Shown: positions 1 through 64,000 of the stretch, piece by piece
How the letters are laid out: the number at the start of each line of letters is the position of its first letter
How positions within the stretch are numbered: the first letter of the stretch is position 1
NCBI GenBank assembly: GCA_000004985.1
Contig: GG738931.1
DNA from: Naegleria gruberi
Lineage: Eukaryota
DNA: 64,000 bases
Reading direction: 5' to 3' (one strand)
Notes under the pieces: generated by a model
Seen by the model: only the letters and a program-made list of their open reading frames with translations
The model's database searches: none
Told to the model about the DNA's origin: nothing
Program-made: the position numbers and the translations under genes

Positions 1-323
1 ACTCCCACTTGCAATCCATCCACTGATTGTCTCCACAATTTTGAAACCAAACAACAACACTCCTGGAGTGTAGTATTATCCAAGAATTGATAAATATGAG
101 ACAAAACATCGGAATTCAATCGATCAGAAGAAGCCTTCTTCCGATTAAAATCCAATTGTTTTAAAAATTCGTGAATATTACCAATAAATTCATCAATCAT
201 TCCATTGTTATACATAAAGTAACAACTATCCGCTAACTTCACCTTATTTACCAAGGAAATTAATTGCGAATTCACTGTCGTCATTTCATTATATAAAACC
301 GTTTCAATATTTTCATCATACAT
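1..323 (-). CDS. partial F-box-like protein (N-terminal portion; C-terminus lies beyond the window start)
   Basis: The minus-strand frame reads MYDENIETVLYNEMTTVNSQLISLVNKVKLADSCYF...DRLNSDVLSHIYQFLDNTTLQECCCLVSKLWRQSVDGLQVG and runs off coordinate 1. LNSDVLSHIYQFL...CLVSKLW matches the F-box consensus LPxEIL..IF..L....C..VCK.W. The ATG is the reverse complement of about 321-323. It is absent from the ORF track because the frame is open at the window edge. Confidence 0.35.
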   Translation of the reverse strand, partial: MYDENIETVLYNEMTTVNSQLISLVNKVKLADSCYFMYNNGMIDEFIGNIHEFLKQLDFNRKKASSDRLNSDVLSHIYQFLDNTTLQECCCLVSKLWRQSVDGLQVG

Positions 324-457
324 TTTTACATCATCATCATGATGATGAAAAGCATCCCCGTATTTTAATTTATTTTTACAATAAAAATATTAAGGGATTC
401 AATATTTAATATTTTTAAGAAAGATACGTATTCTCTACTAATCAGGTAATTTGCAAA

Positions 458-1435
458 TTATTGATTAACCAATCTTGCATAAATGTGAACTTCTCCACTG
501 GTTTGTCCGCCACTTGGCAAGGAGTCACTGTCGTGAGCTTGTCTCACTCCAAAGCTTCTGGCAGGACAGAATGGGTTAAAAACTTTGTCTGTAATGCCAA
601 TTCCTGCGATTTCTGCACTTCCTGGAAAGTTTAGAGTATCAACTCCGTAATCGGAGCTATTCCATTGATAGGAAAAGAAACCTCCGATTCTTGCTTTGAA
701 AGTTTCGGGATATTTGTTGGAATATGCATTGATTTTCCAATAAGGAGACTTTGGAACCATAAAATTGGCCATTTCAAAGCCACTTGCCAAAGATAGAGGA
801 TCTTGACCTTTCCTTAAATGGGCAATTTCTGTCTTGTTGGATTGGAAACGTTCTAGCATGGTTTTTGCTTCTTTGAGAACTAGATGAGCTTGTCCATTTG
901 GAGTTACCAATAGTAATTCATTGACTTGCATCAAATTGAATTCTGGATATTTAGCCGAAAGTCCTTCGAACAGATCATTTCTTTTATCACTGTTCAAAGT
1001 TGATCCAGTTGTCCAATGAATACTATCATACCCCATATCAGTACCTGCACACTTCATAATCAAAATCCAATCAGAGTTCAAATACGGTTTCGTCAAGTTT
1101 CTAACAACATATTCCATTGCATTCTGAATCGATTCGTTTTGCTTGAAAAATGTAATTTTACATTCCTGATCTTCCTTCTTACACAAATTAACCATCTCAT
1201 GATTCTGTCTCATAACAACCAACTTTCCAGCACTTCCAACCGAAATAATTTCTCTCGCCTCTTCCAAAGAATTCTTGAAAATTGACCCTGTAATACTTGC
1301 AGAGTGGAAGAAAGCAGGCGAATCTTGAGCGCTGAGAGCAAGTTTTGCCTCCGTATCTGAAACAATGATCAATGAAAGAACCATATGGGAATTCTCACCA
1401 TGGATTGGAATTTTACAAAACTCTTGTGGTAACAT
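458..1435 (-). CDS. hypothetical soluble protein (325 aa), function not recognised
   Basis: A long ORF with an ATG at 1433-1435. Composition is ordinary, with no transmembrane segments and no confident family motif. The opposite-strand ORFs 1016..1285 and 1365..1610 are shadow ORFs. Confidence 0.5.
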   Translation of the reverse strand: MLPQEFCKIPIHGENSHMVLSLIIVSDTEAKLALSAQDSPAFFHSASITGSIFKNSLEEAREIISVGSAGKLVVMRQNHEMVNLCKKEDQECKITFFKQNESIQNAMEYVVRNLTKPYLNSDWILIMKCAGTDMGYDSIHWTTGSTLNSDKRNDLFEGLSAKYPEFNLMQVNELLLVTPNGQAHLVLKEAKTMLERFQSNKTEIAHLRKGQDPLSLASGFEMANFMVPKSPYWKINAYSNKYPETFKARIGGFFSYQWNSSDYGVDTLNFPGSAEIAGIGITDKVFNPFCPARSFGVRQAHDSDSLPSGGQTSGEVHIYARLVNQ

Positions 1436-1583
1436 TTTTTTTAATTGTTTCTTGGACTTGCAAACAAACTTTCAAACTTTAATTGTTTTTCAAAAAACTC
1501 ATTTGGGCTTTATTGACATTTCACTGAAAATCACGTTTCAAAAAAGGATCACGTTTCGTTTATTGTGTAATCTTATCAATATA

Positions 1584-4500
1584 TTACACTCCAGTCGAGG
1601 AAGAAGCTGAATAATCCTTTTCCTTCTTCCTCTTTTTATACAGTAATGCAACACTCACACCAATGACAATTCCAACAACGAAGAAAATTAATGAAGAAGC
1701 AATGACTGAAACTAGAACTGCAATAATAACAGTGGAATCGTTTGAGGTTTGATCTTGTTTGGGTTGGATGGTGGTGCTTGGTGAATTTTGTTTCTTAATG
1801 TTAATGTCAATGACTGAGAAGGTGGTCAAGTGAGTGGTGAGACATTGAATGGAAACTTGGAATTGATTATTCGAAACTCGTTGAATGAAAGAAAAGAGAG
1901 TAGAAACACCAGTATCACTCCATGAATTGATGTTTGCATCAAAGAACATGCAAGTAAAGTTTCTAATGCTTTCGTTCGAATCTGCTTCAATTGAAATATT
2001 GGCAAAATTAATGATAATTGGATTTGCCAAATTCGAAACTTGGAATTTAGAACCGTCATCTTTGAGGAATGAGACAGAAACTACATCACTGTTGATGGCT
2101 CCAATTTTTTGCTTGGCACTCGTCTTGTTTTGGACTGTTGCAATGATTGTTAAATCTTGAGAAGTGGAAAGTGAACTAATGTCTGATGGAAATTTGACAG
2201 AAACTGAACTATACTTGTGGAAATGCAATTCTTCTGCATCTAGTTCAGTAAGATCAGTCACTGCTCTCTTAATTAATTCCACATCATCTGATTGAGTAGT
2301 TGTGCTACATGTCACATTTCCATTTATAACGTCAACCACAGAAACACAAACTCTATTCGAACAATTCTTTCCAAACCATCCTTCATTACAAAGGCATGAA
2401 TCTGGAGCTGGACATTTTCCATTTCCAGAACATACATTCAAATCAGATGATAACAATGAATAACAAACTGGAATTTCACAATTTGCTCCAACGTATCCAT
2501 CTTGACATTGACAATTATCTTTTGACATGCATTCACCATGTTGGCTACAAACATTTGAATCGTTGAATAACATTCCATAGCAAGTATGATTCTTGGTTTG
2601 ACATTCGTTTCCAATAAATCCTTCACTACATAAACATTGATTTGTGGAATTACACACTCCGTGTCCAGAACAAACTAATGAACTAGTAAATAAAGTTCCA
2701 AAACATTCGAATTGACTACAATCGTTTCCAGAGTATCCATTGGAGCAGGAACAAGTATTTGGAGCACTGCAACTGCCATGTCCAGAACAAACTGCAGAAT
2801 TACTTGGAACAATATCAAAGCATTTGAATGAACTGCAATCACTTCCACTGTATCCAGTTTCACATGAGCAATTATTTGATGAGAGACAATTACCATGTCC
2901 AGAACAAACTACGGAATCATTGAATAATAATCCGTAACAAGTAATTGGAGGTGTAGGTTGTGGAGGTGGATTTTGACATGAAGAGCCAGTGTATCCTTCG
3001 CTGCATAAGCATTGGTTTGAGGAGTTGCATGATCCATGTCCAGAACAAACTGTGGAATCATTAAATAAAATTCCAAAACAAGTAATTGGTGGAGGTTGCA
3101 CAATAAATTCACATGAAGATCCATAATATCCAGTGGCACAAGTACAATTATCCTTGGACACGCATTGGCCATGTCCAGAACATACACTTGTCGATTCGTT
3201 GGCCAAAACTCCAAAACAAGTCAGTGGAGGAATTGGAGCATTCTGACAATTACTTCCAGAGTAACCAACACTACACGTACAATTATCAGTCGCAATACAG
3301 TTTCCAAATCCAGAGCAAACACTGGAATCATTAAAATTCACACCAAAACAAGTATAATTCAATGGAATGACAATAGTGGACTCACAATTATCTCCATAAA
3401 ACCCATTGTAACATGAACAATTATTCTTGGAAATGCAATCACCATGAGAAGAACAAACCAAAGAAGAGTTGAAATGAATACCAAAACAGGAATGGTTTCG
3501 TGTTTCACACATGGAGCCAATGAATCCCTCATTACAAGAGCATTGATCAGTGACATTACATTGTCCATTTCCAGAACACACCAGTGAGTTATTGGCAAGA
3601 TATCCAAAACATGAGATTGGATATTCAGGTTGTAAAATTTGTTTGATTCTCTTGATGGTGCAACCCTCTGCATAGAGAATATCACCATTTGCATTCAAAT
3701 ACAAAGACTTGGCTTGATTGATGAATGAAGTGTTGGTTTGTGTGGAGTTATCATATAAGGTAATTGTAGAAATTAAATTGTCATTCAAAGTTACACGTCT
3801 AATTCTTGATTGTTCAGAAATAATGAGCTCTCCATTTTGAGTTAATAAAATACTGTTTGGAGAATCAATGGTTGCATTGATTGCAAGACCTCCATCAGAA
3901 ACTGATCCTAAATTCGATCCAGTTCCAGCAATAATTGTCAAAACTCCATTCGAATCTAACTTTTTGACAGTATGAGTCGATTTTTCACTAAAATAAATAT
4001 CCAAGTTATTGAGGTTGACGGTCAGATCCGAAATTATTACACCCATAGATCGATACAAGGTTACAATGGTTCCATTATTTGCAAATACCTTACTAATCTT
4101 TCCAGTGCTGGCAATTAGCAAATCGTCGTTAGGTAAAACAAAGAGAGATGTTGGATTGGCAAGAACTGCATTCAAGGCAGATCCTCCATCATTGTCAGAA
4201 CCTGTTGGATTACCATTACCAGCATAATCAAAAGTCATTCCACCAACTACCTTTCTAATACGATGGTTATTCGAATCCGCAATAAATAATTCATTTCTAG
4301 AGTTGAAAGCCAACTTGTTTGGTGAATTGAAAAGAGTTGAATTTCTCAAAGTGTAATTTCCACTATAACCAACCAAACCAGTACCAGCATAAATGTCAAA
4401 ATTTGAATTACCAGATCTAATTGTGGAGTAATCGGAAATGTACAAGCTTCCATCCATTCCAAATGTGAAACTGTTGAGGGAGGAGCTAAATCTCACCAAT

Positions 4501-5672
4501 GAAGATGGAACAGCATTAGAATACAAGGTTTTCGAGTTGATTATTCCACCACTCACATTTCTAATTCTTCCATTATCAGTATCTGAAATTAGAAACATGT
4601 TATTTGCTTCATCATGAAACAAATCACTTGGATTATTCAAAAGAGCTGATGTGGCACTTCCTCCATCTCCAGAAAATCCCTTAGTCATTGCTGTTCCTGC
4701 AATTGTGTAAATCTTATCACCAGTTGCATATCTCAATAAGTGATTTCCTGATTCGACAATGTATAAAGTAGTTTCGGCAGCATTTAAGAAAATTCCAGTT
4801 GGAACGCTCATTTTCTGATCTGAAATCTTGAGACCATCTGCTGTGTAACCATCTCCCTTACTACCAGCAAAATTCTTTGGTTTTCCGTCTTTAATTTGCA
4901 TCAAGGAAACCATATTCTTCATGTCATCTGACAAGTAAACATCACCGGTCGAGGAAGGGAATACTCTCGAGCTATAACCAACAGGATCTGTTCCAGTACC
5001 TGTGCAACTGTATGGAACTGTAAATGTTTTGGTAATTTGACTTGAGGAAATGTTCAATTCTCTAATGATACAATTTCCATAATCGAGAAAGGTCATAGTT
5101 GTGGCAGAAGTGAATCTGATACTTCTTGGAATGCTCAATCTCATGGATAGAGCATTTCCTGTGTTTCCATCGAAACCTTGAACTCCAGTTCCCGCCACGG
5201 TTGAAACAATTCCTGAACTGGCCGAAATCTTTCTAATACAATGGTTCCAATCGTCAGTAAAGAAAACATCACCATTTGATGAGTCGACAATGACACTAGT
5301 TGGTCCATTGATCTTGGCATTGACTGCTAAAGACCCATCTCCTGAATAACCTCTTCTCAATTCTGATCCACCAATCAAATCTACGAGTTGACCAGAAGCT
5401 GTTATTTTGCTAACGGCATTTCTCTCCAAATCGGTAAAGAAAACCTCCTGGGTAGAAGGAACCCAGAAGAGACCCACAGGTTTACCAACTCTTGTTCTCC
5501 ATTGAGCTAAATAGTTGGCACATTGAGATGAGTCACCTGCCAAAGTCTCTACTAAATAATTACTTGTTCTGAGCCATCTATTGGGTGGAAATTGTTGAGC
5601 TCTTGTTTGTTGGTGAGATATCAAGAGGCACATTACCCAAATAATTGCCAAAAACAAGTTGTTATTGTTCAT
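1584..5672 (-). CDS. large type-I membrane protein with NHL-type repeats followed by about 13 tandem EGF-like Cys-rich modules, one C-terminal TM helix and a short basic tail
   Basis: The ORF 1584..5936 is trimmed to the first ATG at about 5670-5672 (MNNNNLFLAIIWVMCLLISHQQTRAQQ, a signal peptide). The upstream in-frame stretch is AT-rich 5'UTR read-through. NHL-like repeats follow (YSGDG..A.N.P..V..D..GDVFFTD..NH.IRKI). Then come repeated modules of the form CFG..FN.S.VCSGHG.C...N.C.C..GY.G..C. The C-terminus has a TM helix (IIAVLVSVIASSLIFFVVGIVIGVSVALL) followed by YKKRKKEKD. Confidence 0.8.
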   Translation of the reverse strand: MNNNNLFLAIIWVMCLLISHQQTRAQQFPPNRWLRTSNYLVETLAGDSSQCANYLAQWRTRVGKPVGLFWVPSTQEVFFTDLERNAVSKITASGQLVDLIGGSELRRGYSGDGSLAVNAKINGPTSVIVDSSNGDVFFTDDWNHCIRKISASSGIVSTVAGTGVQGFDGNTGNALSMRLSIPRSIRFTSATTMTFLDYGNCIIRELNISSSQITKTFTVPYSCTGTGTDPVGYSSRVFPSSTGDVYLSDDMKNMVSLMQIKDGKPKNFAGSKGDGYTADGLKISDQKMSVPTGIFLNAAETTLYIVESGNHLLRYATGDKIYTIAGTAMTKGFSGDGGSATSALLNNPSDLFHDEANNMFLISDTDNGRIRNVSGGIINSKTLYSNAVPSSLVRFSSSLNSFTFGMDGSLYISDYSTIRSGNSNFDIYAGTGLVGYSGNYTLRNSTLFNSPNKLAFNSRNELFIADSNNHRIRKVVGGMTFDYAGNGNPTGSDNDGGSALNAVLANPTSLFVLPNDDLLIASTGKISKVFANNGTIVTLYRSMGVIISDLTVNLNNLDIYFSEKSTHTVKKLDSNGVLTIIAGTGSNLGSVSDGGLAINATIDSPNSILLTQNGELIISEQSRIRRVTLNDNLISTITLYDNSTQTNTSFINQAKSLYLNANGDILYAEGCTIKRIKQILQPEYPISCFGYLANNSLVCSGNGQCNVTDQCSCNEGFIGSMCETRNHSCFGIHFNSSLVCSSHGDCISKNNCSCYNGFYGDNCESTIVIPLNYTCFGVNFNDSSVCSGFGNCIATDNCTCSVGYSGSNCQNAPIPPLTCFGVLANESTSVCSGHGQCVSKDNCTCATGYYGSSCEFIVQPPPITCFGILFNDSTVCSGHGSCNSSNQCLCSEGYTGSSCQNPPPQPTPPITCYGLLFNDSVVCSGHGNCLSSNNCSCETGYSGSDCSSFKCFDIVPSNSAVCSGHGSCSAPNTCSCSNGYSGNDCSQFECFGTLFTSSLVCSGHGVCNSTNQCLCSEGFIGNECQTKNHTCYGMLFNDSNVCSQHGECMSKDNCQCQDGYVGANCEIPVCYSLLSSDLNVCSGNGKCPAPDSCLCNEGWFGKNCSNRVCVSVVDVINGNVTCSTTTQSDDVELIKRAVTDLTELDAEELHFHKYSSVSVKFPSDISSLSTSQDLTIIATVQNKTSAKQKIGAINSDVVSVSFLKDDGSKFQVSNLANPIIINFANISIEADSNESIRNFTCMFFDANINSWSDTGVSTLFSFIQRVSNNQFQVSIQCLTTHLTTFSVIDINIKKQNSPSTTIQPKQDQTSNDSTVIIAVLVSVIASSLIFFVVGIVIGVSVALLYKKRKKEKDYSASSSTGV
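2340..3700 (-). repeat. tandem array of about 100-120 bp coding repeat units (EGF-like modules) inside the NHL-EGF gene
   Basis: Periodic recurrence of tgttctggacatgg.../ccatgtccagaaca... motifs, which encode CSGHG. The recurrence is visible in the DNA and in the repeated protein modules. Confidence 0.5.
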
Positions 5673-6026
5673 ACTGTTGTTGTTGTGTTGTTTTTTCTTA
5701 ATAATTGTAGTTGTATGGAGCTGAAATGAATAGGGTCTATAAATCAAAAATTGGTGGACCTCAGATCTTCCCATTCCTTCATGGTTAGACCAGTACTTTC
5801 TAAAATGGATTTTTGTATATTCGATCTCCAAAAATATAAGTCCATGGCAAAATGAAAAGTTGTAATGAAATTGGCGGGTTGAAATCAAAAAATACTTGTT
5901 TAGAATATCATACAATTGTAGACAATTAAAATCCAAGTTTAGTTAGTCTTCATCTATCTTACAATATAAAGGTGACAATGTCTAGAAGTGGAAACCATAA
6001 ATGTTATATTTAGTGTTAATCAGTAA

Positions 6027-6977
6027 CTAGAATGAAGTGGTTGTATAATAAGTGATCATGCATCGTTCCCTTGTCTTGTGACTAGCACTCCATAAAACAT
6101 ATTGTACTGCCAATAATACAAATGAAAGTAGACCAATATTGAGGAAGAAGAGTGCAGTTACTAGAATACACAATGTAATGCAAATGAGATAACAAGTGAA
6201 TAATCGGAGAATCCAATCTCTGTGCTTGGTGAAAAAGCTCTTCATTCTTCCACTTCTGCTACTATTGTTATCTGCACTTGTTGCTGCTGCTGTTGTGGAT
6301 TGATCTGGTGCACTGTACATGGTTGTAATAAAACAGAAAATTCCCAACACGGTTACTGCAAGGATAGCAAAAAAGTATCCAACTCGTGTGCCAGCTGATG
6401 CATGAAGAGGAGAATCTATTGATGATGATGAAGAAGCAGCACCAGATCCCAAACTATTAAATTTTCTACTCGAAATTCCGAACATTCTAAAATCATATCC
6501 ATTCGGAAAGATAATTTCCAAAAAATCAAATAATAATATTAATCCTGATAATATTAAATGTAAAATTAAAAGAGCAATACAGGACCATACAGAAATCTTA
6601 TTCTGTCCCGTAACTCTATACAATAAATAGGGATTTTGGAAGAGACTTTGATTTCGTTCTTCTTCAACTTGAATGTGTCTTTCCAATGCTGATTGTCCTT
6701 CTTGAGAATCTAACATGTGTTTTCTATCAAAGAAACAATTTCTACTTCCCAAGTGTGTTGTTTTCATATCTGGTGTACGATATTCAAAAGGAACACTCCA
6801 CTGAGGAATTAAAGGTTGTGTCGGATCATCGGATTGATTAATTGTATGTGTTCTGATCACCATGTAGGTTGGATGTAATTTATAACTCATGCGAGAACGT
6901 AATTTTTCAAGACGATCACCACCATCAGTGGTGTCTTGTTGTTGTACAACATCCTGCAACTCTCTATCATCAGACAT
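6027..6977 (-). CDS. hypothetical multi-pass membrane protein (316 aa, about 4 predicted TM helices)
   Basis: The ORF has an ATG start (MSDDRELQD). Hydrophobic segments include ISVWSCIALLILHLILSGLILLF, YFFAILAVTVLGIFCFITTMY and ILRLFTCYLICITLCILVTALFFLNIGLLSFVLLAV. Confidence 0.55.
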   Translation of the reverse strand: MSDDRELQDVVQQQDTTDGGDRLEKLRSRMSYKLHPTYMVIRTHTINQSDDPTQPLIPQWSVPFEYRTPDMKTTHLGSRNCFFDRKHMLDSQEGQSALERHIQVEEERNQSLFQNPYLLYRVTGQNKISVWSCIALLILHLILSGLILLFDFLEIIFPNGYDFRMFGISSRKFNSLGSGAASSSSSIDSPLHASAGTRVGYFFAILAVTVLGIFCFITTMYSAPDQSTTAAATSADNNSSRSGRMKSFFTKHRDWILRLFTCYLICITLCILVTALFFLNIGLLSFVLLAVQYVLWSASHKTRERCMITYYTTTSF

Positions 6978-7475
6978 TTTTTATTATTTATATTTTTAAT
7001 ATTTTATGATGATAGAAGCCCGATTGTCATGTTTGATATTAGAGTTTTCATAATTTGAATACTATCATTAGATTGTGATAACCAGGTTAGTACCTTTTGA
7101 ATATATTATATTTGATATAATAATCGCGCCAATTTTCTTTACAGATGAAACTATTCATCCATGATGAACCCAAAATTGAAACTCTTCCTTCTAAATTCCT
7201 TCATCTCCTCAATCCAAGAATGAACGAAAGGAAATGCTGATGCAAAAGGAATTATTGTTTCTTAGCTTGATAGTTGATTCAATCTCGTCATGCTGGCAAT
7301 GAAATCAATTCTAACGAAAAAAAGGAACAAAATATATTACTATCCATTCATCATATATAAATCCAAATAATCTTGCCTTCTTAATTGTTCATACTAATAG
7401 CATTAGTAAAGGTTTTTCCGTGTAACTTTACAATCAAAGGAACAAGAAACAAGAAACAACAACATCATCATCATC

Positions 7476-8312
7476 ATGACAAGTGTTCTACCCGAACTCG
7501 AGGGCTCGATGAGTATCAAGGAGAGAAGACAATTACTTTTACAGAAGGGACTTGCTATTGCACAAGAGCAACCACAACAAGAACAATCAAAGCCTTCCTC
7601 TTCTTCTACAACAAAAACTCTTGGACGTTCTTCATCAATTCATAAAGTCAATGCTCCTGTTCTAACACCTTCATCATCATCATCCAATAATAACAATGAT
7701 TTAATAACCTCTAATACTGCTAATAATACTTCTAATAATAATGAAAGTTTTTCAAGTATAAAGGACAGAATTAAACTATTAGATAAGAAGCCTTCTTCCA
7801 TTCCAACCGAACAAGCAACAACTACAAATCCACCACCAATACAACAAACGTTTATTCCAACTCCTTCATCAGCATCATCATTTGTAATTCCTCAACCTCC
7901 TCCTTCTCTTCCTTCCACCAATAATAATACTAATACTACAAATAATAATTTAAATACAATTAAAACAACCAATACTACTGGTGCTGTTGGTGCTTCAATT
8001 ATTAATCAACAACCTTTCATTCCTCCACCTCCTTCCTCTCTCTTTTCCTTTGATAAAATCAAGGAATTGCATCGTGATGAATATGAAGAATTTGAATATC
8101 AATTAAAACAAACAGAATTGGAATTAGAAGCTTCTAATCCAAATATTCAACAATATGCACAACAAGGAGATGAAGAAGAACATGAACAAATCCCTCCTCC
8201 AACAAGTTTCCAATTAGATGGAAAAAATAGGAAGACTTTGATCAACGTTGGTGCTTCTTCTTCTCATCCTCCAATAAGTGCTAAGAGTGCTGAGAGTGGT
8301 GGTGTTGTGTAA
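7476..8312 (+). CDS. low-complexity S/N/T/P-rich hypothetical protein
   Basis: The ATG is at 7476, preceded by A-rich leader aacaagaaacaagaaacaacaacatcatcatcatc. The protein carries N-rich and S-rich tracts and a conserved-looking acidic C-terminal segment (KELHRDEYEEFEYQLKQTELELE). Confidence 0.5.
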   Translation: MTSVLPELEGSMSIKERRQLLLQKGLAIAQEQPQQEQSKPSSSSTTKTLGRSSSIHKVNAPVLTPSSSSSNNNNDLITSNTANNTSNNNESFSSIKDRIKLLDKKPSSIPTEQATTTNPPPIQQTFIPTPSSASSFVIPQPPPSLPSTNNNTNTTNNNLNTIKTTNTTGAVGASIINQQPFIPPPPSSLFSFDKIKELHRDEYEEFEYQLKQTELELEASNPNIQQYAQQGDEEEHEQIPPPTSFQLDGKNRKTLINVGASSSHPPISAKSAESGGVV

Positions 8313-8415
8313 TTAATAATTCATCTTGTTCTGCTATTGGAAAGGAAAAGGGTCTTCCTCCGACCATCACGAATCGAAATAATCAAATTAATAATCAACT
8401 TATAATAATAATAAT

Positions 8416-9426
8416 ATGGTAATTAGTAATAATCATATGATGATGATGAAGGAAAGGAATGTATCACCTCCTTCCTCAATGACACCTTTAACAAGTATTA
8501 GTAATAATGCTGGAAATTTGCAAACATCTCCTAGTAATCAAATATATCATTATCCAATTAAAGTACAAACTAATAATAATAATGGAAAATCTGATGAAGT
8601 GCAGTATCCATCAGCTCCTTCATTTGATGAAATTGATTTTCCAGAATATCAAATTGTAAATAATGTGCAAATGCAAACCATGACGAGCAACATTTTCAAA
8701 CCAATTATAGATTCTCTTTCGGAAGTTTCAGAAGAGGAGGATTATAGAATGTTTTCTCAATTTAAAGAGTTTATTAATTCTCAACGTGGTCCAGTAATGA
8801 ATGAGGAAAAATTGTACAGTTTGTACATTTCATTCAGGGAAAGGTATCAACAACAAGCAAATGTGAATAATGTGAAAAATAGCAAACAACAATCACCTAC
8901 TGTTGTACTTGTAAATAAGAGTCGGGTTCCATCATCTGGTAATGCTACAAAGGCAAAACCTACAATTGTAAATCCAAATTCTCCAACTGTCAGCACGACA
9001 AGTAGTACCAGCAGTACCAACAGTTCAGGAAGCAATTCTGAAAAGAGGAGAGATGGATTGAGAGATGTCAGAAAGAAATACGAAGAACAGAAACTGGAAG
9101 AAATGAGAATTAAACAAATGAAGGAGAGAAATAAGGCACACTTTGCTCAGGAAATGCAACAACCATGTATGGATTATAATGCCTTGGTGATGCGTGAAAA
9201 TACCATGTATAATGTGCCATCGAATCAACAAATGGGTGCAAGTACCAATTCGTATCCAATCGTTAATAATCCAAACGACGTAATTTCGAATGGAACGTAC
9301 ATTCCTTTCAAAGCTTCTCATCCTCAACAATCGAATAGTCATATTACTTCGAGGGCAATTAGTAATTCAACTGGAGCTGGCTATCTCAATTATAACAATA
9401 ATAATTATTGGCCAAATAATAAATAG
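8416..9426 (+). CDS. low-complexity N/S/T-rich hypothetical protein. It may be a downstream exon of the 7476 gene.
   Basis: ATG at 8416. An in-frame join with the upstream ORF is possible through GT|GTAATT...AATTAG|T, spanning about 8307..8423. See the findings. Confidence 0.45.
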   Translation: MVISNNHMMMMKERNVSPPSSMTPLTSISNNAGNLQTSPSNQIYHYPIKVQTNNNNGKSDEVQYPSAPSFDEIDFPEYQIVNNVQMQTMTSNIFKPIIDSLSEVSEEEDYRMFSQFKEFINSQRGPVMNEEKLYSLYISFRERYQQQANVNNVKNSKQQSPTVVLVNKSRVPSSGNATKAKPTIVNPNSPTVSTTSSTSSTNSSGSNSEKRRDGLRDVRKKYEEQKLEEMRIKQMKERNKAHFAQEMQQPCMDYNALVMRENTMYNVPSNQQMGASTNSYPIVNNPNDVISNGTYIPFKASHPQQSNSHITSRAISNSTGAGYLNYNNNNYWPNNK

Positions 9427-9657
9427 AGTGACTGCTCGCTATTAAATTTTGTAAATACTTCAAATTTGGACATGTACATTTAGAGATGGCTGCCTTACTT
9501 TGGTCAACATCACCAAAACAATTATAGACTTTTTTCATTTTAATTATATTACCAAATGAATAAATTACTATTATGAAGGTTATAAAAAGCTGCAACTTTC
9601 ATCAATATTAAAATCCAACCAAATAAGAAAAAAACAAACAAACAAAACAATAACAAA

Positions 9658-9945
9658 ATGGATAACAGAAACACTTTCCAAAAGGGCTACGACGAAACAA
9701 AGGATCAACTCAAAACAAGAAAAGATGCCATCTCTGAATCACTCACCTACTCTGATCAAAAGGAAAATACTGGAGAAAAGGTAGCCGATGCCATGGTCAG
9801 ACCAAAGGAAGATGTTAAGGCTCAAACATGGTCTGAATCAGCAAAGAACATGGGTATTTCAGCTTTCAACACTGTCAAGGAAACTGTTGACAGTGCCTAT
9901 GAATCTCTCACAGGATCAGGAGGAAGTTCAACTGAGAGAAAGTAA
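9658..9945 (+). CDS. small hydrophilic protein (95 aa), LEA-like or stress-protein-like in composition
   Basis: A clean ATG after an A-rich leader (aaaaacaaacaaacaaaacaataacaaaatg). The protein is charged and unstructured-looking (KDQLKTRKDAISESLTYSDQKENTGEKVADAMVRPKEDVKAQ). Confidence 0.45.
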   Translation: MDNRNTFQKGYDETKDQLKTRKDAISESLTYSDQKENTGEKVADAMVRPKEDVKAQTWSESAKNMGISAFNTVKETVDSAYESLTGSGGSSTERK

Positions 9946-10017
9946 ACATTGAATGTTACGACTGACATGGAACCAAAAGTATTTATTGTGAGATAATCTC
10001 ATTGTGAATTAATAAAA

Positions 10018-13000
10018 TTATTCCAATCTTTGGTCCTTTCTATAATATACAGAAGAGTCTTCTTCGACAACCATTGAACTTGGAGTTGCAGTTTGTTGGG
10101 TTGGTTTTCTCTTATTCTTACAAACGAACCAAACAAGAATAATACCAATGACAAGGACACCAACCAATGCAAGAGCTGTAGCACCTGCCAAAACACCTGT
10201 AGAAATGGAGAGTCCACGAAGAGCCTCTTCAGTATTGTTGGTGACGTACGAAAAGCTTGGAATGATTGGTCTTGGGTTGACTGGCATTGGAGTGAAGGAA
10301 TCATTGTTAGGATTGGGATTTTCTGGATTGATCAATTTTGGAAGAGGGAGAGTGTTCAATTCAATTTGTGAACCATCGACACCAAATGTCTTAACATTTG
10401 CAAAGTTGTCCAAATCTCTGATTGCTGTGGTGGTTGCCTTAATAGTGAAAACGCACTCAGTGACAGGAACTGTTTGAGCAAAGGTAACTTGGATAATACC
10501 ATCTGTGGTATTCTTTTCCATTGTGGAAAATTGAAGGTAATCTCCAGTGCCCAAATCGAGAATGTTAAAGTTTGGATCGACAAGACCTCTTGCAATAGTT
10601 TCTTCAAGCTTGAAAGTATCTGGCATATCCACAATCATTTTACCTCCTTGTGGAACTTCAAAGTTGAATACCATTGATGATCTCAAAGTTATTGATTGTC
10701 CAGAGGTGGCAGTAACAATACGAGGAGACAATGTACTCACAGTCATGGAAACCTTTGTTGAGAGAACATTTTCAATGGAAGAGAAAATGTGCAAATTGTA
10801 AGAAACACCAGCCTTCAAACCTGTAATTGAAATTGTAGTGTCCTTAGTGTTGAGAACAGTTGAATCGTACATTACATGGAAATCGTAATCCATTTGGTTT
10901 GGCTTTTCCCAATGCAATTGGATGGTATCTGGTGTGACACGAGTGATTTGAATATTGCTTGGTGGCAAAACATCAGAAACATTAACAGATCGAGGAACAT
11001 TCACAGTTGATTGAACACTAGCAGTTGTATCGTAAGAAGTCTTAAAGATACATGCTGAAGGAGATAATTGCTCCCAGAAACCATTTGCAATAGAGGAAAT
11101 GAATGAGAATGATTGACTTTGTCCTGACATGATTCCAAAATTCATGATTTGGATAGAGAGCATTAATGAAGAGTCAGCATTGGATGGGTTTGTGATTGGA
11201 TCAATTTCAAGCTTTTCAACATTGTTTTCAGAGTCACCGAAATCTGTCTTTCCATTAGCAATAAAAATTGACAATCCTGATGTGGCTCCTGTTGAGAGAC
11301 TTTGAACATAAGTATTGGCATAAATATCCAAGTCATGAACAAGACCACCTTGAACAGATGTACTTCCTGGATAATCGTACCAAGTGACTGTGGTTCTGAA
11401 AACGGATTTGGCAGTAACAGTCTTCTTTAATCTCAAACAGAGTCTAGCAGTTTGAGCTTGGGATGTGAATGTATTGTCAGCGAAAACCAAAGTGACTGGA
11501 TTGTTATACTTGTCATTTAAGAGGCCACCTAATTGAACCTTACCAAAACCGTCATAAAAGTTTGGAGATCCATATTTTTGTTTGATATTGAATCTTGAAG
11601 TTTCGTCATTGGAATAAGCAACAGTTCCAGTAAGTGGTGAAGCAGAATTAATGATAGCAGCCTTCAAAAGAGTACCACTTGGATTACTAATGGACAAGGT
11701 CTTTTGGAAGAATTGACGAACAAGAGCCACTGCACCAGCTGTTGTGATTAAGAAATAAATAAATTAATAACAATATAATATAAATAATATAAATAATGTA
11801 AAGAAATAAATAAAAAACAATATAAATAATTAGTAATTAATGTTAAAACAAATACTGACCTGTGATTGGTGTTGCCATTGAAGTACCACTAAGTAAATAA
11901 AGAGCAGCATTATTATTGAGTTGAGGTGATTGAGTTCCACAATTCTTTGATGTTGTTGTACCATCAGAGTGCGTAGAAATAACTGTTTGACCAACACCGA
12001 CAACATCAGGCTTGATTCTTCCTCCCATGGCTGGTCCTCTACTAGAGAAACTGGCTAAATTGTTTTCATTATAATTGTTTGGTTGACTTGAATAACCAGT
12101 TTTAATAGCTGATGGGCAACAGTATGCACGCACTTCATCTTTGTTGTATCCACTGTAGGCACAGCATTCTGCAGTTGATGTCCAAGGCAAACCAGCTTGT
12201 TGCATCTTGTGTAAGAAATCGTCGTAATTGACACCATCAACATAACCAGCATTTGAAGTTTGATGAGCACCAACAGTCAATGTGTTCTTAGAGACAGCTG
12301 GGTAACCTGTATTACCAAATTCAGAGATTGCTCCAGAGTTACCTTGAGAGAACAAGATGATGGCTTCCTTATTATTCCATAAGAATGTGTCAGTATCTTG
12401 ACATTGAGTATTGTAAACATTACAAGCTTCGCAGCATGTTGGAACACCAAAAATGAGCTTACAATCTTCATTAGTGACAACTTGTCCTTCGTCGTATCCT
12501 TGAATTGAAACTCTCAATTTACAAGATTGGCAATTGTAAGCACAATCAACCAATGATTCTGGGCCACACCCAAAACTGTTCGAGAAAATTCTAGCCCCCA
12601 TACTGTATGGAACAGAGAATAAGTTAGAGATTGGATCAGGAATCATGAGGGATCCTGGTTGTGATGTCTTTTCCAAATCAGTAAAGAATATCTTGGCTCC
12701 AGGAGCAACACCATGATATTGGTTCAAGCCAGTATTAAGATCAGCATTTTCGATGGAACCAGCAACACTACCACAAACGTGGGTACCATGGCCATCAACT
12801 CCATCATAATTATCAGCATAAGTTGTCTTGTAATAGACAACCTTTCTTCTGAGACTGTTCATAGTATCAAATGTCATTGGTCTTGAACTATCAGAGAAGA
12901 AACAGTTATCAAAATCGAGGCCAGTATCAGCAATAGCAACAACTTGATTGGTACCAGTAATACCTAAAGCATACATTGGTGAATCTGGAGAGGTAGCTGA

Positions 13001-14134
13001 TGGGTCAATGTTTTGCATCAACTTTTGAGCATATCTGTTTTGAAGAGTGAGGAAGAGCTTTCTTTCGATAAAGTGAACATTTTGATTTTCCATCAACAAA
13101 TCACCAACACGAGAGGCAATGAGAGGAGAGAAGCTCAATCCACACTTGGTTTGATCGAGGACTTTCATTGGTTTGTATTGAATACCAGAGACATAACTTT
13201 CAGCAAGAATCTTGTTGAATTGATTGGCAAAGTTTTCAGCTTCCTCCATTTCAGTACCTGCTCTGATTGCTTCAAGAGATGGAACGAGGGAAATGATCAC
13301 CTCCACCATATTTGGATCCAAACCAAAAGGTGTAGATTTTGAACTAAGTTTTTGGGTTGCATTGAAAACATTTCTTCTAGCATTATCAACTTTTGGAGGA
13401 TTTCTCTTCATTTCTGAAGCCTTTTGTTGAATCTTTTTAAAGTTAAGTGTTGACTTGAATCTATTTTCATATTCTCCAATCCATTCAATGGAATTATCTT
13501 GTCCAATATGTTCCAAGAGGTCACTGGCCTTGGCAACAATAGAGACAACTCCTGGTGCCAAAATATTGTTAAATTTGACAGCGTCCTTGGTGAAGGCAGG
13601 TTCTTCATTCTTTTCTAAACTTGTTTCCAACATGTTCATGATTGAAACCTTGGAAATACTCTTGCTCTTCAATTTGACAATGAATTGACGTTTTGGTTCC
13701 TCAATAATTTCCTCTCCTGTTGGTAATTGACGTTTTACAGCATTGGTCAATGCCAACAATTTGGCTCTGCTCAAAGCAAGATTATTTTCACTCGTCAATG
13801 AATATCCAAAAGACATTTCATTTTGACTGATGGTATTCTCTTCGTTCATGAAGGATTTAAATTTGATAGTTGGTCCATTTGGATACTTTTTCATCTTGAG
13901 CTTGAGAAATTCCTCAACATCTTGTGCAGGAGGAATATTGCTCTCCTTCCCAATATATTTTGATGAAAGTAATGATGGAATGAATGAATAAGAAACAACA
14001 CCAACAGTGGCAATAGCAATCACTAAGGCAACAACAATCATATAACTAACATATGATTGTCTTTGTTTTTTCAATTCCGCAACCGCAGCATCATCTTGTT
14101 GATGAATATTATTATTCTGTTCTTCGAGCATCAT
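10018..14134 (-). CDS. membrane-anchored subtilisin-like serine protease (peptidase S8) with an FN3-like domain and a C-terminal TM helix. It has two exons.
   Basis: Exon 1 spans about 11860..14134, with the ATG at 14132-14134. The track start at 14137 is TTG. Exon 2 spans 10018..11738. The intron is about 11739..11859, with donor GTCAGT and acceptor ...cacaacAG. It splits ...GTSMATPIT|AGAVALVRQFF.... Catalytic motifs are VAIADTGLD (Asp), HGTHVCGSVAG (His) and GTSMATP (Ser). The N-terminal hydrophobic anchor is IVVALVIAIATVGVVSY. The FN3-like region is ITRVTPDTIQLHWEKP...YDFHVMY. The C-terminal TM is GVLAGATALALVGVLVIGIILVWFVC. Confidence 0.8.
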
Positions 14135-14576
14135 CAAAAGCCAAAATATTACAATAACGATAGTGTGCTTATTCTTTGCTGCACTGTTTTCAAATTAAAC
14201 TCGAGTATTAAGGCACAATTCAAATTTCTATCCAATCCTTCCGCGCCAACAAAATCAAAGTAAAAAGAAAACGGGAACAAGAGAGAGCTGCTTAAAGGCT
14301 TTTTTTCGTTGTGGTGGTGTGGATGAAATTAAGGCTCGAGAATGATCTTTCTGCTGTTGCGCGTTGGAAAATTGACCCGCCCAAAAACTATCACAATCTA
14401 ATCGCTCCCGTATTATCGAAACATTAAATAAAATGGATTTATCTTTACGGATCAGTAAATCATCATCATGGTGATTCCGATATAAATATTTAGAAAATAT
14501 TAATATTAAATATTGAATTATTTTTGATGAGAATATTGAATAAAGTAAAGGATTCAATTCTAAAATTAACGCCAGT

Positions 14577-15425
14577 ATGAACTTGCAAGTTGAAATTGAA
14601 ATTATTTTTTCTTTTAATCAACAAAAAAATCATCCACACATCTTGTACAATATTATTTTCATCATGACCCGATCATATATCAAAACAGATACCAAAGTTG
14701 ATAGTTGTAAAACAAGTCATCGCCAAGATCCGTTCAATTTTTCATCAGAAAATTCATCATCGGCCTTTAATTTGCAATCATTTGATGATAAAAAGAAGGT
14801 GAATAGAAAGAAGGAGCAAAATTCGTATAGAAACTCTATGAAAAATACAATGCAATCGTTTGAGAGAATTGAAGAGATTGTTGCTCAGGGAGTTGATCAA
14901 TGCATGTCAAAGAAAAAGTCATCAAAAGGTTTGGCACCACATCATCACAGAAAAGCTGTGGATGATGATTTGGGCAATATGTATCATCACGTTGTGACAG
15001 ATAGTATTAGACAGAAGGAACCAATCATGACACACAACTTACATTTAAAGAGACAATTGAAGGAAAATGTAGATAACGAATTGGAACAATTAAAGCAAGC
15101 TTTGGAAGAAAAGCAAGATCAGGAATTCTTAGATAAATATTTGGATAAAAGATCAAAGAAGGCTGTTAACAAGTTGAGGAAGAAAATGGAGAGAGAAGGA
15201 GAGGATTTCAAGAAGAATATTGTCGAGCGTGAGGAATACTTATTTAGGAAGGAAAATTATATTACAGCCGAGAAAAGAATTGAAGACACATTTAACAAAT
15301 TGAAAGTGAGCTACATTAACAGTCTGACCACTGAGGAAAAGGTTGCACTCAAAGAATTGGAAAAGTACAAACAAACCGAAAGTCCTCTTGTTTTCAAACA
15401 TTACAGAAAGACTAAATCCAAGTAA
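14577..15425 (+). CDS. hypothetical K/E-rich coiled-coil protein
   Basis: The ORF starts at 14577. The true start may be the later ATG near 14664 (MTRSYIKTD). The C-terminal half is charged heptad-like sequence (ELEQLKQALEEKQDQEFLDKYLDKRSKKAVNKLRKKMEREGEDFKK). Confidence 0.5.
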   Translation: MNLQVEIEIIFSFNQQKNHPHILYNIIFIMTRSYIKTDTKVDSCKTSHRQDPFNFSSENSSSAFNLQSFDDKKKVNRKKEQNSYRNSMKNTMQSFERIEEIVAQGVDQCMSKKKSSKGLAPHHHRKAVDDDLGNMYHHVVTDSIRQKEPIMTHNLHLKRQLKENVDNELEQLKQALEEKQDQEFLDKYLDKRSKKAVNKLRKKMEREGEDFKKNIVEREEYLFRKENYITAEKRIEDTFNKLKVSYINSLTTEEKVALKELEKYKQTESPLVFKHYRKTKSK

Positions 15426-15487
15426 TTAAATATTTGTTGATTTTAAGTTTGAAAATGTGAGACAATATTTTTTCCCTGTCTATCTAC

Positions 15488-16683
15488 TTATTGGTTTGTT
15501 CTCAATAGTATCATTACTTGGAAATTGCAGGAGTGATTGATCCATTTTACTATAAGAACACCTGCTAATCCATAAAAAATCATAAAAAAAAAAGTATTAT
15601 TTAAAAAACGACTAAATTGATCTTTTATAAAACTATTCTTGATGAGGTTCTTACTAGATTCCCACAATTCAACTTGTTTTTCCACTTCGTAGGATTCGTC
15701 AGAGGAATTTTTCTTTTCCTTTCCATCATAATAAGATCCAGAGATTATTCCAGTTTCGTTTGGATTCACCAATTTTGCTAAATCGCCACCAGAAACAGAT
15801 AATTCTTTTCTCAAATCCTTTGCATGTTCAATCATTCCCTTTTTTCTTTCAGGATCAATATTTCTTGTCAAACTAATTATGGAAATAGTTGAATATTTAT
15901 CTGAAACTATTCGATACTTACCTTGTTTCTGGAATAAATCCAGGATTGAAACAAGTTACACGGAATTGATTCTTGAATTCACTTGAATTTTGTAATCTTT
16001 TCCATAATTCATAAGTGAAAAGAATATTCAAGAGTTTGGAAGTTGGATATCTACTTCCAATTTCTTCTGGAGTTTCGTATGGTGGTGAAATGAGTTTCTC
16101 AATGGAATCATATTTTGCTTTTGGCATTGGAATTTTCAATTTTGGATCTGTTTCGAATAAAAAGTTTCGAATAAAGTTAAATTAAACTTCAATGAAAATT
16201 CTAATAGAATTACTTACCATGAACTTCACTACTAACAACAGCAATTGAATTAATTTCCTTTTGATCTCTTTCGAATAATGGAAGCAACAAGTTAGTGAGC
16301 AAGAAATGACCTATATGATTAACACCAACTGTGATTTCATATCCTTGTTTGGTTAAAGTCAACTTTGGAGGGGCAACAATTCCTGCATTTGCTACTAATG
16401 CCTTCAATGGTGGGAGTTTGGCACTTTCGAATTCCTTCACAAACTTTCGAACAGATTCCAAATCAGATAAATCCAAAAGAATCAAACTAATCCTATCCGA
16501 AACTGATCCATTCAAAATAGTTTCCAAAGCTTCCTTTCCTCTACTTTCATCTCTACAAGCCAACACAACATGCCATTCCAATTTCTCATCTGCAAATAAT
16601 TGTTTAGCACATTCGAAACCTAATCCACAATTAGCTCCAGTTACAATTACAGTTCTCTTTCCTCTGTTTAATGTTGAAGACAT
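15488..16683 (-). CDS. short-chain dehydrogenase/reductase (SDR, retinol-dehydrogenase/WWOX-like) with three exons
   Basis: Exon 1 spans 16218..16683 (MSSTLNRGKRTVIVTGANCGLGFECAK, the Rossmann TGxxxGxG motif, and NAG). Intron 1 spans 16148..16217, with donor GTAAGT and acceptor acAG. Exon 2 spans 15922..16147 (YPTSKLLN, the catalytic YxxxK motif, and NPGFIPE). Intron 2 spans 15873..15921, with donor GTAAGT and acceptor aattAG. Exon 3 spans 15488..15872. The frames join cleanly as ...SSEVH|DPKLKIP... and ...IPET|SLTRNID.... Confidence 0.8.
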
Positions 16684-17050
16684 TCTTCTATTTTTTTTTT
16701 GATTTTGTGTTTTTGAAACTTTTCTTCCTTTAAAAGGTTTTTGTAAAATGTGCGTCGTCTGTTAGTGCACACGCGGATTTTTGTAATCACAAGTGAAAAT
16801 TGTTGCGCACAAATTAAGGAACGGGTGAAATTTTAATTTTGTGAGGATCAAGTGTGCTAATGGAGAATCAATTAATACTTTTCATTATTTTCGTTTGATT
16901 CACTAAATGTCCGTGGTCTGTGAGCTGTCCATCCCATTGACCAATAACTATTCGAAATTTACACTATTCTTCATCAATACTGGGTTTCTACCTTCAATTC
17001 CTATCTAAATAAATGGAGTTGGGCTGAGTTAGAACTTGGAGTTGTTTATT

Positions 17051-18559
17051 TTACAGTTTACTTGCAAATCCACCGAATGAAGGTTTGGCTGCTAAGCTTG
17101 GTTGACCGAAACTAATTAGTTCCTTATTGATCGATTCTGACCAAACCATTGGCTTACCAGTCAAGTCTCTAACATCAGTAAATAGCAGTTTAGGATAATT
17201 TCCTTTTGGATTTTGAGCCATTTTCATAAGTGGACTCTTTTTAACTTGTTTTGGATCAAGAATTTTCAAATCTTGAAATACATAGTACAATTTTGCGAAA
17301 CTTAGATTAGAGTTTCCATATGAATCAACTATAAACTTGTTGAATTGATAGTCATTCAACGTTACATAGATTACATTTGCTACCTTGTCATTTCCTAGTT
17401 TGGAAAATATAGCATGGTTGACATCTGAAATAAATTTCGAATATTGGGAAGGATCTAATGGTCTAGCTCCTTCATGATTATCATCATTGCAATTAGATAC
17501 AATGTTATTGACCATAAAACTTGGAATTTTCTCTCCAGTTTCTTTCATTTCTGTATATTTACATTTCCATAATTGGAAAGAATAATTTTCCTTCTCATTC
17601 ACATAACAACCAGCAAACGAATCATGCATATACACACAACTCAAATCCTGAATCAACAATCCATCATTCTTATACAAATCCTTCATTGCCACCACATAAT
17701 CCTTCACATCTTCAATTTCCCTGACACTTGACAAGTTCTCCAACTCTTTGCCAACATTCATTCCAACAAATGTCAACTTTTGCTCACCCACAAACATCCC
17801 ACAATTAGCACCCACTCCAATACTCTTCATATTATCTTCAAATATGTTACAATAACCAAACCTAACGCCCATTCGTTTTTGTAAAAGTGCTGCCATGTAC
17901 ATGGTTAGATATTTTGTATGATTGTTGGATCTCATCTTTTGATTGACCCATGCAGAACCGATAACTGCTATTTTGTGTTTCATTCCATCGACGAAGGCAT
18001 CCTTTATGGAGAAGGCGATCATGCTGCAGGGAGTTGCTTGGAATAGATCAGTTTCGGCTGTTTCGTCCAGTGGGTTTTCGTTGGAATGTGGTGTTGGATT
18101 CAAGACTTTGAGGTAGACGAGAAAGTGGTGAGAAGAATGTTTGAATTGTGAATATTGAGACCACCTTTCGAATATGTTATCGTGAACTTTGAGCATGGAA
18201 ACAAGTTTCTTTCCTTTCAGATAGTAAAAGTATTCGTCGAAAGATTCCTTTTCCTTGTCGATGGCCATTAATTCCTGTTGAAACCATGAGTGGAGAGGAT
18301 TAGTTTCGAGATTCGTCTTGTTTCCAATATCTTTCATAGTCTTGATGGAAGCACTGTGGTAGATATTGGCAAGCATGGGATTCTGTGGATGCAACAAGAA
18401 CAGCATGTAATATGGCTTTTCGTCTGGATTGGACGAAACTCCATTCGAATCATCAATTGGTGAAACCAACTTGAAATCCTTAGAGAAGAAAATATATTGA
18501 TGAGTGAGCAACAAGTCTGCATGTTCCTCCTTAACAATATGTTGATACGCAGCTTCCAT
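17051..18559 (-). CDS. hypothetical 502-aa protein ending in -SKL (peroxisomal targeting signal 1)
   Basis: ATG start (MEAAYQHIVKEEH). The C-terminal tripeptide is ...GGFASKL. No confident family motif is recognised. Confidence 0.55.
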   Translation of the reverse strand: MEAAYQHIVKEEHADLLLTHQYIFFSKDFKLVSPIDDSNGVSSNPDEKPYYMLFLLHPQNPMLANIYHSASIKTMKDIGNKTNLETNPLHSWFQQELMAIDKEKESFDEYFYYLKGKKLVSMLKVHDNIFERWSQYSQFKHSSHHFLVYLKVLNPTPHSNENPLDETAETDLFQATPCSMIAFSIKDAFVDGMKHKIAVIGSAWVNQKMRSNNHTKYLTMYMAALLQKRMGVRFGYCNIFEDNMKSIGVGANCGMFVGEQKLTFVGMNVGKELENLSSVREIEDVKDYVVAMKDLYKNDGLLIQDLSCVYMHDSFAGCYVNEKENYSFQLWKCKYTEMKETGEKIPSFMVNNIVSNCNDDNHEGARPLDPSQYSKFISDVNHAIFSKLGNDKVANVIYVTLNDYQFNKFIVDSYGNSNLSFAKLYYVFQDLKILDPKQVKKSPLMKMAQNPKGNYPKLLFTDVRDLTGKPMVWSESINKELISFGQPSLAAKPSFGGFASKL

Positions 18560-18985
18560 ACTTTCGAATAAATGTTATTTTTTTGGTGTTTAGTTTGGTT
18601 TCTGTAAACACCACATTGTGAAATGGAAAGAACTTGTGTCCCGCACTGGAACTATCTATTTCGTTTATTTGATATCCTCGCGATGATGTGAAACAGATCA
18701 ACTTCCACTACATGCATTTTAACTTGCTGACAAGCGAAGGATCTAGGAGCCCAGAGATTTTTGTAAAATCAATTATTTTGAAAAGTTTGAATTAGAAACG
18801 CAAGGTCGCGCTGGAAAATAAACCATTAGGACTATATTAAGCAAAAATGCTACAAAAAATATATTTCATTACACGTGTATTACAACAATATATTGAAATA
18901 GGTATTCCTTTACAAAAAGCAATAAGTGGGCACAAGTGTATTACGATGGACTGACTGTATACAGTCATATTCAAAGAAAACAATT

Positions 18986-20110
18986 TTACATTACAGAACA
19001 TTTTTTCGATTGTTTCATCAACTTTCTCTGCTTTTTACAAGTTTCAATGAATGCAGAATCGTGTTGAATGACTTCCTTCAGGAGTTTCAGATTATCACCT
19101 GATCCATATCTCTTTAGTCTTACACATTCTTCATATACTCGAATAATGTTTTCTCCCGTCTTGGCACTTGTTTCAATGATGAAAGTATTGGTCAATTGAG
19201 ATTGTTTAATGATGGTAGCAATTTGGTTAGTAAATTTCTCAATGGTGATTGGTCGATCTGTTTCATTCAATAAATCGACCTTATTTAAGGCAAATACTAC
19301 TGGAAAGCTATTTTCCTCAAAGTCCTTAACTCTTACTAATTGTTCTACAAGTGGTTCGGCTTCTTCCACTGAATTACTATCTACCAAATCACAAACAAGA
19401 ACGAAACACTCTCCATATCTCATAAAATGATCTCTCGCGGACTTGATAAATTTAATTAGTTTAGAATGGCATTATTCTAAAGAACTTACACTGTATTCAT
19501 GTTCAGCAGAGTCCAAAACTTCAAATAATGTAGGAAAACCATCAACCAACAATTGTTTTCTATAAACATCCTCTATTGTTGGATCATATTGTTCAATAAA
19601 GAAATCTTGTATATATTTCACTGTCATTGCAGACTTTCCTATTTCAAAATAATTAACCTATTAACAGAAAATTATTAAATTCTTACCTACTCCTCCCTTT
19701 CCAATCATCACCACTTTAGTTTTCTCAATTCCATCCAATTTTTTAGGTGTTCCCCAAATGTGAAACTTAATAAATGCAGCCATCAGCACTTTCCTCTTCA
19801 ATTCTCTCTTTAGAATCATTTCCTCCTTCAGTAAACTAAACTCCTTCTCCAAAGATGGATTAATTCCAAACCAAATCTCCCAAACCTTCCACCAAAATCT
19901 ATCAAAATATCGTTCCATCTCTGGCATACTAGCAATCTTCCTATTCAATGATTGAAAATTAGCCATATATCGTACATAGGATCGTATTTCACTGCTCCCA
20001 CTCGAAAAATTCTTTTTCAGCAATTCGGAATCTCCCACTCCGAACGATAAAATGTGTTGATAAATTTCATAGGGAAGTGATGAGAATTGTGTGATGTGTT
20101 TTGGAGCCAT
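18986..20110 (-). CDS. F-box-like N-terminal domain fused to an atypical Ras-family small GTPase with a CaaX tail. This is copy A; it has three exons.
   Basis: Exon 1 spans 19687..20110 (MAPKHITQFSSLPYEIYQHILSF...VVMIGKGGVGK). Intron 1 spans 19639..19686. Exon 2 spans 19490..19638 (SAMTVKYIQDFFIEQYDPTIEDVYRKQLLVDGFPTLFEVLDSAEHEYS). Intron 2 spans 19442..19489. Exon 3 spans 18986..19441 (SARDHFMRYGECFVLVCD...ALNKVD...ETSAK...KKCSVM*). Both donors are GTAAGA/GTAAGT. The start is set at MAPKH by homology with copy B. The ORF-track extension upstream of it, to 20272, is taken as UTR. Confidence 0.8.
18986..20110. repeat. arm A of an inverted gene-sized duplication (partner at 55880..57007)
   Basis: I compared exon 3 and the intron sequences of the two copies by eye. 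They are about 95% identical at the nucleotide level, including the introns. Similarity ends within about 10-15 bp beyond the start and stop codons. Confidence 0.8.
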
Positions 20111-20271
20111 TTTTTTCTGATGTTCAAAACCAAGTTCACTGTTGTTTTGCCGATTACAACAATTACAACGGAACGACTCTTCTCCTGGTGGGAAAGGAGC
20201 CAAACATAATATTGGCTTGCAGAGATGAATCATCGAAATATTACTCAACCACATGCCAATCCGAAGCATCA

Positions 20272-21738
20272 TTATTTTCTATTGATAATTGAAAGATCTG
20301 TAAATGGATGTGGTGACTTGACAATATAATTAAACTTGTTAGGAAATAATGTAAATTGGTTCCTTCTATAATTGACTTTAACAATGGTACCAACAGCAAT
20401 AGTTGCACGTCCATCCCTAATTATAATTCTTCCAAGTTTGTTGCAATCATTGTAGCTATCCACAAATAATGGAACAGTAGGTGCCAATTCAACAAGTGCT
20501 ACATCTCCTATTTCAAGACAGGATGGATTTTCCTCAATTATTATTGAGCTATCTGTAGGATTCAATATCCCAATCAATTTCTCAAATTTAGTATTGGCAA
20601 AAGCTAGCCCACAATGTACTATTGGAGCATAACCAGCCCTTATTGAGGGTTTAGGAGTATTAATTATTGAAATTTGTGCTATAAACCTGGATGCTGCCTT
20701 ACATGGTGAAAAATATGGATCGCTTATTATGTAACCAGTTTTAGTTGGTGGCAGATTATCGAATTCAATACCAACCAGAGAGTTGGAAAATGCTCTCTCC
20801 TTGTTGGTATGTGAAATTTGAATATTCTTCACTCTCACATTAATCAATTCTCCACTATGCACTCGTGGAATTTGAACTGTCATTCCAACCTTAACCATTC
20901 CACTAATAATATATCCAGCAAGAATGCCATTCGGCAACTTGGGTTTAAAAATTGCAATTCTCAATGGCTCTCGCAAACATTCCTCAACAGTCCTTTGAAA
21001 GTTGGTTTCCATATTATTCAACGTTTCAGTGAGTGTTTTTCCACAATACCATTTCATATTTTCTGACCTCTCAAAAACATTATCTCCACACTCTCCACAA
21101 ATTGGAATGAATGGAATTTCTTGCTTGATTCCAACTGTCTTGATTAATTTACCAATACTTGTTTTAATTTCCAAAAATCTCTTCTCTGAATATTTCACAC
21201 AATCCATCTTATTGACACACACTATGAACCTCTCAATTCCAGCAACTTTTGAATAAATTAGTTGCTGCTTATAAGAAAATGATAGATTCTCTCGGTGGAA
21301 TCCAGCTTCAAACTCTCCATCAGATGCACTAACCACCATCAAACAAACATTTCCCATCGAAATCCCTTGAATTGTCTTCTTTATAAAATCACCATGTCCA
21401 GGTGTGTCAATAATCCGAAATTGACAAGCAGACAATTCAATTACATGTTTAGCATTCACATCAGTACTTATTTCTCTCTCTGCCTGAGTTGGAGAATCCA
21501 GCATGAGTGAAGAGATATGAAAATGATTTCTATTTCCCATCCATGATTGAATTCCAAATCGTTGAAAAATCGCTTGTTGTCCTTGCTGATAAAGCTCACA
21601 TTGACGCTTTAATTGTTCATAAACTTGTGGTTTAATTTTTCTTACCAATTGACCACCAAGTGTTGATTTTCCGCAGTCTACAAATCCAATCAAGACTAGA
21701 TTAAATTCTTCGGGTTTGATTTTTCTATGATCAGACAT
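20272..21738 (-). CDS. divergent eEF1A/HBS1/eRF3-family translational GTPase (488 aa)
   Basis: Recognised elements: G1 GFVDCGKST (canonical GHVDSGKST), QAEREISTDV (ERERGITID), G3 IIDTPGHGDF, GEFEAG, G4 VNKMD, a domain II beta-barrel (ILAGYIISGMVKVGMTV) and a domain III (RIIIRDGRATIAVGTIVKV). Only 11 residues precede the P-loop. Confidence 0.8.
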   Translation of the reverse strand: MSDHRKIKPEEFNLVLIGFVDCGKSTLGGQLVRKIKPQVYEQLKRQCELYQQGQQAIFQRFGIQSWMGNRNHFHISSLMLDSPTQAEREISTDVNAKHVIELSACQFRIIDTPGHGDFIKKTIQGISMGNVCLMVVSASDGEFEAGFHRENLSFSYKQQLIYSKVAGIERFIVCVNKMDCVKYSEKRFLEIKTSIGKLIKTVGIKQEIPFIPICGECGDNVFERSENMKWYCGKTLTETLNNMETNFQRTVEECLREPLRIAIFKPKLPNGILAGYIISGMVKVGMTVQIPRVHSGELINVRVKNIQISHTNKERAFSNSLVGIEFDNLPPTKTGYIISDPYFSPCKAASRFIAQISIINTPKPSIRAGYAPIVHCGLAFANTKFEKLIGILNPTDSSIIIEENPSCLEIGDVALVELAPTVPLFVDSYNDCNKLGRIIIRDGRATIAVGTIVKVNYRRNQFTLFPNKFNYIVKSPHPFTDLSIINRK

Positions 21739-23264
21739 TTTTTTTTAAATAAAATTACAAAAAATTTAATTAATTGGAAATTTAATAATTGCAACAAATA
21801 TATTAATGCATTTGTTCCAGGCAATTATATTCGAATAAAATTTATGCGAATAAATTTCATACTAAATAAATTCGCATGGTTTGGTAATGCGAAATTCATT
21901 CTTATGGTCATAACTTCCATAAATAAAGGATATGTTGAGCAAAGGTGTTTATCATTCTCCTTTTCCAATATTTGAGGAACAACCAATAAGACCAAAACCA
22001 TCGTGAAAAGTCATATTTTATATGGTGTTAAAGATTAGACTCTTTCTTCCTGATTTCAATTCAGGGAGTGTCCAAAATTTGTACAACATTTCCAAACAAT
22101 CATGATATCAATCCCTCCTCATATCATGAAGTGAGAAATCATATTTATATGAAGAATAACCTCAGAATAATTTGCAAGATTTCAAAAACCTAAATACACA
22201 AAAACACAATAAAACATGATTAGAGAATCAACAATGGATTATTTACATGTAACTTGTCTAGTTTACATCAACAAATATGGTGTAGGTGATATGAAATTTA
22301 ATTAAAAACAGAAAAATCAAAATCTTCATGATTTCAACGAAACAAGACGAAACAATTGATATAGTACATCTACAATAGTACAAATAAAAGTTTATTAATG
22401 TTTCAAGATGATTGGCTGTGTACTTTTGGCATGAATCATGATTGGTGACCATGAATAACCCGAAGTTGACAAAAACACAAAATGATGAAAAACTTATAAT
22501 AAATATATTGTTTATTATGTATTTGAATAGTAGTGATGAAAGACATTTTCCAAGTTGGTGAAGTACATGTTGAGATATAGTCTATGTACATGTGAAAATA
22601 TACATGTACCTAACATCATGATAACCAATAGGGAAATGTTCGGAAGTTATTTTACCTGATGGAATCGACCATGCTGAACAATACTAGATTGAAAGTTTTC
22701 CAAATTATCATGTGCATCTGGCAGTGATGATGATTTTAGTGAAAATATTCAATTTCACTAAAATATTACTATTATCAGATTTATTTCCGCAAATATTACT
22801 ATTATAATGATGATAAATAACAATGATGATGGTTGGTAGTTGTTTCGATGATGATGTACCAACTTGAATTTTTCCAAATAATAAAATTATTTCCAAATCA
22901 TGATGAAGAATTAAATTCCAAAAATTACTATTAATACTGTTATTTAAATCATGATGAGATGATGTGGTGAAATTCTTGGAGTTAATAGATGTGAAATCAC
23001 TCCAAGAATCAACAGAGTCGTGATGTACCTGATGTTGTTTCAATATTTTTGAAATATTTTTCAAAGTTCTTACAACTACGAATCGGTGTGTCCAAAGATA
23101 TTTTTTGCATGTAAGAATGATGCGACCGAATATTACTGAATAATTTTTTATACGGGTTTATTTCGTATATAACAGCATTATTATCAAGATCTGTTTCTTA
23201 CAGATAATAAAACCTTAATGCATTCGGTGTCCGAATTTTGCCTCTTAATAATGGAGAGAAAAAA

Positions 23265-25217
23265 ATGAAAACAAATCAACAACGAAGGAAGCCTTCGATT
23301 TTCTACGATACAATTTTTTTATTATCGGATGGCTATTTTTTTATTGATCAAGTGCTTCCGTTCTTCTGCTTTGCAGATTTTGAAAATTTATTTCTCACGT
23401 GTAGGGAGGTGGCACGATTGGTGAGCAAACAGCACCATGTTCGGTATTTGGTTAGAGTTAATGAACAGGCATTTAAGTGTCATCAACGATGGAGTGATTT
23501 TAATAATCATCATCAATATAGGAAAAGGGAATTTCCATCGTTGTTGCATTTTGCGGATGGGATAAAGATTTATCTGGAAGTAGTTGGAGGATTAGTGGAT
23601 AAAGTTATTGAATATTGTGGAAAGAGTAACAAGTCATTGAGTATTTGTTATAGAAACAACTATTATTCGAACCATGCCGAGTTGATGAAAAAGCTTGATA
23701 GCCCATCATTCAATAGGGTTAATACTTTTGGATTGTTACAGGCTGATATCGATAGTTATGAACCATTCTTAAAATTGTTTGCAGGGAAGAATGTGAAGAA
23801 GATTGAACTTTCAGCAGGATATTTCAGGAATGATTTCATTTCTATCACAAAACCAATTCTTGAAAAGATTAATTTTGGAGAGGTGCATTTTTCCATTTCC
23901 GGCTTTTATTACTCTATCGCTAGTTTGGCTGAAACCTTATCTAAAATGGATGTGAATGATAGAAATAAGATTAGGATTACAATAGGCAATGGTTGTACTA
24001 TTACTGGAAGTGATTATAGTTCCCTGAAGAACTTGGCGAATTTATTTCAATTTCAAACAATCACTATTTCAGACCCACCTCTAGTATCTCATCTTGTTGA
24101 TTGTAATTTTAGTTTGTTTGCGAATTCTTATAATGTAGAGGCAAAATCACTTACAAATATTGAAGATGTTGCTTTTCCCAAATTCTCAAACAACAAACCA
24201 CCTAGTTTTGAAATGAAGTATATTGAATTATCACTCACACCTACGAATGTTAATAACTTTCATGTATTGCACACAACAAAATATTTAACCTTATTAACCA
24301 TGAATAATTGCTCTATTGAGTTTTCTAATATAGAAAAACTAGAGTTGAATCTACTTCAATCTTTGAAATTGAATAAGTGCTCATTTATGAAAAATGGCAT
24401 AGAATCTAATATTGAATTTATTGAATGGATAGATACGGAAAGGCTTATAAATTTAACATGTGAATTCCTCAAGTTGAAAAAGATTCCTAATATCAAGTCA
24501 AAAGCACTTCACAATTTGAAAATTAGCAATAATGAAATCGAAACTATTGACCTGGAAACTTTGAATAGTCATAAATATTTGGCCTATCTGGATTTGAGAC
24601 ACAACAAATTGAGTGATCCAGATAATATTAACATGATTGTTGGAAAATATAGTCAATTGGATTTGGAAGGTAATCCAGCTTTAAATAATGTGATGATTGA
24701 CAAGAAGAAATTAGAGGTTATTACTGATTTCAAATACAATACCAATAGAGGAAGTAAGGTTATCACAAGACCTCTATTTTCAGGAACAGACACGGAGATT
24801 TTCAAATCATTCAAATCAGCTCTGAAAAGAAACAAGAACACTTTGCCTCCATTCAACAGCAAGGAGGACCTGATACAAGTAATAGAAAATCCAAAAAAGC
24901 TCACTAGCATTGAAAATACGAATGTAATATTCTGGAACAATAATTATAGCAACAACCAGAAATCATTTTCTTGTGATGGAAATTTAACTCGTGTTGGAAA
25001 AATTTCTTCACACTTTTGTCAGATTGCAATTCATCTCAATTCAAAATTACAACATCAATATGGTATGAAGTGGCTGCTATTTGGATTTAATGAATTCAAC
25101 GTAGAGCCATTGGATAATGAAAAAGTAATGTCTCAACTTTCGTATATTGTTCATGAGTGGTCCTTCATGTCTTCACACATTGAATTTGTTCGGGAATTGA
25201 GAAGAACATATCCATAG
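23265..25217 (+). CDS. leucine-rich-repeat-containing hypothetical protein
   Basis: The track start at 23238 is TTG; the first ATG is at about 23265 (MKTNQQRRK). LRR-like segments include LHNLKISNNEIETIDLETLNSHKYLAYLDLRHNKLSD and LELNLLQSLKLNKCSF. Confidence 0.6.
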   Translation: MKTNQQRRKPSIFYDTIFLLSDGYFFIDQVLPFFCFADFENLFLTCREVARLVSKQHHVRYLVRVNEQAFKCHQRWSDFNNHHQYRKREFPSLLHFADGIKIYLEVVGGLVDKVIEYCGKSNKSLSICYRNNYYSNHAELMKKLDSPSFNRVNTFGLLQADIDSYEPFLKLFAGKNVKKIELSAGYFRNDFISITKPILEKINFGEVHFSISGFYYSIASLAETLSKMDVNDRNKIRITIGNGCTITGSDYSSLKNLANLFQFQTITISDPPLVSHLVDCNFSLFANSYNVEAKSLTNIEDVAFPKFSNNKPPSFEMKYIELSLTPTNVNNFHVLHTTKYLTLLTMNNCSIEFSNIEKLELNLLQSLKLNKCSFMKNGIESNIEFIEWIDTERLINLTCEFLKLKKIPNIKSKALHNLKISNNEIETIDLETLNSHKYLAYLDLRHNKLSDPDNINMIVGKYSQLDLEGNPALNNVMIDKKKLEVITDFKYNTNRGSKVITRPLFSGTDTEIFKSFKSALKRNKNTLPPFNSKEDLIQVIENPKKLTSIENTNVIFWNNNYSNNQKSFSCDGNLTRVGKISSHFCQIAIHLNSKLQHQYGMKWLLFGFNEFNVEPLDNEKVMSQLSYIVHEWSFMSSHIEFVRELRRTYP

Positions 25218-25234
25218 AGATATAATTACAGATT

Positions 25235-27766
25235 TTATAATTCGAACTGTGATGATTGAGAAGGAAGATTTCCCTGTTGTTTTCTATTCAATACAAACAT
25301 TACAATAGACACAATCAATGCAATCATACACAAACACATTAGAAGGAAGAAAGTTGGAACTAGAATTGCAATTAAAATGACTGATAAATCTCCAGTACTG
25401 ACCGTTGAAGAAGCTGAACGATTTGTGAGAGCTGATCTCTGGACAGCAACAGAGGAAATGTAGGAAGTAGAACAGATTATTTGATTAGAGGTGGAAAAGG
25501 ATGAGGTAACTAATTGATTCGTCCAACTATTCGAATCATAATCAAATCTCAAACAAGTATAATTATAATTGGAAACATCAAAAATCAAACCACTGAAATA
25601 ATACTTGATTTGCTTAGATAACTGAATATGAATCAACTCTGATTTGGCATTCTGAATCATGAAATTAGTAACATTCGAATAAAATTGCTCATTCGACCGA
25701 GTTGAAGAAGTGCTGAAATAAAAACTATTGGACGATAAATTCAATCCAAAAGTAGAACCATCCTCAACGTAAATCAATTGCTTTTCATTTGCCAAACTCA
25801 GAACCAAATATTCCCAAGTATTTGATGACATCTTTACAAAGGTTTCAGTTTCAGAGCCAGTGGAACATGTCAATTCGTTGCTGTCACTGTCTAAATCCAT
25901 CAAACATTCAATAATGGAACAATCGAGATATTTCCAATGAGTATTGCATGAACAAGTGTTATTGGAAATGCAAGTTCCATGATTACTGCAATTACTCAAT
26001 GCATCACATGAAATTGTTGAACATTGAGAATTACCTTTCCAACCAGAATTACATTCGCATGAATTATTCGAAACACAACTTCCATGACCTGAACATTCGT
26101 TTAAGGCATCACATGAAATTTGAGAACATTGAGAGTTTCCTCTCCATCCTGAATGACAGCTACAAGTATTATTCGAAACGCAATCACCATGATGAGAACA
26201 ATTATTAAGAATTTCACATGTGAAAAGTGAACATTGAGAATTTCCCTTCCAACCAACTTGACATTCACACGTATTATTCGAAACACAATTTCCATTACCA
26301 TAACAATCATTCAAAGCATCACAGCTAATCACAGAACATTGAGCATTTCCTTTGAATCCACTTTCACATGAACATGAATTATTCGAAACACATTGACCAT
26401 GACCTGAACAATTGTTTAAAGTTTCACAAGTAAAGTTTGAGCATTCAGAATTACCAAGCCAACCATTGTTGCATTCGCATGTATTATTCGAAACACAATG
26501 TCCATTTCCATTACATTCGTTTAAAACTTCACAAGAAAAGGAAGAACAAGAAGAATCTGATTTCCAACCTGATTCGCATGAACAGGTATTATTTGAAATG
26601 CATGAACCGTGACCTGAACAGTGATTCAAAGAATCGCAACTAATAGCTGAACAATGAGAATTACCTTTCCAGCCAGAATTACATTCGCATGAATTATTCG
26701 AAACACATTGTCCATGATTATTGCAATGATTTAAAGCTTCACAACTAAATAAGGAACAATTAGAATCTCCTTTCCATCCTGAATAACACATACAAGTATT
26801 ATTCGAAACGCATGAGCCATGACCATTACAATTATCAACTAGCTCACAAGACGGAGTTTTACAATTTTCACCATGCCAATAATCATCACATTGACATGTA
26901 TTATTCGAAACACATTGTCCATGTCCAGAACAATAATTCACGCCATCACATGAAAATTGAGAACAGTTGACATTTCCTTTCCATCCAGATTGACAGGAAC
27001 AAGTATTTGCTGATATACAACTTCCATGATCTAAACTGCAATTATCTCTGGAAATGCAATTAAAAAATTGACACTTGTTTCCATGATAACCATCAGAACA
27101 GACACAATTATTTGGAGATGGACATGAGCCATGACCAGAACAAACTAAACTAGAGGTGGACAATACATTATAACATAATGGAGTGGTGCAGTTTAGTCCT
27201 TCCCATAAATAGGTATTCGAAAGTCCAGCTGTCCAAGTGTGGGTTTCCCAACAAACTTCCTCTTGAGCTCCGTAGAGAACTAAATTACCATCATTTTGTA
27301 AAACTAATCTAAAAGGAGCTGTTCCAGAACCACAACTACTTGCTAATCCTAACAGATTAGTACTCCCACCATTTCCTTTTATGGACAAGGAACCATCTGT
27401 GGCCAAAGCCAAGACATATGGTCCACTTCCACCTGTAGCAGTATAGGATTTCTTCTCCTCAGCTGTAATAGAATTCATAAGAGACAAGACACCACTCGAT
27501 TTCATGGCCAAAGTAAAGGTTCCATCTGTGGACACGAGAGATTCTCCCTGAACTAAAGTTTGTCTTCTGTCAGCTGTCCAAGCAGAGTAGATGGAGTTTT
27601 GATAGACACTATCGACACAATAGCAAGTACCATAGTTACAGACTCCATGACTACCACACGAATCTTGTTCAGTTGCGAGAATGCCATTACAAGTGGACAC
27701 AGCCAAAGTTGTGCTTGCCAATGAAAGCAAGTTGACCAGAAGAAGAAGAGAAATTAAAAGCTTCAT
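25235..27766 (-). CDS. type-I membrane protein with a signal peptide, a bulb-type (mannose-binding) lectin-like domain, about 14 tandem EGF-like modules and a C-terminal TM
   Basis: Signal peptide MKLLISLLLLVNLLSLASTTLA. B-lectin-like motif ...VLQNDGNLVLYGAQ.... Repeated module CSGHGQCVSNNTC.C.SGWKGN..CS..SC..LN.C..HG. TM helix LSVILIAILVPTFFLLMCLCMIALIVSIVMFVL. Confidence 0.8.
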   Translation of the reverse strand: MKLLISLLLLVNLLSLASTTLAVSTCNGILATEQDSCGSHGVCNYGTCYCVDSVYQNSIYSAWTADRRQTLVQGESLVSTDGTFTLAMKSSGVLSLMNSITAEEKKSYTATGGSGPYVLALATDGSLSIKGNGGSTNLLGLASSCGSGTAPFRLVLQNDGNLVLYGAQEEVCWETHTWTAGLSNTYLWEGLNCTTPLCYNVLSTSSLVCSGHGSCPSPNNCVCSDGYHGNKCQFFNCISRDNCSLDHGSCISANTCSCQSGWKGNVNCSQFSCDGVNYCSGHGQCVSNNTCQCDDYWHGENCKTPSCELVDNCNGHGSCVSNNTCMCYSGWKGDSNCSLFSCEALNHCNNHGQCVSNNSCECNSGWKGNSHCSAISCDSLNHCSGHGSCISNNTCSCESGWKSDSSCSSFSCEVLNECNGNGHCVSNNTCECNNGWLGNSECSNFTCETLNNCSGHGQCVSNNSCSCESGFKGNAQCSVISCDALNDCYGNGNCVSNNTCECQVGWKGNSQCSLFTCEILNNCSHHGDCVSNNTCSCHSGWRGNSQCSQISCDALNECSGHGSCVSNNSCECNSGWKGNSQCSTISCDALSNCSNHGTCISNNTCSCNTHWKYLDCSIIECLMDLDSDSNELTCSTGSETETFVKMSSNTWEYLVLSLANEKQLIYVEDGSTFGLNLSSNSFYFSTSSTRSNEQFYSNVTNFMIQNAKSELIHIQLSKQIKYYFSGLIFDVSNYNYTCLRFDYDSNSWTNQLVTSSFSTSNQIICSTSYISSVAVQRSALTNRSASSTVSTGDLSVILIAILVPTFFLLMCLCMIALIVSIVMFVLNRKQQGNLPSQSSQFEL
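25950..27150 (-). repeat. tandem array of about 100-105 bp coding repeat units (EGF-like modules) inside the lectin-EGF gene
   Basis: Recurring ...gaaacacaa/gtccatgacctgaaca... units, visible as near-identical protein modules (CVSNN[ST]C[ES]C.SGWKGNSQCS). Confidence 0.5.
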
Positions 27767-28757
27767 GTCTATTTTTTTTAATTGAATGTTGTTAGTGAGG
27801 TGAGCTGGTTAAATAGTTTTATGTCCAAGGAATGTGGAATGTTGTGAAAGGATGTTATCTTGTCAGCTGTCTTCAGTTTTGATTCATGAAATTGCAGGAA
27901 AGAAGAAGGTTCTTTCATTGACACAGAGTTCAGTAACAGTTATTTCATGAAACGTTCAAGATTCTATTTCACCTTCCTTATTACTCACAATCAACCAACC
28001 AAACTTGAGTTTCTATTAGATTGCCAAAACTTTTTATTAGATTACATTGTTGCTGATTTAGAAGAATAAGGAATAGTATTCTCTTGAACAAAATGGTAGC
28101 ACCTTGATCCATAATGAATTAGCAGTAGTCCTACAATTGGTTTCAGAATTCTACCGAATTGAAGAAGGAAAAGGGGCAAATTACGAAATTTACATTTTCG
28201 GATTTTAATTTCATGTTCTTTACAACATATAGTTTTGATTTCAACGGTATAAATACAAGACTTTATTTCAATAAAAAATAAAGAACATAATTGTTCAGAT
28301 TCTACACATTTAATCCGAGCGTGATAATTTTAATAAGCATAAACATGATGTCAATATTTATTAAGCTCAAAAAAAATGTCGACCAACAAACAAGAAACCA
28401 TCACGTGGATTCAATATTCAAAAGTAACGGAAAGATGCTGATTTTTGGTGCCTTAAATGAAGAACAGCACGAGGAAGACGAACAGTTAATGGAATTTGCC
28501 TAGGAAAACATTCAATACTTAAGATCAAATTTCGTTGTGTGACTCAAAAACCATGAGAAGCAACAACTTGATAAAAGATTAGTACTTCACTTGTTGCACA
28601 ATGATTTCTTCTCTTCAGATTGTAATAGAATCTGATACAGAATAGAATTCATAAAGGTTCTTTGGTGAATACGCAGAGTTCAGATGCTGAACCCAAACTT
28701 CCATAAAACATTGCTAATTCATTGGTACAACTTTTTATTAGAAATTGTAGTACAGAT

Positions 28758-29249
28758 TTAGAAGAACAAGGCAACAAGGATAGATAGAATGAACAAAATT
28801 GCAGCTCCTTGATTCAATGAATTAGCAGCACTCCAACAATTGGTTTCAGGATAGGCAGTACAATCAAGTAAGTTTGCTAAAGTTGGACAAACAGCTTTCA
28901 TCTCCAAACAAGCAGATTTACAGACTGAAACTTCATATTGGCCTTGAGAATATGTAACATAACCTTGATTCTTTGGATCACAAATGGCACAACTTTTTTT
29001 GGTAATTTTTGCAGTACATTCTGGGGAAAGACCTCCTAAAACATTGCTAACGGCGATTTGAGAAGTAATTAATGCATCCATTGTAGCGTCACAACAAGAA
29101 ACACCTGAACCAACACCAGTACATGTCTTACAACCAGTACAAGCAGTAGCTTGGAAAGGAATTGCAGTGTTGTTGCATGTTTGAGCATTTGCAAAACAGG
29201 AGAGAATCAAGATGAGGACAAATCCACACAAAATGGTATGTTTGAACAT
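28758..29249 (-). CDS. small secreted Cys-rich protein with a C-terminal hydrophobic tail (candidate GPI anchor), ponticulin-like
   Basis: Signal peptide MFKHTILCGFVLILILSCFANA. About 16 Cys in about 120 residues. C-terminal ...NSLNQGAAILFILSILVALFF, a typical GPI attachment signal. Size and composition resemble the dictyostelid ponticulin-like family. Confidence 0.45.
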   Translation of the reverse strand: MFKHTILCGFVLILILSCFANAQTCNNTAIPFQATACTGCKTCTGVGSGVSCCDATMDALITSQIAVSNVLGGLSPECTAKITKKSCAICDPKNQGYVTYSQGQYEVSVCKSACLEMKAVCPTLANLLDCTAYPETNCWSAANSLNQGAAILFILSILVALFF

Positions 29250-29540
29250 TTTTGCTATTAAGGTTATTTGTTTTGTTTTTTTTGTGTGAAAATATTAAGA
29301 TGTGCAAACTTGTCCAATTTGAAGTGTTGGTGTTGGTAAAAACTTTTCATTGTAAAATATTACTGCCCCGTAAACAAGTTTTTAACCCTGAATTGTGCAA
29401 ATCCAACTGTGTGTGGGGATGAAGCTTCAACTTTAGATTCATATTAGGAACTCAAAAATGGAAATGTACATTTGATCATCTCTTTATTTGTCGATGATCT
29501 TTGAAAAATGCAAACATTGTGCAGCATCACCTTGTGTGTG

Positions 29541-29936
29541 TTAAAAGGATATCGAAGAATCATCGTGTACGGAGGAGGACGTTGAGGCAGAGCTGATTTT
29601 TCTTTGTGTATTTGTTGTCACACTTGTTGTACCACTCTGTTCATAGTATTGGACCTTTGATTGTTGTGGGGATGGCTTGGAAGAATGGTGAAGCTTCCTC
29701 TTCTTCTTCTTCTTCATAAGGCAACAACACAAATGCTTGGTGTAGAAAATCTTAATAAAACTAGTATCACTGAGGAAGTAAAATCTGTTGCAATGTGAGA
29801 GAATGATGAAAATGTGAGTGATGGACCAAGGATAAACAGACATGAAACGATCTCCAATATTATTGAAGGTAGTGAGGAAATAAGGATAGGAAATTATAAA
29901 ATACACTGTATAGCATGTAAAATACAAGTAGGTCAA
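29541..29936 (-). CDS. possible terminal exon or separate small ORF downstream of the 29973 gene (uncertain)
   Basis: A 131-aa ORF with hydrophobic stretches and a K-rich and S/T-rich tail. It lies on the same strand immediately 3' of the large membrane-protein ORF. It cannot be joined with confidence. Confidence 0.2.
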   Translation of the reverse strand: MTYLYFTCYTVYFIISYPYFLTTFNNIGDRFMSVYPWSITHIFIILSHCNRFYFLSDTSFIKIFYTKHLCCCLMKKKKKRKLHHSSKPSPQQSKVQYYEQSGTTSVTTNTQRKISSASTSSSVHDDSSISF

Positions 29937-29972
29937 GCTTTCAAAGAGTAAATACTTTGTAAACTGATAGAG

Positions 29973-32506
29973 TTATTTCACAATTATTGTATCATTTAAA
30001 AAACAAACCTTGAATTGGAAGAATCTAATCTCGTTATTATTCTTCAACACTCTAAAATAAACCTTAATTCCATATCCAACCAATAGAGGGAAACAAATGA
30101 TAAAGTACAAGAACAGGACAACCAACATGATATATCTGGCCAATAGAACACTTGAATATCCACTCACAAAAATCACAGTCAGCATGTATCCAATAAATAA
30201 CATTATTGTTGATGTGAAAACAACAATAGAAAGAGCCTTAATGTGACGACCAGAATGAGAAGTTGGATCTTGGCTGTCAATCTTTCTCAAAACAACCAAC
30301 CACTGGAAGACAATTGGAATCAATCCCATCAAGGAGAGAACACAAGTTATAGAAATGAGTACCAATCTAGCATCATAGGGAAGGGATGGAATCAAACTCA
30401 AGAAACCTGCAATTAAATTTGTAATGGAAATAATTGTTGCAATAATTCTAAAGTCAAATACAGATTTGGCAAGTGATTTAAATACTCTCTTCCAATTGGT
30501 CTTTCTCCTCTTTGGAGTACCTAGGTTGAGGAGGGGTGTATCAATCTCTGGTGTGTTTTTTTCAGTCTTTTCAGTTTCATATTTGTAATATGAACTAGTA
30601 ATAGTGTCCTCACTGTCAGAACTTTGATCGAGTATTGGGAGTACAGAAGGAGAGTTGGATCTGGAACGTTGTTTGAATGATTTCTTAGGTGTAGTTTCAC
30701 TGATCAATTTGAAAGAATAGGAATTCTCATCAAAGGTCAACTTGGCTTGCAAATCTTGTGTTGAGCTGGTATCGGTGGTAATTCTCGCTAAAGATGAACG
30801 TGTTCCCAATCTAACATGCTTGTACAGTAATGGAATTAACACAATGGCAATGATGAGCAAGAGCTGAATCAAATAGAGTCCAATAAACATTCCTCTAATT
30901 CCATTCTGGAAGTCGTTAGTATAGTACAAATCACTCCACTCATCACACTTGGAAGAAAAACTTGAACTCGAATAACAATAACAAACTCTGTAAGGGAAAT
31001 AGTAGAGTAAGCGAGGATCATTCAGAGAAGAATAGGTCATGGTATTGAGGAGAGGAAGAGAATATCCCTTCTGTCCACAAATATCCTGATCTGTTTCTAA
31101 TCCCAACAAGTCACTCTTCATAGCAGCAGTGGTCATGTTTGTTGAACTGTCCTTACTGGAGGCAGAAGCAGATTTCAAAGCATTCATACTAAATGGCAAA
31201 GTACACTGTCCCTCTTCTCTCTCCTTCTTGAACAACTCAAATGAGGGATTTCCCACCTTACAATAATGACAATAATTATATAATCTAGTGAGTTGTGAAA
31301 TTGTCATTGTAATCCAACCAGTTGTTGGCTCTTCTTCTTCTTCATAATAATTACTTCCAGAAATCTCACTTGAATTTTCCAATGTCAATTTTATGGAGAA
31401 TTGTGTAGTGACGACACTTGGAAAGAATGAATTTTCACTCAAAGACCTGGACAAATTACTGAAAATCTCCTGAATGATCAATCGATTAGAAGAGTCTTTC
31501 GGATTGCAAAAGAATTGGGAACACATGGTTGGTATTTGTGAGAGAGCAACTCCAATTTCTTGTTCTTGTTGTTGATTTGTTGTTGCTAATGTACCTTGTT
31601 GATCCAACCACTTTTGGACTTGATAGCAATAACTAGTTTGATTATTAGGAATTAAAACATGCTGCTGATCATCTCGATCAATAGAAGATGTTGTTATTAT
31701 AGTTTCTTCGGATGTTGATTCCATAGAATTTACATCATGATAATTGTTTTGATTAATATTATTAATATTGTTGTGATTATTAAATAATTTAGAAGTGGAA
31801 GTAGAGGAAAGAGGATAGAGAATTGGTGGATAGGAAGTTCCATAAACAGCATCAGTTCCTCCAGTTAATCTGATGGTGAAGGTGGAGAAGGGAGAATGTT
31901 CAAGAGGAAGTGAATTACAACTTTCCAAATTCTTATTATTGTTATTATTACTATTGGAAAAGTAGGAACAATCCAAGCCTGTTGGAAATTCTTGTTGATC
32001 ATCATGAGGCTGAGAGAGTATTGAATTCTTATTGTTGAATAAGTTATTGTAGGATGAAGATAATTTAGAATACATTGATGACTGTTGAAGATATGATACA
32101 AATCTAGATGATGGTGATGGAGAGGATGAACACTCGACCATAAAGTAGCTACTCGATGAATTAATTGTTGTTAATAGTAATATTAATATTGATGAAAGAA
32201 GTAATAATACAAGTTTTGATGATGATGAAGAAGACTGTGATTTTCGCAAAGAAGGCAATAAGATAGTACTACTACACAATGATGATACACCAAACATCAT
32301 GATGACCTTTCCTATCAAATTGGCCATATATTCAGCATCATCATGATGTCTATTCCCAAATTGTTCACGGATCACATCATTCTTTACTTCATCTTTATAA
32401 AAACACAATCTTCTCCCCACACGATCAGCATCCTCATCTACATCTTCCATTCTACTACTACTACTTGTTCTTCTTATTGTATGATCAGTGCAATGATCGA
32501 CATTCA
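29973..32506 (-). CDS. large hypothetical membrane protein with S-rich/N-rich low-complexity N-terminal half and multi-pass TM C-terminal half
   Basis: The track start at 32519 is TTG; the first ATG is at about 32504-32506 (MNVDHCTDH). The C-terminus carries at least 6 hydrophobic helices (IGLYLIQLLLIIAIVLIPLLY; IIATIISITNLIAGFLSLIP; LVLISITCVLSLMGLIPIVFQWLVVL; ALSIVVFTSTIMLFIGYMLTVIFV; YIMLVVLFLYFIICFPLLVGYGI). Confidence 0.55.
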
Positions 32507-33003
32507 TTCCAATCTTCAATTTTTTTGATTATTCGCTTTGCTTTTTTCATCCATCAGCAACAAGCTGGGTTCTTCAAAGTGGATTCTTGTTGTGTGTGCT
32601 AATTCTGATGTCATTGTTATTGTCTTGATCTATTGGAGAAGTGCAATGAGCAGTTCGTTTGTTTGGTACAATTATTTATTGTTTAGCGCTTGTGGTGAAA
32701 TGATGCGCATTGTAATGGCTGGCTCTGTTTATTGATAGTGAACAGATAATGTGTTCTCTAAAGATCAATTAATTTACATGGTAGTCACGATAGAGAGATC
32801 AGATTGTGAAATAACCATCTACAACTGTTTCCTTTATCCAGGTTTATCCAGGGTAACAGGTTGGTTGGATCCATTGGAGAAGACGTTTTCCTCAGGGTTA
32901 CCCTTCTCCTTTAAGCTCTTAATGACCGTTTCTCACTTCTTCATCTTGTTTTATTTTTTTTGAAATTGTTTAACGGTTACTTTCGGAGCGAATTGAAGGA
33001 CCA

Positions 33004-34616
33004 TTATTGTTGAAGTGAAAATTGCTTGTTTTGCAAGGATTGGATATTAATCAAAATGACACTCAACTTGAAAAGTGAATAATCTGGAAAATATTCATCA
33101 TTGTGAACTCCATCTCCCTTCCAGAAATGTTCATGTTGAGCTCTGGATTTTAGCAAATCAGTTGAAAGAAATATTCCACAACCTACACAATGATCCTCTA
33201 GCTCTTGTGCAGTTTTGAAATTTTGGGAGTTTCTCCAAACTATTCCATTAATATCTGAATGAATATCGCCATACTTGGTGCCAGGTGTAATGTTGGTTGA
33301 GCATGCTTTCTTTTCTGAACTTTCGTGATCCACAATGAAATTCAAGTGTGATAGAGAAACCTATCTGATCCAATAAGGAAATAGTTATTATCATAGAGTT
33401 TAGCCAATGGAACGCATTCAAATTTGTGCATGAGATTTACAGAGACTTTGCCAATAGTTTCAACTTTTTCTTTTTGAGAAAGAGATTCGAATGGTTTGTT
33501 GTGAGGGTGGGTAAAGTCGTGAAGAATCTTTTTCTGAATATTTCCAAACGCGTTCATAACTGAGATTTTTGCTTCAATTATTTTCTTTTCATTTTCTAAC
33601 TGGGAATATAATGCATTCGAAATGAGAGAAAGTTCTGTACTTTTGAATGGAAACCTCTTGTTTGAGAACTGATTATCTTTTGATAATGATTCGCTTTCAT
33701 AGGGAGAGAGAAATCCCCAAAATTTGAATTCATTACTAATTTCTAACTGTAAAGAGTGTTTCAATCCTATTGGTATATCTAAATAGGAATATTCCAAAAT
33801 AATTGGTAAAATAAATCGTTCAAAAATCACAACATTTTGATTTGGAAATGGAAATACTCTTTGTAATTTTTCATTCAATATCACATCCTCGGCCATTGGA
33901 CTATCAATTAGAATATTCAATATCGAGTGAGGGAATTTTCTAATTTGAATTATTGGTATCTCAAATTCCTTTCCAGAAATATTCAAAATTATAGATTTTT
34001 CACTACTAGACTCATAGCTCATTAAATTACTTTGAGCATTACAATACTTTGCAGCAAGCTTGTTTTCATATTGTTGATTCTTTTCGAAAATTACATATCC
34101 AATTAGAAATATGTTATCTTTCATTGTTTGTTTGTTGATGATGCTATACTGATTTGGTTCAAATGTAATGAAGGCATCTCCTCTTTTAATCTTACCAACA
34201 TCCACTGTTCCATATCTGCTTTCCATACAAACCGAATCTGAATCCGAACTCTTACTCAACTGAATAAATATTCTCATCTGACCTTTCGATTCATTTGACA
34301 AGTTTTCATGTGTGCAACGTTTTGAGCAAGAAAAAGACCAAGAAATATTATCTTTTATCACGGCCCATAAAGAATCAATTCCAACAGGAAGGAATTTCGA
34401 GTCATCTTCATCTGAATCATTAATTCCAATTAATTGTCTAATTGAGTTTTTACATTTTTCGAATATTTTATCGGAAAGTTGTTGATCGTTAAAAATCTCA
34501 ATATTATAAAAAGATTTAATTTTTTTACTATTTTCTGCAATAATTTGTTTACATCCTTCCGATGACAAACAACGAGGCAGAAATATCAAACCTTCACCAA
34601 GTTTGAGTGTAGCCAT
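33004..34616 (-). CDS. hypothetical protein in two frame-shifted segments (33342..34616 and 33004..33345). It is probably one gene with a short intron or an assembly frameshift.
   Basis: The first segment ends ...IGSDRFLYHT*. A +1-frame ORF continues immediately (NFIVDHESSEKKACSTN...HCVGCGIF...). An in-frame join is possible through ATAG|GTTTCT...gttcAG|AAAAG (about 42 bp), but the donor is weak. Confidence 0.45.
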
Positions 34617-34890
34617 TTTTTTTGAGTTTACCGTCTCAAAAAAAAATGTCGTACCACCCAGTAACTACACTGTTGACCCTGAGACCACAGTGTGTTGCCG
34701 CAATACTTACACCGTACCCTATACTACCCGGGGTTCCAGCATAGGGTGTTCAAGCCAAGTATTTGTGTCCACAGAGTTACAAGAAATGAACAAAGCAATC
34801 CCAACAAGAAAGAATTTATTATTTAATATTCGTAATATCATCAAGACGAACCCGTCGGGTTCATACGATTAATAAACGTTTAAATTTTTT

Positions 34891-35946
34891 TTGAGTTTAC
34901 AATTTCCACTTTTTTCCACTTTTAAAAAAATGCAACAAGAACATGCGCTGAACCTATCAAATCCAGTCCAGCACATGATGAGTAGCGACTCTTTGCTGCT
35001 CTTGGAGGGAAGAGCCAATGAAGGAGATCAACAAGCACTCGATGAATTATTAAATTATTATCAATTCGGAGGAAATAATAAATCGCCAATTGATGAGGAA
35101 AAGGCTTTGGAATTAATGATTAAATTTGAGGAAAATAATTCGACAATACAAAGACAAATAGGTTCTTTTCATTATTTTGGAAAGGCTAATTTACCAATCG
35201 ATTTTGAAAAGGCTTTGTTTTGGTATAGAAAATCGGCAAATAATGGAAATTCAATTGCCATGTTTAATGTTGGATTGCTGTATGATAGAGGGCAAGGATG
35301 CAATAAGAATGTGAAGGAAGCATTTAATTGGTTTTTTAGAGCTGCTGTTGCTGGGCATGGAGTCAGTCAATTTTATGTTGGAATGATGTTTGACAGAGGG
35401 GAGGGAACTGAAAAAGATATTCAACAGGCAATTTATTGGTTGAATCAATCTGTTGTGAATAATTGTATTGAGGGACTTACTTATTTAGCATCCATGTATG
35501 AGAAAGGAGAAAATATTGAACAGGATTATTCGAAAGCATTTCCATTATTTTTACAAGGTGCCAATATGGGACATGTTGAATGTATTTATCATGTTGGAGT
35601 TATGTATTTATCAGGTAGAGGAGTTGAAGTGAACTATCCATTGGCTTTGAAATACTTTTTAATGGCAGCTACACGAAATCATGCAGAAGCTCAATACAAT
35701 GCAGGAACAATGTACGATAGGGGAATGGGCTGTCTTCAAGATTACACTGAATCTTTTAAATTATTTATGAGTGGAGCAATGAATGGTCATGCAATTTGTC
35801 AATATTATGTTGGAAACATGTTATTGAAAGGCGAGGGCACTTTGGTGGATGTTAAACATGCAATTTTCTGGATGAAAAAAGCAGCTCTACAAGGAATTCC
35901 AAATGCAATTCATTACATTAAAAGTATGGAACAGGAATCAAAATAA
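34891..35946 (+). CDS. Sel1-like repeat (TPR-like) protein
   Basis: Six to seven repeats of the A.[FY]W[FY].KAA..G...A.[FY]N[VL]G.[ML]Y..G.GV..[DN] type, for example GNSIAMFNVGLLYDRGQGCNKNVKEAFNWFFRAAVAGHGVSQFYVGMMFDRGEG. Confidence 0.8.
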   Translation: MSLQFPLFSTFKKMQQEHALNLSNPVQHMMSSDSLLLLEGRANEGDQQALDELLNYYQFGGNNKSPIDEEKALELMIKFEENNSTIQRQIGSFHYFGKANLPIDFEKALFWYRKSANNGNSIAMFNVGLLYDRGQGCNKNVKEAFNWFFRAAVAGHGVSQFYVGMMFDRGEGTEKDIQQAIYWLNQSVVNNCIEGLTYLASMYEKGENIEQDYSKAFPLFLQGANMGHVECIYHVGVMYLSGRGVEVNYPLALKYFLMAATRNHAEAQYNAGTMYDRGMGCLQDYTESFKLFMSGAMNGHAICQYYVGNMLLKGEGTLVDVKHAIFWMKKAALQGIPNAIHYIKSMEQESK

Positions 35947-35977
35947 TTGACAAAATTACTTGAATTAAAGTAAAAAT

Positions 35978-36013
35978 TGGAGTCATAGGGAATCGAACCC
36001 TAGACCTTCTGCA

Positions 36014-36044
<31 letters not shown>

Positions 36045-36050
36045 AACCCC
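35978..36050 (-). tRNA. tRNA-Ala (anticodon UGC)
   Basis: Minus-strand sequence GGGGTTATAGCTCAGTTGGTAGAGCGTCTGCTTTGCATGCAGAAGGTCTAGGGTTCGATTCCCTATGACTCCA. It folds as a canonical cloverleaf. A-box TAGCTCAGTTGG. B-box GGTTCGATTCC. Anticodon loop CTTTGCATG, giving TGC. The G3:U70 Ala identity pair is present. There is no intron and no encoded CCA. Confidence 0.9.
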
Positions 36051-36053
36051 TTC

Positions 36054-39000
36054 TGTTATATTCCTTAATTTATTCATTAAGACATAAATATCGGCAATAT
36101 TAAATAAAAAAAATGTATCAGAAATGCCCAATTTGGAAAGAATAGTTATTTTAATGACAAGTATTTAAGAATTGACTTTCCCAAATCGATTGGAAAGATT
36201 ATTTTAAAAGAAATACAGAAATAACTCTCATCTTTCAAACAACAAATTTTAGAAAACATGTTTTTCAATGTTTATGAGCTGGATTCTTTAATCTTTTTGA
36301 AAGTTGGCAGGTCCACAAATATCAATAAAAATCGAATAAAGATTTTGTGAAATTGTATGAAAATTTGAAAGATTCTTTTCAAGATTTTCAACCTTGGAGA
36401 CGGCTATTATGGTTAATTGTGGATTATTATCGCAAAATTCTGGCAAAAAATATTTTTTTTTAATTACGGATTTGAATTATGGAAGTATTACATTAGGTAT
36501 TATGACGTGAAGAATTTTAATAAAATTATGTGAATTATTACAAATAAAAATTACAGTTTTTATTAGATTATTTATTATTGTTTTATTTTGAAATTAATTA
36601 ACTGAAAATTATTGCCAGTATTTATTGGTAATAATTCATACAGAATGAAAATTGATTGAGAGCAATAAGACCTGGAAATCTGATTACACTGCACACGCTA
36701 TTAATCTTTGAAAGAGGAATTACTGAAGTGGCAACTGAGTGAATGAATAGTTTGTACATTAATGATACATAACACAACTCTCCAAGCGTAAAAATTTCAT
36801 CACAACAAACAACATTATCCCCTAATTGAGATATCTTCCCAATAAATCTATCGAATTGAATATACATTCCAACCTTAAGTGATGATTTTCTAGCAACATC
36901 AAGTGTTTTACCAACTAATCGTCTTGTAAATGGATAATCTGCAAATAATGTATTCATTCCAACTTCATGTTGCAACCCTCTAACTTCAAGTAATTTGTTA
37001 TTACTTCTATCATTAAATTGTTTGAATTCAGAATGTTTCAATTCAAAAATCAACGCCCAAAACCATGTAACATCCCCAAAAAGTACACAATCTTCAAAAA
37101 TGTGCGTTGCCCAATGATAATTCGGAAATTGGCAATTATCTTTGCCAAAACAATATGTAAAAATGGATTGAAATTTTGTAAATACTTTTTCACAATACAC
37201 AATATCATCATGAGTATAATTCCCCCTTAATAACCTTATAAAATATTGTAAGTGAAGAATCCATCCTTGATAGAGTAATCCTTTTTTAGAAGAATCTATT
37301 TTCAACTTTTGATTATTATTGTAAATTAATTCACAAATAATAGGAGCACTCATAATAATAAAATCTAACATTGAAATACCTGAAAGAGTGTCAATATCCA
37401 TTCTTAATTCAAGCTTTTTTCCATTTGGAAGAGTATACTTTGTTGATATTTCAATTAAATCATCCATAGCAGTCGCATATTCTAATGCTTGTACAAGTAA
37501 TTTGAGATGTTTTCGAAATAATCCTTGAATTTCTAAATGAAAGAAATCAACTACAGATCTACGATACGGATCTATCATTATTTGAGTAACAAATCTTGAT
37601 TTGATGAATGTTTTGACAATTAATTGATTCATCAATTGTTTTCTTTTGTTTGTTGACATTTGCTTACTTTTGAATCTCTCCTCTTCCCAAGTTTGTTCTT
37701 TTACACCTTTCCTTGCAATTCTATTTTGTTTAGAATCTGCAATTTTAGGTAATTCTGATAATTTCTCAACAATATCTTTCATTTCTGAATGTTCTCTCCT
37801 TTTAAATGTGTGTACACATGTTGGATTAAACGCGGATGCACCCATTAAATCTGTTGGTGTTTTGTCAAGGTTGTCTGACGCATCTAAACATCTGGAACAT
37901 TCATTTTTCATAAGTGCTAAACATTTCAATCTTTCAGGTGTATCTAATAAAAATCCCATACAGCAAATGAATAGCTTAATATCTTCTCCTGTAGTTGGAT
38001 GTTTCACTGTAATGATTTTACCATCATGATTTTCAAAATCTTGAATAATTGAATCAGTCATTTTCCAAAATCCTTCATTACTCCATGAAAAACCGTTTAC
38101 ACGAATTGCGCTTAAACTTGACATGAAATCTGAATCAAAATTGTAACTTGTGAAATAGGAGGCGCATGTTGACTTGGTTTTTGTTCTGAATTTAGCAAAA
38201 TCATCAAAATATTCTAAAACTAGAAATGGAAATGCATCTTCAGGGCATTTAGCAAGGTATTCACCAAATATTTTTGAAAAGTAAGGTTGATTTTCTTTCT
38301 TTTGTATATTCTTTTTTTCAAAATATTCTTTTCGTGTTAAGCACATGTGTTTTGTGATTGCTTGATCTTTCAACAACAATTTCAAATTATTCTCAAATGA
38401 AATTGCTGCAAATCCATCCTCTTGTTTGTATTCAAAATTGATCATTGCTTTTTTCCTTTCGAGTAATGTATCGTAACAAGGAATTTCGTTAAAAGTTGAT
38501 TCAGGGACCATGTATTTGAACATATCTCTAAGGAAATCGTACCCACTTTTACACAATTTGAAATGATTAACCAAAATATAACAGTATATTTCTTCTTTTG
38601 ATTGAAATACACCCTTTCCATTCACATCTTTTAAAATTTCACACCCCAAATCATATGGTAGCTCTTTAAAAACAAAATTTCCAATTTTTTCACATTTTAC
38701 ATCCGATTCTTTGTGAAATATTTCTGAAACTGGAAAATAAAGAGTGTCAATTATTGAAAAGGGAGTTTCAATTGTATTAGCAAATCCGAAAATACTACCT
38801 TCAGCTAAAACTTGTTGTGAGTGAATTCCGTTTTGTTTTAGCTTCTTCTGTTGCGATTCGTATTCAGTCAGCTTTGGTAATCTACTGTCTTTAGATTTTA
38901 GCAAATGTGTACAATGTGAATTAATAATGTGAGTGTAACAATTTTCACTGTTCATGATAAAATTACAACAATTAAATCTTGATACAGTATCTATCTTTGC

Positions 39001-39369
39001 AAGAGAACAATTTCCCTTAGAACATCTATTAAGATGCTTTTTTAATAAATCTCCCTTTGTAAATGTTTGACAACAAAAAGGACAGACCCAGCGTTTTGTT
39101 TGACAATCACGACATGAAGAACATAAACTTAAATCAAATGAAGATTTTGCACATTCATACACATAGTACTCTTCCTCTTTTTGACATTTATCGCATTTTG
39201 TTGCTTTTGTGAGAAAATCAAGGGATACATTGTTACCAGGTTTTTGTGTAATCATTTTTTTAGCATTGTAAACCATATGAAATTCTACCAAATAGTGGTT
39301 ATTTTTCAATGTATTCCACCAAACACAAAATCATTACGTAATAATTTCGTATGAAATATAAAAAATCAT
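36054..39369 (-). mobile_element. candidate DNA-transposon remnant or copy carrying the TNP2-like ORF (boundaries unknown; one side runs into the gap)
   Basis: Inference from the transposase-like ORF plus the adjacent unresolved N-gap. Gaps commonly mark repeats. No TIRs could be read. Confidence 0.25.
36622..39309 (-). CDS. large C2H2/CPC zinc-finger protein with weak similarity to EnSpm/CACTA TNP2-family transposases (candidate transposase)
   Basis: 895 aa. The N-terminus is Cys-rich: CDKCQKEEEYYVYECAK...CSSCRDCQTKRWVCPFCCQTFTKGDLLKKHLNRC. This resembles the TNP2 transposase-associated motif I.CPC.KC.N......V..HL...G. A C-terminal segment GDVTWFWALIFELKHSEFK resembles the DUF4218 core GPV..RWMYPFER....LK. 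No RT motifs are present. The gene ends 60 bp from an assembly gap. Confidence 0.45.
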   Translation of the reverse strand: MKNNHYLVEFHMVYNAKKMITQKPGNNVSLDFLTKATKCDKCQKEEEYYVYECAKSSFDLSLCSSCRDCQTKRWVCPFCCQTFTKGDLLKKHLNRCSKGNCSLAKIDTVSRFNCCNFIMNSENCYTHIINSHCTHLLKSKDSRLPKLTEYESQQKKLKQNGIHSQQVLAEGSIFGFANTIETPFSIIDTLYFPVSEIFHKESDVKCEKIGNFVFKELPYDLGCEILKDVNGKGVFQSKEEIYCYILVNHFKLCKSGYDFLRDMFKYMVPESTFNEIPCYDTLLERKKAMINFEYKQEDGFAAISFENNLKLLLKDQAITKHMCLTRKEYFEKKNIQKKENQPYFSKIFGEYLAKCPEDAFPFLVLEYFDDFAKFRTKTKSTCASYFTSYNFDSDFMSSLSAIRVNGFSWSNEGFWKMTDSIIQDFENHDGKIITVKHPTTGEDIKLFICCMGFLLDTPERLKCLALMKNECSRCLDASDNLDKTPTDLMGASAFNPTCVHTFKRREHSEMKDIVEKLSELPKIADSKQNRIARKGVKEQTWEEERFKSKQMSTNKRKQLMNQLIVKTFIKSRFVTQIMIDPYRRSVVDFFHLEIQGLFRKHLKLLVQALEYATAMDDLIEISTKYTLPNGKKLELRMDIDTLSGISMLDFIIMSAPIICELIYNNNQKLKIDSSKKGLLYQGWILHLQYFIRLLRGNYTHDDIVYCEKVFTKFQSIFTYCFGKDNCQFPNYHWATHIFEDCVLFGDVTWFWALIFELKHSEFKQFNDRSNNKLLEVRGLQHEVGMNTLFADYPFTRRLVGKTLDVARKSSLKVGMYIQFDRFIGKISQLGDNVVCCDEIFTLGELCYVSLMYKLFIHSVATSVIPLSKINSVCSVIRFPGLIALNQFSFCMNYYQ

Positions 39370-39419
39370 NNNNNNNNNNNNNNNNNNNNNNNNNNNNNNN
39401 NNNNNNNNNNNNNNNNNNN
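39370..39419. other. assembly gap (50 N)
   Basis: A run of n characters, seen directly in the sequence. Confidence 0.99.
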
Positions 39420-39472
39420 TTGCATTGTTTCCTTCCACATCAATCACTTGTCCTTTTCCTGTTGGTTTTTGA

Positions 39473-41500
39473 ATGACTGGTGGTGGTTGTGTTATTTGGG
39501 ATTTGGAAGGAATTTGTAATTCTGCATCTGCTGGTTTTATTTCTTCTTTGGTTGTGGGGGTTGAGATTTCTTTTCAACAAAAAATTGGAATTGGCAGCTT
39601 GTCAACTATGACAGGTCTTGCTGATTATTACAAAACTCTTCTTGGAATTGATTTGAATCAATTTGTGGGTTATGAAATTGTAGAAATTGATGATTCCCCA
39701 GCTACCTCTTACATGATTGATTGGAGTGATAAGAATTGTGGTGGATACAAGGATTTAGGAGCTAGATTTAATATGGGACTAGGTCTGTTTGTCTCACGAG
39801 CTGCCAATAGAGTTGCAGTTCCAGACAACTCAACCATCAAGTATAAATTGGAAAAGGATGGTGATGTCAAAGTATTGGAAATTCCATTTGTTGGCACATC
39901 GAGTGTGAAATATTTGAATGACAGCAAATTTTATGAAAGTTGTTTGAGAGTTGATTCTGCAGCTGATGTGTTGAAATCTCAAGGAATTCCAACAAGAAAG
40001 ACGCATCTCTATAATGTAGATCCACATTTTGAAAAGAGAGAACTTCCACTCAAGTCAACCGTGCAAGGAACTTTTTCAGTGAACAATATTTTGAATGGCG
40101 ACATGATCAAATATTACGAATTGACATCCAATCAAGACAGCTCCATATTAATTGGTGTAATTGTCATTGAAATCTTTTCTCCAAAATCCATTCAACAATT
40201 TTCCAGAGATTTCCAAACCAGTTTATATTTGGCCAAGCTCCATAAGGCAAAGAAGATTATTCTCGATGTTACCAATAATGGAGGAGGATATATTTGCTTG
40301 GGATATGCCTTCTCAAGATATTTCTTCCCAAAGCAATTCTCCAATCAGTACGAGAGCTTATTTGCAAGAACTGACATGATAGCTAGTGAATTGGGTAAAG
40401 AGCTAGCTCAAAAAGGAAGTGAATCTCCACAACTTGACACCATTTGGATGCCACATTTTTGGAGAGATGATTCAGGAAAGGTCTATAATGATGACTCCTG
40501 GTTCACAAATCAACATACCTTCTCTAGAGGAGGTGTCGATCATGCCTACACTTCAATTATCAAAGATAATGGATGCAGTGAAATGTTTGATGATTTCATT
40601 TTCACTGGTGACGATTTATTGGACTATAGTTCAGATGATTTGATTATTCTTTCGAATGGTAGATGTGCTAGTACATGTGCCATGTTCACATTCCAACTTC
40701 AACAATTTAAAAAAGCTAAAACAGTCGTTGTTGGTGGTGTTCACAATACTCAACAACAAATTGGTCAACTGCCAGGAGGTCAAGTTTGTGAACAACCAAA
40801 TTTGGTATTGAATATTGAGGAGTATAACATGACTCAAAGTGAACATGCTCCTAAACTCTTACCAACAACTTCTAGATTGAGATTTGCCATCAGAGAAGCA
40901 TATGCTTGGGCAGATTCTCAACTAAACTCGTTGGAATTTTCATTTCTCCCAAGTGATTTCAGATTAGATTATTCGAAAGAAAGTGCAATGGATCCAACCA
41001 AAGTATGGATTGATACTTTACAATTCTTTGACAAGTGTGCTCCATGGCAAACTCAAACATGTCAAATTACAAATGGAATTGGAATGAAGAGTTGCAATTC
41101 TGGAACTTACTCATCAGAATGTAAATTAATTTCTTGTAATGATGGATTTGGAATTGCAAATGGAAATGATTTCTGTACTCCTTGTCCATTAGGAACCTTT
41201 ACAAAAGGAACTGTTTGTGAGCAATGCACAAACAAACCAGTCAACTCACATTATCTCAATAATACTCAACAAATCTGTGAATATCAATGCGATTTAGGAT
41301 TTGAGATTGATAATACTGGAACTAAATGTGTGGAAAGTGAATACGAATCCGTTCAAAAACCAATTCTTTCATTCTTGGTTGCCTTGTGTGTAATTGCCAT
41401 AATTGTTGCATTCCTTTCCATTGTTGCAAATTCAGTTCTTGGATTCAAACTCTATCAAACACGTAAAGAAAATCAACAAGAAACCATGCAATTAATGTAA
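39473..41500 (+). CDS. peptidase S41 (tail-specific/C-terminal processing protease) family protein with a Cys-rich stalk and a C-terminal TM. The 5' end is probably truncated by the gap.
   Basis: S41 motifs ILDVTNNGGGYICLG (compare IIDLRNNGGG) and ILSNGRCASTCAMF (the catalytic Ser region, compare TASAAE). Then Cys-rich repeats (CNSGTYSSECKLISCNDGFG...CTPCPLGTFTKGTVCEQC) and a TM helix ILSFLVALCVIAIIVAFLSIVANSVLGF. There is no signal peptide at the first ATG, and the ORF is open up to the N-gap. Confidence 0.7.
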   Translation: MTGGGCVIWDLEGICNSASAGFISSLVVGVEISFQQKIGIGSLSTMTGLADYYKTLLGIDLNQFVGYEIVEIDDSPATSYMIDWSDKNCGGYKDLGARFNMGLGLFVSRAANRVAVPDNSTIKYKLEKDGDVKVLEIPFVGTSSVKYLNDSKFYESCLRVDSAADVLKSQGIPTRKTHLYNVDPHFEKRELPLKSTVQGTFSVNNILNGDMIKYYELTSNQDSSILIGVIVIEIFSPKSIQQFSRDFQTSLYLAKLHKAKKIILDVTNNGGGYICLGYAFSRYFFPKQFSNQYESLFARTDMIASELGKELAQKGSESPQLDTIWMPHFWRDDSGKVYNDDSWFTNQHTFSRGGVDHAYTSIIKDNGCSEMFDDFIFTGDDLLDYSSDDLIILSNGRCASTCAMFTFQLQQFKKAKTVVVGGVHNTQQQIGQLPGGQVCEQPNLVLNIEEYNMTQSEHAPKLLPTTSRLRFAIREAYAWADSQLNSLEFSFLPSDFRLDYSKESAMDPTKVWIDTLQFFDKCAPWQTQTCQITNGIGMKSCNSGTYSSECKLISCNDGFGIANGNDFCTPCPLGTFTKGTVCEQCTNKPVNSHYLNNTQQICEYQCDLGFEIDNTGTKCVESEYESVQKPILSFLVALCVIAIIVAFLSIVANSVLGFKLYQTRKENQQETMQLM

Positions 41501-41713
41501 AAATCTAATTTCCTCACTTTACAAAATTGTTTAATAATTAAACTTTTTAAATATTTCCAAAAAAGGGCTTTTTCAAAATCAAAAAAAAATATCCAACAAG
41601 TATCTATTGATTTTTCATCATCCATTGATTATTTCAACCCTCACTAAATCCGTGAGAGAAATCCCATTGTAAATATTTAAATACAACAAACCCGAGAAGC
41701 GAATTTTAATTTA

Positions 41714-42592
41714 TTGGAAAAATTGCGGAAAATGATCAAGTCGTTAAATTCTGCATTAATTTATTACCTGATGATTGGTTGTTTGTTGGTTTTAATGTTA
41801 GGAACAATTCAAGATCAGCAGCAGCAACAGGGTTTTGTTTTTGGATTTTCTGTAAATATTCAAAAAGTTTCATCACAAGCAATTAATAAGAAAACATTCG
41901 TCGGATTGCATGCAAGCAATAATGGGAATGAAAGAGCTGTTAGTAATAGTGGATCTGCTGGATTGCTTGGAGGATTGTATCCATCAAACTTTTATCAACA
42001 TCCAATGATTGGATATGATTGTTTTTATGGATATACCTTTCCGAATTGTACATGCACACAGCATAGTCCACAAAAAACAGCAACAAATAAGAGGAATGAT
42101 GATTGCTATGGACCTAAATGTATGTTAGTGAAGAGTGATTCGAGGGCCACAACAGGAAATTTCACATGTGGTGTCAAGGAGAGTGATTCGGGAAATAATG
42201 CAGCCATTGTGGATTGTAGTCATAATGCAAATCCAAATACTGATAATGCTTTCTACTTTTCTGAATGCAATCCATACATTCCAAAACCTCACCACAACAG
42301 GTTCCTCAATACAACCTCAATTTTGAATTTGTTCGATCATGAATTCAGATTTGAGAGTATTGATGAAAGCAAATCCAAGACAATTGTTAAATGTCCTTTG
42401 AAGAGAACTCCAGGTTCGTTCCTTAAAGGTTATGCTGTTCAAGTGGATGTGCATGTTCATGAAGTGAGAGATGGATTCAATGATTTTGTTTGGGTTACTC
42501 ATGTTTTTTCGTGTAATAGCACTGCTATTGAACAACAAGCACCTTTGGGTGATTCAGGCTTTTTACAACTTGTTCTTGTGAAAAATAAATAG
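41714..42592 (+). CDS. hypothetical secreted Cys-containing protein
   Basis: The likely start is MIKSLNSALIYYLMIGCLLVLMLGTIQ, a signal peptide, at about 41732. There is a poly-Q tract and about 14 Cys. No known motif is recognised. Confidence 0.5.
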   Translation: MEKLRKMIKSLNSALIYYLMIGCLLVLMLGTIQDQQQQQGFVFGFSVNIQKVSSQAINKKTFVGLHASNNGNERAVSNSGSAGLLGGLYPSNFYQHPMIGYDCFYGYTFPNCTCTQHSPQKTATNKRNDDCYGPKCMLVKSDSRATTGNFTCGVKESDSGNNAAIVDCSHNANPNTDNAFYFSECNPYIPKPHHNRFLNTTSILNLFDHEFRFESIDESKSKTIVKCPLKRTPGSFLKGYAVQVDVHVHEVRDGFNDFVWVTHVFSCNSTAIEQQAPLGDSGFLQLVLVKNK

Positions 42593-42607
42593 TGAGATAG
42601 ATTTTAT

Positions 42608-44953
42608 TTACATCTTTGCCAATTCATCCAACAAGTCCTTAACCAAAACAACCTTTTCAGTGGCATTGGTTTCAGTTTGCAAAGCAATCTTGAAAGCATA
42701 GAGTTGATATTCAGAGTCAGCATCGAACAACATATAGACATGTCTGTTGTCAGACTTTCCATCCTCAAGTTCAATTTCCTTCTTTCCTTCCTTCTTAGCC
42801 TTTTCCATAAACTTTTGGAATTCATCATAAACATATGAGTATGTGTATCCATTTGATGACTTGAGTTGTAATTGACGATTTTCACGATCCAAATAAACAG
42901 CTAAATGGCTTCTTTCCAAAGTATCAACATTATCACAAGTAACAAATCTCAATTTGGTGGCATCAAACTTGTTATAACTGGCATAATAGTCGTGAGTGTA
43001 TAAATCTAATGGTTTGTTGGAATGTTCTACGAGAATATCCTTCTTCTTTCCAGTAGAGTCAGTAATTGTAACTCTAATAACCAATGGTTGTGGAAGAGAT
43101 TGATGAGCACGAGCTCTAGAATTGAAATCTCTACCTGGTTGGCCAGTAACAACAATAGCACCACTGAAAACTAAGTTATCAGCTTGACCTGGTTCAAAGT
43201 TAGCAACTTGACCTTCAAAGAATTGGTATTGAGCACCATTCCATCCGTTATATTTAACACCCAATTTGATATTTTGCATTTCAACCCATTCATCGGCTTG
43301 ATTCTTGTGAGCCATTTCAATCTTGACAAAGGACAAATTAGCATCTGACTTGTTAACAACAGTCAATGGAACATTGAAGAAATTGTTGAACTTTCCATCA
43401 GTTGCATAAGAGCTTTGAGAAGCTTCAATAAGTGAATTCAATGCAGCTTGTTCATCAGTGGCAACAAGCAAATTGAATTGAGAATCACCATGATCTTCAT
43501 ACTTCTTACAGTTAGGTCTTGGAACAATGGCCAAATCTTCACCCTTTTGTGGATTGGTTGTTTGCTTTTCAGTGAGATCCTTATAATATTCGAGTGGCTT
43601 TCCAGCAACTTGTGCAATTGGTTCAGTGCTTGGATTACCCAAAATCTTCCATGTACCAATAGAAAGAAAACCATCACCATCCTTTCTAATTCTCCAATAT
43701 GGAGCAGAAATGCTTGGAACAACAAAGGTTGTTAATCCATCAGTCAATCCATTCAATTGCAAAACATTCTTCCAGTTAATTTCATCTTGAGAGTAGGCCA
43801 AATAAGAACCAGCCAAATAAGTTGAACCCCAACCAGATACCAACAATGGCTTGACAACAATACCAGTAACGGTATGTGGATGTTCAAATGTAGCTTGAAC
43901 AAAAGGTCTAGAATTAGAATTAGTAGCAGCACCACTATTACCACTTTCATCTTGGAGTGATTCATAACTTTGTCCAATAGAATCAGAAGCGTATTGTGAA
44001 CTCATTCTAACCTTGTATGACAAGGTAACAGAATCTTCAGAAACAGTGGTTGGAACAGGTGACAAGGTTGGAATATCTTCCAATGAAGCCAATTCAACAG
44101 CTGGACCATTTCTGGAAACCTTAACATCATCCCACTTCAATGGAACCATAAACATGGTTGGCTTTTCACTGTTTGAAAGTTTGATAGAGGCCAAAACATG
44201 CAAAGTATTCTTTTGAGCATTCTTGGTCAATACGAATGAAGTTGACATTAACCATTCAACACCTGAGAAAGTCTTGGTGGAAGTAACCTTAACATCATAA
44301 TTAGCAGCAAAATCATCAGCAGAGTTTTGAGATCCCAAATCCAATGTAGCATATTCTCCAAAGTTATCATAGATATCCTTCTTTAAGGTTTCAGCAACAT
44401 TAGTTAATTGATCTGGTGTGAAAAAGTATAACTTGGAAACAGTAACACCATTCATTAATCTAACATAGAGTTTACCATGTTGATGCAAACCAACAGTGAT
44501 AGTCTTCTTATACTTGTCACCTTCATCAACGAGTTCCATAACGTGCAATGGTTCACTAGTATCCATCAATGGAAGTTGCTTTCTATTCAAAAGCTTTGGA
44601 CTCATCAAGACAATAATATCATCCAAACGTTGATCCAAAGTATTAGATTGCAATACTTGACTCAAAAAGGCTGAATCATCAGTTGATTCAATTTCAAATT
44701 CTTGATCATTGTAAATAAAGGAAACAACAGAATCAAGTGTACTGACACTCTTTCCCAAATGCTTGGCCAATTGAACTTGAAGATCGGAACGGAAATTCTT
44801 CCATGTCAATTCATGAGGAGCATATTTCAAGTTAGTATAAACAAACTTTAATTGCACTTCTTCTTGTGGATCTTGATTTCTAGAAGGTGGATTAGAAAGT
44901 GATTTGTAATAAACTCTAATCTTGGTCACTGGAGCTTGTCTTGAGGTTGTCAT
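42608..44953 (-). CDS. hypothetical 781-aa soluble protein. It may contain a discoidin/F5-8-type-C-like beta-sandwich region.
   Basis: A long clean ORF with an ATG (MTTSRQAPVTKIRVYY). The central segment FEHPHTVTGIVVKPLLVSGWGSTYLAGSYLAYSQDEINWKNV...YWRIR is reminiscent of a galactose-binding-like domain. This is a low-confidence call. Confidence 0.55.
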   Translation of the reverse strand: MTTSRQAPVTKIRVYYKSLSNPPSRNQDPQEEVQLKFVYTNLKYAPHELTWKNFRSDLQVQLAKHLGKSVSTLDSVVSFIYNDQEFEIESTDDSAFLSQVLQSNTLDQRLDDIIVLMSPKLLNRKQLPLMDTSEPLHVMELVDEGDKYKKTITVGLHQHGKLYVRLMNGVTVSKLYFFTPDQLTNVAETLKKDIYDNFGEYATLDLGSQNSADDFAANYDVKVTSTKTFSGVEWLMSTSFVLTKNAQKNTLHVLASIKLSNSEKPTMFMVPLKWDDVKVSRNGPAVELASLEDIPTLSPVPTTVSEDSVTLSYKVRMSSQYASDSIGQSYESLQDESGNSGAATNSNSRPFVQATFEHPHTVTGIVVKPLLVSGWGSTYLAGSYLAYSQDEINWKNVLQLNGLTDGLTTFVVPSISAPYWRIRKDGDGFLSIGTWKILGNPSTEPIAQVAGKPLEYYKDLTEKQTTNPQKGEDLAIVPRPNCKKYEDHGDSQFNLLVATDEQAALNSLIEASQSSYATDGKFNNFFNVPLTVVNKSDANLSFVKIEMAHKNQADEWVEMQNIKLGVKYNGWNGAQYQFFEGQVANFEPGQADNLVFSGAIVVTGQPGRDFNSRARAHQSLPQPLVIRVTITDSTGKKKDILVEHSNKPLDLYTHDYYASYNKFDATKLRFVTCDNVDTLERSHLAVYLDRENRQLQLKSSNGYTYSYVYDEFQKFMEKAKKEGKKEIELEDGKSDNRHVYMLFDADSEYQLYAFKIALQTETNATEKVVLVKDLLDELAKM

Positions 44954-45505
44954 CTTTTTTCGGGAGTGTGAGGAGGAAATTAGTGTGTAGTTTTTGTTTT
45001 GATCAAAAAAAGTTTATGCACGAGCAAGGCTTTCTAAACTTTTGTGATTTTTTTTTTAAGTTGTAAAAATTCAAATCGTTGGCGCAAATCTTTTTAAATC
45101 AGCGCCGTAATCAAGAGCTTAAAAAACAAGTTTGTTGTGCAGAAGAAAATTCGAGTTGAAAAATTTCTTGAATGTGAAAGAGATCAATTTTGAAAGTCTT
45201 TCCGAGGTAATTGATTGAATGTGGTGGAACGAGAATGAGATGACGGATTACAATGAGTGATGGCAATGTTCAGTGGAAGTTCGAAGCTGGTTGTTCGAAT
45301 TTCTGCTCGGAATGGAAATTTTGATTGGAAGTTGTTTCGATTTGATTGCTTTGAATATTTGAAGCTGGTGGTTTGAATATTGAGGTGTTATTGTATTATT
45401 TGTGAATGTTCTTTATTTAACAGTTTACAATTAACAAACCGTAGTCTTTGATTTATTGTAAAGTATTTCAAAAAACTAACTGATTTTTGAGATCTTTGAA
45501 AAAAA

Positions 45506-46491
45506 ATGTTTTCTGAACTTTCAGCAGTTGGCAAAATCATTCAGCAAGATCTTGTTGATGTTCAACAACATCATCACAAGCATAAACTTCTATTAGAAAC
45601 CTTACGAAAACCAATTCATGACACAAAGAGTGAACAAGGAAAATTGCAATTCAACAGTTTACTGAGTGAGAAGAATTTATATTTGAAATTTATGGAACGA
45701 TCCGAGAGAATTGATGAAATTAAAATCATCATCGGAACATCGGAACATGATGAAAAAAGTAAAATTAATCATCATCACATTCATCATCATCATCATGATG
45801 AGGAAAATAATGATCATCACTTCTTCCGAATGGCAAATATTGAAAAAGTTTCAGTTTTGGAGGATAAAATTCCAAAAACAAGTGATTATGAACCGTTATC
45901 TTGGGCTTGTTTTGGGAAATGCAAAAAATCAAGAATTGACTTTTTGAGTAGGATTACAAATCAAGAGGTTTTTCAAGCTATGAGATTGGAACAGGAATTT
46001 ATGGGTGAAAATGTGTTTATTGGATTTTCGTAAGTAGATATTTGAGAAAATTGAGGAAATTAATTGAAAATGAAAGTGATTTTGGAGTTGATGATTCACA
46101 AGAGTTGGAACAGAGCAAGAATTTGTTGCATATTTGTTACAAGTCACATGTTCATCATGGCTTTTTATTGGTTATTGATACAGTGGACGTTTCAGAAAAT
46201 TATTTATTGAATGAATTACCTTTGTGGGTGAAGGATTTAAGAAGTGTCATATCAGATTCCGTTCCAATCGTTCTGATTGGCAATAATGCTGATAAGAGAG
46301 ACGCCTTATTATCAACTCAACATAAATTGGAAGATAGACTTCCTTTGAGTACAGAACAGGGAGAGAAACTAGCTGAAAAGTTGGGCTGTTTCACATATAT
46401 AGAAATGGAAAAGGAATTGTCAATGGATAGTTTGAGACAATTACTTGTAAAAATTCATATCATTCATCAAGATTTGACAGTTCACAAATAA
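45506..46491 (+). CDS. Ras-superfamily-like protein with degenerate nucleotide-binding motifs (candidate pseudo-GTPase). It lies in two ORFs, 45506..46033 and 46042..46491.
   Basis: The C-terminal ORF resembles the second half of a small GTPase (FLLVIDTVDVSENYLLNELPLWVKDLRS...VPIVLIGNNADKRD...FTYIEMEKE). NNAD stands in for NKxD and EME for SAK. The N-terminal ORF has KIIIGTSEHDEKS where the GxxxxGKS P-loop should be, plus a His-rich insertion (NHHHIHHHHHDEENNDHH). The junction TTTTCG|GTAAGTAGATATTTGAG|AAAATTG would be in frame, but 17 bp is too short for an intron. The exact structure is therefore unresolved. Confidence 0.4.
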
Positions 46492-46534
46492 ATAACTAGT
46501 TCAATAATTAATTATTCAAAAAAGAATTGCTTTA

Positions 46535-47590
46535 TTAAACAGTATCCATTCCTTCTTCGACTGGAGATTTTGGAGTTTTAACACTTGATGCTCTTCTTTT
46601 AGTGGCTACATTCAAATCAACAGCTCGATCTAATTGAGCATTAGAACCAGCTTCTGCACCAACTTCAATGGTTCTTTCCTTTGTGGCCTCATCAATCTTT
46701 GACATTTGAGGTCTATGAATGGTGCTTGGTTTTCTTTGTCTAGCTTGTTTGGCTCTATTCAAATTCAAGTGAACAACAACCTTATTTTCTTCTGTTGTGA
46801 CAGGATCTGAGGAGGAGGTATTTTCTGATTGAGCAGTAGTGGTGGTATCTGTTACAATAATTGGAGGAGTTGCTACAGAGAGAGGAGTGGTATTTTTGGA
46901 GTTGTCAATTGGTGTTTTTGGAGAGCTGAGAATAATGGTTGGTGTTGAAGTGACATTTTGTGCTTGTGGAGTAGTGACACTATCTGCTTGAACTCTTGGT
47001 GGAATAATGAGTGGAGTAGAAGAGGACCCTCCCATATCATCACTCTTTCTCTTAGCAATTGGTGTATTTGGTGTATGTTCAGGAAGTTTGTACGAAGCAG
47101 GTGGTGTGAAAGTTCCTGAAGAAACTGGCTTTGTAAATACAGATCTTGATCTCAAATGAGCTTTTGATGAAGATTCTTCACTATTATCAACTGGAAGCTT
47201 TTTTGATGAAGTAACAAATAATCCAGGTTGATTCTTTCCAATATCATCAACATTCTTGTCTTCCTCTGCAACTGGCGAAACCATAGACGAAACTTTTTTG
47301 TGTGGCATTCCTCCAGGTGGTTTCAATCCCATAATTGGTGGACCACCAGAATTTTCAGTAGATGCCAATACAGTAACATCATTACACCAGCCACCTTTGA
47401 TTTTACTTGTTCTACAGTTTGGTGAGAATGAAATTTCCAAATTTGGATACTTCTTTTTGAGTGTTTGAGTAAATGAAATATATTCCCTCACTAGTAATGT
47501 AAGAGATTTGATTTTTGGATTATTAAACTTGATCTGGATATGATACGGAGTGCTGAGAATGTTAAATTCAGTAATTTCTGTAAATTTCAA
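46535..47590 (-). CDS. hypothetical S/T/P-rich protein (351 aa)
   Basis: A long ORF. The N-terminal approximately 70 residues look globular (KFTEITEFNILSTPYHIQIKFNNPKIKSLTLLVREYISF). The rest is S/T/P-rich and K-rich, with a basic patch (RAKQARQRKP). Confidence 0.45.
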   Translation of the reverse strand: MKFTEITEFNILSTPYHIQIKFNNPKIKSLTLLVREYISFTQTLKKKYPNLEISFSPNCRTSKIKGGWCNDVTVLASTENSGGPPIMGLKPPGGMPHKKVSSMVSPVAEEDKNVDDIGKNQPGLFVTSSKKLPVDNSEESSSKAHLRSRSVFTKPVSSGTFTPPASYKLPEHTPNTPIAKRKSDDMGGSSSTPLIIPPRVQADSVTTPQAQNVTSTPTIILSSPKTPIDNSKNTTPLSVATPPIIVTDTTTTAQSENTSSSDPVTTEENKVVVHLNLNRAKQARQRKPSTIHRPQMSKIDEATKERTIEVGAEAGSNAQLDRAVDLNVATKRRASSVKTPKSPVEEGMDTV

Positions 47591-47710
47591 CTCGTGAGTC
47601 GAGTATTGAATAGTTTGTTTTTGTAAAGATATTTTACAATCGAAATCTAATCATTCCAAATCATTTTTGTATAAATATTGTATAATATTGTATAAATTCT
47701 TTACAAAGAA

Positions 47711-48277
47711 TTACTTACAATCTTGACTTTCTACAATCAACACATTAAAATCAACAATTGATTTGCCCAACATTTGAGAAACTATTCCTTTTGGTGTAGA
47801 AGAACCAGTTCCTGCACTGTTTTGTTTCTCCTCGGTTGGTGTTGCAGATTCGTCAAGTTTCGGCATCTTTCCTTCCAAATATTTCTTATTCTTTTCATCT
47901 AGAGAAACCTTTTCCAATGGTTTAGATTGATGAATTAAATACAACTCCTTAATTAAATTATAAACCGAGGAAGCATATTCCATACTTTTACATTTCAAAT
48001 CATGTTCAGTTTTAGAATCGTCTAATTTAATCGAAACTTTCTTCTTTACACAATTTAAACTTTGAATTTGTTTGTATTCTAAAGCAACTTTAGGTTTCTT
48101 ACAAAGAATCCTATCTTTACAAATGTAAAGTGTTCCTTTAGAAAGAATTGATCCTTTAACATCATATTCGGCAATGATGATATCATCTACGGAGAATGAC
48201 TTTCGAATAACAGAGTCGAAAGCATCGGGTTCTAAATGGTCGGCAGCAGAAACGTTCGATTGACGAAACTTTCTCAT
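47711..48277 (-). CDS. hypothetical protein with a GRAM/PH-like N-terminal domain
   Basis: IIIAEYDVKGSILSKGTLYICKDRILCKK resembles the GRAM-domain core (G.LY.T...I.F). The C-terminus is K-rich. Confidence 0.4.
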   Translation of the reverse strand: MRKFRQSNVSAADHLEPDAFDSVIRKSFSVDDIIIAEYDVKGSILSKGTLYICKDRILCKKPKVALEYKQIQSLNCVKKKVSIKLDDSKTEHDLKCKSMEYASSVYNLIKELYLIHQSKPLEKVSLDEKNKKYLEGKMPKLDESATPTEEKQNSAGTGSSTPKGIVSQMLGKSIVDFNVLIVESQDCK

Positions 48278-48592
48278 TTCTTCTTTGATTTTTTTTTAAT
48301 AATTGATGACATGCGAATTTAATTACAGTTGCAAAGATATTCAAGAGCTGTCAACCATCATCTATTGACAAGCGAATCATAACAAGTAGGATCTAACTTT
48401 CAGCTTTAGTATTTCATTATCCACAACCACAAATAACATGTTCCAAATAATAATAAAAATCATAATTTTGCAAATAATTTCAAAAACTTGATCGTTGCTT
48501 TTCCCGCTCAAAAAAACAATTAAAAATTAAAATCAAAATTTTTTATATAAAAAAAATACAGAAAATGGTGTAGAGGCTTTTTTTCTCTGCAA

Positions 48593-49870
48593 TTATTGGT
48601 CGGAGGCTGTGCTTGTTGGTTGAACATTGGCAGCAGCTTGTTGACCAGAGTTTGGATAGGACCCTTGTTGTGGATAGTAGTTATATGGATAGGTTGAGGC
48701 GCCACCTTGAGGATAACCTTGTTGTGAAGGATAGCCATAACCTTGTTGTTGTGGGTATCCGTATCCTTGTTGTGAAGGATAACCTTGTTGTGGGTATTGT
48801 TGTTGTTGAGGATAGCTACCACCTTGGGAAGGATATTGCTGACCATAGTTATATGGATAGGTAGAACCTTGTTGTGGATATTGTTGTTGTTGGTTATAGT
48901 ATGGATAAGAACCTCCTTGTTGAGTTGGATATTGTTGTTGTTGTGCAGGATAGGTAGAACCTTGAGGATAACCTTGTTGAGTTGGATATTGTTGTTGTTG
49001 GGTTGGATACTGTTGTTGTGCAGGATAGTTTGAACCTTGTGGGTATCCTTGTTGCTGAGTGGCTGGATATTGAGTTGGATATTGTTGTTGTGAAGGGTAA
49101 CTTGAACTTGGATAGTATTGTTGTTGTGGATATTGTTGTTGATTTGGATACTGTTGTTGTTGTTGACCATATTGAGGAGCAGACAAGAATTGTTGTTGAC
49201 TTGGTTGACCTGGTTGACCTGGTTGTTGACCTTGTTGTGGCTGTTGACCTGGTTGACCTGGTTGTCCTCCTTGTTGTTGTTGGCCATTGTTATTATTGTT
49301 ATTTGATTCTTGGTAATTTCCTCTAAAGCTAGCAAGGGCTGCTTCAATTTGTGAGGATGTGGATTGATACTTCTTCCAATCCTTAGCTTGCAAATCAGTG
49401 ATAAGTTCAGTGGAAAGTGGAACAAGTTTCTCCTTAACAATCTTGAAATCTTCTGGTTGACCTTCAAAACCACCCTTTTCTTCATTTTGCAATTGCATAA
49501 TATTGGATTGAATGGTTCTGGAGGCGCTGTCAATCAAACTACAATCTTTGAATCCATTATCACCCCAACAAAAGCTTCCAAAACTATTAACCATATTCAA
49601 TTGCATTTTAATGTTACTGACTGCACTGGATACTCTTGATTTTGGAGTATTTTGTTGTTGTTGTTGTTGTTGGCCTTGACCTTGACCTTGACCTTGTTGT
49701 GGTTGTTGCCCTGGCATTTGTTGTTGAGGATAGCCAGCTCCTGGATATTGACCAGGTTGCTGTTGTTGGAGTGGATTTGTTTGGAATGGTCTTCCATTTA
49801 CGACTTGGTATTGTGCCACTACTAGTAATGAAATATTTAGTAGCAAAACTGTTAGAACTATTAGTTTCAT
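48593..49870 (-). CDS. secreted Q/Y/P/G-rich repetitive (prion-like, adhesive-type) protein
   Basis: Signal peptide [20 protein letters not shown]. Then poly-Q/GQ tracts and about 15 imperfect repeats of QQQYP(T/S)QQG(Y/S)YPQ. The opposite-frame N-rich ORF 48520..49533 and the other small ORFs in this region are shadows of the repeat. Confidence 0.65.
49640..49700. repeat. coding microsatellite: (TTG)n followed by (GACCTT)n on the plus strand, which reads as (CAA)n/(GGTCAA)n on the coding strand
   Basis: Seen directly: ttgttgttgttgttgttgttggccttgaccttgaccttgaccttg. Confidence 0.8.
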
Positions 49871-49998
49871 TTTCTTTTTGATGATTCAATAGGATGATCA
49901 GGAGAATCCACTATTAAGATCGCAACTTTCTTTAACCACTTTTGGAAAGACAATTGATAAAAAACTTTTTTATTTTTGATATATTGTACATTTGGAGA

Positions 49999-52900
49999 CT
50001 AATGGCATGTCTTGCTATTTACTAAAAAAGTTGCTTGTTTTGCTAGATAGCTTTGGTCAAGGTTCTTGAAAGGAATTAGTGCTTTACATTCACTATCTTC
50101 TAATTTGGAAAGAGCCTGAATAACCTTATGTACATGGGAATTTGTGAGTCTGTCACCACTTCCTGGGAATTCATAATCTGATTTGAAGAGAGTTGCCAAT
50201 CTCAATAACATTTCATTTTCCTCTTTCGTATTTCTCTCGTTCAGTATTTGCTTCCATTTCTGATAAGTTACATTTTGCATTGGCTCCTTTTTCAATAATT
50301 TAGCTTCTGTTGTTGCTGCTATGGAGAGTAAATCGTCAATGTGAATGACGAATTTATCTAGATTTGCCAACTCGAATATGAAATAGTTTGGATTTTCGTG
50401 AAGATCTGTTACGAATGCATTCTCATTCTGTGTCAACTGTACAATGACTCTTGAAATAATATCTACTGGGACAATGTTTAGAGTTCTGTTCGTCTTTGGG
50501 AAGCAATTCATTTCAAAACATCCCATGACTAATCTATTGACCCAATCTATTAAATTAGAAACTCCATTGACAGTATCACTTCCAATCATACCAGGTCTGA
50601 AAATGGCTCCTGGATATCCCAATAATCTTGCTTGTTGAATATATTGTTCGGCAACAAACTTGGTGCTACTGTATCCATTAGCTCTTTCAATAATTGGTTT
50701 GAGTTGCCTCATGACTTGATCCATGTGATTGTTAATTAAATCCGTAATATCTTTCTTATTGCTAATTCCAGATGTACTGGTTGGTATTCCAAAGAGTGAT
50801 AATCCAGATTGCAATACTCCAACTGTAGAGACGAAAACTATTGGGGCTAAAGTGGAATCTCCACTTTGAATATTCAATTTAGATGATAAGCAAGCCAATT
50901 TCAATAATGAAAGAGTAGATCCAGTATTTGAGGAAAATAATTGAGGATATGACATGACAGAGTTGACATACGCTCCGTTGTGATAAATAATATCAATATT
51001 TTCTGCCAGTTTCTTGAATTCTTCCTCAGTGAGTCCTAAATTATCATCTCCTAAATTACCCTTGACAACTGAAATTCTCTTTTCATACTTGTCATTCCAA
51101 AGTTTGAATTCCACAAGGTTTTCTTTCACTCTCATGAAAACGTCATCTTGATGATTCTTTTCTCTGACTATACAATAGACTTTGACATTTTCTTCAGCTT
51201 TCTCTAATGCTTCCAATAAATCTCTCAATATAAATGCTCCTAGGAATCCTGTTGAACCTGTCAATAGAATACCCTTCTTCAAATCGGCTATCTTTTTAAA
51301 TTGCGTATTTCCTCTTGATGTGAGGTCTATAATGTCATTCAACACATCTTCAGGAAGGAGAATATCCTTCTTCCAATCATGGGATGAATTGACTGTGGCA
51401 ACATCATCATGTTGGTTTTTGGTGACAAAATCTGAAACTCTACTCACTACGCTATCCACATTTCTGTCAGTTTGAGAAAATATCAGCGAGAGTGGAACAT
51501 CAATGTTATACTTTTGCTTCATAATACCAGAAAATTTAACAGCGTGAAGACTGTCAATAATTTTCATATTTCCATCAGATTCAGCTGAACCTGTTTGAGA
51601 ATTTAACAATAATTCACGAATCAAATCTTCATCCAATTTCCTCTTGTTAATAGACTCTAGGTGCTCATAAAGAGCTTCCAACTCTTCCTTATACTTCATT
51701 TCGCATCCAAATCTCTTAACTTTCATTGAAGAGGTAAGGAGATCGTTCTTCTCACTAAATGACTCAAATTCAATAATAAAGTCCTTTGGCACTTCGTATG
51801 GAAGAAGAGAGCAGTTCACAGATACTTTCTCAATTTCCTCACACAAAACCTTTTTAACCTTTTCATTGGTTTTCAGCAAGTCCTTCTCTGAATCACTCAA
51901 GAGCTCTTCACTTGATGAGTTGATGAGCCCTTCCTTGATTGCAAATTGTTTCAAAACCGTTTGATTAGGTACAATTACACCTACAAGGTAGCTTTTCGAC
52001 ACATTTCCATAAATGAAAGCTTGGAAGATGAATTTTGAGGTAGTCAGAGCATCTTCAATCTTTGCAGGTGCAATAAATTCTCCTTGACTCAATTTGAAAA
52101 TATTCTTGAGTCTGTCAATAATTCTAATGTGTCTTGGACCTAGCTCCTCAACAATATCATTAGTATGCAACCATCCTTCCTCATCCAAAGCGTTTTTCGT
52201 AAGTTCTTCATTCTTGTAATATCCAATGAACATGGTTTTTGTTTTAACACAAAGTTCTCCTCTTGGATAAGGTTTGTCATTTGTGAAATAGTTCATGTCA
52301 GGTACGTCAACCAACTTGTACTCAACAGAGCTATGAAGTCTGTTATCATTCATGATACCTCCTGCTTCTGACATTCCAAAACCATCTGAAACGAAGCAAT
52401 TAAAACATTTTCCAAGAAATTCTCTAACTTGTGGGCTTGAAGAGGCTCCTCCAATAATTATTGATTGTAAGCGACCACCCAACATGTTTCTAAAATCTTT
52501 CATTACTCTTTCTTCAAGTTCTCTCTCCGTTTTAGGTCTATCCTCATTTTGATTCGAAATACCTGAAAGCCAACTTGTCTTTTCCAATTCGTACACTTTT
52601 TTATACTCATCATAGAGTACATTATAAAGTCTTGGTGTTGAGGCAATGACAGTAGGTTTGACCTTTTGAATATCCTCAAAGATGTGAACAAAATCTCTGG
52701 TAAATATTCCCACTCTAGCACCATCACACATGGCCAAAAGGGTGTGTTTTCTGTCACTCATGTGAGCAAGAGGACAGAATGAAAATTGTACTTTTGGATT
52801 TTCAGCTCTGAAACCATGCATTTCTCTTCTCAGAGATTTGTCACTAACCATTATGCCCTTCGGCTGACCTGTCGATCCACTCGTGAAAACTAACGATAGA

Positions 52901-53973
52901 AGATCCTCATCTTTTTCTAGTCTATTCAAAATAAAGTCCTGGTGTTCCACATCAATCCACATCTTATTTGGATTATACTTGTTTTTTGGAGTGACGAGGA
53001 TAGTCTCGTGATTTTCAAAGTGTTTTGGATATCTTTTTTTCTTAGGTTTGTTCTTTTCGTTCAAGTATTCACATAAGATTGATTTTCCCTTGTCAATAAT
53101 CTCGTTCATTGGCAGAATTTCAATTTCTTGTTTACCACTGTTTGTTGTGAATTTACTCTTGGATTTTCCTTCATTATCATCCATTACTACAATATATTTT
53201 ACAAAGTCCAATTGTTTTGTAATGCTGATGAAAAAATCGAGCATTTCTAAAGTACAAACGACAACCTGACTATCGGTCAGTTCAACAATATGTTTCGTCT
53301 CATCAAAAGTTTGGGCAAAGTGAATAGGAGCAGCCACAAATCCCTTGAAGAAACAAGCATAATCACACAAGTACCAATATAAATTATTCTTTCCACAAAT
53401 GGATACAAATTGTCTCTTATTTTCCTCCCTCAAAGGTTTTAAAATTTCATCCAGTCCAACAGCAATACAACAAACCAAGTGGAATACTTGTTCATATCGA
53501 AGCCAATGATAAGGTCCGTCATCCTCTTTCAATATTCCAAAGCAAGGATTCATTGAATTTTCAATAAAACTCCGAAACAGTGTACTATTGACACGATCGG
53601 CCTCTGATCTTTGTTTGATTTCATGATAGTGATATTTTGTTGGTACAAAATATTCAAGATCCTCACAAAATGTTTCCAACCAGAGTTCTCTTTCCTTTTC
53701 TTCTGGTGTTTTTTCCTCATTGTCAACTTGTTGATGATTAGGAGATGCATTCTTCCTTCTCTTCTTACATTTATCCCAACACCAATCGTAACACTTCTCG
53801 CACAAATCAGTTCCCTTGTCATTGGTATTGGTATATCGGATTGTGTTTTCAATAACACCCAAACACATATTACAAATCCATCGATATGAAACCGATGTGA
53901 CGGTGAAGTTGGTTGGTTTTTCCTCCACTTGCAGTTTTCCACGAGAGAATAGGGAGGTGATCTTGTTGAGCAT
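49999..53973 (-). CDS. tri-domain enzyme: an ACSL-like adenylation (AMP-binding) domain, a carrier-protein (thiolation) domain and a C-terminal NAD(P)-dependent thioester reductase. It has an N-terminal Cys-rich zinc-finger-like segment.
   Basis: AMP-binding signature LVFTSGSTGQPKGIMV. The ACSL-like core is GELCVKTKTMFIGYYKNEELTKNALDEEGWLHTNDIVEE. After the A-domain end (VPKDFIIEFESFSE...KVKRF) comes a carrier-like segment with DSL (ESDGNMKIIDSLHAVKFSGIM). Then a reductase Rossmann motif ILLTGSTGFLGAFILRDLL and YSSTKFVAEQY (YxxxK). The N-terminus has C..C...C..C (CNMCLGV...CEKCYDWCWDKC). It is a single 1324-aa ORF. Confidence 0.85.
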   Translation of the reverse strand: MLNKITSLFSRGKLQVEEKPTNFTVTSVSYRWICNMCLGVIENTIRYTNTNDKGTDLCEKCYDWCWDKCKKRRKNASPNHQQVDNEEKTPEEKERELWLETFCEDLEYFVPTKYHYHEIKQRSEADRVNSTLFRSFIENSMNPCFGILKEDDGPYHWLRYEQVFHLVCCIAVGLDEILKPLREENKRQFVSICGKNNLYWYLCDYACFFKGFVAAPIHFAQTFDETKHIVELTDSQVVVCTLEMLDFFISITKQLDFVKYIVVMDDNEGKSKSKFTTNSGKQEIEILPMNEIIDKGKSILCEYLNEKNKPKKKRYPKHFENHETILVTPKNKYNPNKMWIDVEHQDFILNRLEKDEDLLSLVFTSGSTGQPKGIMVSDKSLRREMHGFRAENPKVQFSFCPLAHMSDRKHTLLAMCDGARVGIFTRDFVHIFEDIQKVKPTVIASTPRLYNVLYDEYKKVYELEKTSWLSGISNQNEDRPKTERELEERVMKDFRNMLGGRLQSIIIGGASSSPQVREFLGKCFNCFVSDGFGMSEAGGIMNDNRLHSSVEYKLVDVPDMNYFTNDKPYPRGELCVKTKTMFIGYYKNEELTKNALDEEGWLHTNDIVEELGPRHIRIIDRLKNIFKLSQGEFIAPAKIEDALTTSKFIFQAFIYGNVSKSYLVGVIVPNQTVLKQFAIKEGLINSSSEELLSDSEKDLLKTNEKVKKVLCEEIEKVSVNCSLLPYEVPKDFIIEFESFSEKNDLLTSSMKVKRFGCEMKYKEELEALYEHLESINKRKLDEDLIRELLLNSQTGSAESDGNMKIIDSLHAVKFSGIMKQKYNIDVPLSLIFSQTDRNVDSVVSRVSDFVTKNQHDDVATVNSSHDWKKDILLPEDVLNDIIDLTSRGNTQFKKIADLKKGILLTGSTGFLGAFILRDLLEALEKAEENVKVYCIVREKNHQDDVFMRVKENLVEFKLWNDKYEKRISVVKGNLGDDNLGLTEEEFKKLAENIDIIYHNGAYVNSVMSYPQLFSSNTGSTLSLLKLACLSSKLNIQSGDSTLAPIVFVSTVGVLQSGLSLFGIPTSTSGISNKKDITDLINNHMDQVMRQLKPIIERANGYSSTKFVAEQYIQQARLLGYPGAIFRPGMIGSDTVNGVSNLIDWVNRLVMGCFEMNCFPKTNRTLNIVPVDIISRVIVQLTQNENAFVTDLHENPNYFIFELANLDKFVIHIDDLLSIAATTEAKLLKKEPMQNVTYQKWKQILNERNTKEENEMLLRLATLFKSDYEFPGSGDRLTNSHVHKVIQALSKLEDSECKALIPFKNLDQSYLAKQATFLVNSKTCH

Positions 53974-54110
53974 TTTTTTATGAAGATGAAAGTTTGTGAT
54001 TGTTGATGGCTCAAGGATGAACCAGATAATGTGTTATTGTGTTAATTTTGTGATTAGTATTGCCATCATGTAATACTAATATTATTGAGTTTAAATTTGA
54101 GTTGAATAAA

Positions 54111-55616
54111 TTAAAGAATCCACATGAAGAGAATCAAACAAGTGGAGACAACAAGTGTTGTCCAAAAGATACTCGACAATGAGTACAGATACTTCTTAAA
54201 GGTGTGATTCAATCCATATACTTCCTGAATGAATGTGCTTACGGTTGTGAGGGAGCCACAAAATCCAACCGAGAATGCATCAATCCAATAAACAGCAACA
54301 CCAGAGGTGAAACCTGAAACGTAGGCAGTACCTTGTAAAATAACCAAGATTAGAGAGCCAATGATATTGACAGCAAGTGTGAAAATTGGCATTTGGAATC
54401 TTTCAACAGCTTTAAATGTAATATTTAGCTTGCAAATTAAATATCTCAATAAACAGCCAAGAGGAGCAACGAGGAGAGTGAGGCAAAGACTTTGATCCAA
54501 TGATTTTGAAACGTTCATAGCACCAAGCAGAACAATAAAAACTGAAATGACAGCCATCAAAACTACAAACAAATCAACAGCCATTTTGATTGCTGTTCTT
54601 GATTTCCATTTGGCATTTCTAATTTGTTGATACTCTTCCAGTAATTTTCTTTTGAATAATTCTCCATTACTCTCGGCAATATATTTAATTTCACCTTCTT
54701 CCAAGAGAATCTTTCTCTGATCCTCATTTGGAATTGGTTCTACAATATCTACATCTTCAGCCAATCCAGAAGCAACACTCGAAGATGCAATTGAATTAAC
54801 ACTATTTTGACTTGTCATTGTGACCTGTTGTGGCGCCTTTGCATTTCCAAATTTCTTCCTCAAAACAGGAATCACAAAACTCAAAATTGCATTTGTAATA
54901 TCCTTCGCAATTACAAATGCAAAATAACAAGTTGTAAAACCAACTACTTGCTTACTCACAAACGACAAGACATCTCCCTTCATTAAACTAATTGCAGCAT
55001 TCACTTGCCAACTTGAAAATGTTGTAATGCATCCACACATCCCAGTCGATAGTCCAGTATATATCCTCTTCTCAAACGACAATGTTCCATGAAAAACTCT
55101 ATGCAGAAACAACTTGACCATTCTCTTCTTTGATTCCTCCATTCCTTCCAAAGATATTGCTGATGAATTATTACTCTTCACCATAATAGGAGTATTACTT
55201 TCACTACTACTACCATTATTATTATTATTAGTAACCTTATTCTTTTCCAATTCAACTAACAAGGCCTTCTCCTTCTCCTTCAACTCTTCCAAAGGCTTTT
55301 TAATAAAGTGCAAATGAATGACCATTAAAACTCCCATGATGAAGCAACCCACAATATTTGCATACAAATCGGAGAAGAATAAATCATCAATGGATTGAAC
55401 GATATTACCATTGGATGATGTCGATGGATTCATAATATTGTTATTATTGCTATTATTATTGGAGGAGGAGAGGGAAGGCTTGTAGAGAGTGTCGGAGAGA
55501 AGAATTCGAATTAAAACACCAATCATGCAGAATACGATGAGGTAGGCAATGTAGAGTAAATGTTTGGATAAATTGATGGCAAATTTGAAATTTTCTTTGA
55601 GTAGTTGCATTGTCAT
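54111..55616 (-). CDS. fluoride export protein FEX (tandem CrcB/Fluc domains)
   Basis: Two CrcB-like halves, each with the signature G..G..TTFS.[FW]: GMCGCITTFSSWQVNA and GFCGSLTTVSTFIQEV. Eight to nine TM helices. There is a long N/S-rich and charged loop between the halves. Confidence 0.75.
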   Translation of the reverse strand: MTMQLLKENFKFAINLSKHLLYIAYLIVFCMIGVLIRILLSDTLYKPSLSSSNNNSNNNNIMNPSTSSNGNIVQSIDDLFFSDLYANIVGCFIMGVLMVIHLHFIKKPLEELKEKEKALLVELEKNKVTNNNNNGSSSESNTPIMVKSNNSSAISLEGMEESKKRMVKLFLHRVFHGTLSFEKRIYTGLSTGMCGCITTFSSWQVNAAISLMKGDVLSFVSKQVVGFTTCYFAFVIAKDITNAILSFVIPVLRKKFGNAKAPQQVTMTSQNSVNSIASSSVASGLAEDVDIVEPIPNEDQRKILLEEGEIKYIAESNGELFKRKLLEEYQQIRNAKWKSRTAIKMAVDLFVVLMAVISVFIVLLGAMNVSKSLDQSLCLTLLVAPLGCLLRYLICKLNITFKAVERFQMPIFTLAVNIIGSLILVILQGTAYVSGFTSGVAVYWIDAFSVGFCGSLTTVSTFIQEVYGLNHTFKKYLYSLSSIFWTTLVVSTCLILFMWIL

Positions 55617-55879
55617 TTTTTTTAAATTTTGTGTTAATTAATTAACTTAAATATTAAATACACAATATTATTAAATATTGTAAACAGTCAAGTCATGAAA
55701 TCTGCATTTATTTTTCCTTAATAAACTTTGTAATCAAACATTAACATCTCTCTTTGCTCTTCCAAGTTCAACACGAACATCACCGAACCAAGTTCTTAAT
55801 TGACCAAAAAAACAACTTTCAATACTTACTGTATCGAGAACTTCCTCAAACACATCAAACATAACACACAAGAAAAAAA

Positions 55880-57007
55880 ATGGCTCCAAAACGCATCACA
55901 CAATTCTCATCACTTCCCTACGAAATTTATCAACACATTTTATCGTTCGGAGTGAGTGATTCCGAATTATTGCTGAAAAAGAATTTTTCGAGTGGGAGTA
56001 GTGAAATTCAATCCTGTGTACGATATGTGGCTAATTTTCAATCATTGAATAGGAAGATTGCTAGTATGCCAGAGATGGAACGATATTTTGATAGATTTTG
56101 GTGGAATGTTTGGGAGATTTGGTTTGGAATTAATCCATCTTTGGAGAAGGAGTTTAGTTTATTGAGGGAGGAAATGATTCTAAAGAGAGAATTGAAGAGG
56201 AAAGTGCTGATGGCTGCATTTATAAAGTTTCACATTTGGAGAAGAATTAAAAATTTGAATGGAATTGATGAAACTAAAGTGGTAATGATTGGAAAGGGAG
56301 GAGTAGGTAAGAATTTAATAATTTTCTGTTAATAGGTTAATTATTTTGAAATAGGAAAGTCTGCAATGACAGTGAAATATATACAAGATTTCTTTATTGA
56401 ACAATATGATCCAACAATAGAGGGTGTTTATAGAAAACAATTGTTGGTTGATGGTTTTCCTACATTATTTGAAGTTTTGGACTCGGCTGAACATGAATAC
56501 AGTGTAAGTTCTTTAGAATAATGCCATTCTAAACTAATTAAATTTATCAAGTCCGCGAGAGATCATCATATGAGATATGGAGAGTGTTTCGTTCTTGTTT
56601 GTGATTTGGCAGATATTAATTCAGTGGAAGAAGCCGAACCACTTGTAGAACAATTAGTAAGAGTTAAGGACTTTGAGGAAAATAGCTTTCCAGTAGTATT
56701 TGCCTTAAATAAGGTCGATTTACTGAATGAAACAGATCGACCAATCACCATTGAGAAATTTACTAACCAAATTGCTACCCTCATTAAACAAACTCAATTG
56801 ACCAATACTTTCATTATTGAAACAAGTGCCAAGACGGGAGAAAACATTACTCGAGTATATGAAGAATGTGCAAGACTAAAGAGATATGGATCAGTTGATA
56901 ATCTAACACTCCTGAAAGAGGTTATTCAACACGATTCTGCATTCATTGAAACTTGTAAAAAGCAGAGAAAGTTGATGAAACAATCGAAAAATTGTTCTGT
57001 AATGTAA
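55880..57007 (+). CDS. F-box-like N-terminal domain fused to an atypical Ras-family small GTPase with a CaaX tail. This is copy B; it has three exons.
   Basis: Exon 1 spans 55880..56306. Intron 1 spans 56307..56354 (GTAAGAATTTAATAATTTTCTGTTAATAGGTTAATTATTTTGAAATAG). Exon 2 spans 56355..56503. Intron 2 spans 56504..56551 (GTAAGT...tatcaAG). Exon 3 spans 56552..57007. Spliced protein: MAPKRITQFSSLPYEIYQHILSF...VVMIGKGGVGKSAMTVKYIQDFFIEQYDPTIEGVYRKQLLVDGFPTLFEVLDSAEHEYSSARDHHMRYGECFVLVCD...ALNKVD...ETSAK...KNCSVM*. The introns are nearly identical to those of copy A. Confidence 0.85.
55880..57007. repeat. arm B of an inverted gene-sized duplication (partner at 18986..20110)
   Basis: As for arm A. 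The arms are in opposite orientation and about 35.8 kb apart. Confidence 0.8.
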
Positions 57008-57053
57008 AAATGTTGCTTAATAAAATTGTAGATATATATTTGTTTCGAATAAT

Positions 57054-58466
57054 TTATGAGATTTCAATCATGAATAGGTATTGCAAAGAAGAAATGGTAC
57101 GCTCCTCACTTACTATTTCCCTTTCAACTAGGGTGGGATTTTGAGATTTTGTTCCAATTGACCTAATCACAAAATCATACCATTTAAACGGTTTGAAATT
57201 GGATTTCTTTTGAGATGTTTGTTTGACATTCAGCTCATTGAAAATATCAAAATCTTTTACCATTTTCACGAAAGAAAATTCTCCTTTTTGCAATCTTCTA
57301 AACATTCTTTCATCAACATGGCTCAATAAAGTACCAATTCGATTCTTATACTCCACAACTATGGAATTTTTCTCAAAAATCTCCAATTGATTCGTATAAT
57401 TAACTTGATGCCATGTTGCATCAGCAAGTCCAAATCTTTTTGCAATTTTCAAAATATTCCAAAATATAAATTGTAAAATATTCATCTTTTTCTTTTCATT
57501 TCCAATAAGAGTTAAAACATTTGATGGAATTTGCAATTTTTCATTCATTGGAATGAAATAATTTCCAAATAATAATTCGATTCTTTCCCAATTTGGAAAA
57601 TTGTTATTCTTAGGATCGAATATTGCATAATGGAATAGATCTCCTCTTTTAATCCAAGATAAATCAACTCCCAATGTTAGTGAGCAGTTCATTAAATAAT
57701 TATTGGCCTTTCTAATAGAATTAATCTTTCTCTTTTTCGGATACAACAATCCACACATAGAATCATACGTATAACTAAAGCAATTATCTGTTCTCTTTAC
57801 CAAAACTTGATTATTGTAAATGGAATTCAAAACTAAATGATACGGAACTTGAATTTGAAGATTTTTCGAACAAAACAAGAGATGAATTTGTGAGATTCCA
57901 ATAGATTTCAAATTTTCTGCATAATTATTCAAAGGTTCTTGTAATCTGTGCAATCCAATCAGAGACAGAGTGATGCAGTATTTCTGAGTCAATTTTGAAA
58001 TTGTTAATTTTCGAATATAATTATCCGAAATTATTTCTGCTTTAGTATTCAACTTTGCATGATTAGTTTCAATGACTAACCATTCCAAATTATCAAGATA
58101 ATAAAATCTTTTCAACATTTCAATAGCAGATTTCGAATTTTCCAAATACGAATTTGTTCGAAACTTGATCCAATCCTCCTTTTCCACAAGTTTAAAGTCA
58201 TCAAATTCTACCTCCTTTTTAACTAAATCAGTTCCGAAATAACCATATACTGTTGGTATTTTCGAATTACGAAACCTTTCCACTAACACTTGTTTCTGCA
58301 TTCTTTCAATCTTTTCGAAACAAACCGAATTTATTCTCTTAAATTTCCGCTGATAGAAATAGGGAAGAAATGACACAATCTCACACAATAAATCCTCATT
58401 GATTTGACGCATTTTTTTTTTATTTATTGTTAAATTTTGATCAATTCTGAAATGCTTGAATTTCAT
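57054..58466 (-). CDS. hypothetical 470-aa protein with a possible F-box-like N-terminus
   Basis: ATG start. QINEDLLCEIVSFLPYFYQRKFKRINSVCFEKI fits a loose F-box pattern. No other motif is recognised. Confidence 0.5.
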   Translation of the reverse strand: MKFKHFRIDQNLTINKKKMRQINEDLLCEIVSFLPYFYQRKFKRINSVCFEKIERMQKQVLVERFRNSKIPTVYGYFGTDLVKKEVEFDDFKLVEKEDWIKFRTNSYLENSKSAIEMLKRFYYLDNLEWLVIETNHAKLNTKAEIISDNYIRKLTISKLTQKYCITLSLIGLHRLQEPLNNYAENLKSIGISQIHLLFCSKNLQIQVPYHLVLNSIYNNQVLVKRTDNCFSYTYDSMCGLLYPKKRKINSIRKANNYLMNCSLTLGVDLSWIKRGDLFHYAIFDPKNNNFPNWERIELLFGNYFIPMNEKLQIPSNVLTLIGNEKKKMNILQFIFWNILKIAKRFGLADATWHQVNYTNQLEIFEKNSIVVEYKNRIGTLLSHVDERMFRRLQKGEFSFVKMVKDFDIFNELNVKQTSQKKSNFKPFKWYDFVIRSIGTKSQNPTLVEREIVSEERTISSLQYLFMIEIS

Positions 58467-58645
58467 TGTAAAACAATTACAAAAGATTTTTTCACTGTAT
58501 TCTTGATCATGATTGGATAATCAAGTTCAGTGAATTTCCGAATACAATTACTAGGGAATAAATAATTCGATCTTTCATTAAGCTTCACTAAATTTCCTTA
58601 TTTACAAGTAGAGGAAATATAGTTAATAAGGAAAGTAATTTTTAT

Positions 58646-60090
58646 TTAAACCTTAATAAGAGAAGCAGATACAGTAGAAGCTTGATTGAGTCCACTGATA
58701 GCATACAATGTATGCCAACAATTGCTAGCTGGCCAAGTGAATACGAAACTTTGTCCATTATTAAGAGCTCCACTATTGATTACCTTTGTAGAATTATTAC
58801 AATCCAAATTGAATGAAAGACGCAATTGACCACCTCCTGTTGTAATAGCAGTGAGATTGTACGATTGACCAGCAATTGGCTTGGCCCATTTCAACTTGGC
58901 AAAACCAGTTCCATTACTATTGGTTTGAGTAACACGAGCACTCTTAGATGGGAAAACTACAGCTTGTTTGTAAGTATCAAAAACTCCCAAAGCATCACCA
59001 GATTGCAATGTCCATGGTCCTCTCATTGACAACAAGTTTTGATTTTGTGTAAAAGTAACTGGTTGACCATCACCATTCAACCAACTGGAGGCACTAACAA
59101 GAGGACGTAAAGCAGCTCTAATAGTTTGCAATTCACTGGCTGCGGTGTTACTCCAACCACCAGGAGGATGCAATGAGTAATTGGCTCCAATTTCAACATA
59201 GATTGCATATGGAGTTCCATAATTTCTATCCACAACTCTGGCTCCATAAGTTTTCAAAGTTTCGGCAACTTTTCTAAGCTTTTGAGTGGTCAACTTGGAA
59301 ACATTGAATGAGGAAGGGAGCATTAACAAACTACCTTCTGGAATTGCTCCAGAATTGGTTGTGGCAGCATCACTATCTGCAGAGGTGGCTGGGAAAACAT
59401 AAGTATTACTTCCATTAGCAAGAGCATTGTAAGTTAGGGATAAAGCCAATGCATGTCTGTACATGATATCACCATCATCAACTTCGTGCTTTCTAATAAT
59501 TCCTGCAGAGCTGACGATACCAACGGCACGAGCACCCTGATAGTAATGAGCTGGATCACCCCAACCAGTTCCATCCAAAGCAGCCCATCCATAGAGAGTA
59601 GCTCTCCAAACACCTGTTACATTCTTGAGTTGCCAGAATGAGTGAATAACCTTTGCAATTGGATCCTACAAAAAAAAATATTCGAAAGTTCAATATGTTA
59701 AATATGACAAGAAAAACTTACAAAAATTTCACAATGTCCATCAGATCCAGTTGCTGGAACTGTATTAGCTGGCCAACGTGGAATTACCATACTAGTAACA
59801 GATCCACCAATATCAACATTCTGAATACCAACAGTTGCTGAAGGTCCGTAAATGGTCATTGGTTGATCAGTTGCTGAGGCAATAAAGACACCAGTTGAGT
59901 AAGCACCTGCTTGGATAGCTGGGAAATAAATTGAAGTTGGAACTGTGACACCTGAAAGAATTGGGTTGACTGGACGACTATTCCACAATGAGTTGACTGA
60001 GAATGGTTTGTTGACCGTTCCCCATTGTGCTGCTACATAACTTGCAGCAGCGAGATAGCAAAGAGTAATAGCTAGGATTACTTTAAACAT
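58646..60090 (-). CDS. secreted hypothetical protein (about 440 aa) with two exons. Its composition is G/A/T-rich, bacterial-like.
   Basis: Exon 1 spans about 59722..60090 (signal peptide MFKVILAITLCYLAAASYVAAQ...GSDGHCEIF). The intron spans about 59666..59721 (GTAAGTTTTTCTTGTCATATTTAACATATTGAACTTTCGAATATTTTTTTTTGTAG). Exon 2 spans 58646..59665 (DPIAKVIHSFWQLKNVTGVW...). The junction is in frame. There are no TM helices after the signal peptide. Confidence 0.6.
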
Positions 60091-60769
60091 TTTGATTTTT
60101 TTTTGTTTCGAATAAGGTTTAGTTTGTTTAACAATGATCTTTTTAAAGGGTTTGGTTTGTTACAGGTTCGAATAGATTACGAGACATAACAAAGCACGTT
60201 CTAGTGTGGAATGTCAACTTGAATTAAAAAGTTTAGTGTATTCACAAATCATTATTCGAATTAGTATGTTGTCAATCATTGAAGAGCTCATGATATCTCG
60301 AACGGTGAATAAAAAGCGAAAACCATACATGAATTTCGCAATGTTAAATAATCCACGGTTGTGTTGGATTCGGCAATTTGTATAAAAAAGTTGTAAACTT
60401 TGCAATTCTCTTGAAAAAGCATTTGTAAATTTATCAAACCTTATCAAAGGTTTTTCAATGAACTGGAATGTACGTAGTATGAAAAGTTGTAGTCTCCCAG
60501 TTTATAATATCACGACTACGGTAGAATATTGTAATGGTTGAATTGAATTTATTAAAATTTTAATATTCAGTAATCGGATGGTGATTTCCAAGTAAAGTAG
60601 GTTGTAACAAGATGTTTCAACGATTGTAAACTTGAATTGACTTTTGAAGAAGGTATCAAGAATTTACAAAATGATCCAAATATCAAGTTCACGAATTTAA
60701 AGAAACAACTTTCAATACTTTACAATAAATTAATTGTATTATTAATATAAATTAAAGTTCAAAAAAAAA

Positions 60770-61729
60770 ATGACACAACACCAAACCAAAGGACTTTTTC
60801 GAGTTCATCATCATTCAAATGTCATTTCTGTCTTGACACAAGTATTGTTACATTTAGATCCAATCATGAATAGATACAATAATTATAACATTAATTCACA
60901 TTCGTCTAAAATAGAAAGTGAAATGTTGCAAGCTTTTGATTCAATTGGAAGAAAAGTGTGGAATAATCAAGAATTGGAAATTGATATTTCGGAATTTTAT
61001 TCTTTTTTCTCATTGGAAACTTGGGACAAATTTATTGATCTTGAAGAAATGTTTCAATTTACAATAACAAATTGTAAACTATTGAATCAATACTTTAATA
61101 CAACTGAGAAACGAACAACCACTTTTGAAATTTGTCCTACCTGCCAAATAGATTATGGAAAGAAGGAGAATATTTCAAATTATTGTACATTTATCTATTC
61201 GAAAGATAAATGGAAACAATTTAGAGAAACTAATGAGATTTATCAAGATCCAATTCCATTCATAAAGGGATACCACTGTACAAGTTGTTATTCATTCCTT
61301 GAGATTATGCTGAAATCGACTATAATTGAAGCTCCTGAAATATTGCTCTTGAAATTACACTCTTCAATTGAGAATAACTATTTTTTATACGAATTTAATG
61401 TCCATGAACATGTTAAATTATTAGTAGACGAATCGATTGACAATTCACATCATCAGGAATATGAGCTAGTTGCCGTAGTTGACTATTATAGAGAAAGAGG
61501 AATTTATGGAGGATTTTTCAAAAATCCAATGAATAGAAGGTGGTATCAAATGAATGCTCATTCCATTGATGACTTCCCCAAACTGGTTGAAGATTTGAGT
61601 TGTATCAATTCAACCTCAAATTTTATTCTATTCTTCCAGAAAACAGTGGAAAGGAAACCAATTTATTGGAAATCTGTGTTATCCAATCGATTTGTATACT
61701 GGGACGTTTCATTTAGCTTCACTGAATAG
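60770..61729 (+). CDS. ubiquitin-specific-protease (peptidase C19)-fold protein lacking the catalytic Cys and His (predicted inactive pseudo-deubiquitinase)
   Basis: The Cys-box position reads KGLFRVHHHSNVISVLTQVLLHL, where G[LF].N.GN.CY.NS.LQ.L is expected; there is no Cys. The zinc-ribbon pairs CPTCQ...CTSC are present. The His-box position reads YELVAVVDYYRERGIYGGFFKNPMNRRWYQMNAHSIDD, where Y.L.[AG]V..H.G....GHY.....W..FND..V is expected. GHY is replaced by GGFF. Confidence 0.6.
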   Translation: MTQHQTKGLFRVHHHSNVISVLTQVLLHLDPIMNRYNNYNINSHSSKIESEMLQAFDSIGRKVWNNQELEIDISEFYSFFSLETWDKFIDLEEMFQFTITNCKLLNQYFNTTEKRTTTFEICPTCQIDYGKKENISNYCTFIYSKDKWKQFRETNEIYQDPIPFIKGYHCTSCYSFLEIMLKSTIIEAPEILLLKLHSSIENNYFLYEFNVHEHVKLLVDESIDNSHHQEYELVAVVDYYRERGIYGGFFKNPMNRRWYQMNAHSIDDFPKLVEDLSCINSTSNFILFFQKTVERKPIYWKSVLSNRFVYWDVSFSFTE

Positions 61730-61930
61730 TGTGATATTTAAAGATTAATTCCAAATTTAACTATTCATGTTTTTGTGCCGTTTCCATTTAGGAAGTAACC
61801 AAAAAGTAAATTAACCAAACATTTTCACATCTATTTAAATGTTACCATATTATCACTCCTCTGTACAAATCAATTTCAAAAAATCAAATCCATTTCGAAT
61901 CCACACAAACGAAACTATTTATTCACAAAA

Positions 61931-62263
61931 ATGCAAACCAGAAGTCATGATAAGAACCTCAATCAAGATGAGGAAAATCTCGAAGTTCGTGACATGAAGC
62001 ATGGCTATGTTGCTGGCGATTCATCAGAGACCCTACCAGGTGGTAGAGAGAAGGGACCTCGTGAACACTTTGAAGAAATCTGCCGAGATGAAAACTATGA
62101 AATTGAAAAGCATCATACCAATGTCAGAGGTGACTATACTGTCGTCTTTAAGCACAAGTATGGTGGTAAGGATCAAACTTTCCCTAATATTTCAAGAGAG
62201 AGAATTGAGAATATGCCATCAAGAGTTAAGGATGTCATCTTGAAGAAGAAGTCAATCTATTAA
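61931..62263 (+). CDS. small hypothetical charged protein (110 aa)
   Basis: An ATG after an A-rich leader. The protein is hydrophilic (DEENLEVRDMKHGYVAGDSSETLPGGREKGPREHFEE). There are no motifs. Confidence 0.4.
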   Translation: MQTRSHDKNLNQDEENLEVRDMKHGYVAGDSSETLPGGREKGPREHFEEICRDENYEIEKHHTNVRGDYTVVFKHKYGGKDQTFPNISRERIENMPSRVKDVILKKKSIY

Positions 62264-62475
62264 GGATGTGTATGACAAATCTATCATATGATTAGTTAGA
62301 ATAATATTAAAATCTTTGTATATATAAATTGTAAATAAATAATTCAAATAATTGTGAGAATTTTTTATTCTATAATTTCAAATTTGGAAAGCCAATTTGT
62401 TTTTCAAAATGTTTGATCCATTCCAAACACTGTTAATATCCATATGTCAATTCCTTGAATAATTGGCCTCCTATC

Positions 62476-63162
62476 TTATTCCTTATAAACAGCAATTGCT
62501 TCAATTTCAACTTTGGCCTTCTTTGGTAATCCAGAAGCTGCATAACAAACTCTTGCAGGCTTATTGTCACCAGAGAAATCTGAATCAATGAGAGAGTCAA
62601 TTGATCAATCAAATAGACAATGACAACAACTTACATTCACTGTAAACTTCATTCACAGCTTGGAAATCATTAATATCAGTCAATAAAACAGTTGTTTTCA
62701 CAACATCTTTCAAAGTACAACAAGACAATATATTAAATTTCACACAATTCCAATTCACATATAAAATGTTAATCATTACAAAAAGGTCAACAAAATATTA
62801 CTCACCTCACCATCAATTCCCAAACATCCACTAATATAAAAGTTACCATTTGCCTTCACACCTTGTGAATAAGGTCCAATAGCTCTCGGTGCCTTCTTTG
62901 CACTATTCACATAGACAATGGATGAATCATCAACACCTGAAGTGGAGGAAGAACTCGAAGCAGATGCCAAATTCATCTGACAACTCATGGAAAAGTAACA
63001 CTTCACCTCAGCAGAAGTACTCGTTACCATTGAATTTCCAATCATCATCTCTCCTGGGGCACTACTTGGCAAAACCTTATATGAATGAGGATTCGACCGA
63101 GTGGTGATATTCTTATATTTAGCCAATCGATTGACTTGTTTAGTAGGAACCTTTCTAAACAT
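62476..63162 (-). CDS. RidA/YjgF/UK114-family reactive-intermediate deaminase homolog. It has three exons and a long N-terminal extension.
   Basis: Exon 1 ends at about 62811 (...AKKAPRAIGPYSQGVKANGNFYISGCLGID). Exon 2 spans about 62635..62706 (DVVKTTVLLTDINDFQAVNEVYSE). Exon 3 spans 62476..62579 (YFSGDNKPARVCYAASGLPKKAKVEIEAIAVYKE*). Intron 2 spans 62580..62634 (GTAAGT...ttcAG). Intron 1 spans about 62707..62810 (G|GTGAGG...gaaAG), which is the only frame-consistent solution. Exons 2 and 3 closely resemble human RIDA (VVKTTVLLADINDFNTVNE...FPARAAYQVAALPKGSRIEIEAVA). Confidence 0.7.
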
Positions 63163-64000
63163 TTTCGTTAGTGTGTGTAATTGTTATTGTTTGTTAAAGT
63201 TAGTAAAATTCTTCTCCTCCGAAAGTAGTATGAAAAAATTGCTCAAATTGATTGAATCCCAAATGCAAAAGTTTGATTAGAGAGAGAAGAGGTTGTTGCT
63301 TTCTTTTTTTGTGTTGTTTTGTGAGTGAGCAAATTGATTTGGTTTGCATGGAGGTAAAATTTATCATGTCGGTGAATTTGATTGAATCAAGCAAGGCGCC
63401 AAAACCAATCAAATTGAACACAAATGTGAGGAATTGAGGTTCAAGTGGAGAGACGAATTGCAAGTGGAATCATTGAAGAATTGCACAATGCTTGAATACA
63501 TTCATAGGTATTAATAATATATCTTTCTTAATATCTTTAAAAGTGAATAAGTGAATGGTTCGTTATTGGAAAAAAGTGGTTTCACAAGATCTTGTGAAAA
63601 ATTCCATTTGGAAAGAGTTGTTTATGGTGCGAAAATGTGTGTTGATTCTCAATCTCAAAAAGGAGAAAAATAGATGATCACCACATTGTTTTTGCACATA
63701 GGTATTTGATATAAATTAATAATTTTCTTGATGCTCTCTGCTTCATTACTGAGTGAGGAGGAATTTTTTGTGAAGTGAAATATAATTAGTAAGGATATTT
63801 ACATGGTCTCGTGGTTGGTGTAATGTAAGCACTGGTGGTTAAACGGAGAGGTGGCAATTGGAAGCTAATTGAAAATTCCATTTCCATCATAAAGGCAGTA
63901 TATCCCAAAGGTGGATTCTTGACAACGACACGATAGTTCATTCCTGAGGCATCTAATGGTGTGACTGGGGTGAATGTGAAGGCCTTTCCAATAGTGGTAA

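Follow-up and report, generated by a model that had tools for sequence, protein, structure and literature searches.

Interlocus gene conversion and concerted evolution are exemplified by the primate γ-globin genes, the duplicated ribosomal-protein genes of yeast and the arms of the human Y palindromes, and the int22h repeats at human F8 are an example of inverted repeats that mediate inversion by non-allelic homologous recombination. In Naegleria gruberi, near-identical, dispersed alpha-tubulin genes have been described; they are structural genes, strongly conserved and expressed at a high level, and the abstract of that study proposes no mechanism (Lai et al. 1988, PMC2115128). In the Euglenozoa, TbFRP combines FYVE, F-box and Ras-like GTPase modules, and the same source reports no N. 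gruberi ortholog (PMC3593210). Here we describe an inverted pair of Ras-family genes in a 64,000-nucleotide stretch of DNA (the window) from N. gruberi NEG-M, a heterolobosean and not, as the preliminary description had assumed, a dictyostelid. Our analyses suggest that the similarity of the two genes probably reflects ectopic (interlocus) gene conversion that has acted patchily, repeatedly and over short tracts on two distinct loci, rather than one recent copying event.

The two genes lie within the only inverted pair of at least 100 nt that a repeat search of the window recovered (18979-20024 vs 55969-57014; 1046 nt ungapped, 96% complementary). Self-blastn, which crosses a 3-bp indel, aligns 55874-57014 with 20116-18979 at 96.06% identity over 1141 columns (E=0). 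The preliminary description of mirror-image, three-exon genes at 18986..20110 (minus strand) and 55880..57007 (plus strand) thus had both the repeat and its coordinates right, and the gene models are intact; it had put their identity at about 95%, and the near-identity stands at the slightly higher measured figure of 96%. In pairwise alignment and self-blastn, similarity sets in ~6 nt before the ATG and is lost ~7 nt beyond the stop codon, in keeping with the earlier estimate of within ~15 bp. The matching upstream nucleotides are an A-run of the kind seen before many start codons here (in the ORF list, ORFs of the window begin '..KKM'), and the arm homology therefore runs essentially from ATG to stop. 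No residual similarity was found in the 300-nt flanks of the arms (local alignment vs shuffles, P=0.36 and 0.33), no paralogy between flanking ORFs on the two arms (six-frame ORF blastp, E<=1e-4), and no second inverted match in self-blastn of the window at word size 9. Identity extending far beyond the gene, as in a larger segmental duplication, had been named as an outcome that would overturn the first interpretation, and the flanks have neither DNA nor protein homology; as a description, the copying of a complete gene unit is apt, with homology limited to coding sequence and introns and flanks that cannot be aligned.

Within these limits, ~45 alignment columns distinguish copy A from copy B, an in-frame codon indel among them, and the reading frames are open in both. 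Both introns are 48 nt long and show 0 differences between A and B in 96 nt; the preliminary description had called them nearly identical. The proteins are separated by 25 amino-acid differences and one codon indel, and these changes are not mostly conservative, as had been thought, but include G>R, P>I, F>H, K>T, S>I, G>V and Y>C. Computing dS between the copies had been proposed as a check; overall A-B dS is 0.069, with a dN/dS of 0.5, and it is uneven by tract.

Table. Coordinates of the features discussed (positions in the window).
Feature	Position	Strand	Description	Evidence
Arm A	18979..20116	-	entire homology with arm B; holds Ras-family copy A	repeat search, self-blastn, pairwise alignment
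Copy A exon 1	19687..20110	-	N-terminal helical extension with F-box-like motif and first half of P-loop	GT..AG introns restoring GKGGVG/KS
Copy A exon 2	19490..19638	-	switch I and G3 motif, non-canonical DSAEHE	
Copy A exon 3	18986..19441	-	G4 NKVD, G5 SAK, CAAX CSVM, then stop codon	
Central near-identical tract, copy A	19427..19708	-	end of exon 1 to start of exon 3; 2 differences from B in 282 nt	
Intervening gene-dense segment	20117..55873	.	35.8 kb, not duplicated	ORF list, Pfam scans, tRNA scan
Assembly gap	39370..39419	.	50 N, between arms, >16 kb from either arm	N-run scan
CrcB/FEX fluoride-channel gene	54114..55616	-	transcribed divergently from copy B	Pfam CRCB E=1.7e-26
Arm B	55874..57014	+	entire homology with arm A; holds Ras-family copy B	repeat search, self-blastn, pairwise alignment
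Copy B exon 1	55880..56306	+		
5' tract, copy B	55880..56113	+	11 changes unique to NEG-M B, including the 3-bp insertion	
Central near-identical tract, copy B	56285..56566	+	partner of 19427-19708	
Copy B exon 2	56355..56503	+	non-canonical DSAEHE, as in copy A	
Copy B exon 3	56552..57007	+	then stop codon	

Copy A encodes 342 aa (100% identity to P0001) and copy B 343 aa (translation equal to P0121). GenBank already annotates both as 'ras family small GTPase' (A, EFC36405.1 / XP_002669149.1; B, EFC36379.1 / XP_002669123.1), and its model of copy A starts 61 codons later, at M62. The Ras half of the earlier label 'F-box/Ras-like' is borne out by the Pfam domain PF00071 (A, E=4.7e-28, 98.2 bits against a cut-off of 21.6; B, E=8.2e-27); the F-box half is not, with no F-box profile matching A or B even at E<=10. 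Elsewhere in the family, the paralog P0002 matches the F-box-like profile PF12937 at E=0.14 (12.4 bits vs a cut-off of 24.3), and PF12937 matches at E<=1 in 5 of 17 family sequences, the best at 2.1e-4, which hints that an F-box may be present in members other than A and B. In the gene models the G1 (GKGGVGKS), G2 (YDPTIED), G4 and G5 motifs are intact, and the CAAX prenylation box CSVM ends both copies, as C-x-x-x ends most family members. The canonical Ras G3/switch II motif is DxxGQ, with Gly60 and the catalytic Gln61. Both A and B depart from it: E and H occupy the positions equivalent to Gly60 and Gln61, and the motif is shorter by one residue. In most paralogs it is DTAG[P/Q]EE. Collectively, copies A and B are predicted to encode full-length proteins of a Ras-type GTPase family of heteroloboseans, marked by a helical extension (weakly F-box-like) at the N-terminus and by a C-terminal CAAX box and found so far only in Naegleria and Willaertia.

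The copies lie head-in, tail-out on one scaffold, 35.8 kb apart, with the 5' ends of both pointing inward. The segment between them carries an eEF1A-like GTPase, an LRR protein, an EGF-repeat protein, a Sel1-repeat protein, tRNA-Ala, an S41-peptidase-like protein, a degenerate Ras-like gene, an AMP-binding/NAD_binding_4 enzyme and CrcB, and self-blastn and ORF blastp of this segment against the flanks found no internal paralogy. Copy A follows the eEF1A-like gene and sits between it and a gene at 17054-18559, whose product is without Pfam match; copy B is likewise flanked by a protein without Pfam match and, on its other side, by CrcB, with which it shares a divergent intergenic region. The promoters and neighbours of A and B are unrelated.

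Only one N. gruberi assembly exists (PMC9928731), and the sole outside comparator is L001, an ENA metagenome contig assembled from short reads (k127) of an independent sample. L001 is 94.6% identical to NEG-M across 3.06 kb, a stretch that also takes in CrcB and the intergenic region. It reproduces both arm-B junctions in the same configuration as the window, and its CrcB gene (Pfam CRCB E=1.3e-26) differs from that of NEG-M by a dS of 0.048 and a dN of 0.0026, with intergenic divergence of ~6%. L001 is therefore the copy-B locus of a close relative, orthologous by synteny with CrcB as anchor, and neutral divergence between it and NEG-M is estimated at about 0.05. A search for a locus-A ortholog in other strains found none. 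More than ~127 nt from its unique flanks, L001 might combine different paralogs of the relative in one chimeric contig. Linkage to copy-B-type flanks by a single k-mer extends no further than the first ~5 of the 5'-tract events unique to copy B and, in the 3' tract, the last site.

Divergence between A and B is strongly uneven, and it is this unevenness, together with the mosaic relationship to L001, that carries the case for conversion. Codon-based A-B dS by tract is 0.082, 0.083, 0.025 and 0.077, and only 4 of 42 differences fall in a central segment of 307 columns (binomial P=0.005), which runs from intron 1 into exon 3 as far as its 58th nucleotide. Sites unique to A, B and L001 number 0/11/1 in the first 232 nt, 1/3/41 in the central 307 and 11/4/12 in the 3' 399 nt. 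In the 5' tract, A (20110-19880) differs from L001 at 1 position and B at 12, an asymmetry (Fisher 11:0 vs 12:19, P=3e-4) that is weak at synonymous sites alone (3.5 vs 0 and 0). In the central tract, the NEG-M paralogs resemble each other much more than B resembles its ortholog, the pattern of concerted evolution: L001 differs from the NEG-M pair by about 13% across this region, synonymous divergence from L001 is 0.18-0.21, and in exon 2 together with 19 exon-3 codons dS is 0.025 between A and B and 0.21 between B and L001. The introns differ from L001 at 13 of 97 sites, and this value and the synonymous divergence are both above the orthologous neutral level (P=0.005 for the introns). The mosaic is significant in the three-way alignment by a runs test (29 runs vs 57.9 expected, P<1e-5), by max-chi2 breakpoint permutation (P=0.0034) and by the clustering of L001-unique sites (P=1e-12). 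Since introns and synonymous sites are homogenised along with the rest, the similarity cannot be put down to selection on the protein. Of the two origins initially offered, a simple recent duplication thus gives way, its tract-wise branch lengths failing to fit, to a pair kept similar by gene conversion.

Patchy copying between two gene copies is an ordinary, known kind of event, and homologous-recombination and mismatch-correction genes have been reported in Naegleria (PMC9928731). In the model that we favour, a double-strand break in one copy would be repaired from the other, with heteroduplex formation and repair overwriting a patch of a few hundred nucleotides, and tracts would stop at the gene ends because the flanks share no homology. 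We infer at least two exchanges. The most recent would have homogenised the ~280-nt central tract (intron 1, exon 2 and intron 2), bringing with it the radical change in switch II, to DSAEHE where the family has DTAG[P/Q]EE, such that both copies, each presumably expressed, now carry it; the polarity of the change follows from the canonical motif of most family members and of L001, which reads DTAGPEE. A separate exchange may have involved the first ~230 nt of the coding sequence. Two variants would alter parts of the scheme: the 5'-tract pattern, taken by itself, could also arise from accelerated change on NEG-M copy B, and the divergence of the central tract might stem from a conversion by another paralog on the relative's side and not in NEG-M, which would still be interlocus conversion.

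The main alternative, which we consider unlikely, is a single gene-sized duplication, perhaps through microhomology-mediated template switching between A-rich start and A/T-rich stop contexts, after which the copies diverged independently with no later exchange. It would account for homology limits that coincide with ATG and stop, for the common A-run before the ATG and for flanks of undetectable homology, as expected if the gene alone was ever copied, and the overall dS of 0.069 is near the inter-strain neutral divergence. However, it predicts roughly uniform A-B divergence and branch lengths that agree from tract to tract in comparison with the ortholog, against which stand the unique-site counts of the three tracts, introns that are identical while neighbouring exons have a dS of ~0.08, and a central tract that differs from the copy-B ortholog by a dS of ~0.2, four times neutral strain divergence; breakpoints within 10 nt of both ends of the coding sequence would also be needed as a coincidence.

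A second alternative, in our view very unlikely, is an assembly artefact in which the alleles of a heterozygous locus were split in two, or a contig was mis-oriented, so that the inverted 36-kb arrangement is absent from the genome. The assembly is a draft Sanger scaffold, Naegleria is described as a mainly heterozygous diploid (PMC9928731), and the gap lies between the arms, so that their relative order, orientation and distance rest on mate-pair scaffolding. The existence of two separate loci is nevertheless solid, and the suspicion that a single locus had been mis-assembled into two is not borne out: the ~45 differing columns include an in-frame codon indel and both ORFs are open, all four junctions enter unique, gene-bearing sequence in contiguous contigs far from the gap, alleles would share flanks and the arms do not, and arm B with both its junctions recurs in the independent assembly of an independent sample.

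It is just as improbable that the arms are the last recognisable remnant of a larger, old inverted segmental duplication, or palindrome, the rest of its genes having since degenerated or disappeared. Flanks diverged to saturation are also assumed by the conversion model, but neither a second inverted match nor mirrored paralog pairs were found in the word-size-9 blastn and six-frame ORF blastp searches, and the neighbours of copy A bear no relation to those of copy B. Insertion of the second copy as cargo of a mobile element would suit a discrete, sharply bounded unit but is scarcely credible, since the alignments show neither terminal inverted repeats nor target-site duplications nor poly(A) where the unit begins and ends, Pfam found no transposase or reverse-transcriptase domain in the ORFs scanned near the arms, the unit is exactly one coding sequence with nothing extra, and the retained introns mean that it is not a retrocopy.

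Beyond repeated conversion itself, the altered motif invites a more speculative proposal, to which we attach little weight. In DSAEHE both the invariant Gly and the catalytic Gln are missing, and GTP-dependent switching is probably changed or abolished. The DSAEHE cassette might have been driven into both differently regulated copies as advantageous, and recurrent exchange between the arms, possibly with flipping of the 36-kb block that bears both promoters, might redistribute variants of the N-terminus and of the switch between two settings of expression. If this is true, the arms would form a selected recombination module in a free-living amoeba.

The NEG-M pair resembles the known interlocus-conversion systems in its gene-limited homology, unrelated flanks, homogenised introns and synonymous sites, discordant mosaic tracts, paralogs that are closer than the ortholog in part of the gene, and inverted placement on one chromosome. 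It differs from those examples in that its arms are only 1.1 kb long and 36 kb apart, there are two copies only, one converted tract would carry a radical change to GTPase switch II, and the comparison has one ortholog, of the B locus. Like int22h at F8, it consists of two high-identity inverted repeats around a unique segment, in this case with a scaffold gap between the arms; if a conversion were resolved with a crossover, the 36-kb block would be flipped, a possibility raised in the preliminary description, and the genes would become A/B chimeras. Unlike int22h, however, the pair gave no evidence of either inversion isomer, the arms are short and 4% diverged, such that crossovers should be rare, and the arm-B junctions of the relative are as in the window. 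The alpha-tubulin genes come from the same organism, but that conserved family (PMC2115128) contrasts with a Ras pair that evolves fast (dN/dS ~0.5-0.9) and has introns. Finally, the family is reminiscent of TbFRP as a Discoba protein in which an F-box-type module, in the present family a sub-threshold hint, is joined to the N-terminus of a Ras-like GTPase, although it lacks FYVE and possesses a CAAX box.

A repeat search of the window returned a single inverted repeat of at least 100 nt, whose arms are two Ras-family genes with 5' ends pointing inward and 3' ends pointing outward. Extended over a 3-bp indel by self-blastn (word size 9), the arms align from 55874-57014 to 20116-18979 with 96.06% identity over 1141 columns, confirming the inverted gene duplicate proposed in the preliminary description. 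When two 48-nt GT..AG introns are spliced out of each gene, the P-loop GKGGVG/KS is restored and both ORFs are intact. Both products carry a Ras domain at residues ~132-299 (Pfam; E=5e-28 in copy A, the minus-strand gene, and 8e-27 in copy B, its plus-strand partner) and the C-terminal CAAX box CSVM. The introns, described earlier as nearly identical, are in fact identical between the copies. Of the codons, 38 differ (25 replacements and 13 synonymous-only changes), in addition to one codon indel, giving an overall dS of 0.069, dN of 0.034 and dN/dS of 0.5 (Nei-Gojobori); several replacements are radical, and the earlier claim of mostly conservative differences was overstated.

Features of the two Ras-family loci and their surroundings
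Feature	Coordinates	Strand	Remarks
Copy A exons	20110-19687, 19638-19490, 18986-19441	-	342 aa
Copy B exons	55880-56306, 56355-56503, 56552-57007	+	343 aa
Repeat arms, ungapped core	18979-20024 vs 55969-57014		1046 nt, 96% complementary
Copy A upstream neighbour	20275-21738	-	divergent eEF1A/HBS1-like translational GTPase (Pfam GTP_EFTU just E=5e-25); 165-nt spacer
Copy A downstream neighbour	17054-18559	-	502 aa, no Pfam match
Copy B upstream neighbour	54114-55616	-	CrcB/FEX fluoride channel; 263-nt divergent spacer
Copy B downstream neighbour	57057-58466	-	470 aa, no Pfam match (FTH domain below threshold, E=0.004); F-box-like N-terminal motif by eye (LLCEIVSFLP..)
ORF	23265-25214	+	weak LRR match below Pfam threshold; F-box-like N-terminal motif by eye (..IDQVLPFF..)
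EGF/teneurin-like repeat proteins	25238-27808; 1587-5942	-; -	large; 27% mutual identity
Tandem array in the 25238-27808 protein	26001-26835		105/210-nt, about 8 copies, 66-72% matches
tRNA-Ala(TGC)	35978-36050	-	single; middle of intervening segment
ORFs either side of gap	36625-39330; 39473-41497	-; +	look cut
Assembly gap	39370-39419		50 N
Third Ras-like gene	45500-46488	+	two exons; Pfam Ras E=2e-7, C-terminal half of domain only; no recognisable P-loop; His-rich insert
Probable low-complexity secreted or surface protein	48596-49885	-	short degenerate tandem repeats, periods 24-72 nt, at 48713-49276; no Pfam match
Carboxylate-reductase-like or fatty-acyl-reductase-like protein	50002-53973	-	1324 aa; AMP-binding and NAD_binding_4 (terminal reductase) domains

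Copy A matches EFC36405.1/XP_002669149.1 with 100% identity and copy B equals EFC36379.1/XP_002669123.1; both bear the database name 'ras family small GTPase [Naegleria gruberi strain NEG-M]' and map to the same 138,333-bp scaffold. The host, taken earlier for a dictyostelid, is a heterolobosean (Discoba). EFC36405.1 (281 aa) begins at Met62, and the 61 codons upstream (19927-20110, minus strand) are open, homologous to copy B and its ortholog, and headed by an ATG that has the usual A-run before it; the deposited gene model probably misses these 61 codons at its N-terminus. A literature search found no mention of either accession in the library covered, and exact protein look-up returned no independent assembly of the two NEG-M genes.

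In pairwise alignments with 300-nt flanks, the likeness between the copies begins ~6 nt upstream of the ATG and ends ~7 nt past the stop. The nucleotides just 5' of the ATG are an A-run in both arms; as this run is common to many ORFs and hence a generic start context, A/B homology extends essentially from ATG to stop. Many ORFs in the window start '..KKM', the A-run AAAAAAATG abutting the start codon (e.g. 55872-55882, 20108-20118 and 21736-21746), which looks like a start context shared across the genome, or else like 5' leaders that are A-rich and very short. Aligned locally, the 300-nt flanks scored no higher than shuffled sequences (P=0.36 upstream, 0.33 downstream), and six-frame ORF blastp found none of the genes beside one arm to be paralogous to those beside the other. 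Identity does not run far beyond the gene: the duplicated unit is gene-sized, and the earlier view that a complete gene was copied holds.

An outside comparator came from P0003, one close homolog, which led to the ENA metagenome contig L001 (3071 bp). L001 aligns to 53953-57034 with 94.6% identity and spans CrcB, the intergenic region, the entire Ras gene and 27 nt of downstream flank of the copy-B type. The contig thus represents the copy-B locus in a close relative of NEG-M, and it independently reproduces both arm B junctions. L001 was assembled from short reads with k=127, and chimerism is conceivable in it beyond about 127 nt from its unique flanks. For CrcB, dS is 0.048 and dN 0.0026 between NEG-M and L001, and intergenic divergence is ~6%, which puts the two organisms about 0.05 apart at neutral sites. 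The relative's intron 2 (L001:2539-2580, 42 nt) lacks an in-frame stop and was therefore read through by a prokaryote-style gene caller in P0003; both introns contain in-frame stops in NEG-M. A literature search on the metagenome project behind L001 found nothing. Searches for the locus-A ortholog in another strain found none: the 502-aa downstream neighbour matched NEG-M proteins only, and a concatenation of both copy-A neighbours, a weak query that missed its own self-match, gave only distant EF-Tu-like matches. Neither an N-terminal family profile nor a 24-nt exact pattern kept in A, B and L001 found a match in JGI metagenomes.

When A, B and L001 are aligned together, divergence along the alignment is strikingly uneven.

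Tract-wise site patterns among copy A (A), copy B (B) and L001 (L)
Tract	Unique sites A/B/L	Differences	dS
First 232 nt of CDS	0/11/1	A-L 1, B-L 12	A-L 0.00, A-B 0.082, B-L 0.083
Rest of exon 1	7/5/2	mixed
Central 307 nt (intron 1, exon 2, intron 2, first 58 nt of exon 3)	1/3/41	A-B 4	A-B 0.025, A-L 0.18, B-L 0.21; dN 0.17 (dS codon-based: exon 2 and 19 codons of exon 3)
Last 399 nt	11/4/12

Site patterns are ordered very non-randomly (29 observed runs versus 57.9 expected, P<1e-5), and a max-chi2 breakpoint test of A-unique versus B-unique sites is significant (permutation P=0.0034). In the 5' tract, copy A is nearer to the relative's B than NEG-M copy B is. In the central tract, A and B are almost alike at neutral sites, with 0/96 intron differences between them versus 13/97 from L001, and both are four times further from B's ortholog than the neighbouring gene is. 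Moreover, L-unique sites are clustered (P=1e-12), A-B differences are in deficit in the central tract (P=0.005), and intron divergence from the ortholog there exceeds the intergenic level (P=0.005). The tracts fit neither a single tree nor a uniform clock, and the mosaic reads as the mark left by repeated interlocus gene conversion between A and B in short tracts. Conversion tracts are confined to the coding sequence and introns, since nothing outside is homologous. The direction and number of conversion events are what we infer; taken alone, the 5' tract pattern could reflect acceleration on NEG-M copy B.

The suggestion that gene conversion has kept the pair similar is thus upheld by a significant mosaic against the copy-B ortholog and by discordant tract divergences, which at the same time conflict with a simple recent duplication without later exchange. 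The further proposal that one locus had been mis-assembled into two is contradicted on several counts: the flanks are unique, the copies are 4% diverged with an in-frame indel, the arms lie far from the gap, and the independent contig L001 carries copy B. The two annotated genes are real paralogs and no assembly duplication. A remnant of a larger decayed palindrome finds no support, flank homology being absent in both DNA and protein. Nor does a mobile element or retrocopy: both copies keep their introns, the boundaries show neither element termini nor target-site duplications nor poly(A), and the ORFs scanned near the arms revealed no transposase.

Between the arms lies a 35.8-kb stretch of ordinary sequence, densely packed with genes. 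It holds the sole assembly gap in the window, which places each arm inside a contiguous contig, >16 kb from the gap; the arms' relative orientation and spacing depend on scaffolding. The third Ras-like gene, also between the arms, was rejected as part of the A/B unit, its similarity being marginal (E=0.01) and its P-loop absent. Inversion of the 36-kb block by crossover between the arms is mechanistically possible, and would leave each promoter joined to the 3' part and downstream flank of the other gene.

A profile search of the full sequence library combined with cluster look-ups gathered a family of GTPases with an N-terminal extension, a Ras domain and a CAAX box. It includes N. gruberi EFC38492, EFC35765, EFC40289, EFC45072 and EFC41788, all with <=56% identity to copy A, and members in N. 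lovaniensis and Willaertia magna. EFC35765.1 (9.6-kb scaffold) and EFC40289.1 (337-kb scaffold) form a second pair, >90% identical, to be explained either by homogenisation here too or by an unplaced haplotig. Most members have the canonical G3 motif DTAG[P/Q]EE, whereas NEG-M A and B read DSA-EHE, which is one residue shorter and has Glu and His in place of the invariant Gly60 and the catalytic Gln61. The latest conversion event would have left this non-canonical switch II, absent from the relative's B, in both copies. Glu-His also occupies the Gly60/Gln61-equivalent positions in two distant N. lovaniensis members, KAG2386344.1 (DTAEHME) and KAG2378581.1 (ETSEHDD); within the family it may be either a recurrent or an old variant.

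The F-box label given earlier to both genes is not borne out: neither has a Pfam F-box match even at E<=10, and the hints come from other family members (F-box-like at E=0.14 in the paralog P0002; PF12937 at E<=1 in 5/17 family sequences, best 2e-4). A PDB sequence search gave no relevant match; AF2 modelling was unusable with 3 sequences (pLDDT 50) and all-helical at pLDDT 79 with 14, and Foldseek returned no match. As a label, F-box is a plausible lead, short of a finding. A fusion of F-box and GTPase is known in Euglenozoa as TbFRP, which differs in having a FYVE domain and for which an N. gruberi ortholog is not reported (PMC3593210).

The main gain is a clearer public genome, with real paralogs, a copy A model apparently 61 N-terminal codons short, and host and family identified. 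In addition, the pair provides a clean, small N. gruberi case of interlocus gene conversion and sequence-level evidence for active ectopic recombination in Naegleria, whose genomes contain meiotic, recombination and mismatch-correction genes; 182 Ras-like GTPases are also reported (PMC9928731). The most interesting detail is that a degenerate switch II has spread to both copies: conversion can carry a drastic functional change to both members of a pair. Current understanding is unchallenged, and the worth lies in a documented case and a caution for assembly and annotation of the N. gruberi genome. Near-identical alpha-tubulin genes at dispersed sites have long been known in N. gruberi (PMC2115128). 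What we describe here is the concerted evolution of two dispersed genes in inverted orientation; this is well known, and the A/B pair is a new, well-resolved instance of it.

What the first reader, a model, noticed from the sequence alone, without database searches (positions are those of the whole stretch)
49999..53973. ACSL-type adenylation domain fused to a carrier domain and a thioester reductase (carboxylic-acid-reductase-like architecture) with an N-terminal Cys-rich finger
The adenylation core is of the long-chain acyl-CoA synthetase type (TSGSTGQPKG; GWLHTNDI). It is followed by a carrier-like DSL motif and a terminal reductase with the TGSTGFLG and YxxxK motifs. Bacterial CAR/FadD9 enzymes and fungal Lys2 and NRPS-like reductases share this layout. 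Such an enzyme would reduce an activated fatty or aromatic acid to an aldehyde or alcohol without forming a free CoA ester. The extra N-terminal CxxC...CxxC...C..C segment (ZZ-like) is not part of known CARs. The gene may belong to a lipid, wax or signalling-aldehyde pathway, which is of interest in an organism that makes polyketide morphogens.
Basis: partly seen in the sequence, partly recalled or inferred. Interest (0 to 1): 0.6.

Follow-up and report, generated by a model that had tools for sequence, protein, structure and literature searches.

The report
Protist carboxylic-acid reductase with degenerate ZZ finger
This Naegleria gruberi gene encodes an enzyme built like bacterial carboxylic-acid reductases (activate an acid, tether it, reduce it to an aldehyde) with a decayed ZZ zinc finger at its front. 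It belongs to a widespread protist family for which I found no published study.

Summary
Window 49999-53973 (-) is one intact 1324-aa ORF, identical to a Naegleria gruberi "predicted protein", so the organism is not a dictyostelid.

The protein aligns continuously over adenylation, carrier and reductase domains with solved bacterial carboxylic acid reductases (CARs; E 1e-90). It carries every published CAR signature motif, including the carrier Ser808, Tyr1101 and Lys1105. The carrier falls below Pfam's threshold, but its Asp-Ser-Leu motif is invariant and its predicted fold is that of a carrier domain.

The N-terminal finger is a real but degenerate ZZ domain. Only four Cys (34, 37, 58, 61) are conserved, which is enough for one zinc site.

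An exhaustive search shows the ZZ+CAR layout is typical of a whole eukaryotic clade: Heterolobosea, Dictyostelium and other Amoebozoa, Anaeramoeba and Capsaspora. That clade separates from a ZZ-less group containing the one named bacterial CAR in 100 of 100 bootstraps. All named members are annotated hypothetical.

The reductase has Gly1128 where bacterial CARs have the "on/off" Asp, as fungal CARs do, so release as alcohol is not excluded.

The substrate (probably aliphatic or fatty acids), the role of the ZZ and the PPTase partner remain untested. I rate it a new variant of a known kind, of moderate interest.

The parts
49999..53973 (-). Complete single-exon gene: 1324 codons plus stop. The order is ZZ-like finger, adenylation domain, carrier, thioester reductase.
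   Evidence: ORF list. 100% identical to N. gruberi predicted protein P0001. The start is supported by the conserved N-terminus in orthologues and an A-rich context before the ATG.
53788..53886 (-). Degenerate ZZ-type zinc finger, residues 30-62 (YRWICNMC...RY...DLCEKCY). Only C34, C37, C58 and C61 are retained, which is one predicted Zn site. The middle CxxC and the His pair of the second site are lost.
   Evidence: C34, C37, R46, Y47, D56, L57, C58, E59 and C61 are invariant in 5 orthologues. Pfam ZZ scores 15 bits, E 0.022, below cutoff. A ZZ HMM built from 36 six-Cys fingers of homologues scores 14.7 bits here and 24-35 bits in orthologues. The AF2 model has pLDDT 70-87 and its best local Foldseek matches are ZZ domains (p62, BIG, Ada2, KCMF1), but with non-significant E-values. 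The finger aligns to the D. discoideum ZZ in a full-length BLASTP. Translation checked.
52216..53517 (-). Adenylation domain, large N-terminal subdomain (residues 153-586). It contains A3 TSGSTGQPK 364-372, His404 and A5 GMSEAG 533-538.
   Evidence: Pfam AMP-binding 1.6e-45. Alignment to CAR structures 5msp, 5mso and 5msc. Motif positions.
51661..52098 (-). Adenylation domain hinge and C-terminal subdomain (residues 626-771; the flanking A7/A8 motif D606-x14-R621 lies just upstream). It contains GEF 631-633 and the A10 Lys751.
   Evidence: Pfam AMP-binding_C_3, 21.6 bits against a cutoff of 20.8. Motifs. Aligned to CAR A10.
51394..51636 (-). Phosphopantetheine carrier (T/PCP) domain, about residues 780-860. 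The attachment Ser808 has its codon at 51550-51552 and sits in the motif I-I-D-S-L instead of G-G-D-S-L.
   Evidence: Ser aligned to the CAR Ppant Ser. I806, D807, S808 and L809 are invariant in orthologues. D-S-L is invariant in 17 carriers including bacterial CARs. AF2 gives four-helix carrier topology with Ser808 at the start of helix II. Foldseek top hits are the CAR PCP-R didomain (prob 0.98-1.0) followed by ACPs and PCPs. Pfam PP-binding reaches only 15.9 bits. Translation checked.
50443..51264 (-). Thioester reductase (extended-SDR) Rossmann core, residues 904-1177. It contains TGSTGFLG 905-912, Thr1050, GYSSTKFVAE 1100-1109 (Tyr1101, Lys1105), FRPGMI with Gly1128, and GVSNLID 1137-1143.
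   Evidence: Pfam NAD_binding_4 2e-54. TIGR01746 scores 196.5 bits. PDB R domains MxaA 3e-40 and a PKS R domain 3e-34. Motifs. Gly aligned to the CAR Asp.
50002..50442 (-). C-terminal subdomain of the reductase, residues 1178-1324.
   Evidence: Conserved with Naegleria and Willaertia orthologues to the end. Aligned to D. discoideum P0207 as far as residue 1292.

Best explanation
The gene encodes a four-part, self-contained carboxylate reductase of the CAR/FadD9 kind. It belongs to a eukaryote-specific clade in which the enzyme carries an N-terminal ZZ finger, and I found no published study of that clade. Inferred mechanism, step by step: (1) The ANL adenylation domain uses ATP to form an acyl-adenylate from a free carboxylic acid. 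The substrate is most probably aliphatic or fatty, because the domain resembles ACSL, FadD and CAR enzymes rather than NRPS amino-acid activators. (2) The acyl group is passed to the thiol of a phosphopantetheine arm on Ser808 of the carrier domain, so no free CoA ester is made. (3) The carrier swings to the C-terminal SDR-type reductase. There NADPH, with Tyr1101, Lys1105 and Thr1050, reduces the thioester and releases an aldehyde. Because Gly1128 replaces the bacterial 'on/off' Asp (as in fungal CARs), some further reduction to the alcohol is possible. (4) The N-terminal finger is a ZZ domain that has lost its second zinc site. It most likely keeps a structural, docking or regulatory role rather than a catalytic one. 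Shown here: the domain order, the catalytic motifs, homology, clade membership and the degenerate state of the ZZ. Inferred: the chemistry, the cofactors, the substrate class, phosphopantetheinylation and the role of the ZZ.
For: The ORF is intact and identical to the public N. gruberi protein. The domains are AMP-binding, AMP-binding_C_3 and NAD_binding_4. NCBIfam 'carboxylic acid reductase' is by far the best family, at 464.6 bits over residues 353-1154. Solved CARs 5msp, 5mso and 5msc match at E 1e-90 to 1e-87 in one continuous A-PCP-R alignment. BLASTP against the named Mycobacteroides CAR gives 29% identity over residues 189-1161, E 2e-111. All CAR signature motifs of PMC5826065 are present, including the bacterial-type GEF and A10 Lys751. 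Carrier domain: D-S-L is invariant in 17 carriers, the predicted topology is that of a carrier, and the fold matches are to carriers. Clade: 2589 homologues score E<=1e-30. The best non-heterolobosean hits are amoebozoan, namely Balamuthia, Rhizamoeba, Cavostelium and Protostelium. 36 of the top ~150 hits carry a six-Cys ZZ upstream of the A domain and 14 carry a four-Cys version. ZZ passes Pfam's cutoff in Anaeramoeba and P. violaceum. ZZ-bearing members occur in Dictyostelia, Stenamoeba, Clastostelium, Anaeramoeba and Capsaspora. An NJ tree of the core with 100 bootstraps separates the ZZ-less group containing the bacterial CAR in 100/100 replicates and recovers Heterolobosea as monophyletic in 100/100, nested among ZZ-bearers. 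The finger is homologous to those ZZs. Gene GC (0.35-0.36) equals that of the window and the neighbours are ordinary eukaryotic genes, so this is a resident gene.
Against: No biochemistry exists for any member of the eukaryotic clade, and I found no paper on it. The protein is far below NCBIfam's CAR equivalog cutoff (464.6 vs 1300) and just below the TIGR01746 cutoff (196.5 vs 213.35). Pfam PP-binding is below threshold, and a profile of the heterolobosean carriers alone gives only weak PCP hits, E 0.02-0.3. The usual Gly-Gly before Asp-Ser is replaced by x-Ile, which might affect PPTase recognition. No PPTase gene lies in the 64-kb window, and the rest of the genome could not be searched. 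The Asp proposed to restrict bacterial CARs to two-electron reduction is absent. The substrate class is inferred from family resemblance only. The tree is a distance tree, and many members are unnamed metagenomic proteins.
Confidence: 0.75

Rival explanations
1. The enzyme forms alcohols. The same A-T-R machinery operates, but the reductase carries out a four-electron reduction and releases a primary (fatty) alcohol, for example for wax or ether lipids.
For: Gly1128 occupies the position of the bacterial CAR 'on/off' Asp (NiCAR D984), and no member of the eukaryote group has Asp there; RPG is found in 33. PMC5826065 records Gly at this site in fungal CARs. PMC10168641 shows that NcCAR, which has Gly, reduces aldehydes to alcohols, octanal at over 40% of the rate for the acid. 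The R domain also matches MxaA (E 3e-40), which from my own knowledge is a four-electron reductase.
Against: Lys2 and many NRPS R domains that share the RPG motif stop at the aldehyde (own knowledge). PMC10168641 also finds aldehyde reduction by the Asp-bearing MmCAR, so this residue is not a clean predictor. No product data exist.
Confidence: 0.25
2. The protein is an ordinary long-chain acyl-CoA synthetase with an unrelated or functionally uncoupled C-terminal SDR. The carrier-like linker would not be phosphopantetheinylated, and the reductase, if active, would act on free acyl-CoA as FAR enzymes do.
For: Pfam PP-binding is below its cutoff (15.9 vs 20.8). A profile of the heterolobosean carriers alone finds PCPs only weakly. 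GG-DSL is changed to xI-DSL. Precomputed Pfam also misses PP-binding in several Dictyostelium orthologues. Automated annotation calls the Balamuthia homologue 'ACSL7'.
Against: The carrier region aligns residue for residue with the CAR PCP, including the Ppant Ser. I806, D807, S808, L809, A811, V812 and F814 are invariant across orthologues that are only 41-58% identical overall. D-S-L is invariant in all 17 carriers compared. The predicted fold and its matches are carrier proteins. PP-binding passes Pfam's cutoff in all 8 other clade members scanned.
Confidence: 0.07
3. The gene is a recent horizontal acquisition of an actinobacterial CAR/FadD9 by Naegleria, or is bacterial contamination of the assembly.
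For: The nearest characterised and structurally solved relatives are actinobacterial. The A domain has the bacterial-type GEF motif and A10 Lys.
Against: Orthologues exist in N. lovaniensis, a second Naegleria assembly and Willaertia. A metagenomic relative, P0005, has a spliceosomal-type interruption in its R domain. The gene nests among eukaryotic ZZ-bearing proteins, and the split from the group holding the named bacterial CAR is recovered in 100/100 bootstraps. It carries a ZZ remnant, and none of the 25 proteins in that ZZ-less group has one. Its GC equals that of the surrounding window and its neighbours are eukaryotic genes. An ancient bacterium-to-eukaryote transfer at the base of the clade is not excluded.
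Confidence: 0.04
4. The protein is an alpha-aminoadipate reductase (Lys2-type) or another amino-acid-reducing NRPS-like enzyme.
For: TIGR03443 (L-aminoadipate-semialdehyde dehydrogenase) scores 198 bits, and the A-T-R layout is shared.
Against: That match covers only the carrier and R part (residues 811-1185) and is far below the cutoff of 1030. The A domain matches fatty-acyl ligases and CARs, not NRPS amino-acid A domains; gramicidin synthase matches only the A3 motif, at E about 3e-5.
Confidence: 0.02

Closest known systems
Bacterial type I carboxylic acid reductases (CAR/FadD9; Nocardia iowensis, Mycobacterium marinum, Segniliparus rugosus; PDB 5MSP, 5MSO, 5MSC; NCBIfam NF041592)
   Same: The A-carrier-R order is the same, and there is one continuous alignment at E about 1e-90 and about 29-33% identity over the core. 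All signature motifs are shared, including His404, the GEF motif, the A10 Lys, the Ppant Ser, TGxxGxxG, GYxxxKxxxE and GxxNxxD.
   Different: This protein has an N-terminal ZZ-derived finger of about 60 residues plus a linker, which is absent from all 25 proteins of the ZZ-less group that holds the named bacterial CAR. Gly1128 replaces the on/off Asp. The carrier reads xI-DSL instead of GG-DSL. The score is well below the curated equivalog cutoff. The protein falls in a separate clade with 100/100 bootstrap support.
Fungal CARs, types II-IV (for example Neurospora crassa NcCAR)
   Same: They are eukaryotic A-T-R carboxylate reductases. They share Gly at the position of the bacterial on/off Asp (G872 in NcCAR; PMC5826065) and the same essential His, Ser, Tyr and Lys residues.
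   Different: Fungal CARs have an NRPS-like A domain, are about 20% identical to bacterial CARs, and have a hydroxylic residue in place of the A10 Lys (PMC5826065). The Naegleria protein has the bacterial-type A domain with Lys751 and GEF. No ZZ domain is reported for fungal CARs.
Uncharacterised eukaryotic ZZ-A-T-R proteins (D. discoideum P0207, Acytostelium, Tieghemostelium, P. violaceum, Stenamoeba, Clastostelium, Protostelium, Anaeramoeba ignava, Capsaspora owczarzaki)
   Same: The architecture is the same from end to end. BLASTP against D. discoideum P0207 spans residues 17-1292, with the finger aligned to its ZZ, E 1e-119. They fall in the same clade and share the RPG motif in the R domain.
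   Different: Most members keep a full six-Cys, two-zinc ZZ, and Pfam ZZ passes its cutoff in Anaeramoeba and P. violaceum. Their carriers read GGDSL and pass Pfam PP-binding. The heterolobosean proteins have lost the second zinc site. A similar loss is seen in some other members, for example Protostelium P0020 and P0022, P0028 and P0044.
ZZ-type zinc fingers (Pfam PF00569; p62/SQSTM1, BIG, KCMF1, Ada2, CBP/p300)
   Same: The spacing and flanking residues match: CxxC...RY...(F/Y)DLCxxC. The best local structural matches are ZZ domains, with p62 ZZ at rmsd 1.4 A over 36 columns.
   Different: The middle CxxC and the C-terminal His/Cys pair, which form the second zinc site, are missing. The Pfam score is below cutoff and the Foldseek E-values are not significant. 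Here the finger is attached to a metabolic enzyme rather than to ubiquitin or chromatin machinery.
Long-chain acyl-CoA synthetases (ACSL/FadD)
   Same: The A domain is of this general type. The best A-only NCBIfam hits are long-chain fatty-acid-CoA ligase and FadD11. Animal ACSL3 and ACSL4 are the next relatives of the clade after the CARs.
   Different: Those matches are far below the family cutoffs. The A domain here is covalently followed by a carrier and a reductase, which implies transfer to phosphopantetheine rather than to CoA.

Membership tests
Carboxylic acid reductase (CAR, EC 1.2.1.30) | Single polypeptide with adenylation, phosphopantetheine carrier and thioester reductase domains, in that order | tested here: met
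   Pfam domains. One continuous alignment to CAR structures across all three domains.
Carboxylic acid reductase (CAR, EC 1.2.1.30) | CAR signature motifs and essential residues of Stolterfoht et al. 2018: A3, His, G(S)TExG, D-x14-17-R, GE, Ppant Ser, TGxxGxxG, GYxxxKxxxE, GxxNxxD/E | tested here: met
   All are found at the expected positions: 364-372, H404, 533-538 (Ser in place of Thr), D606/R621, 631-632, S808, 905-912, 1100-1109 and 1137-1143. They are invariant in orthologues.
Carboxylic acid reductase (CAR, EC 1.2.1.30) | Score at or above the curated NCBIfam equivalog cutoff (NF041592, 1300 bits) | tested here: not met
   464.6 bits over residues 353-1154. It is the best-scoring family, but the protein is not an equivalog of the actinobacterial enzymes.
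Carboxylic acid reductase (CAR, EC 1.2.1.30) | Reductase 'on/off' Asp of bacterial CARs (NiCAR D984), proposed to prevent over-reduction | tested here: not met
   It aligns with Gly1128 (FRPGMI against FRCDMI or FRSDMI). Fungal CARs have the same Gly.
Carboxylic acid reductase (CAR, EC 1.2.1.30) | [quoted passage not shown] | not testable with these tools
   This needs biochemistry. No PPTase (PF01648) was found among window ORFs of 180 aa or more. The rest of the genome was not searchable.
Phosphopantetheine carrier domain (Pfam PF00550) | Match to PP-binding at the gathering threshold | tested here: not met
   15.9 bits against a cutoff of 20.8 on the isolated segment, and no hit on the full protein. 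All 8 other clade members scanned pass, at 27-47 bits.
Phosphopantetheine carrier domain (Pfam PF00550) | Conserved Ser in a D-S-L motif at the start of helix II of a four-helix bundle | tested here: met
   Ser808 aligns to the CAR Ppant Ser. D-S-L is invariant in 17 sequences. In the AF2 model helix II starts at the Ser. Foldseek hits are the CAR PCP (prob up to 1.0) and ACPs/PCPs, though with E >= 0.12.
Thioester reductase domain (PF07993 / TIGR01746) | Family profile match together with the TGxxGxxG and YxxxK motifs | tested here: met
   PF07993 scores 184.9 bits against a cutoff of 20.1. TIGR01746 scores 196.5 bits, narrowly below its cutoff of 213.35. Both motifs are present. The R domains of MxaA, a PKS and an Mtb NRPS are matched.
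ZZ-type zinc finger (PF00569) | Match to the Pfam ZZ model at the gathering threshold | tested here: not met
   15.0 bits, E 0.022, against a cutoff of 21.4.
ZZ-type zinc finger (PF00569) | Eight Cys/His ligands forming two cross-braced zinc sites | tested here: not met
   Only C34, C37, C58 and C61 are conserved. The middle CxxC is replaced by T-N-T-N-D and there is no conserved His pair.
ZZ-type zinc finger (PF00569) | Descent from a bona fide ZZ domain at the same position of orthologous proteins | tested here: met
   An HMM of 36 six-Cys fingers from homologues scores 14.7 bits here (E 1e-6 for one target) and 24-35 bits in orthologues. The finger aligns with the D. discoideum ZZ in a full-length BLASTP. 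The ZZ of Anaeramoeba and P. violaceum homologues passes Pfam's cutoff.
Eukaryotic ZZ-A-T-R clade (unnamed) | Groups with ZZ-bearing eukaryotic A-T-R proteins, apart from the ZZ-less group that holds the named bacterial CAR | tested here: met
   NJ tree of 97 cores over 747 columns. The split is recovered in 100/100 bootstraps, and Heterolobosea is monophyletic in 100/100 and nested within the ZZ-bearing group. This is a distance method only.
Lys2-type alpha-aminoadipate reductase (TIGR03443) | Full-length match above the cutoff, including an amino-acid-type A domain | tested here: not met
   198 bits against a cutoff of 1030, covering only residues 811-1185, which are the carrier and R domains.
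Long-chain acyl-CoA synthetase (ACSL/FadD) | Stand-alone ANL enzyme scoring above the family cutoffs and forming acyl-CoA | tested here: not met
   The best match, NF004837, scores 126.7 bits against a cutoff of 476. The domain is fused to a carrier and a reductase. CoA-ligase activity itself is not testable here.

The most novel reading that the evidence does not exclude
The ZZ-A-T-R proteins may be an old, pan-eukaryotic fifth type of carboxylate reductase in which an N-terminal signalling or recruitment module controls where or when a reactive aldehyde or alcohol is made. That module is a ZZ finger in most members and a Ras-family GTPase in some relatives. ZZ domains elsewhere read protein N-termini. 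The family consensus keeps an acidic or polar residue after Cys1 (Asp or Asn in 26 of 36) and an Asp two residues before Cys5 (26 of 36). In p62, from my own recollection, the equivalent positions bind the N-terminal amine. So the finger could dock the enzyme onto a partner's N-terminus, or onto its own conserved N-terminal 'LFSG' motif for auto-regulation. Naegleria would then represent a lineage in which this control was reduced to a one-zinc scaffold.
Probability: 0.25. Interest if true: 0.65.

Novelty: new variant of a known kind. Interest (0 to 1): 0.45.

Why it matters
Characterised CARs fall into bacterial type I and fungal types II-IV, and they are valued biocatalysts for making aldehydes. 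This gene points to a further, protist-wide clade that combines three features:
- a bacterial-type adenylation domain;
- a reductase with the fungal-type Gly in place of the gating Asp;
- a ZZ finger not reported for any studied CAR.

All named members are annotated hypothetical or generically, and the literature searches found no paper on them. This holds even in the model organism Dictyostelium discoideum and in Capsaspora.

If the clade is active, it would widen the CAR enzyme toolbox. It would also open the question of what free-acid reduction is for in amoebae. Candidates are fatty aldehyde or alcohol supply, detoxification, and signalling.

For Naegleria the gene adds an unexplored step to lipid and acid metabolism. 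It has orthologues in the genus, and from my own knowledge the genus includes the pathogen N. fowleri. The repeated loss of the second zinc site also gives a natural experiment on what the ZZ module contributes.

Tried and rejected
- **Pfam on the full protein.** It found neither PP-binding nor ZZ. On isolated segments both score below cutoff, so Pfam alone cannot settle those domains.
- **Heterolobosean-only carrier profile against the PDB.** It gave only weak PCP hits (E 0.02-0.3). The top of the list was spurious matches to artificial low-complexity linkers in RecA fusion constructs.
- **Foldseek on both AF2 models.** No E-value reached 0.001, because the domains are small and pLDDT is only 60-63 on average. 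I use the consistency of the hit lists, not their significance.
- **The first word-indexed homologue search.** It returned only 12 proteins and missed both the bacterial CARs and the amoebozoan clade. The exhaustive HMMER search was needed.
- **Gene neighbourhood.** All ORFs of 180 aa or more in the 64-kb window were scanned. There is no PPTase, lipid or aldehyde-handling gene, and no cluster. ORFs below 180 aa, which could include an AcpS-size protein, were not scanned.
- **Literature.** No paper combines Naegleria with 'carboxylic acid reductase'. Three further searches on protist CARs, thioester reductases and ZZ fusions returned nothing relevant in the listed papers. A 2026 FAAL survey mentions FAALs in two Naegleria species, but I could not tie that statement to this gene.
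- **Hypotheses considered and rejected.** Dictyostelid origin is ruled out by the 100% match to N. gruberi. Lys2-type and NRPS amino-acid activation are ruled out. Recent bacterial transfer or contamination is ruled out.
- **Not attempted.** A genome-wide PPTase search and expression data; the tools do not reach either.

Full report
**1. Observation**

Window 49999..53973 on the minus strand is one uninterrupted ORF of 1324 codons. It is 100% identical over its full length to a public "predicted protein" of Naegleria gruberi (P0001).

Gene GC (0.35-0.36) equals that of the rest of the window. The start codon is supported by a conserved N-terminus in orthologues and an A-rich context upstream of the ATG.

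**2. Domain anatomy**

Pfam finds three domains:
- AMP-binding at residues 153-586 (1.6e-45);
- AMP-binding_C_3 at 626-771;
- NAD_binding_4 at 904-1177 (2e-54).

NCBIfam's best family by a wide margin is "carboxylic acid reductase" (NF041592), at 464.6 bits over residues 353-1154. That is well under the 1300-bit equivalog cutoff. The thioester-reductase model TIGR01746 scores 196.5 bits, just under its cutoff of 213.35.

Against solved structures, the three bacterial CARs (5msp, 5mso, 5msc) match at E 1e-90 to 1e-87. Each match is a single alignment that runs through the adenylation domain, the carrier and the reductase. The query's I-I-D-S-L sits on the CAR G-G-D-S-L phosphopantetheine site. 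Stand-alone R domains also match: MxaA at 3e-40 and a PKS R domain at 3e-34. The reductase is therefore of the thioester-reductase kind, not a generic SDR.

A direct BLASTP against a named Mycobacteroides CAR gives 29% identity over residues 189-1161, E 2e-111.

**3. CAR signatures**

I used the signature list and alanine-scan results of Stolterfoht et al. 2018 (PMC5826065). All the listed motifs are present and invariant in orthologues:

| Motif | Position in this protein |
|---|---|
| A3 | TSGSTGQPK, 364-372 |
| Essential His | H404 (FCPLAH) |
| A5 | GMSEAG, 533-538 |
| D-x14-R | D606 to R621 |
| GE, followed by the bacterial-type Phe | 631-633 |
| A10 Lys (kept in bacterial CARs, lost in fungal ones) | K751 |
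| Phosphopantetheine Ser | S808 |
| Nucleotide-binding motif | TGSTGFLG, 905-912 |
| Catalytic Tyr and Lys | GYSSTKFVAE, 1100-1109 |
| GxxNxxD | GVSNLID, 1137-1143 |

There is one clear departure. The Asp proposed to switch the bacterial reductase on and off, and so prevent over-reduction (NiCAR D984, in FRCDMI or FRSDMI), aligns with Gly1128 (FRPGMI). The same paper notes a Gly at this site in fungal CARs. In my sample no member of the eukaryotic group has Asp there; RPG occurs in 33 of them. The group holding the named bacterial CAR is mixed. Daniel et al. 2022 (PMC10168641) show that NcCAR reduces aldehydes to alcohols appreciably, and that MmCAR does so too. The residue therefore hints at possible alcohol formation but does not prove it.

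**4. The carrier domain**

Pfam PP-binding is below threshold, at 15.9 bits against a cutoff of 20.8. A profile of the five heterolobosean carriers alone finds PCPs only weakly, at E 0.02-0.3.

The positive evidence is stronger:
- I806, D807, S808, L809, A811, V812 and F814 are invariant among orthologues that are only 41-58% identical overall.
- D-S-L is invariant across 17 carriers from heteroloboseans, dictyostelids, Stenamoeba and bacterial CARs.
- An AF2 model gives the canonical four-helix carrier topology, with Ser808 at the first turn of helix II.
- Its Foldseek hits are the CAR PCP-R didomain (probability 0.98-1.0), followed almost entirely by ACPs and PCPs, though the E-values are not significant.
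- PP-binding passes Pfam's cutoff in all eight other clade members scanned.

I conclude that the carrier is real but divergent, with GG changed to xI before the Asp-Ser.

**5. The finger**

Among the N. gruberi protein and four relatives, only C34, C37, C58 and C61 are conserved, together with R46, Y47, D56, L57 and E59. The relatives are a second Naegleria assembly, N. lovaniensis, Willaertia magna and a metagenomic eukaryote-like contig whose R domain is split by an intron-like gap.

Pfam ZZ scores 15 bits, below its cutoff. The AF2 model has pLDDT 70-87 over residues 30-110. Its best local structural matches are consistently ZZ domains: p62 at rmsd 1.4 A over 36 columns, then BIG, Ada2, KCMF1 and CBP. 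None of these is statistically significant.

**6. The wider family**

This is the decisive evidence on the finger. An exhaustive HMMER search with residues 125-1324 finds 2589 proteins at E<=1e-30. The best non-heterolobosean hits score above the solved bacterial CARs (up to 512 bits against about 300). They come from Amoebozoa: Balamuthia, Rhizamoeba, Cavostelium and Protostelium.

Of the top ~150 proteins, 36 carry a complete six-Cys ZZ finger upstream of the A domain, for example CDLCRKEIEEGQLRYHCSECENFDLCPEC. A further 14 carry a four-Cys version. Pfam ZZ passes its cutoff in the Anaeramoeba and Polysphondylium violaceum members.

Named ZZ-bearing members occur in:
- Dictyostelia, namely Acytostelium, Tieghemostelium, P. 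violaceum, D. dimigraforme, D. discoideum, D. citrinum and D. firmibasis;
- other Amoebozoa, namely Stenamoeba and Clastostelium;
- Anaeramoeba ignava;
- the filasterean Capsaspora owczarzaki.

Most of these are annotated "hypothetical" or "Carrier domain-containing protein"; the Anaeramoeba one carries a generic "fatty acid CoA synthetase family" label.

An HMM built from the 36 complete fingers recognises the heterolobosean fingers. It scores 35 bits on P0005, 29 on Willaertia, 24 on the other Naegleria proteins and 14.7 on N. gruberi. A full-length BLASTP against the D. discoideum orthologue aligns the Naegleria finger onto its ZZ and continues to the C-terminus, E 1e-119.

The finger is thus a ZZ domain that has lost its middle CxxC and its His pair. 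By the known cross-brace topology of ZZ domains (established knowledge), the first and third Cys pairs form zinc site 1, and that site is left intact here. Other lineages show similar partial loss.

**7. Phylogeny**

I built a neighbour-joining tree of the A3-to-R core from 97 sequences and 747 columns, with 100 bootstraps.
- The tree separates a group of 25 proteins, none with a ZZ, about 1150-1220 aa long, which contains the one named bacterial CAR. This split is recovered in 100/100 replicates. The other group contains every named eukaryote and every ZZ-bearer.
- The four heterolobosean proteins are monophyletic in 100/100 replicates and nested in the second group. Their sister is an unnamed metagenomic protein, at 65%.
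- Within the second group, 35 of the 45 proteins with at least 270 residues upstream of A3 carry a ZZ. Most of those without one are N-terminally short.

Two caveats apply. This is a distance tree, and many members are unnamed metagenomic proteins.

Together with the native GC and the eukaryotic neighbours, this argues against recent bacterial transfer or contamination. An ancient transfer at the base of the clade remains possible.

**8. Context**

The neighbours are unrelated:
- a two-CrcB-domain protein (54111-55616), probably a fluoride exporter;
- a Gln/Pro/Tyr-rich protein that looks secreted (48593-49870);
- an S41 peptidase, a subtilase, teneurin-like EGF/NHL proteins, an eEF1A-like GTPase and a Sel1-repeat protein.

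No PPTase or lipid gene lies in the window, and a eukaryotic genome would not be expected to cluster such genes.

**9. Mechanism and verdict**

The best-supported explanation is an ATP- and NADPH-dependent carboxylate reductase that works like bacterial CARs. It would adenylate a free acid, load it as a thioester on phosphopantetheinyl-Ser808, and release it reductively as an aldehyde, with some possibility of alcohol.

The substrate is probably aliphatic or fatty. The evidence is that the A domain's next relatives are ACSL and FadD enzymes. The ZZ remnant is most likely a docking or regulatory scaffold. In support of that reading, some relatives carry a Ras-family GTPase at the N-terminus instead of a ZZ.

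The domain order, motifs, homology and clade membership are shown here. The chemistry, substrate, cofactors, phosphopantetheinylation and the role of the ZZ are inferred.

The protein works like a CAR and meets the published CAR signature. It is not an equivalog of the actinobacterial enzymes, and it differs from them in the finger, the gating residue and the carrier motif. I classify it as a new variant of a known kind, of moderate interest. The gene itself is already in public databases, unannotated. What is new is the recognition of a protist-wide ZZ-CAR clade, for which the literature searches found no paper.

Noticed in passing
window 54111-55616 (-): The gene immediately upstream encodes a 501-aa membrane protein with two CrcB-like stretches (Pfam CRCB, 1.7e-26). 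That is the two-domain layout of eukaryotic FEX fluoride exporters. Only 137 bp separate it from the CAR start codon.
   Followed up: partly
window 48593-49870 (-): The downstream neighbour is a 425-aa protein with a signal-peptide-like N-terminus ([20 protein letters not shown]) and long Gln/Pro/Tyr/Gly-rich repeats (QQQYPxQQGYP...). It has no Pfam match and could be a secreted or wall/cyst-type structural protein.
   Followed up: no
P0214 and P0231 (JGI metagenome proteins, relatives of the clade): In some A-T-R relatives the N-terminal module is a Ras/Roc-type small GTPase (Pfam Ras 1e-17 to 6e-19) instead of a ZZ finger. This suggests the enzyme has repeatedly acquired N-terminal regulatory or targeting modules.
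   Followed up: partly
P0213 (Naegleria lovaniensis C9374_012428, 1375 aa): N. lovaniensis has a second, divergent A-carrier-R paralogue with about 545 residues before its AMP-binding match (residues 546-792) and the carrier motif GGIVDSL. Naegleria genomes may therefore encode more than one such reductase. I did not check whether N. gruberi has the counterpart.
   Followed up: no
window 53944-53973 (-), protein residues 1-10: The extreme N-terminus (M..K..SLFSG; F9 and S10 invariant) is conserved across Naegleria, Willaertia and the metagenomic relative, about 25 residues ahead of the finger. Since ZZ domains elsewhere bind protein N-termini, self-binding is conceivable, but this is pure speculation.
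   Followed up: no
window 53749-53781 (-), protein residues 65-75: A basic patch directly follows the finger (KKRRK in N. gruberi, KKKKK or KKKK in the other Naegleria). It is absent in Willaertia and the metagenomic relative. It could be an NLS-like or membrane-binding element.
   Followed up: no
window 1584-5936 (-) and 25235-27766 (-): Two large proteins carry many teneurin-like EGF repeats, and one also has NHL repeats (Pfam EGF_2 about 1e-46, EGF_TEN up to 7e-50). This is metazoan-style extracellular architecture in a heterolobosean.
   Followed up: no
L001 3377-3435 (JGI metagenome contig Ga0606064_0994): The closest non-Naegleria, non-Willaertia relative (P0005) lies on a 34%-GC eukaryote-like contig. 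Its reductase domain is split by a gap of about 57 bp, and the reading frame resumes in the next ORF, which is consistent with a short intron. The public gene call is therefore truncated.
   Followed up: partly

What the first reader, a model, noticed from the sequence alone, without database searches (positions are those of the whole stretch)
55880..57007. Ras-like GTPase with G12K, G60E and Q61H-type substitutions plus an F-box-like N-terminus and a CaaX box
Alignment to Ras gives GAGGVGKS as GKGGVGKS (Gly12 to Lys). DTAGQEEYS becomes DSAEHEYS, so Gly60 is Glu and Gln61 is His. In Ras each of these changes abolishes intrinsic or GAP-stimulated GTP hydrolysis. The G4 (NKVD) and G5 (SAK) motifs and the farnesylation box (CSVM) are intact. 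I therefore predict a membrane-targeted, hydrolysis-dead Ras, comparable to Rnd/RhoE-type proteins. It is fused to an N-terminal 130-aa region carrying an F-box-like motif (LPYEIYQHILSF). A GTPase-locked Ras joined to an SCF-recruiting module is an unusual architecture. The switch I residue differs between the copies (IEDVY versus IEGVY), which suggests effector-loop divergence.
Basis: partly seen in the sequence, partly recalled or inferred. Interest (0 to 1): 0.65.

Follow-up and report, generated by a model that had tools for sequence, protein, structure and literature searches.

The report
Atypical Naegleria Ras with F-box-like helix
This is an already annotated Naegleria gruberi Ras-family gene whose molecular-switch region is degenerate, so it probably cannot switch normally; it carries a lineage-specific helical N-terminal domain that resembles an F-box only in its first helix.

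Summary
The gene is real. The organism is therefore a heterolobosean, not an amoebozoan. The C-terminal two thirds are an unambiguous Ras domain (Pfam Ras E=8e-27) ending in a polybasic stretch and CSVM.

Of the three claimed substitutions, two hold. Switch II is DSAEH-EYS against Ras DTAGQEEYS: G60E, His at 61, and one residue missing. "G12K" is a numbering error. The Lys sits at Ras position 11, which I recall to be variable, and G12/G13 are intact.

The F-box claim is only weakly supported. This protein has no Pfam F-box hit, and relatives score below threshold. Profile comparison matches real F-boxes over about 19 residues (helix 1, LPxEIxxHILxF). The predicted helical N-terminal domain recovers no F-box structure.

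The architecture defines a family found so far in Naegleria and Willaertia. F-box–GTPase fusions are already reported in Naegleria for Rab, Rho, Ran and Gα.

The degenerate switch II is shared with a second copy in the window through a gene-conversion tract. A syntenic relative keeps DTAGPEEYS.

Verdict: partly confirmed, a new member of a known kind, of modest interest.

The parts
55880..57007 (+). Whole gene (ATG to stop), 3 exons, 343 aa; equals N. gruberi NEG-M XP_002669123.1
   Evidence: Splicing. Exact identity to P0122.
55880..56306 (+). Exon 1. Encodes the N-terminal helical domain and the P-loop up to Val142 plus the first base of the Gly143 codon.
55907..55951 (+). F-box-like helix 1 (residues 10-24, SSLPYEIYQHILSFG)
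   Evidence: hhalign of the family N-termini against Pfam-verified plant F-boxes gives probability 95% over 19 columns only. The family profile hits those F-box/LRR proteins at E=2e-7 and 2e-5 in 1.8 billion proteins. This protein itself has no Pfam hit.
55880..56263 (+). Family-specific all-helical N-terminal domain (residues 1-128). Includes the conserved NFQSLN.KI, YF..FWW and LKRK.LL motifs.
   Evidence: Alignments A3 and A5. AlphaFold2 N-terminal model has pLDDT 82 and 8 helices. No significant structural neighbour.
56307..56354 (+). Intron 1 (48 nt, GTAAG...AG). It splits the Gly143 codon inside the P-loop.
   Evidence: It is 100% identical in copy 2.
56291..56362 (+). P-loop GKGGVGKS (residues 138-145, spanning intron 1). 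Lys is at Ras position 11; Gly12 and Gly13 are intact.
   Evidence: HMMER alignment to KRas.
56405..56431 (+). Switch I / effector loop YDPTIEGVY (residues 160-168). Thr35 equivalent is kept. The Asp38 equivalent is Gly here and Asp in copy 2 and in L001.
   Evidence: The single-base difference is at 56424.
56480..56503 (+). Degenerate switch II DSAEHEYS (residues 185-192): G60E, His at 61, one Glu missing
   Evidence: Codon-level comparison with L001. Family motif table.
56504..56551 (+). Intron 2 (48 nt)
   Evidence: Identical in copy 2. 15 of 49 aligned columns differ from L001.
56285..56566 (+). Gene-conversion tract shared with copy 2: 2 differences in 282 bp, against 42 in the other 846 bp
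   Evidence: Fisher p=5e-4.
56708..56719 (+). G4 motif NKVD (residues 245-248)
56825..56833 (+). G5 motif SAK (residues 284-286)
56957..57004 (+). Polybasic stretch KKQRKLMKQSK (residues 328-338), Asn339 and the CaaX box CSVM (residues 340-343)
   Evidence: Translation. CaaX is conserved across the family. That X=Met predicts farnesylation is from established knowledge.
18989..20110 (-). Paralogous copy 2 (exons 20110-19687, 19638-19490, 19441-18989; 342 aa). Equals XP_002669149.1, whose public model is truncated at Met63.

Best explanation
This is one of two gene-converted paralogs of a Ras subfamily found so far only in heteroloboseans (Naegleria gruberi and Willaertia magna). In order, the protein has:
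- a roughly 125-residue all-helical N-terminal domain that opens with an F-box-like helix;
- a Ras G domain;
- a short helical C-terminal extension;
- a polybasic stretch and a farnesylation box.

The G domain keeps every element needed to hold guanine nucleotide and Mg2+: the P-loop including Gly12/13, Thr35, Asp57, NKxD and SAK. It has lost the DxxG glycine (Glu) and the catalytic Gln (His), and switch II is one residue shorter.

Inference: the protein sits on a membrane, binds nucleotide, and neither hydrolyses GTP efficiently nor makes the canonical gamma-phosphate-driven switch II movement. It would then act as a non-switching, pseudo-GTPase-like adaptor. Partner binding would come from the effector loop and the N-terminal helical domain. 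Whether that domain recruits Skp1/SCF is open.

Shown: gene structure, Ras membership, motif states, family distribution and the gene-conversion mosaic. Inferred: membrane targeting, nucleotide binding, loss of switching and the adaptor role.
For: - The gene model equals XP_002669123.1.
- Pfam Ras scores 94 bits.
- The AlphaFold2 full-length model has pLDDT 87.6 and pTM 0.78. Its G domain superposes on Rap1/KRas with target-normalised TM 0.85-0.90.
- Motif states come from the KRas alignment and the family table.
- The family has at least nine N. gruberi loci and several in Willaertia. All have the N-terminal extension, a Ras domain and, where complete, CaaX.
- Selection between the two copies: dN/dS = 0.50, fewer non-synonymous changes than neutral expectation (p=0.025).
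- Selection against the syntenic relative L001: dN/dS = 0.33 for residues 216-343 (p=0.037).
- Both copies keep intact ORFs and splice sites.
- Several N. gruberi paralogs already lack Gln61 (Pro in four paralogs and in L001, Ile in one). The clade therefore functions without the catalytic Gln.
- RGK GTPases provide a working precedent for Glu in place of the DxxG Gly, with low GTPase activity (PMC2174817).
Against: - No expression or protein evidence was available.
- The switch I/II block evolves almost neutrally relative to L001 (dN/dS 0.82, not significantly below 1).
- A version with DTAGPEEYS exists at the syntenic locus in L001 and in unassembled NEG-M reads. The DSAEH state is therefore dispensable, at least in some genomes.
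- A Glu next to the gamma-phosphate could weaken GTP binding rather than lock it.
- All selection tests rest on few substitutions.
- No biochemical property was tested.
Confidence: 0.55

Rival explanations
1. The two copies are functionally relaxed duplicates on the way to pseudogenisation. They belong to a Ras family of about 80 genes that evolves by birth and death. The degenerate switch II would be damage spread by gene conversion, not an adaptation.
For: - dN/dS is 0.82 in the switch I/II block against L001, and 0.69 in the N-terminal domain.
- The DSAEH block at locus 1 is a converted tract from the other copy.
- A canonical-length DTAGPEEYS version persists at the syntenic locus and in unassembled NEG-M reads.
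- This copy also carries D38G in the effector loop.
- Herman et al. describe birth-and-death evolution with pseudogenes in related Naegleria GTPase expansions.
- The exact DSAEH-block pattern and a protein-based scan found nothing in the JGI metagenome collection.
Against: - Both copies keep full ORFs, start codons, both splice-site pairs, all nucleotide-binding motifs and the CaaX box.
- The overall dN/dS of 0.50 between the copies is below neutral (p=0.025). It is 0.33 for the C-terminal half against L001.
- The degenerate block differs from the DTAGP version at about 18% of sites, including intron sites. It is therefore an old lineage that has stayed open.
Confidence: 0.25
2. The N-terminal domain is a true, divergent F-box that binds Skp1. 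The protein is then a farnesylated, membrane-anchored SCF substrate receptor. Its non-hydrolysing Ras domain would constitutively capture Ras-binding proteins for ubiquitination, or the F-box would drive its own turnover.
For: - The LPxEIxxHILxF helix matches genuine F-boxes: hhalign probability 95%, and profile hits to F-box/LRR proteins at E=2e-7 and 2e-5.
- The Willaertia homolog's N-terminus hits Pfam F-box-like over 44 residues at E=1.7e-4.
- 3 of 17 family members give sub-threshold F-box-like hits.
- In Naegleria the F-box is the most frequent domain fused to Rab, Rho, Ran and Gα GTPases.
- TbFRP is a FYVE + F-box + GTPase protein.
Against: - This protein has no Pfam F-box hit at E<=10.
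- No family member reaches the Pfam gathering score.
- Profile-profile alignments stop after helix 1.
- PDB sequence-profile searches list no F-box protein.
- Herman et al. list these genes as plain Ras, with no F-box flag.
Confidence: 0.15
3. The protein is still a working GTPase switch that uses a non-canonical catalytic arrangement. His189 could act as the catalytic residue, or a GAP could supply the catalytic residue in trans, as RapGAP does for Rap. Both the translational-GTPase DxxGH motif and the RapGAP mechanism are recalled from memory.
For: - His occupies the position of the catalytic residue.
- Paralogs with Pro or Ile at position 61 imply that the clade does not depend on Gln61.
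- All nucleotide-binding motifs are intact.
Against: - The DxxG glycine is replaced by Glu and the loop is shortened.
- The entry title of PDB 6mnx describes impaired hydrolysis in KRAS Q61H.
- No specific GAP is known.
Confidence: 0.05

Closest known systems
Classical Ras/Rap small GTPases (H/K/N-Ras, Rap1/2; Pfam PF00071)
   Same: - G-domain fold.
- P-loop with Gly12/13, Thr35, Asp57, NKxD and SAK.
- A YDPTIE effector-loop core.
- A polybasic stretch plus CaaX, as in K-Ras4B.
- 38-40% identity.
   Different: - Switch II lacks Gly60 and Gln61 and is one residue shorter.
- Ala11 is Lys, and Asp38 is Gly in this copy.
- A 130-residue N-terminal helical domain and a helical C-terminal extension are added.
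RGK GTPases (Rad, Gem/Kir, Rem): DXWE in place of DTAGQ
   Same: A Ras-superfamily G domain in which the DxxG glycine is replaced by Glu and the catalytic Gln is absent. These changes are described as consistent with low intrinsic GTPase activity (PMC2174817). This is the best functional analogy.
   Different: - RGK proteins also replace Gly12, have Trp at position 59, lack CaaX and carry calmodulin-binding extensions.
- They are described from animals.
- No specific sequence relationship was found here.
Naegleria F-box–GTPase fusions (Rab-like, Rho, Ran, Gα; Herman et al. 2021, BMC Biol 19:142, Supplementary Material 4 and Table S8)
   Same: - Same genus.
[quoted passage not shown]
- One Rab-like subgroup also ends in CaaX.
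   Different: - Here the G domain is Ras-family. The paper names Rab, Rho, Ran and Gα among the F-box combinations, not Ras.
- Table S8 lists these genes as plain Ras.
- The F-box signal is restricted to helix 1.
TbFRP (Trypanosoma brucei FYVE–F-box–Ras-like GTPase; PMC3593210)
   Same: A discoban protein that joins an F-box to a C-terminal Ras-like GTPase domain. The role of its F-box is likewise unknown.
   Different: - TbFRP has a FYVE domain and a Rab18/Ypt6-like G domain.
- Its authors found no N. gruberi ortholog.
Rab40 (SOCS box) and RhoBTB (BTB domains)
   Same: Small GTPase domains fused to a cullin-RING ligase adaptor module, which is the conceptual model for the SCF reading. This is from my own knowledge. 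RhoBTB is also noted in Naegleria.
   Different: They use different adaptor modules (SOCS/CRL5, BTB/CRL3) and different GTPase families. For the Naegleria Ras, no ligase link has been shown.

Membership tests
Ras family small GTPase (PF00071) | Pfam Ras HMM above the gathering score | tested here: met
   94.2 bits against a cutoff of 21.6, E=8.2e-27, residues 133-300.
Ras family small GTPase (PF00071) | G1 P-loop GxxxxGK[ST] with Gly12/Gly13 | tested here: met
   GKGGVGKS aligns to GAGGVGKS. Only position 11 differs.
Ras family small GTPase (PF00071) | G2 / switch I Thr35 and a Ras-type effector loop YDPTIEDSY | tested here: met
   YDPTIEGVY. Thr35 is kept. D38G and S39V are present in this copy; copy 2 has Asp38.
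Ras family small GTPase (PF00071) | G3 DxxG followed by the catalytic Gln61 | tested here: not met
   DSAEH. Gly60 is Glu, position 61 is His, and one residue is deleted.
Ras family small GTPase (PF00071) | G4 NKxD and G5 SAK | tested here: met
   NKVD and SAK.
Ras family small GTPase (PF00071) | G-domain fold | tested here: met
   AlphaFold2 pLDDT 87.6. Foldseek top hits are Rap1 and KRas at E about 1e-14 and target-normalised TM 0.85-0.90.
Ras family small GTPase (PF00071) | C-terminal CaaX prenylation box | tested here: met
   CSVM at residues 340-343, preceded by KKQRKLMKQSK.
Ras family small GTPase (PF00071) | GTP binding and hydrolysis | not testable with these tools
   This needs biochemistry.
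F-box domain (PF00646 / PF12937) | Pfam F-box or F-box-like HMM at or above the gathering score | tested here: not met
   No hit at E<=10 for residues 1-132. The best relative, Willaertia P0013, scores 21.7 bits against a cutoff of 24.3. 3 of 17 members give sub-threshold hits.
F-box domain (PF00646 / PF12937) | N-terminal LPxE[IL]xxxI[LF] helix 1 | tested here: met
   LPYEIYQHILSF. hhalign against Pfam-verified F-boxes gives probability 95% over 19 columns.
F-box domain (PF00646 / PF12937) | Helices 2-3 (the ...VCKrW... segment) and the three-helix F-box fold | tested here: inconclusive
F-box domain (PF00646 / PF12937) | Binding to Skp1 | not testable with these tools
   This needs a complex prediction or an interaction assay.
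RGK-type atypical GTPases | DXWE in place of DTAGQ, Gly12 replaced, no CaaX, calmodulin-binding extension | tested here: not met
   Only the Glu at position 60 and the loss of Gln61 are shared. Gly12 is kept, position 59 is Ala, and CaaX is present. This is a functional analogy, not membership.
Heterolobosean N-terminal-extension Ras subfamily (defined here) | Conserved N-terminal domain (LPxEI, NFQSLN.KI, YF..FWW, LKRK.LL) + Ras domain + DNLxLLK helical tail + CaaX | tested here: met
   An exhaustive HMMER search with the N-terminal profile gave 18 representatives. 16 were read as family-type sequences: those with a public name are all N. gruberi or Willaertia magna, and the rest are unnamed ENA/Logan/SRA sequences. 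The other two are plant-type F-box/LRR proteins.

The most novel reading that the evidence does not exclude
The N-terminal domain is a highly divergent but functional F-box. This heterolobosean family would then be the first Ras-family (as opposed to Rab, Rho, Ran or Gα) SCF substrate receptor. It would be a farnesylated, plasma-membrane-anchored ubiquitin-ligase adaptor. In the two N. gruberi copies its G domain has lost the nucleotide switch, so it would recruit Ras-binding partners for ubiquitination constitutively.
Probability: 0.15. Interest if true: 0.55.

Novelty: new member of a known kind. Interest (0 to 1): 0.3.

Why it matters
N. gruberi has about 80 Ras-family genes and over 350 Ras-superfamily genes, and almost none has a known role.

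This subfamily may extend the reported Naegleria theme of GTPase domains fused to ubiquitin-ligase adaptor-like modules to the Ras family proper.

The two copies also give a natural contrast within one species complex. One version has a switch II of canonical length with the DxxG glycine (DTAGPEEYS). The other has a degenerate, RGK-like switch II (DSAEH-EYS). That makes a clean test case for how Ras paralogs drift into pseudo-GTPases.

Practically, the finding corrects two points:
- The public model of copy 2 lacks its first 62 residues.
- The supposed G12 substitution does not exist.

It does not open a long-standing question by itself. [quoted passage not shown]

Tried and rejected
- **Pfam on the N-terminus.** Residues 1-132 gave nothing at E<=10.
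- **PDB sequence-profile searches.** The family N-terminus (A1) and the Willaertia subgroup (A6) gave only chance-level hits (Atg32, a tRNA nucleotidyltransferase, endothelin receptor) and no F-box protein.
- **Profile comparison with a Naegleria F-box–Rab.** hhalign against XP_002677491 aligned 17 columns at probability 35%.
- **Word-indexed protein searches.** The N-terminal profiles (A1, A5) returned only 1 and 3 proteins. The exhaustive HMMER search was what defined the family.
- **First structure job.** It worked once P0122 was used.
- **Metagenome scans.** A scan for the DSAEH-block DNA and a protein-based scan both found nothing.
- **Literature search for the accession numbers.** No main-text mentions were found.
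- **Retrocopy origin of the duplicate.** I considered and rejected it because both introns are retained.
- **Mis-splicing as the cause of the short switch II.** I considered and rejected it. The only in-frame GT...AG pair is the one used, and the public model agrees.
Full report
**1. What is in the sequence**

The region 55880-57007 on the + strand holds an ATG-to-TAA gene interrupted by two 48-nt introns (56307-56354 and 56504-56551). Both introns start GTAAG and end AG. Splicing them out gives a 1032-nt frame and a 343-aa protein.

That protein is identical, residue for residue, to P0122. The window (34% G+C) is heterolobosean, not amoebozoan.

A second copy lies on the minus strand at 20110..18989. 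Its public model, XP_002669149.1 (P0001, 281 aa), starts at the internal Met63. The full 342-aa frame, with the same N-terminus, is open.

**2. The GTPase domain**

Pfam Ras matches residues 133-300 at E=8.2e-27. The best solved relatives are K-Ras, H-Ras and Rap2A. A full-length AlphaFold2 model is confident (pLDDT 87.6, pTM 0.78). Its G domain superposes on Rap1/KRas with target-normalised TM 0.85-0.90.

In the HMMER alignment to KRas, GKGGVGKS pairs with GAGGVGKS. Ras numbering runs G10-A11-G12-G13-V14-G15-K16-S17 (my own knowledge). The lysine is therefore at position 11, and Gly12 and Gly13 are conserved. I recall position 11 to be variable in the superfamily (Asp in many Rab, Rho and Ran proteins), so no loss of hydrolysis follows from it.

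Thr35, Asp57, NKVD and SAK are intact.

Switch II is genuinely abnormal: LDSAEH-EYSSARD against LDTAGQEEYSAMRD. MAFFT and HMMER place the one-residue gap differently. The DNA comparison with the closest relative resolves it most simply as GGA>GAA (G60E), CCT>CAT (Pro/Gln61 to His) and loss of one GAA (Glu62 or Glu63).

The effector loop reads YDPTIEGVY here and YDPTIEDVY in copy 2, in L001 and in most relatives. D38G is therefore a private change of this copy.

The C-terminus is KKQRKLMKQSKNCSVM, a polybasic stretch followed by a CaaX box ending in Met. From established knowledge this predicts farnesylation, and the layout resembles K-Ras4B.

**3. The N-terminal 130 residues**

Pfam finds nothing in this protein even at E<=10. 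The region is nevertheless conserved. An exhaustive HMMER search of 1.8 billion representatives with a four-sequence profile found 18 proteins. The 15 whose sequences I fetched then, plus P0121 read earlier (16 of the 18), share three features:
- the same N-terminal domain (LPxEIxxHILxF, NFQSLN.KI, YF..FWW, LKRK.LL);
- where complete, a Ras domain with a DNLxLLK helical tail;
- where complete, a CaaX box.

Those that carry a name are N. gruberi (at least nine loci) or Willaertia magna, where several lie on one contig.

The other two hits (P0133, P0135) are plant-type proteins with multiple F-box/LRR units. Pfam calls F-box in them at E=1e-18 to 1e-33. They match only profile positions of roughly 8-55.

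The other evidence on the F-box question is as follows:
- hhalign of the family N-termini against those verified F-boxes gives probability 95%, but aligns only 19-20 columns, which is helix 1.
- The Willaertia homolog P0013 gives Pfam F-box-like over residues 12-55 at E=1.7e-4 (21.7 bits). That is below the 24.3-bit gathering score.
- 3 of 17 members give such sub-threshold hits.
- A separate AlphaFold2 model of residues 1-131 is all-helical, with eight helices and pLDDT 82.

A complete F-box, and hence SCF recruitment, is unproven.

**4. Evolutionary context**

Nucleotide homology between the two copies begins 6 bp before the ATG and ends 7 bp after the stop. The flanks are unrelated.

Within the gene, 44 positions differ: 41 substitutions and one 3-nt (one-codon) indel. 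Both introns are identical. The 282-bp block 56285-56566 covers intron 1, exon 2, intron 2 and the start of exon 3. It has 2 differences, against 42 in the other 846 bp (Fisher p=5e-4).

A 3-kb ENA metagenome contig (L001) carries the same gene next to the same CrcB neighbour. Its 5' flank is nearly identical to copy 1 (7 of 107 aligned flank positions differ, against 63 for copy 2). It is therefore syntenic with this locus. In L001:
- exon 1 mostly follows copy 2 at the informative sites;
- the central block differs from both window copies at 45 of 249 sites;
- the block encodes GKGGVGKS ... DTAGPEEYS|AMRDQYMRSGE.

The same DTAGPEEYSAMRD version was recovered by Herman et al. from unassembled NEG-M reads.

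I infer that the DSAEH block is an old, distinct lineage. Its intron sites have diverged as well. I also infer that it was recently copied between the two NEG-M loci by gene conversion.

| Comparison | dN/dS | Test against neutral |
|---|---|---|
| Copy 1 vs copy 2, whole gene | 0.50 | p=0.025 |
| Copy 1 vs L001, residues 1-130 | 0.69 | not tested |
| Copy 1 vs L001, residues 143-215 (switch block) | 0.82 | not significant |
| Copy 1 vs L001, residues 216-343 | 0.33 | p=0.037 |

They rest on few substitutions.

Across the family, position 61 is:
- Pro in four N. gruberi paralogs and in L001;
- Ile in one N. gruberi paralog;
- Val in one Willaertia member (DTVGVEEY);
- Gln in one N. gruberi member and three Willaertia members (one of these read by eye, because the regex mis-hit it).

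Glu at position 60 occurs only in the two window copies and, within a different surrounding motif, in XP_002673059 (DTIESDY).

**5. Mechanism**

The nucleotide-binding elements are intact. The protein lacks the glycine whose backbone senses the gamma-phosphate and lacks the catalytic glutamine (both roles recalled from memory), and switch II is shortened.

The best-supported reading is a membrane-anchored, nucleotide-binding Ras paralog that does not switch. It would resemble RGK GTPases, where DXWE replaces DTAGQ and intrinsic GTPase activity is low (PMC2174817). "GTP-locked" goes beyond the evidence, because a Glu beside the gamma-phosphate could instead disfavour GTP. The N-terminal helical domain is the likely partner-binding or regulatory module.

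The rivals are:
- relaxed duplicates drifting towards pseudogenes;
- a true SCF receptor;
- a non-canonical but active GTPase.

**6. Comparison with what is known**

Herman et al. 2021 (BMC Biol 19:142, Supplementary Material 4) re-annotated the N. gruberi Ras superfamily. They state that the F-box is the most frequent extra domain and that it is combined with Rab, Rho, Ran and Gα domains. They also describe Rab-like subgroups with a conserved N-terminal extension "in at least some identifiable as the F-box", one of which has CaaX.

Their Table S8 lists XP_002669123.1, XP_002669149.1, XP_002671236.1 and XP_002672966.1 as plain "Ras", with no extra domain. TbFRP of trypanosomes is a FYVE + F-box + GTPase protein, and its authors found no Naegleria ortholog.

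The architecture is thus a further instance of a described Naegleria theme, now in the Ras family. The degenerate switch II is a further instance of the atypical or pseudo-GTPase theme.

**7. Verdict**

The gene is annotated and catalogued. Its F-box-like helix and RGK-like switch II appear not to have been pointed out. I rate it a new member of a known kind, interest about 0.3.

Noticed in passing
window 18979-20116 (-) versus 55874-57014 (+): The duplication is confined almost exactly to the coding unit (96% nucleotide identity), and the flanks are unrelated. Both 48-nt introns are 100% identical while the exons differ at 44 positions. The pattern against the syntenic contig L001 is a mosaic, which indicates repeated gene conversion between the loci.
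   Followed up: yes
window 20110-18989 (-): The public model of copy 2 (XP_002669149.1, 281 aa) starts at internal Met63. It therefore omits the F-box-like helix. The homologous ATG at 20110 gives an open 342-aa frame. The exon-1 ORF also runs further upstream, to an ATG at 20272.
   Followed up: partly
L001 1915-3036 (ENA ERZ929261 contig, 3071 bp): A syntenic version of this gene, with the CrcB gene upstream, encodes a switch II of canonical length (DTAGPEEYS|AMRD) with Pro at position 61. Its second intron is 42 nt, not 48 nt. The same protein version was reported from unassembled N. gruberi NEG-M reads in Herman et al. Table S8. It could be the other allele of this locus.
   Followed up: partly
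P0138 (N. gruberi XP_002673059.1): Another family member has Glu in place of the DxxG glycine, within a different motif (LDTIESDYHY), and a degenerate P-loop (GSERVGKS). This suggests recurrent decay of the switch in this family.
   Followed up: no
Willaertia magna proteins KAL9647497, KAL9647500, KAL9647519, KAL9647557 and ABK040_006875 (all with longest contig 422,509 bp): Several Willaertia members of the same N-terminal-extension Ras family appear to sit on a single contig, suggesting a tandem gene cluster. Two of them (KAL9647497 and KAL9647557) keep Gln61 (DTAGQDEF, DTPGQEEF).
   Followed up: no
window 26001-26835: A tandem array with a 105-bp period (also scored as 210 bp), about 8 copies, 66-72% matches. 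It probably encodes a 35-residue Cys-rich protein repeat on the minus strand.
   Followed up: no
window 57054-58466 (-): The convergent downstream ORF of 470 aa has no Pfam hit. By eye, its N-terminus (INEDLLCEIVSFLPYFYQRKFKRINSVCF) is faintly reminiscent of an F-box.
   Followed up: no
window 20272-21738 (-) and 54111-55616 (-): Neighbouring genes. An eEF1A/EF-Tu-like translational GTPase (Pfam GTP_EFTU E=5e-25) ends about 160 bp upstream of copy 2. A two-domain CrcB fluoride-channel homolog (E=2e-26) lies upstream of copy 1.
   Followed up: partly

What the first reader, a model, noticed from the sequence alone, without database searches (positions are those of the whole stretch)
60770..61729. 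USP-fold protein with both catalytic residues replaced (pseudo-deubiquitinase)
The Cys-box and His-box positions of a C19 peptidase are recognisable, but the nucleophile Cys is absent (FRVHHHSNVIS) and GHY is replaced by GGFF. The zinc-ribbon CxxC pairs are kept, so the fold is probably retained as a ubiquitin-binding or scaffold module. Dead DUBs act as regulators in other eukaryotes, but they are poorly catalogued in amoebae.
Basis: partly seen in the sequence, partly recalled or inferred. Interest (0 to 1): 0.5.

Follow-up and report, generated by a model that had tools for sequence, protein, structure and literature searches.

The report
Catalytically dead USP-fold protein, Naegleria
This Naegleria gruberi gene encodes a small protein that keeps the shape of a ubiquitin-removing enzyme but lacks the cysteine and histidine the chemistry needs. 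Its relatives in three Naegleria species lack the histidine too, so it is a lineage-specific "dead enzyme" of a kind already known elsewhere, and moderately interesting at most.

Summary

- **Histidine:** the His of the GHY box is Ile245 here and Ser/Val/Val in the relatives. The loss therefore predates the split of these species.
- **Cysteine:** there is no Cys in the first 101 residues. The nucleophile position is Ser16 or Asn17, depending on the alignment register.
- **Retained features:** both zinc-ribbon CxxC pairs, and the Asp/Glu of the QQDxxEF box, are invariant in the four proteins.
- **Selection:** the N. lovaniensis and N. fowleri genes show dN/dS of about 0.22.
GHY aligns with G-I-Y, not GGFF. 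No upstream exon is needed.

Verdict: a new, genus-restricted member of the known class of pseudo-USPs. A ubiquitin-binding or scaffold role is inferred, not shown.

The parts
60770..61729 (+). Single-exon gene for a 319-aa USP-fold pseudoenzyme (N. gruberi XP_002669124.1 / NAEGRDRAFT_75936 / UniProt D2W3G5), stop codon included
   Evidence: The ORF is. It is 100% identical to P0001, with accessions. A chance ORF of this length has probability about 1e-12.
60791..60862 (+). Degenerate Cys box (aa 8-31, GLFRVHHHSNVISVLTQVLLHLDP). It corresponds to GLxNxGNTC[YF]xNSxLQxL, with the nucleophile position occupied by Ser16 or Asn17.
   Evidence: No Cys occurs before residue 102. MAFFT places S16 under the Cys. 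HMMER against USP2 keeps the conserved Gln aligned, which implies N17. The AF2 helix starts at residue 18. This region is not significant on its own in hhalign or hmmsearch.
61037..61048 (+). Remnant of the QQDxxEF box (aa 90-93, D-L-E-E). D90 and E93 are conserved across the family and the USPs aligned here.
   Evidence: D90 and E93 are invariant in A2, A3 and A4. hhalign aligns them with RDAAEYF.
61133..61144 (+). First zinc-ribbon pair, C122-P-T-C125
   Evidence: The pair is invariant in all four family members and aligns with the first CxxC of USPs.
61277..61288 (+). Second zinc-ribbon pair, C170-T-S-C173 (in GYHCTSC)
   Evidence: The pair is invariant in the family and in the teleost USPs. 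It aligns with YCxxC of USP4, USP2 and USP15.
61460..61519 (+). His box without His (aa 231-250, YELVAVVDYYRERGIYGGFF). G244-I245-Y246 stands in for G-H-Y, and the loop before it is 2 residues shorter than in the relatives.
   Evidence: The same placement appears in the residue-level alignments to USP4, USP8, USP11, USP2 and USP15, in hhalign and in hmmsearch with a USP profile.
61541..61558 (+). Third-residue box (aa 258-263, WYQMNA). N262 occupies the Asp/Asn position of W[YF]xF[DN]D.
   Evidence: The position is not conserved in the relatives, which have A/H/H.
61703..61726 (+). Family-specific C-terminal tail, D-V-S-F-S-F-T-E, beyond the USP domain
   Evidence: The motif D-[VI]-S-F-[ST]-F-[ST]-[EN] is conserved in all four members. 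It occurs nowhere else in the window or the fetched loci. The AF2 model has low confidence there.

Best explanation
The gene encodes a stand-alone USP (peptidase C19) domain that cannot act as a cysteine protease. It belongs to a small pseudo-USP family found here only in the genus Naegleria.

**Shown:**
- The protein is homologous to USP catalytic domains.
- The catalytic His is replaced in all four known members (Ile, Ser, Val, Val).
- No Cys or other conserved nucleophile sits at the Cys-box position.
- The four zinc-ribbon cysteines and the Asp/Glu of the QQDxxEF box are retained.
- The N. lovaniensis and N. fowleri genes are under purifying selection.

**Inferred:**
- The catalytic residues were lost in an ancestor of the three species compared here.
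- N. gruberi then acquired or kept two copies. The window copy is the faster-evolving one.
- The protein most likely works non-catalytically, as a binder of ubiquitin (or a ubiquitin-like protein), or as an adaptor or scaffold. It would use the fingers/palm surface plus family-specific surfaces: the WKxF motif, HL[DE]P, and the C-terminal DxSFSFxE tail.
For: **Identity.** 100% identical to N. gruberi XP_002669124.1.

**Family.** The exhaustive phmmer search found P0002 (E 3.7e-37) and P0003 (E 3.4e-14). Beyond these there were only weak hits to canonical USPs. The N. fowleri member came.

**USP homology.**
- Pfam UCH is passed by the three relatives.
- The family profile hits USP structures at 1e-14.
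- hhalign gives probability 98.7%.

**Catalytic positions.** His is replaced by I/S/V/V, and the aligned Cys position has no Cys.

**Retained features.** The only invariant cysteines are the four zinc ligands.

**Selection.**
- dN/dS between N. lovaniensis and N. fowleri is 0.22.
- The ORF is intact against odds of about 1e-12.
- The orthologous genes are single-exon and syntenic between N. lovaniensis and N. fowleri.
Against: - Nothing here tests ubiquitin binding or expression.
- The window protein is the most degenerate member. It fails Pfam UCH, has a 9-residue deletion after the LKRF-equivalent strand and a 2-residue shorter loop before G-I-Y, and has Tyr where the relatives keep the His of the N-H motif.
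- The AF2 model is only moderately confident. Its alignment was seeded with canonical USPs, so the fold match is not independent of the sequence homology.
- The Cys-box register is ambiguous.
- The literature cautions that some 'pseudo-USPs' (USP53/54, and possibly USP52) later proved active (PMC12037411, PMC10919355).
Confidence: 0.8

Rival explanations
1. The window copy is a decaying duplicate: a gene on its way to becoming a pseudogene, with no function of its own. In this reading only the paralog P0002 and the N. lovaniensis and N. fowleri genes are functional.
For: - It is the fastest-evolving member: 82 bits to the N. lovaniensis protein, against 140 bits for its paralog.
- It fails Pfam UCH.
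- It carries deletions in the palm region and in the loop before the His box.
- No positional ortholog was found: the window flanks show no similarity to the N. lovaniensis or N. fowleri loci.
Against: - The 319-codon ORF is intact in 30% GC DNA (about 1e-12 by chance), while the other frames carry 19 and 37 stops.
- It keeps the family-invariant residues: all four zinc ligands, the WKxF motif, HLDP and the C-terminal DVSFSFTE tail.
- At 31% identity to its paralog, an unconstrained copy would have accumulated stops and frameshifts.
Confidence: 0.1
2. The protein is still a hydrolase that uses a non-canonical active site. One possibility is Ser16 with one of the adjacent His13-15. Another is rearranged residues, as has been proposed for USP52 and USP39.
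For: - A Ser sits at or next to the nucleophile position, preceded by HHH.
- N262 sits at the third-residue position.
- There is literature precedent for re-classifying pseudo-USPs (PMC12037411; PMC10919355, section 4).
- The paralog P0002 has a Cys one to two residues before the aligned position.
Against: - Neither the Ser nor the HHH run is conserved. The relatives have SNCP, SYPNY and SNPKY there.
- No family-wide conserved Cys, Ser or His could form a dyad, apart from the zinc ligands and H28.
- The canonical His is a hydrophobic or small residue in all four members.
Confidence: 0.07
3. The protein is not a USP relative at all, and the similarity is a chance or low-complexity match.
For: Pfam finds nothing for this protein. 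Single-sequence PDB hits are marginal, at E 0.013-0.056. The single-sequence AF2 model is poor, at pLDDT 33.7.
Against: - There is transitive homology through P0002 (E 3.7e-37), which scores 61.7 bits on Pfam UCH.
- The family profile hits 73 USP chains at E <= 1e-3.
- hhalign gives E 4e-16.
- A USP profile scores the window protein itself at 35.5 bits.
Confidence: 0.02

Closest known systems
Canonical USP catalytic domains of the USP2 / USP4-11-15 / USP8 type (peptidase family C19, Pfam PF00443)
   Same: - All six USP boxes appear in the canonical order.
- It has the zinc-ribbon fingers with both CxxC pairs, as in zinc-binding USPs.
   Different: - It lacks the nucleophile Cys and the general-base His. 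The oxyanion Asn and the GN motif of the Cys box are also gone.
- The N-terminal half is too diverged for Pfam.
- It has no accessory domains.
- It has an extra conserved C-terminal tail.
USP39 / yeast Sad1 (spliceosomal tri-snRNP pseudo-USP)
   Different: - USP39/Sad1 is a pan-eukaryotic protein of about 450-565 aa with an N-terminal ZnF-UBP domain.
- The window protein is 319 aa with a USP domain only, and the family was found only in Naegleria.
- Its profile match to hSad1 is much weaker (5.4e-6) than to active USPs.
- It is not an ortholog.
PAN2 / USP52 pseudo-ubiquitin-hydrolase domain
   Different: In PAN2 the domain is embedded between a WD40 domain and a DEDD exonuclease domain. Neither of those is present here.
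N. gruberi paralog XP_002669718.1 (annotated 'ubiquitin carboxyl-terminal hydrolase family protein'), N. lovaniensis XP_044553481.1 and N. fowleri XP_044564593.1 ('USP domain-containing protein')
   Same: They belong to the same family, at 25-34% identity over the full length. They share the missing His, the zinc ligands, the WKxF and HL[DE]P motifs, and the DxSFxFxE tail.
   Different: The relatives still pass Pfam UCH, and they keep the N-H motif and a longer palm region. Their database names imply an enzyme, but their sequences also lack the catalytic His.

Membership tests
USP / peptidase C19 fold (Pfam UCH PF00443) | Significant match to the family profile | tested here: inconclusive
   The window protein has no Pfam hit at E <= 10. 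Its three relatives pass (61.7, 47 and 54.4 bits against 23.9). The family profile and a USP profile both match significantly. Membership of the fold superfamily is therefore established transitively, not by the curated cut-off on this protein.
USP / peptidase C19 fold (Pfam UCH PF00443) | Fingers-palm-thumb USP architecture | tested here: met
Active USP deubiquitinase | Nucleophile Cys in the Cys box (GNTC[YF]xNS) | tested here: not met
   No Cys occurs in residues 1-101. The aligned position is Ser16 or Asn17.
Active USP deubiquitinase | General-base His in the His box (G-H-Y) | tested here: not met
   G244-I245-Y246 aligns with GHY in every alignment. The relatives have Ser, Val and Val.
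Active USP deubiquitinase | Third residue Asp/Asn after W[YF]xF | tested here: met
   N262 aligns with the Asp/Asn. The position is not conserved in the relatives.
Active USP deubiquitinase | Isopeptidase activity on ubiquitin | not testable with these tools
   This needs biochemistry: Ub-AMC, diubiquitin panels, or Ub-PA labelling.
Zinc-binding USP fingers subdomain | Two CxxC pairs at the canonical positions (USP boxes 3 and 4) | tested here: met
   C122/C125 and C170/C173 are invariant in the family and align with the USP CxxC pairs.
USP39/Sad1 orthologs | N-terminal ZnF-UBP domain plus a USP domain | tested here: not met
   The protein is 319 aa and the USP domain starts at residue 8. Pfam finds no ZnF-UBP. 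The profile match to hSad1 is weaker than to active USPs.
PAN2/USP52 orthologs | WD40 domain and C-terminal DEDD exonuclease flanking the USP domain | tested here: not met
   There are no such domains. The protein ends 25 residues after the last USP box.

The most novel reading that the evidence does not exclude
Naegleria maintains an old, genus-specific family of stand-alone dead USP domains under purifying selection. The family is defined by a conserved C-terminal DxSFSFxE tail and new conserved surface motifs (WKxF, HL[DE]P). It may act as a dedicated ubiquitin or Ubl receptor, or as an allosteric partner of an active DUB or E3. That would be a regulatory module with no counterpart outside Heterolobosea, and N. 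gruberi would be diversifying it by duplication.
Probability: 0.35. Interest if true: 0.4.

Novelty: new member of a known kind. Interest (0 to 1): 0.3.

Why it matters
Pseudo-deubiquitinases are an established class, including USP39 and PAN2 and, in other DUB families such as JAMM, several further members. They act as scaffolds or allosteric regulators. This finding adds a lineage-restricted example from a deep-branching eukaryote.

- **Annotation.** The window protein is only a 'predicted protein', although it has a USP fold. Its relatives are named as hydrolases, although they lack the catalytic His.
- **Relevance to N. fowleri.** The brain-eating amoeba N. fowleri has a member, so the family is a genus-specific component of the ubiquitin system. 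No function is known for it.

It does not open a new mechanism or settle an open question.

Tried and rejected
- **Direct Pfam scan of the window protein:** no hit.
- **Word-indexed homolog search with the single sequence:** it found only itself.
- **Exact-sequence contig look-up for the window protein:** not on record.
- **Single-sequence AF2:** unusable, at pLDDT 33.7.
- **Paralogs in the window:** none by tblastn.
- **Synteny between the window and the N. lovaniensis / N. fowleri loci:** no tblastx similarity at 1e-6. The positional ortholog of the window gene is therefore unresolved.
- **Statistical alignment of the Cys box:** hhalign and hmmsearch stay local to the C-terminal two-thirds or half, and hmmalign left the N-terminal half unaligned. 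The register (S16 or N17) is left open.
- **Third homolog search seeded with teleost USPs:** it returned only a teleost USP expansion. That was useful as an AF2 alignment but not for finding the parent clade.
- **Metagenome scan with family patterns:** the one hit is a canonical active USP, not a family member.
- **AFDB Foldseek library:** unavailable.
- **Literature search for the accessions:** nothing.
- **dN/dS for the window gene against its relatives:** dS is saturated at above 2, so it is uninformative.

Full report
**What is there.** Window 60770-61729(+) is one uninterrupted ORF of 319 codons ending in TAG. It is preceded by an in-frame TAA at 60743 and a run of A before the ATG. The DNA is 30% GC. 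At that composition a stop-free run of 319 codons has a probability of about 1e-12. None of 20,000 shuffles was stop-free, and the other two forward frames carry 19 and 37 stops. The product is 100% identical to the N. gruberi 'predicted protein' XP_002669124.1 / EFC36380.1 / NAEGRDRAFT_75936 / UniProt D2W3G5. The neighbouring genes contain introns, and the sequence identity places the window in the nuclear genome of Naegleria gruberi. That organism is a heterolobosean amoeboflagellate.

**Is it a USP?** Not by a direct test. Pfam returns nothing at E <= 10. Single-sequence PDB hits to USP4 and USP8 are marginal, at E 0.013-0.056, and cover only aa 168-291.

An exhaustive phmmer search of 1.84 billion representatives found just five other proteins:
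- a N. gruberi paralog (P0002, XP_002669718.1, E 3.7e-37);
- a N. lovaniensis protein (P0003, E 3.4e-14);
- three canonical USPs, at about 1e-4.

A profile search added the N. fowleri protein (P0007 / XP_044564593.1). The three relatives pass the curated Pfam UCH cut-off, at 61.7, 47 and 54.4 bits against 23.9.

Further evidence for homology:
- A profile of the four proteins hits 73 solved USP chains, the best being USP4 at 1.2e-14, followed by USP11, USP2, USP15 and USP8.
- hhalign against a profile of canonical USPs gives probability 98.7%, E 4e-16, over aa 89-293.
- That USP profile scores the window protein itself at 35.5 bits.
- An AF2 model built on the family plus teleost USPs reaches pLDDT 60.8 and pTM 0.59.

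Homology to the USP fold is therefore secure.

**Catalytic residues.** The His box aligns the same way in every comparison: Y231-ELVAVV...G244-I245-Y246 against Y-xLxAVxxHxG...G-H-Y. The general-base His is therefore Ile245.

The relatives have Ser, Val and Val at this position. N262 occupies the third (Asp/Asn) position, but the relatives have Ala or His there.

At the N-terminus the protein has no Cys before residue 102, so a nucleophile Cys is absent in any register. The segment G8-L9...V18..L22.Q24.L26 follows the pattern GLxNxGNTC[YF]xNSxLQxL, and the AF2 helix begins at residue 18. However, this box is too diverged to be included in the significant local alignments. MAFFT places Ser16 under the Cys. 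The register that keeps the conserved Gln aligned places Asn17 there. The Pfam matches of the relatives start at profile positions 13-15, after the Cys.

The paralog has a Cys one or two residues upstream of the aligned position. The N. lovaniensis and N. fowleri proteins have none. The only cysteines invariant in the family are C122, C125, C170 and C173, which align with the two zinc-ribbon CxxC pairs of USPs. D90 and E93 of the QQDxxEF box are also invariant. In USPs this box contacts the ubiquitin tail; that statement rests on my own knowledge and was not tested here.

**Missed upstream exon?** This is unlikely, for three reasons:
- The degenerate Cys-box helix is inside this ORF, 8 residues from the start.
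- The four proteins all begin 5-26 residues before it.
- The N. lovaniensis and N. fowleri genes are called as single exons (L001 8001-8990, L002 7925-8983).

**Evolution.**
- The His is missing in all members from three species, and each lineage has a different replacement. The loss therefore predates their divergence.
- The N. lovaniensis and N. fowleri genes are syntenic with each other, 66% identical, and have dN/dS of about 0.22. The dead family is therefore maintained by selection.
- The window gene is the most diverged member. It scores 82 bits to the N. lovaniensis protein, against 140 bits for its paralog. It also has a 9-residue deletion after the LKRF-equivalent strand and a loop 2 residues shorter before G-I-Y.
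- Its flanks do not resemble the N. lovaniensis or N. fowleri loci. It is most simply a diverging duplicate.
- It still keeps all the family-invariant residues. These include family-specific ones absent from ordinary USPs (W148-K-x-F151, H28-L-[DE]-P31) and a C-terminal tail D-[VI]-S-F-[ST]-F-[ST]-E. That tail occurs nowhere else in the sequences held.

**Mechanism.**
- Shown: a USP fold without the Cys/His dyad, and without any conserved substitute nucleophile.
- Inferred: a non-catalytic role, most plausibly binding ubiquitin or a Ubl through the retained zinc fingers, palm and acidic box. Alternatively it may serve as an adaptor through the family-specific motifs and tail. This would follow known pseudo-DUBs, which act as scaffolds or allosteric activators (review PMC10919355, section 4).
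- Caution: some USPs once called inactive have been shown to be active (USP53/54, PMC12037411). Only biochemistry can close this question. The lack of any conserved alternative Cys/Ser-His pair argues against a cryptic active site in this family.

**Comparison with known proteins.** It is not an ortholog of the two classical pseudo-USPs.
- USP39/Sad1 has a ZnF-UBP domain, and PAN2 has WD40 and exonuclease domains. None of these is present here.
- The profile match to hSad1 (5.4e-6) is far weaker than to active USP4/2/8-type enzymes.
- No paper in the library mentions the accession.
- A metagenome scan with family patterns found only an ordinary active USP.

**Verdict.** This is a new, genus-restricted member of a known kind (pseudo-USP). 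It matters mainly for annotation and as a small lead into Naegleria-specific ubiquitin biology. Interest 0.3.

Noticed in passing
window 61703-61726; L001 8964-8987; L002 8957-8980: All four family members carry a conserved tail D-[VI]-S-F-[ST]-F-[ST]-[EN] about 20 residues beyond the last USP box. It forms the extreme C-terminus in three of them; P0002 continues for six more residues. The tail has low AF2 confidence and no other occurrence in the held sequences. It may be a short linear docking motif.
   Followed up: partly
window 58646-60090 (-): Two adjacent minus-strand ORFs look like one intron-split gene for a secreted protein. One is 130 aa and starts with a signal-peptide-like MFKVILAITLCYLAAASYVAAQ. 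The other is 310 aa. Neither has a Pfam match. The gene is transcribed divergently from the USP-like gene.
   Followed up: no
window 62433-63162 (-): A RidA / endoribonuclease L-PSP-like gene appears in several ORF pieces, which suggests introns. The Pfam Ribonuc_L-PSP match covers only the first 31 profile positions of one piece (22.9 bits, below the cut-off).
   Followed up: no
window 49999-53973 (-) and 54111-55616 (-): The first ORF is a 1324-aa protein with AMP-binding and NAD_binding_4 domains, resembling a carboxylate or aminoadipate reductase. The second is a 501-aa protein with two matched CrcB stretches (Pfam CRCB, 93 bits), resembling a eukaryotic FEX fluoride exporter.
   Followed up: no
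window 61931-62263 (+): A 110-aa ORF lies immediately downstream of the USP-like gene. It is rich in charged residues and has no Pfam match.
   Followed up: no
P0002 (N. gruberi XP_002669718.1), P0003 (N. lovaniensis), P0007/P0127 (N. fowleri): The public names of these relatives ('ubiquitin carboxyl-terminal hydrolase family protein', 'USP domain-containing protein') imply an enzyme. All three lack the catalytic His, and two of them lack any Cys near the nucleophile position.
   Followed up: yes
P0005 (teleost USP-like protein, 763 aa): One of the distant hits has GETSYLNS in place of GxTCYLNS (Cys to Ser) while keeping GGHY. It may be an independent pseudo-USP within the large teleost USP expansion.
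   Followed up: no
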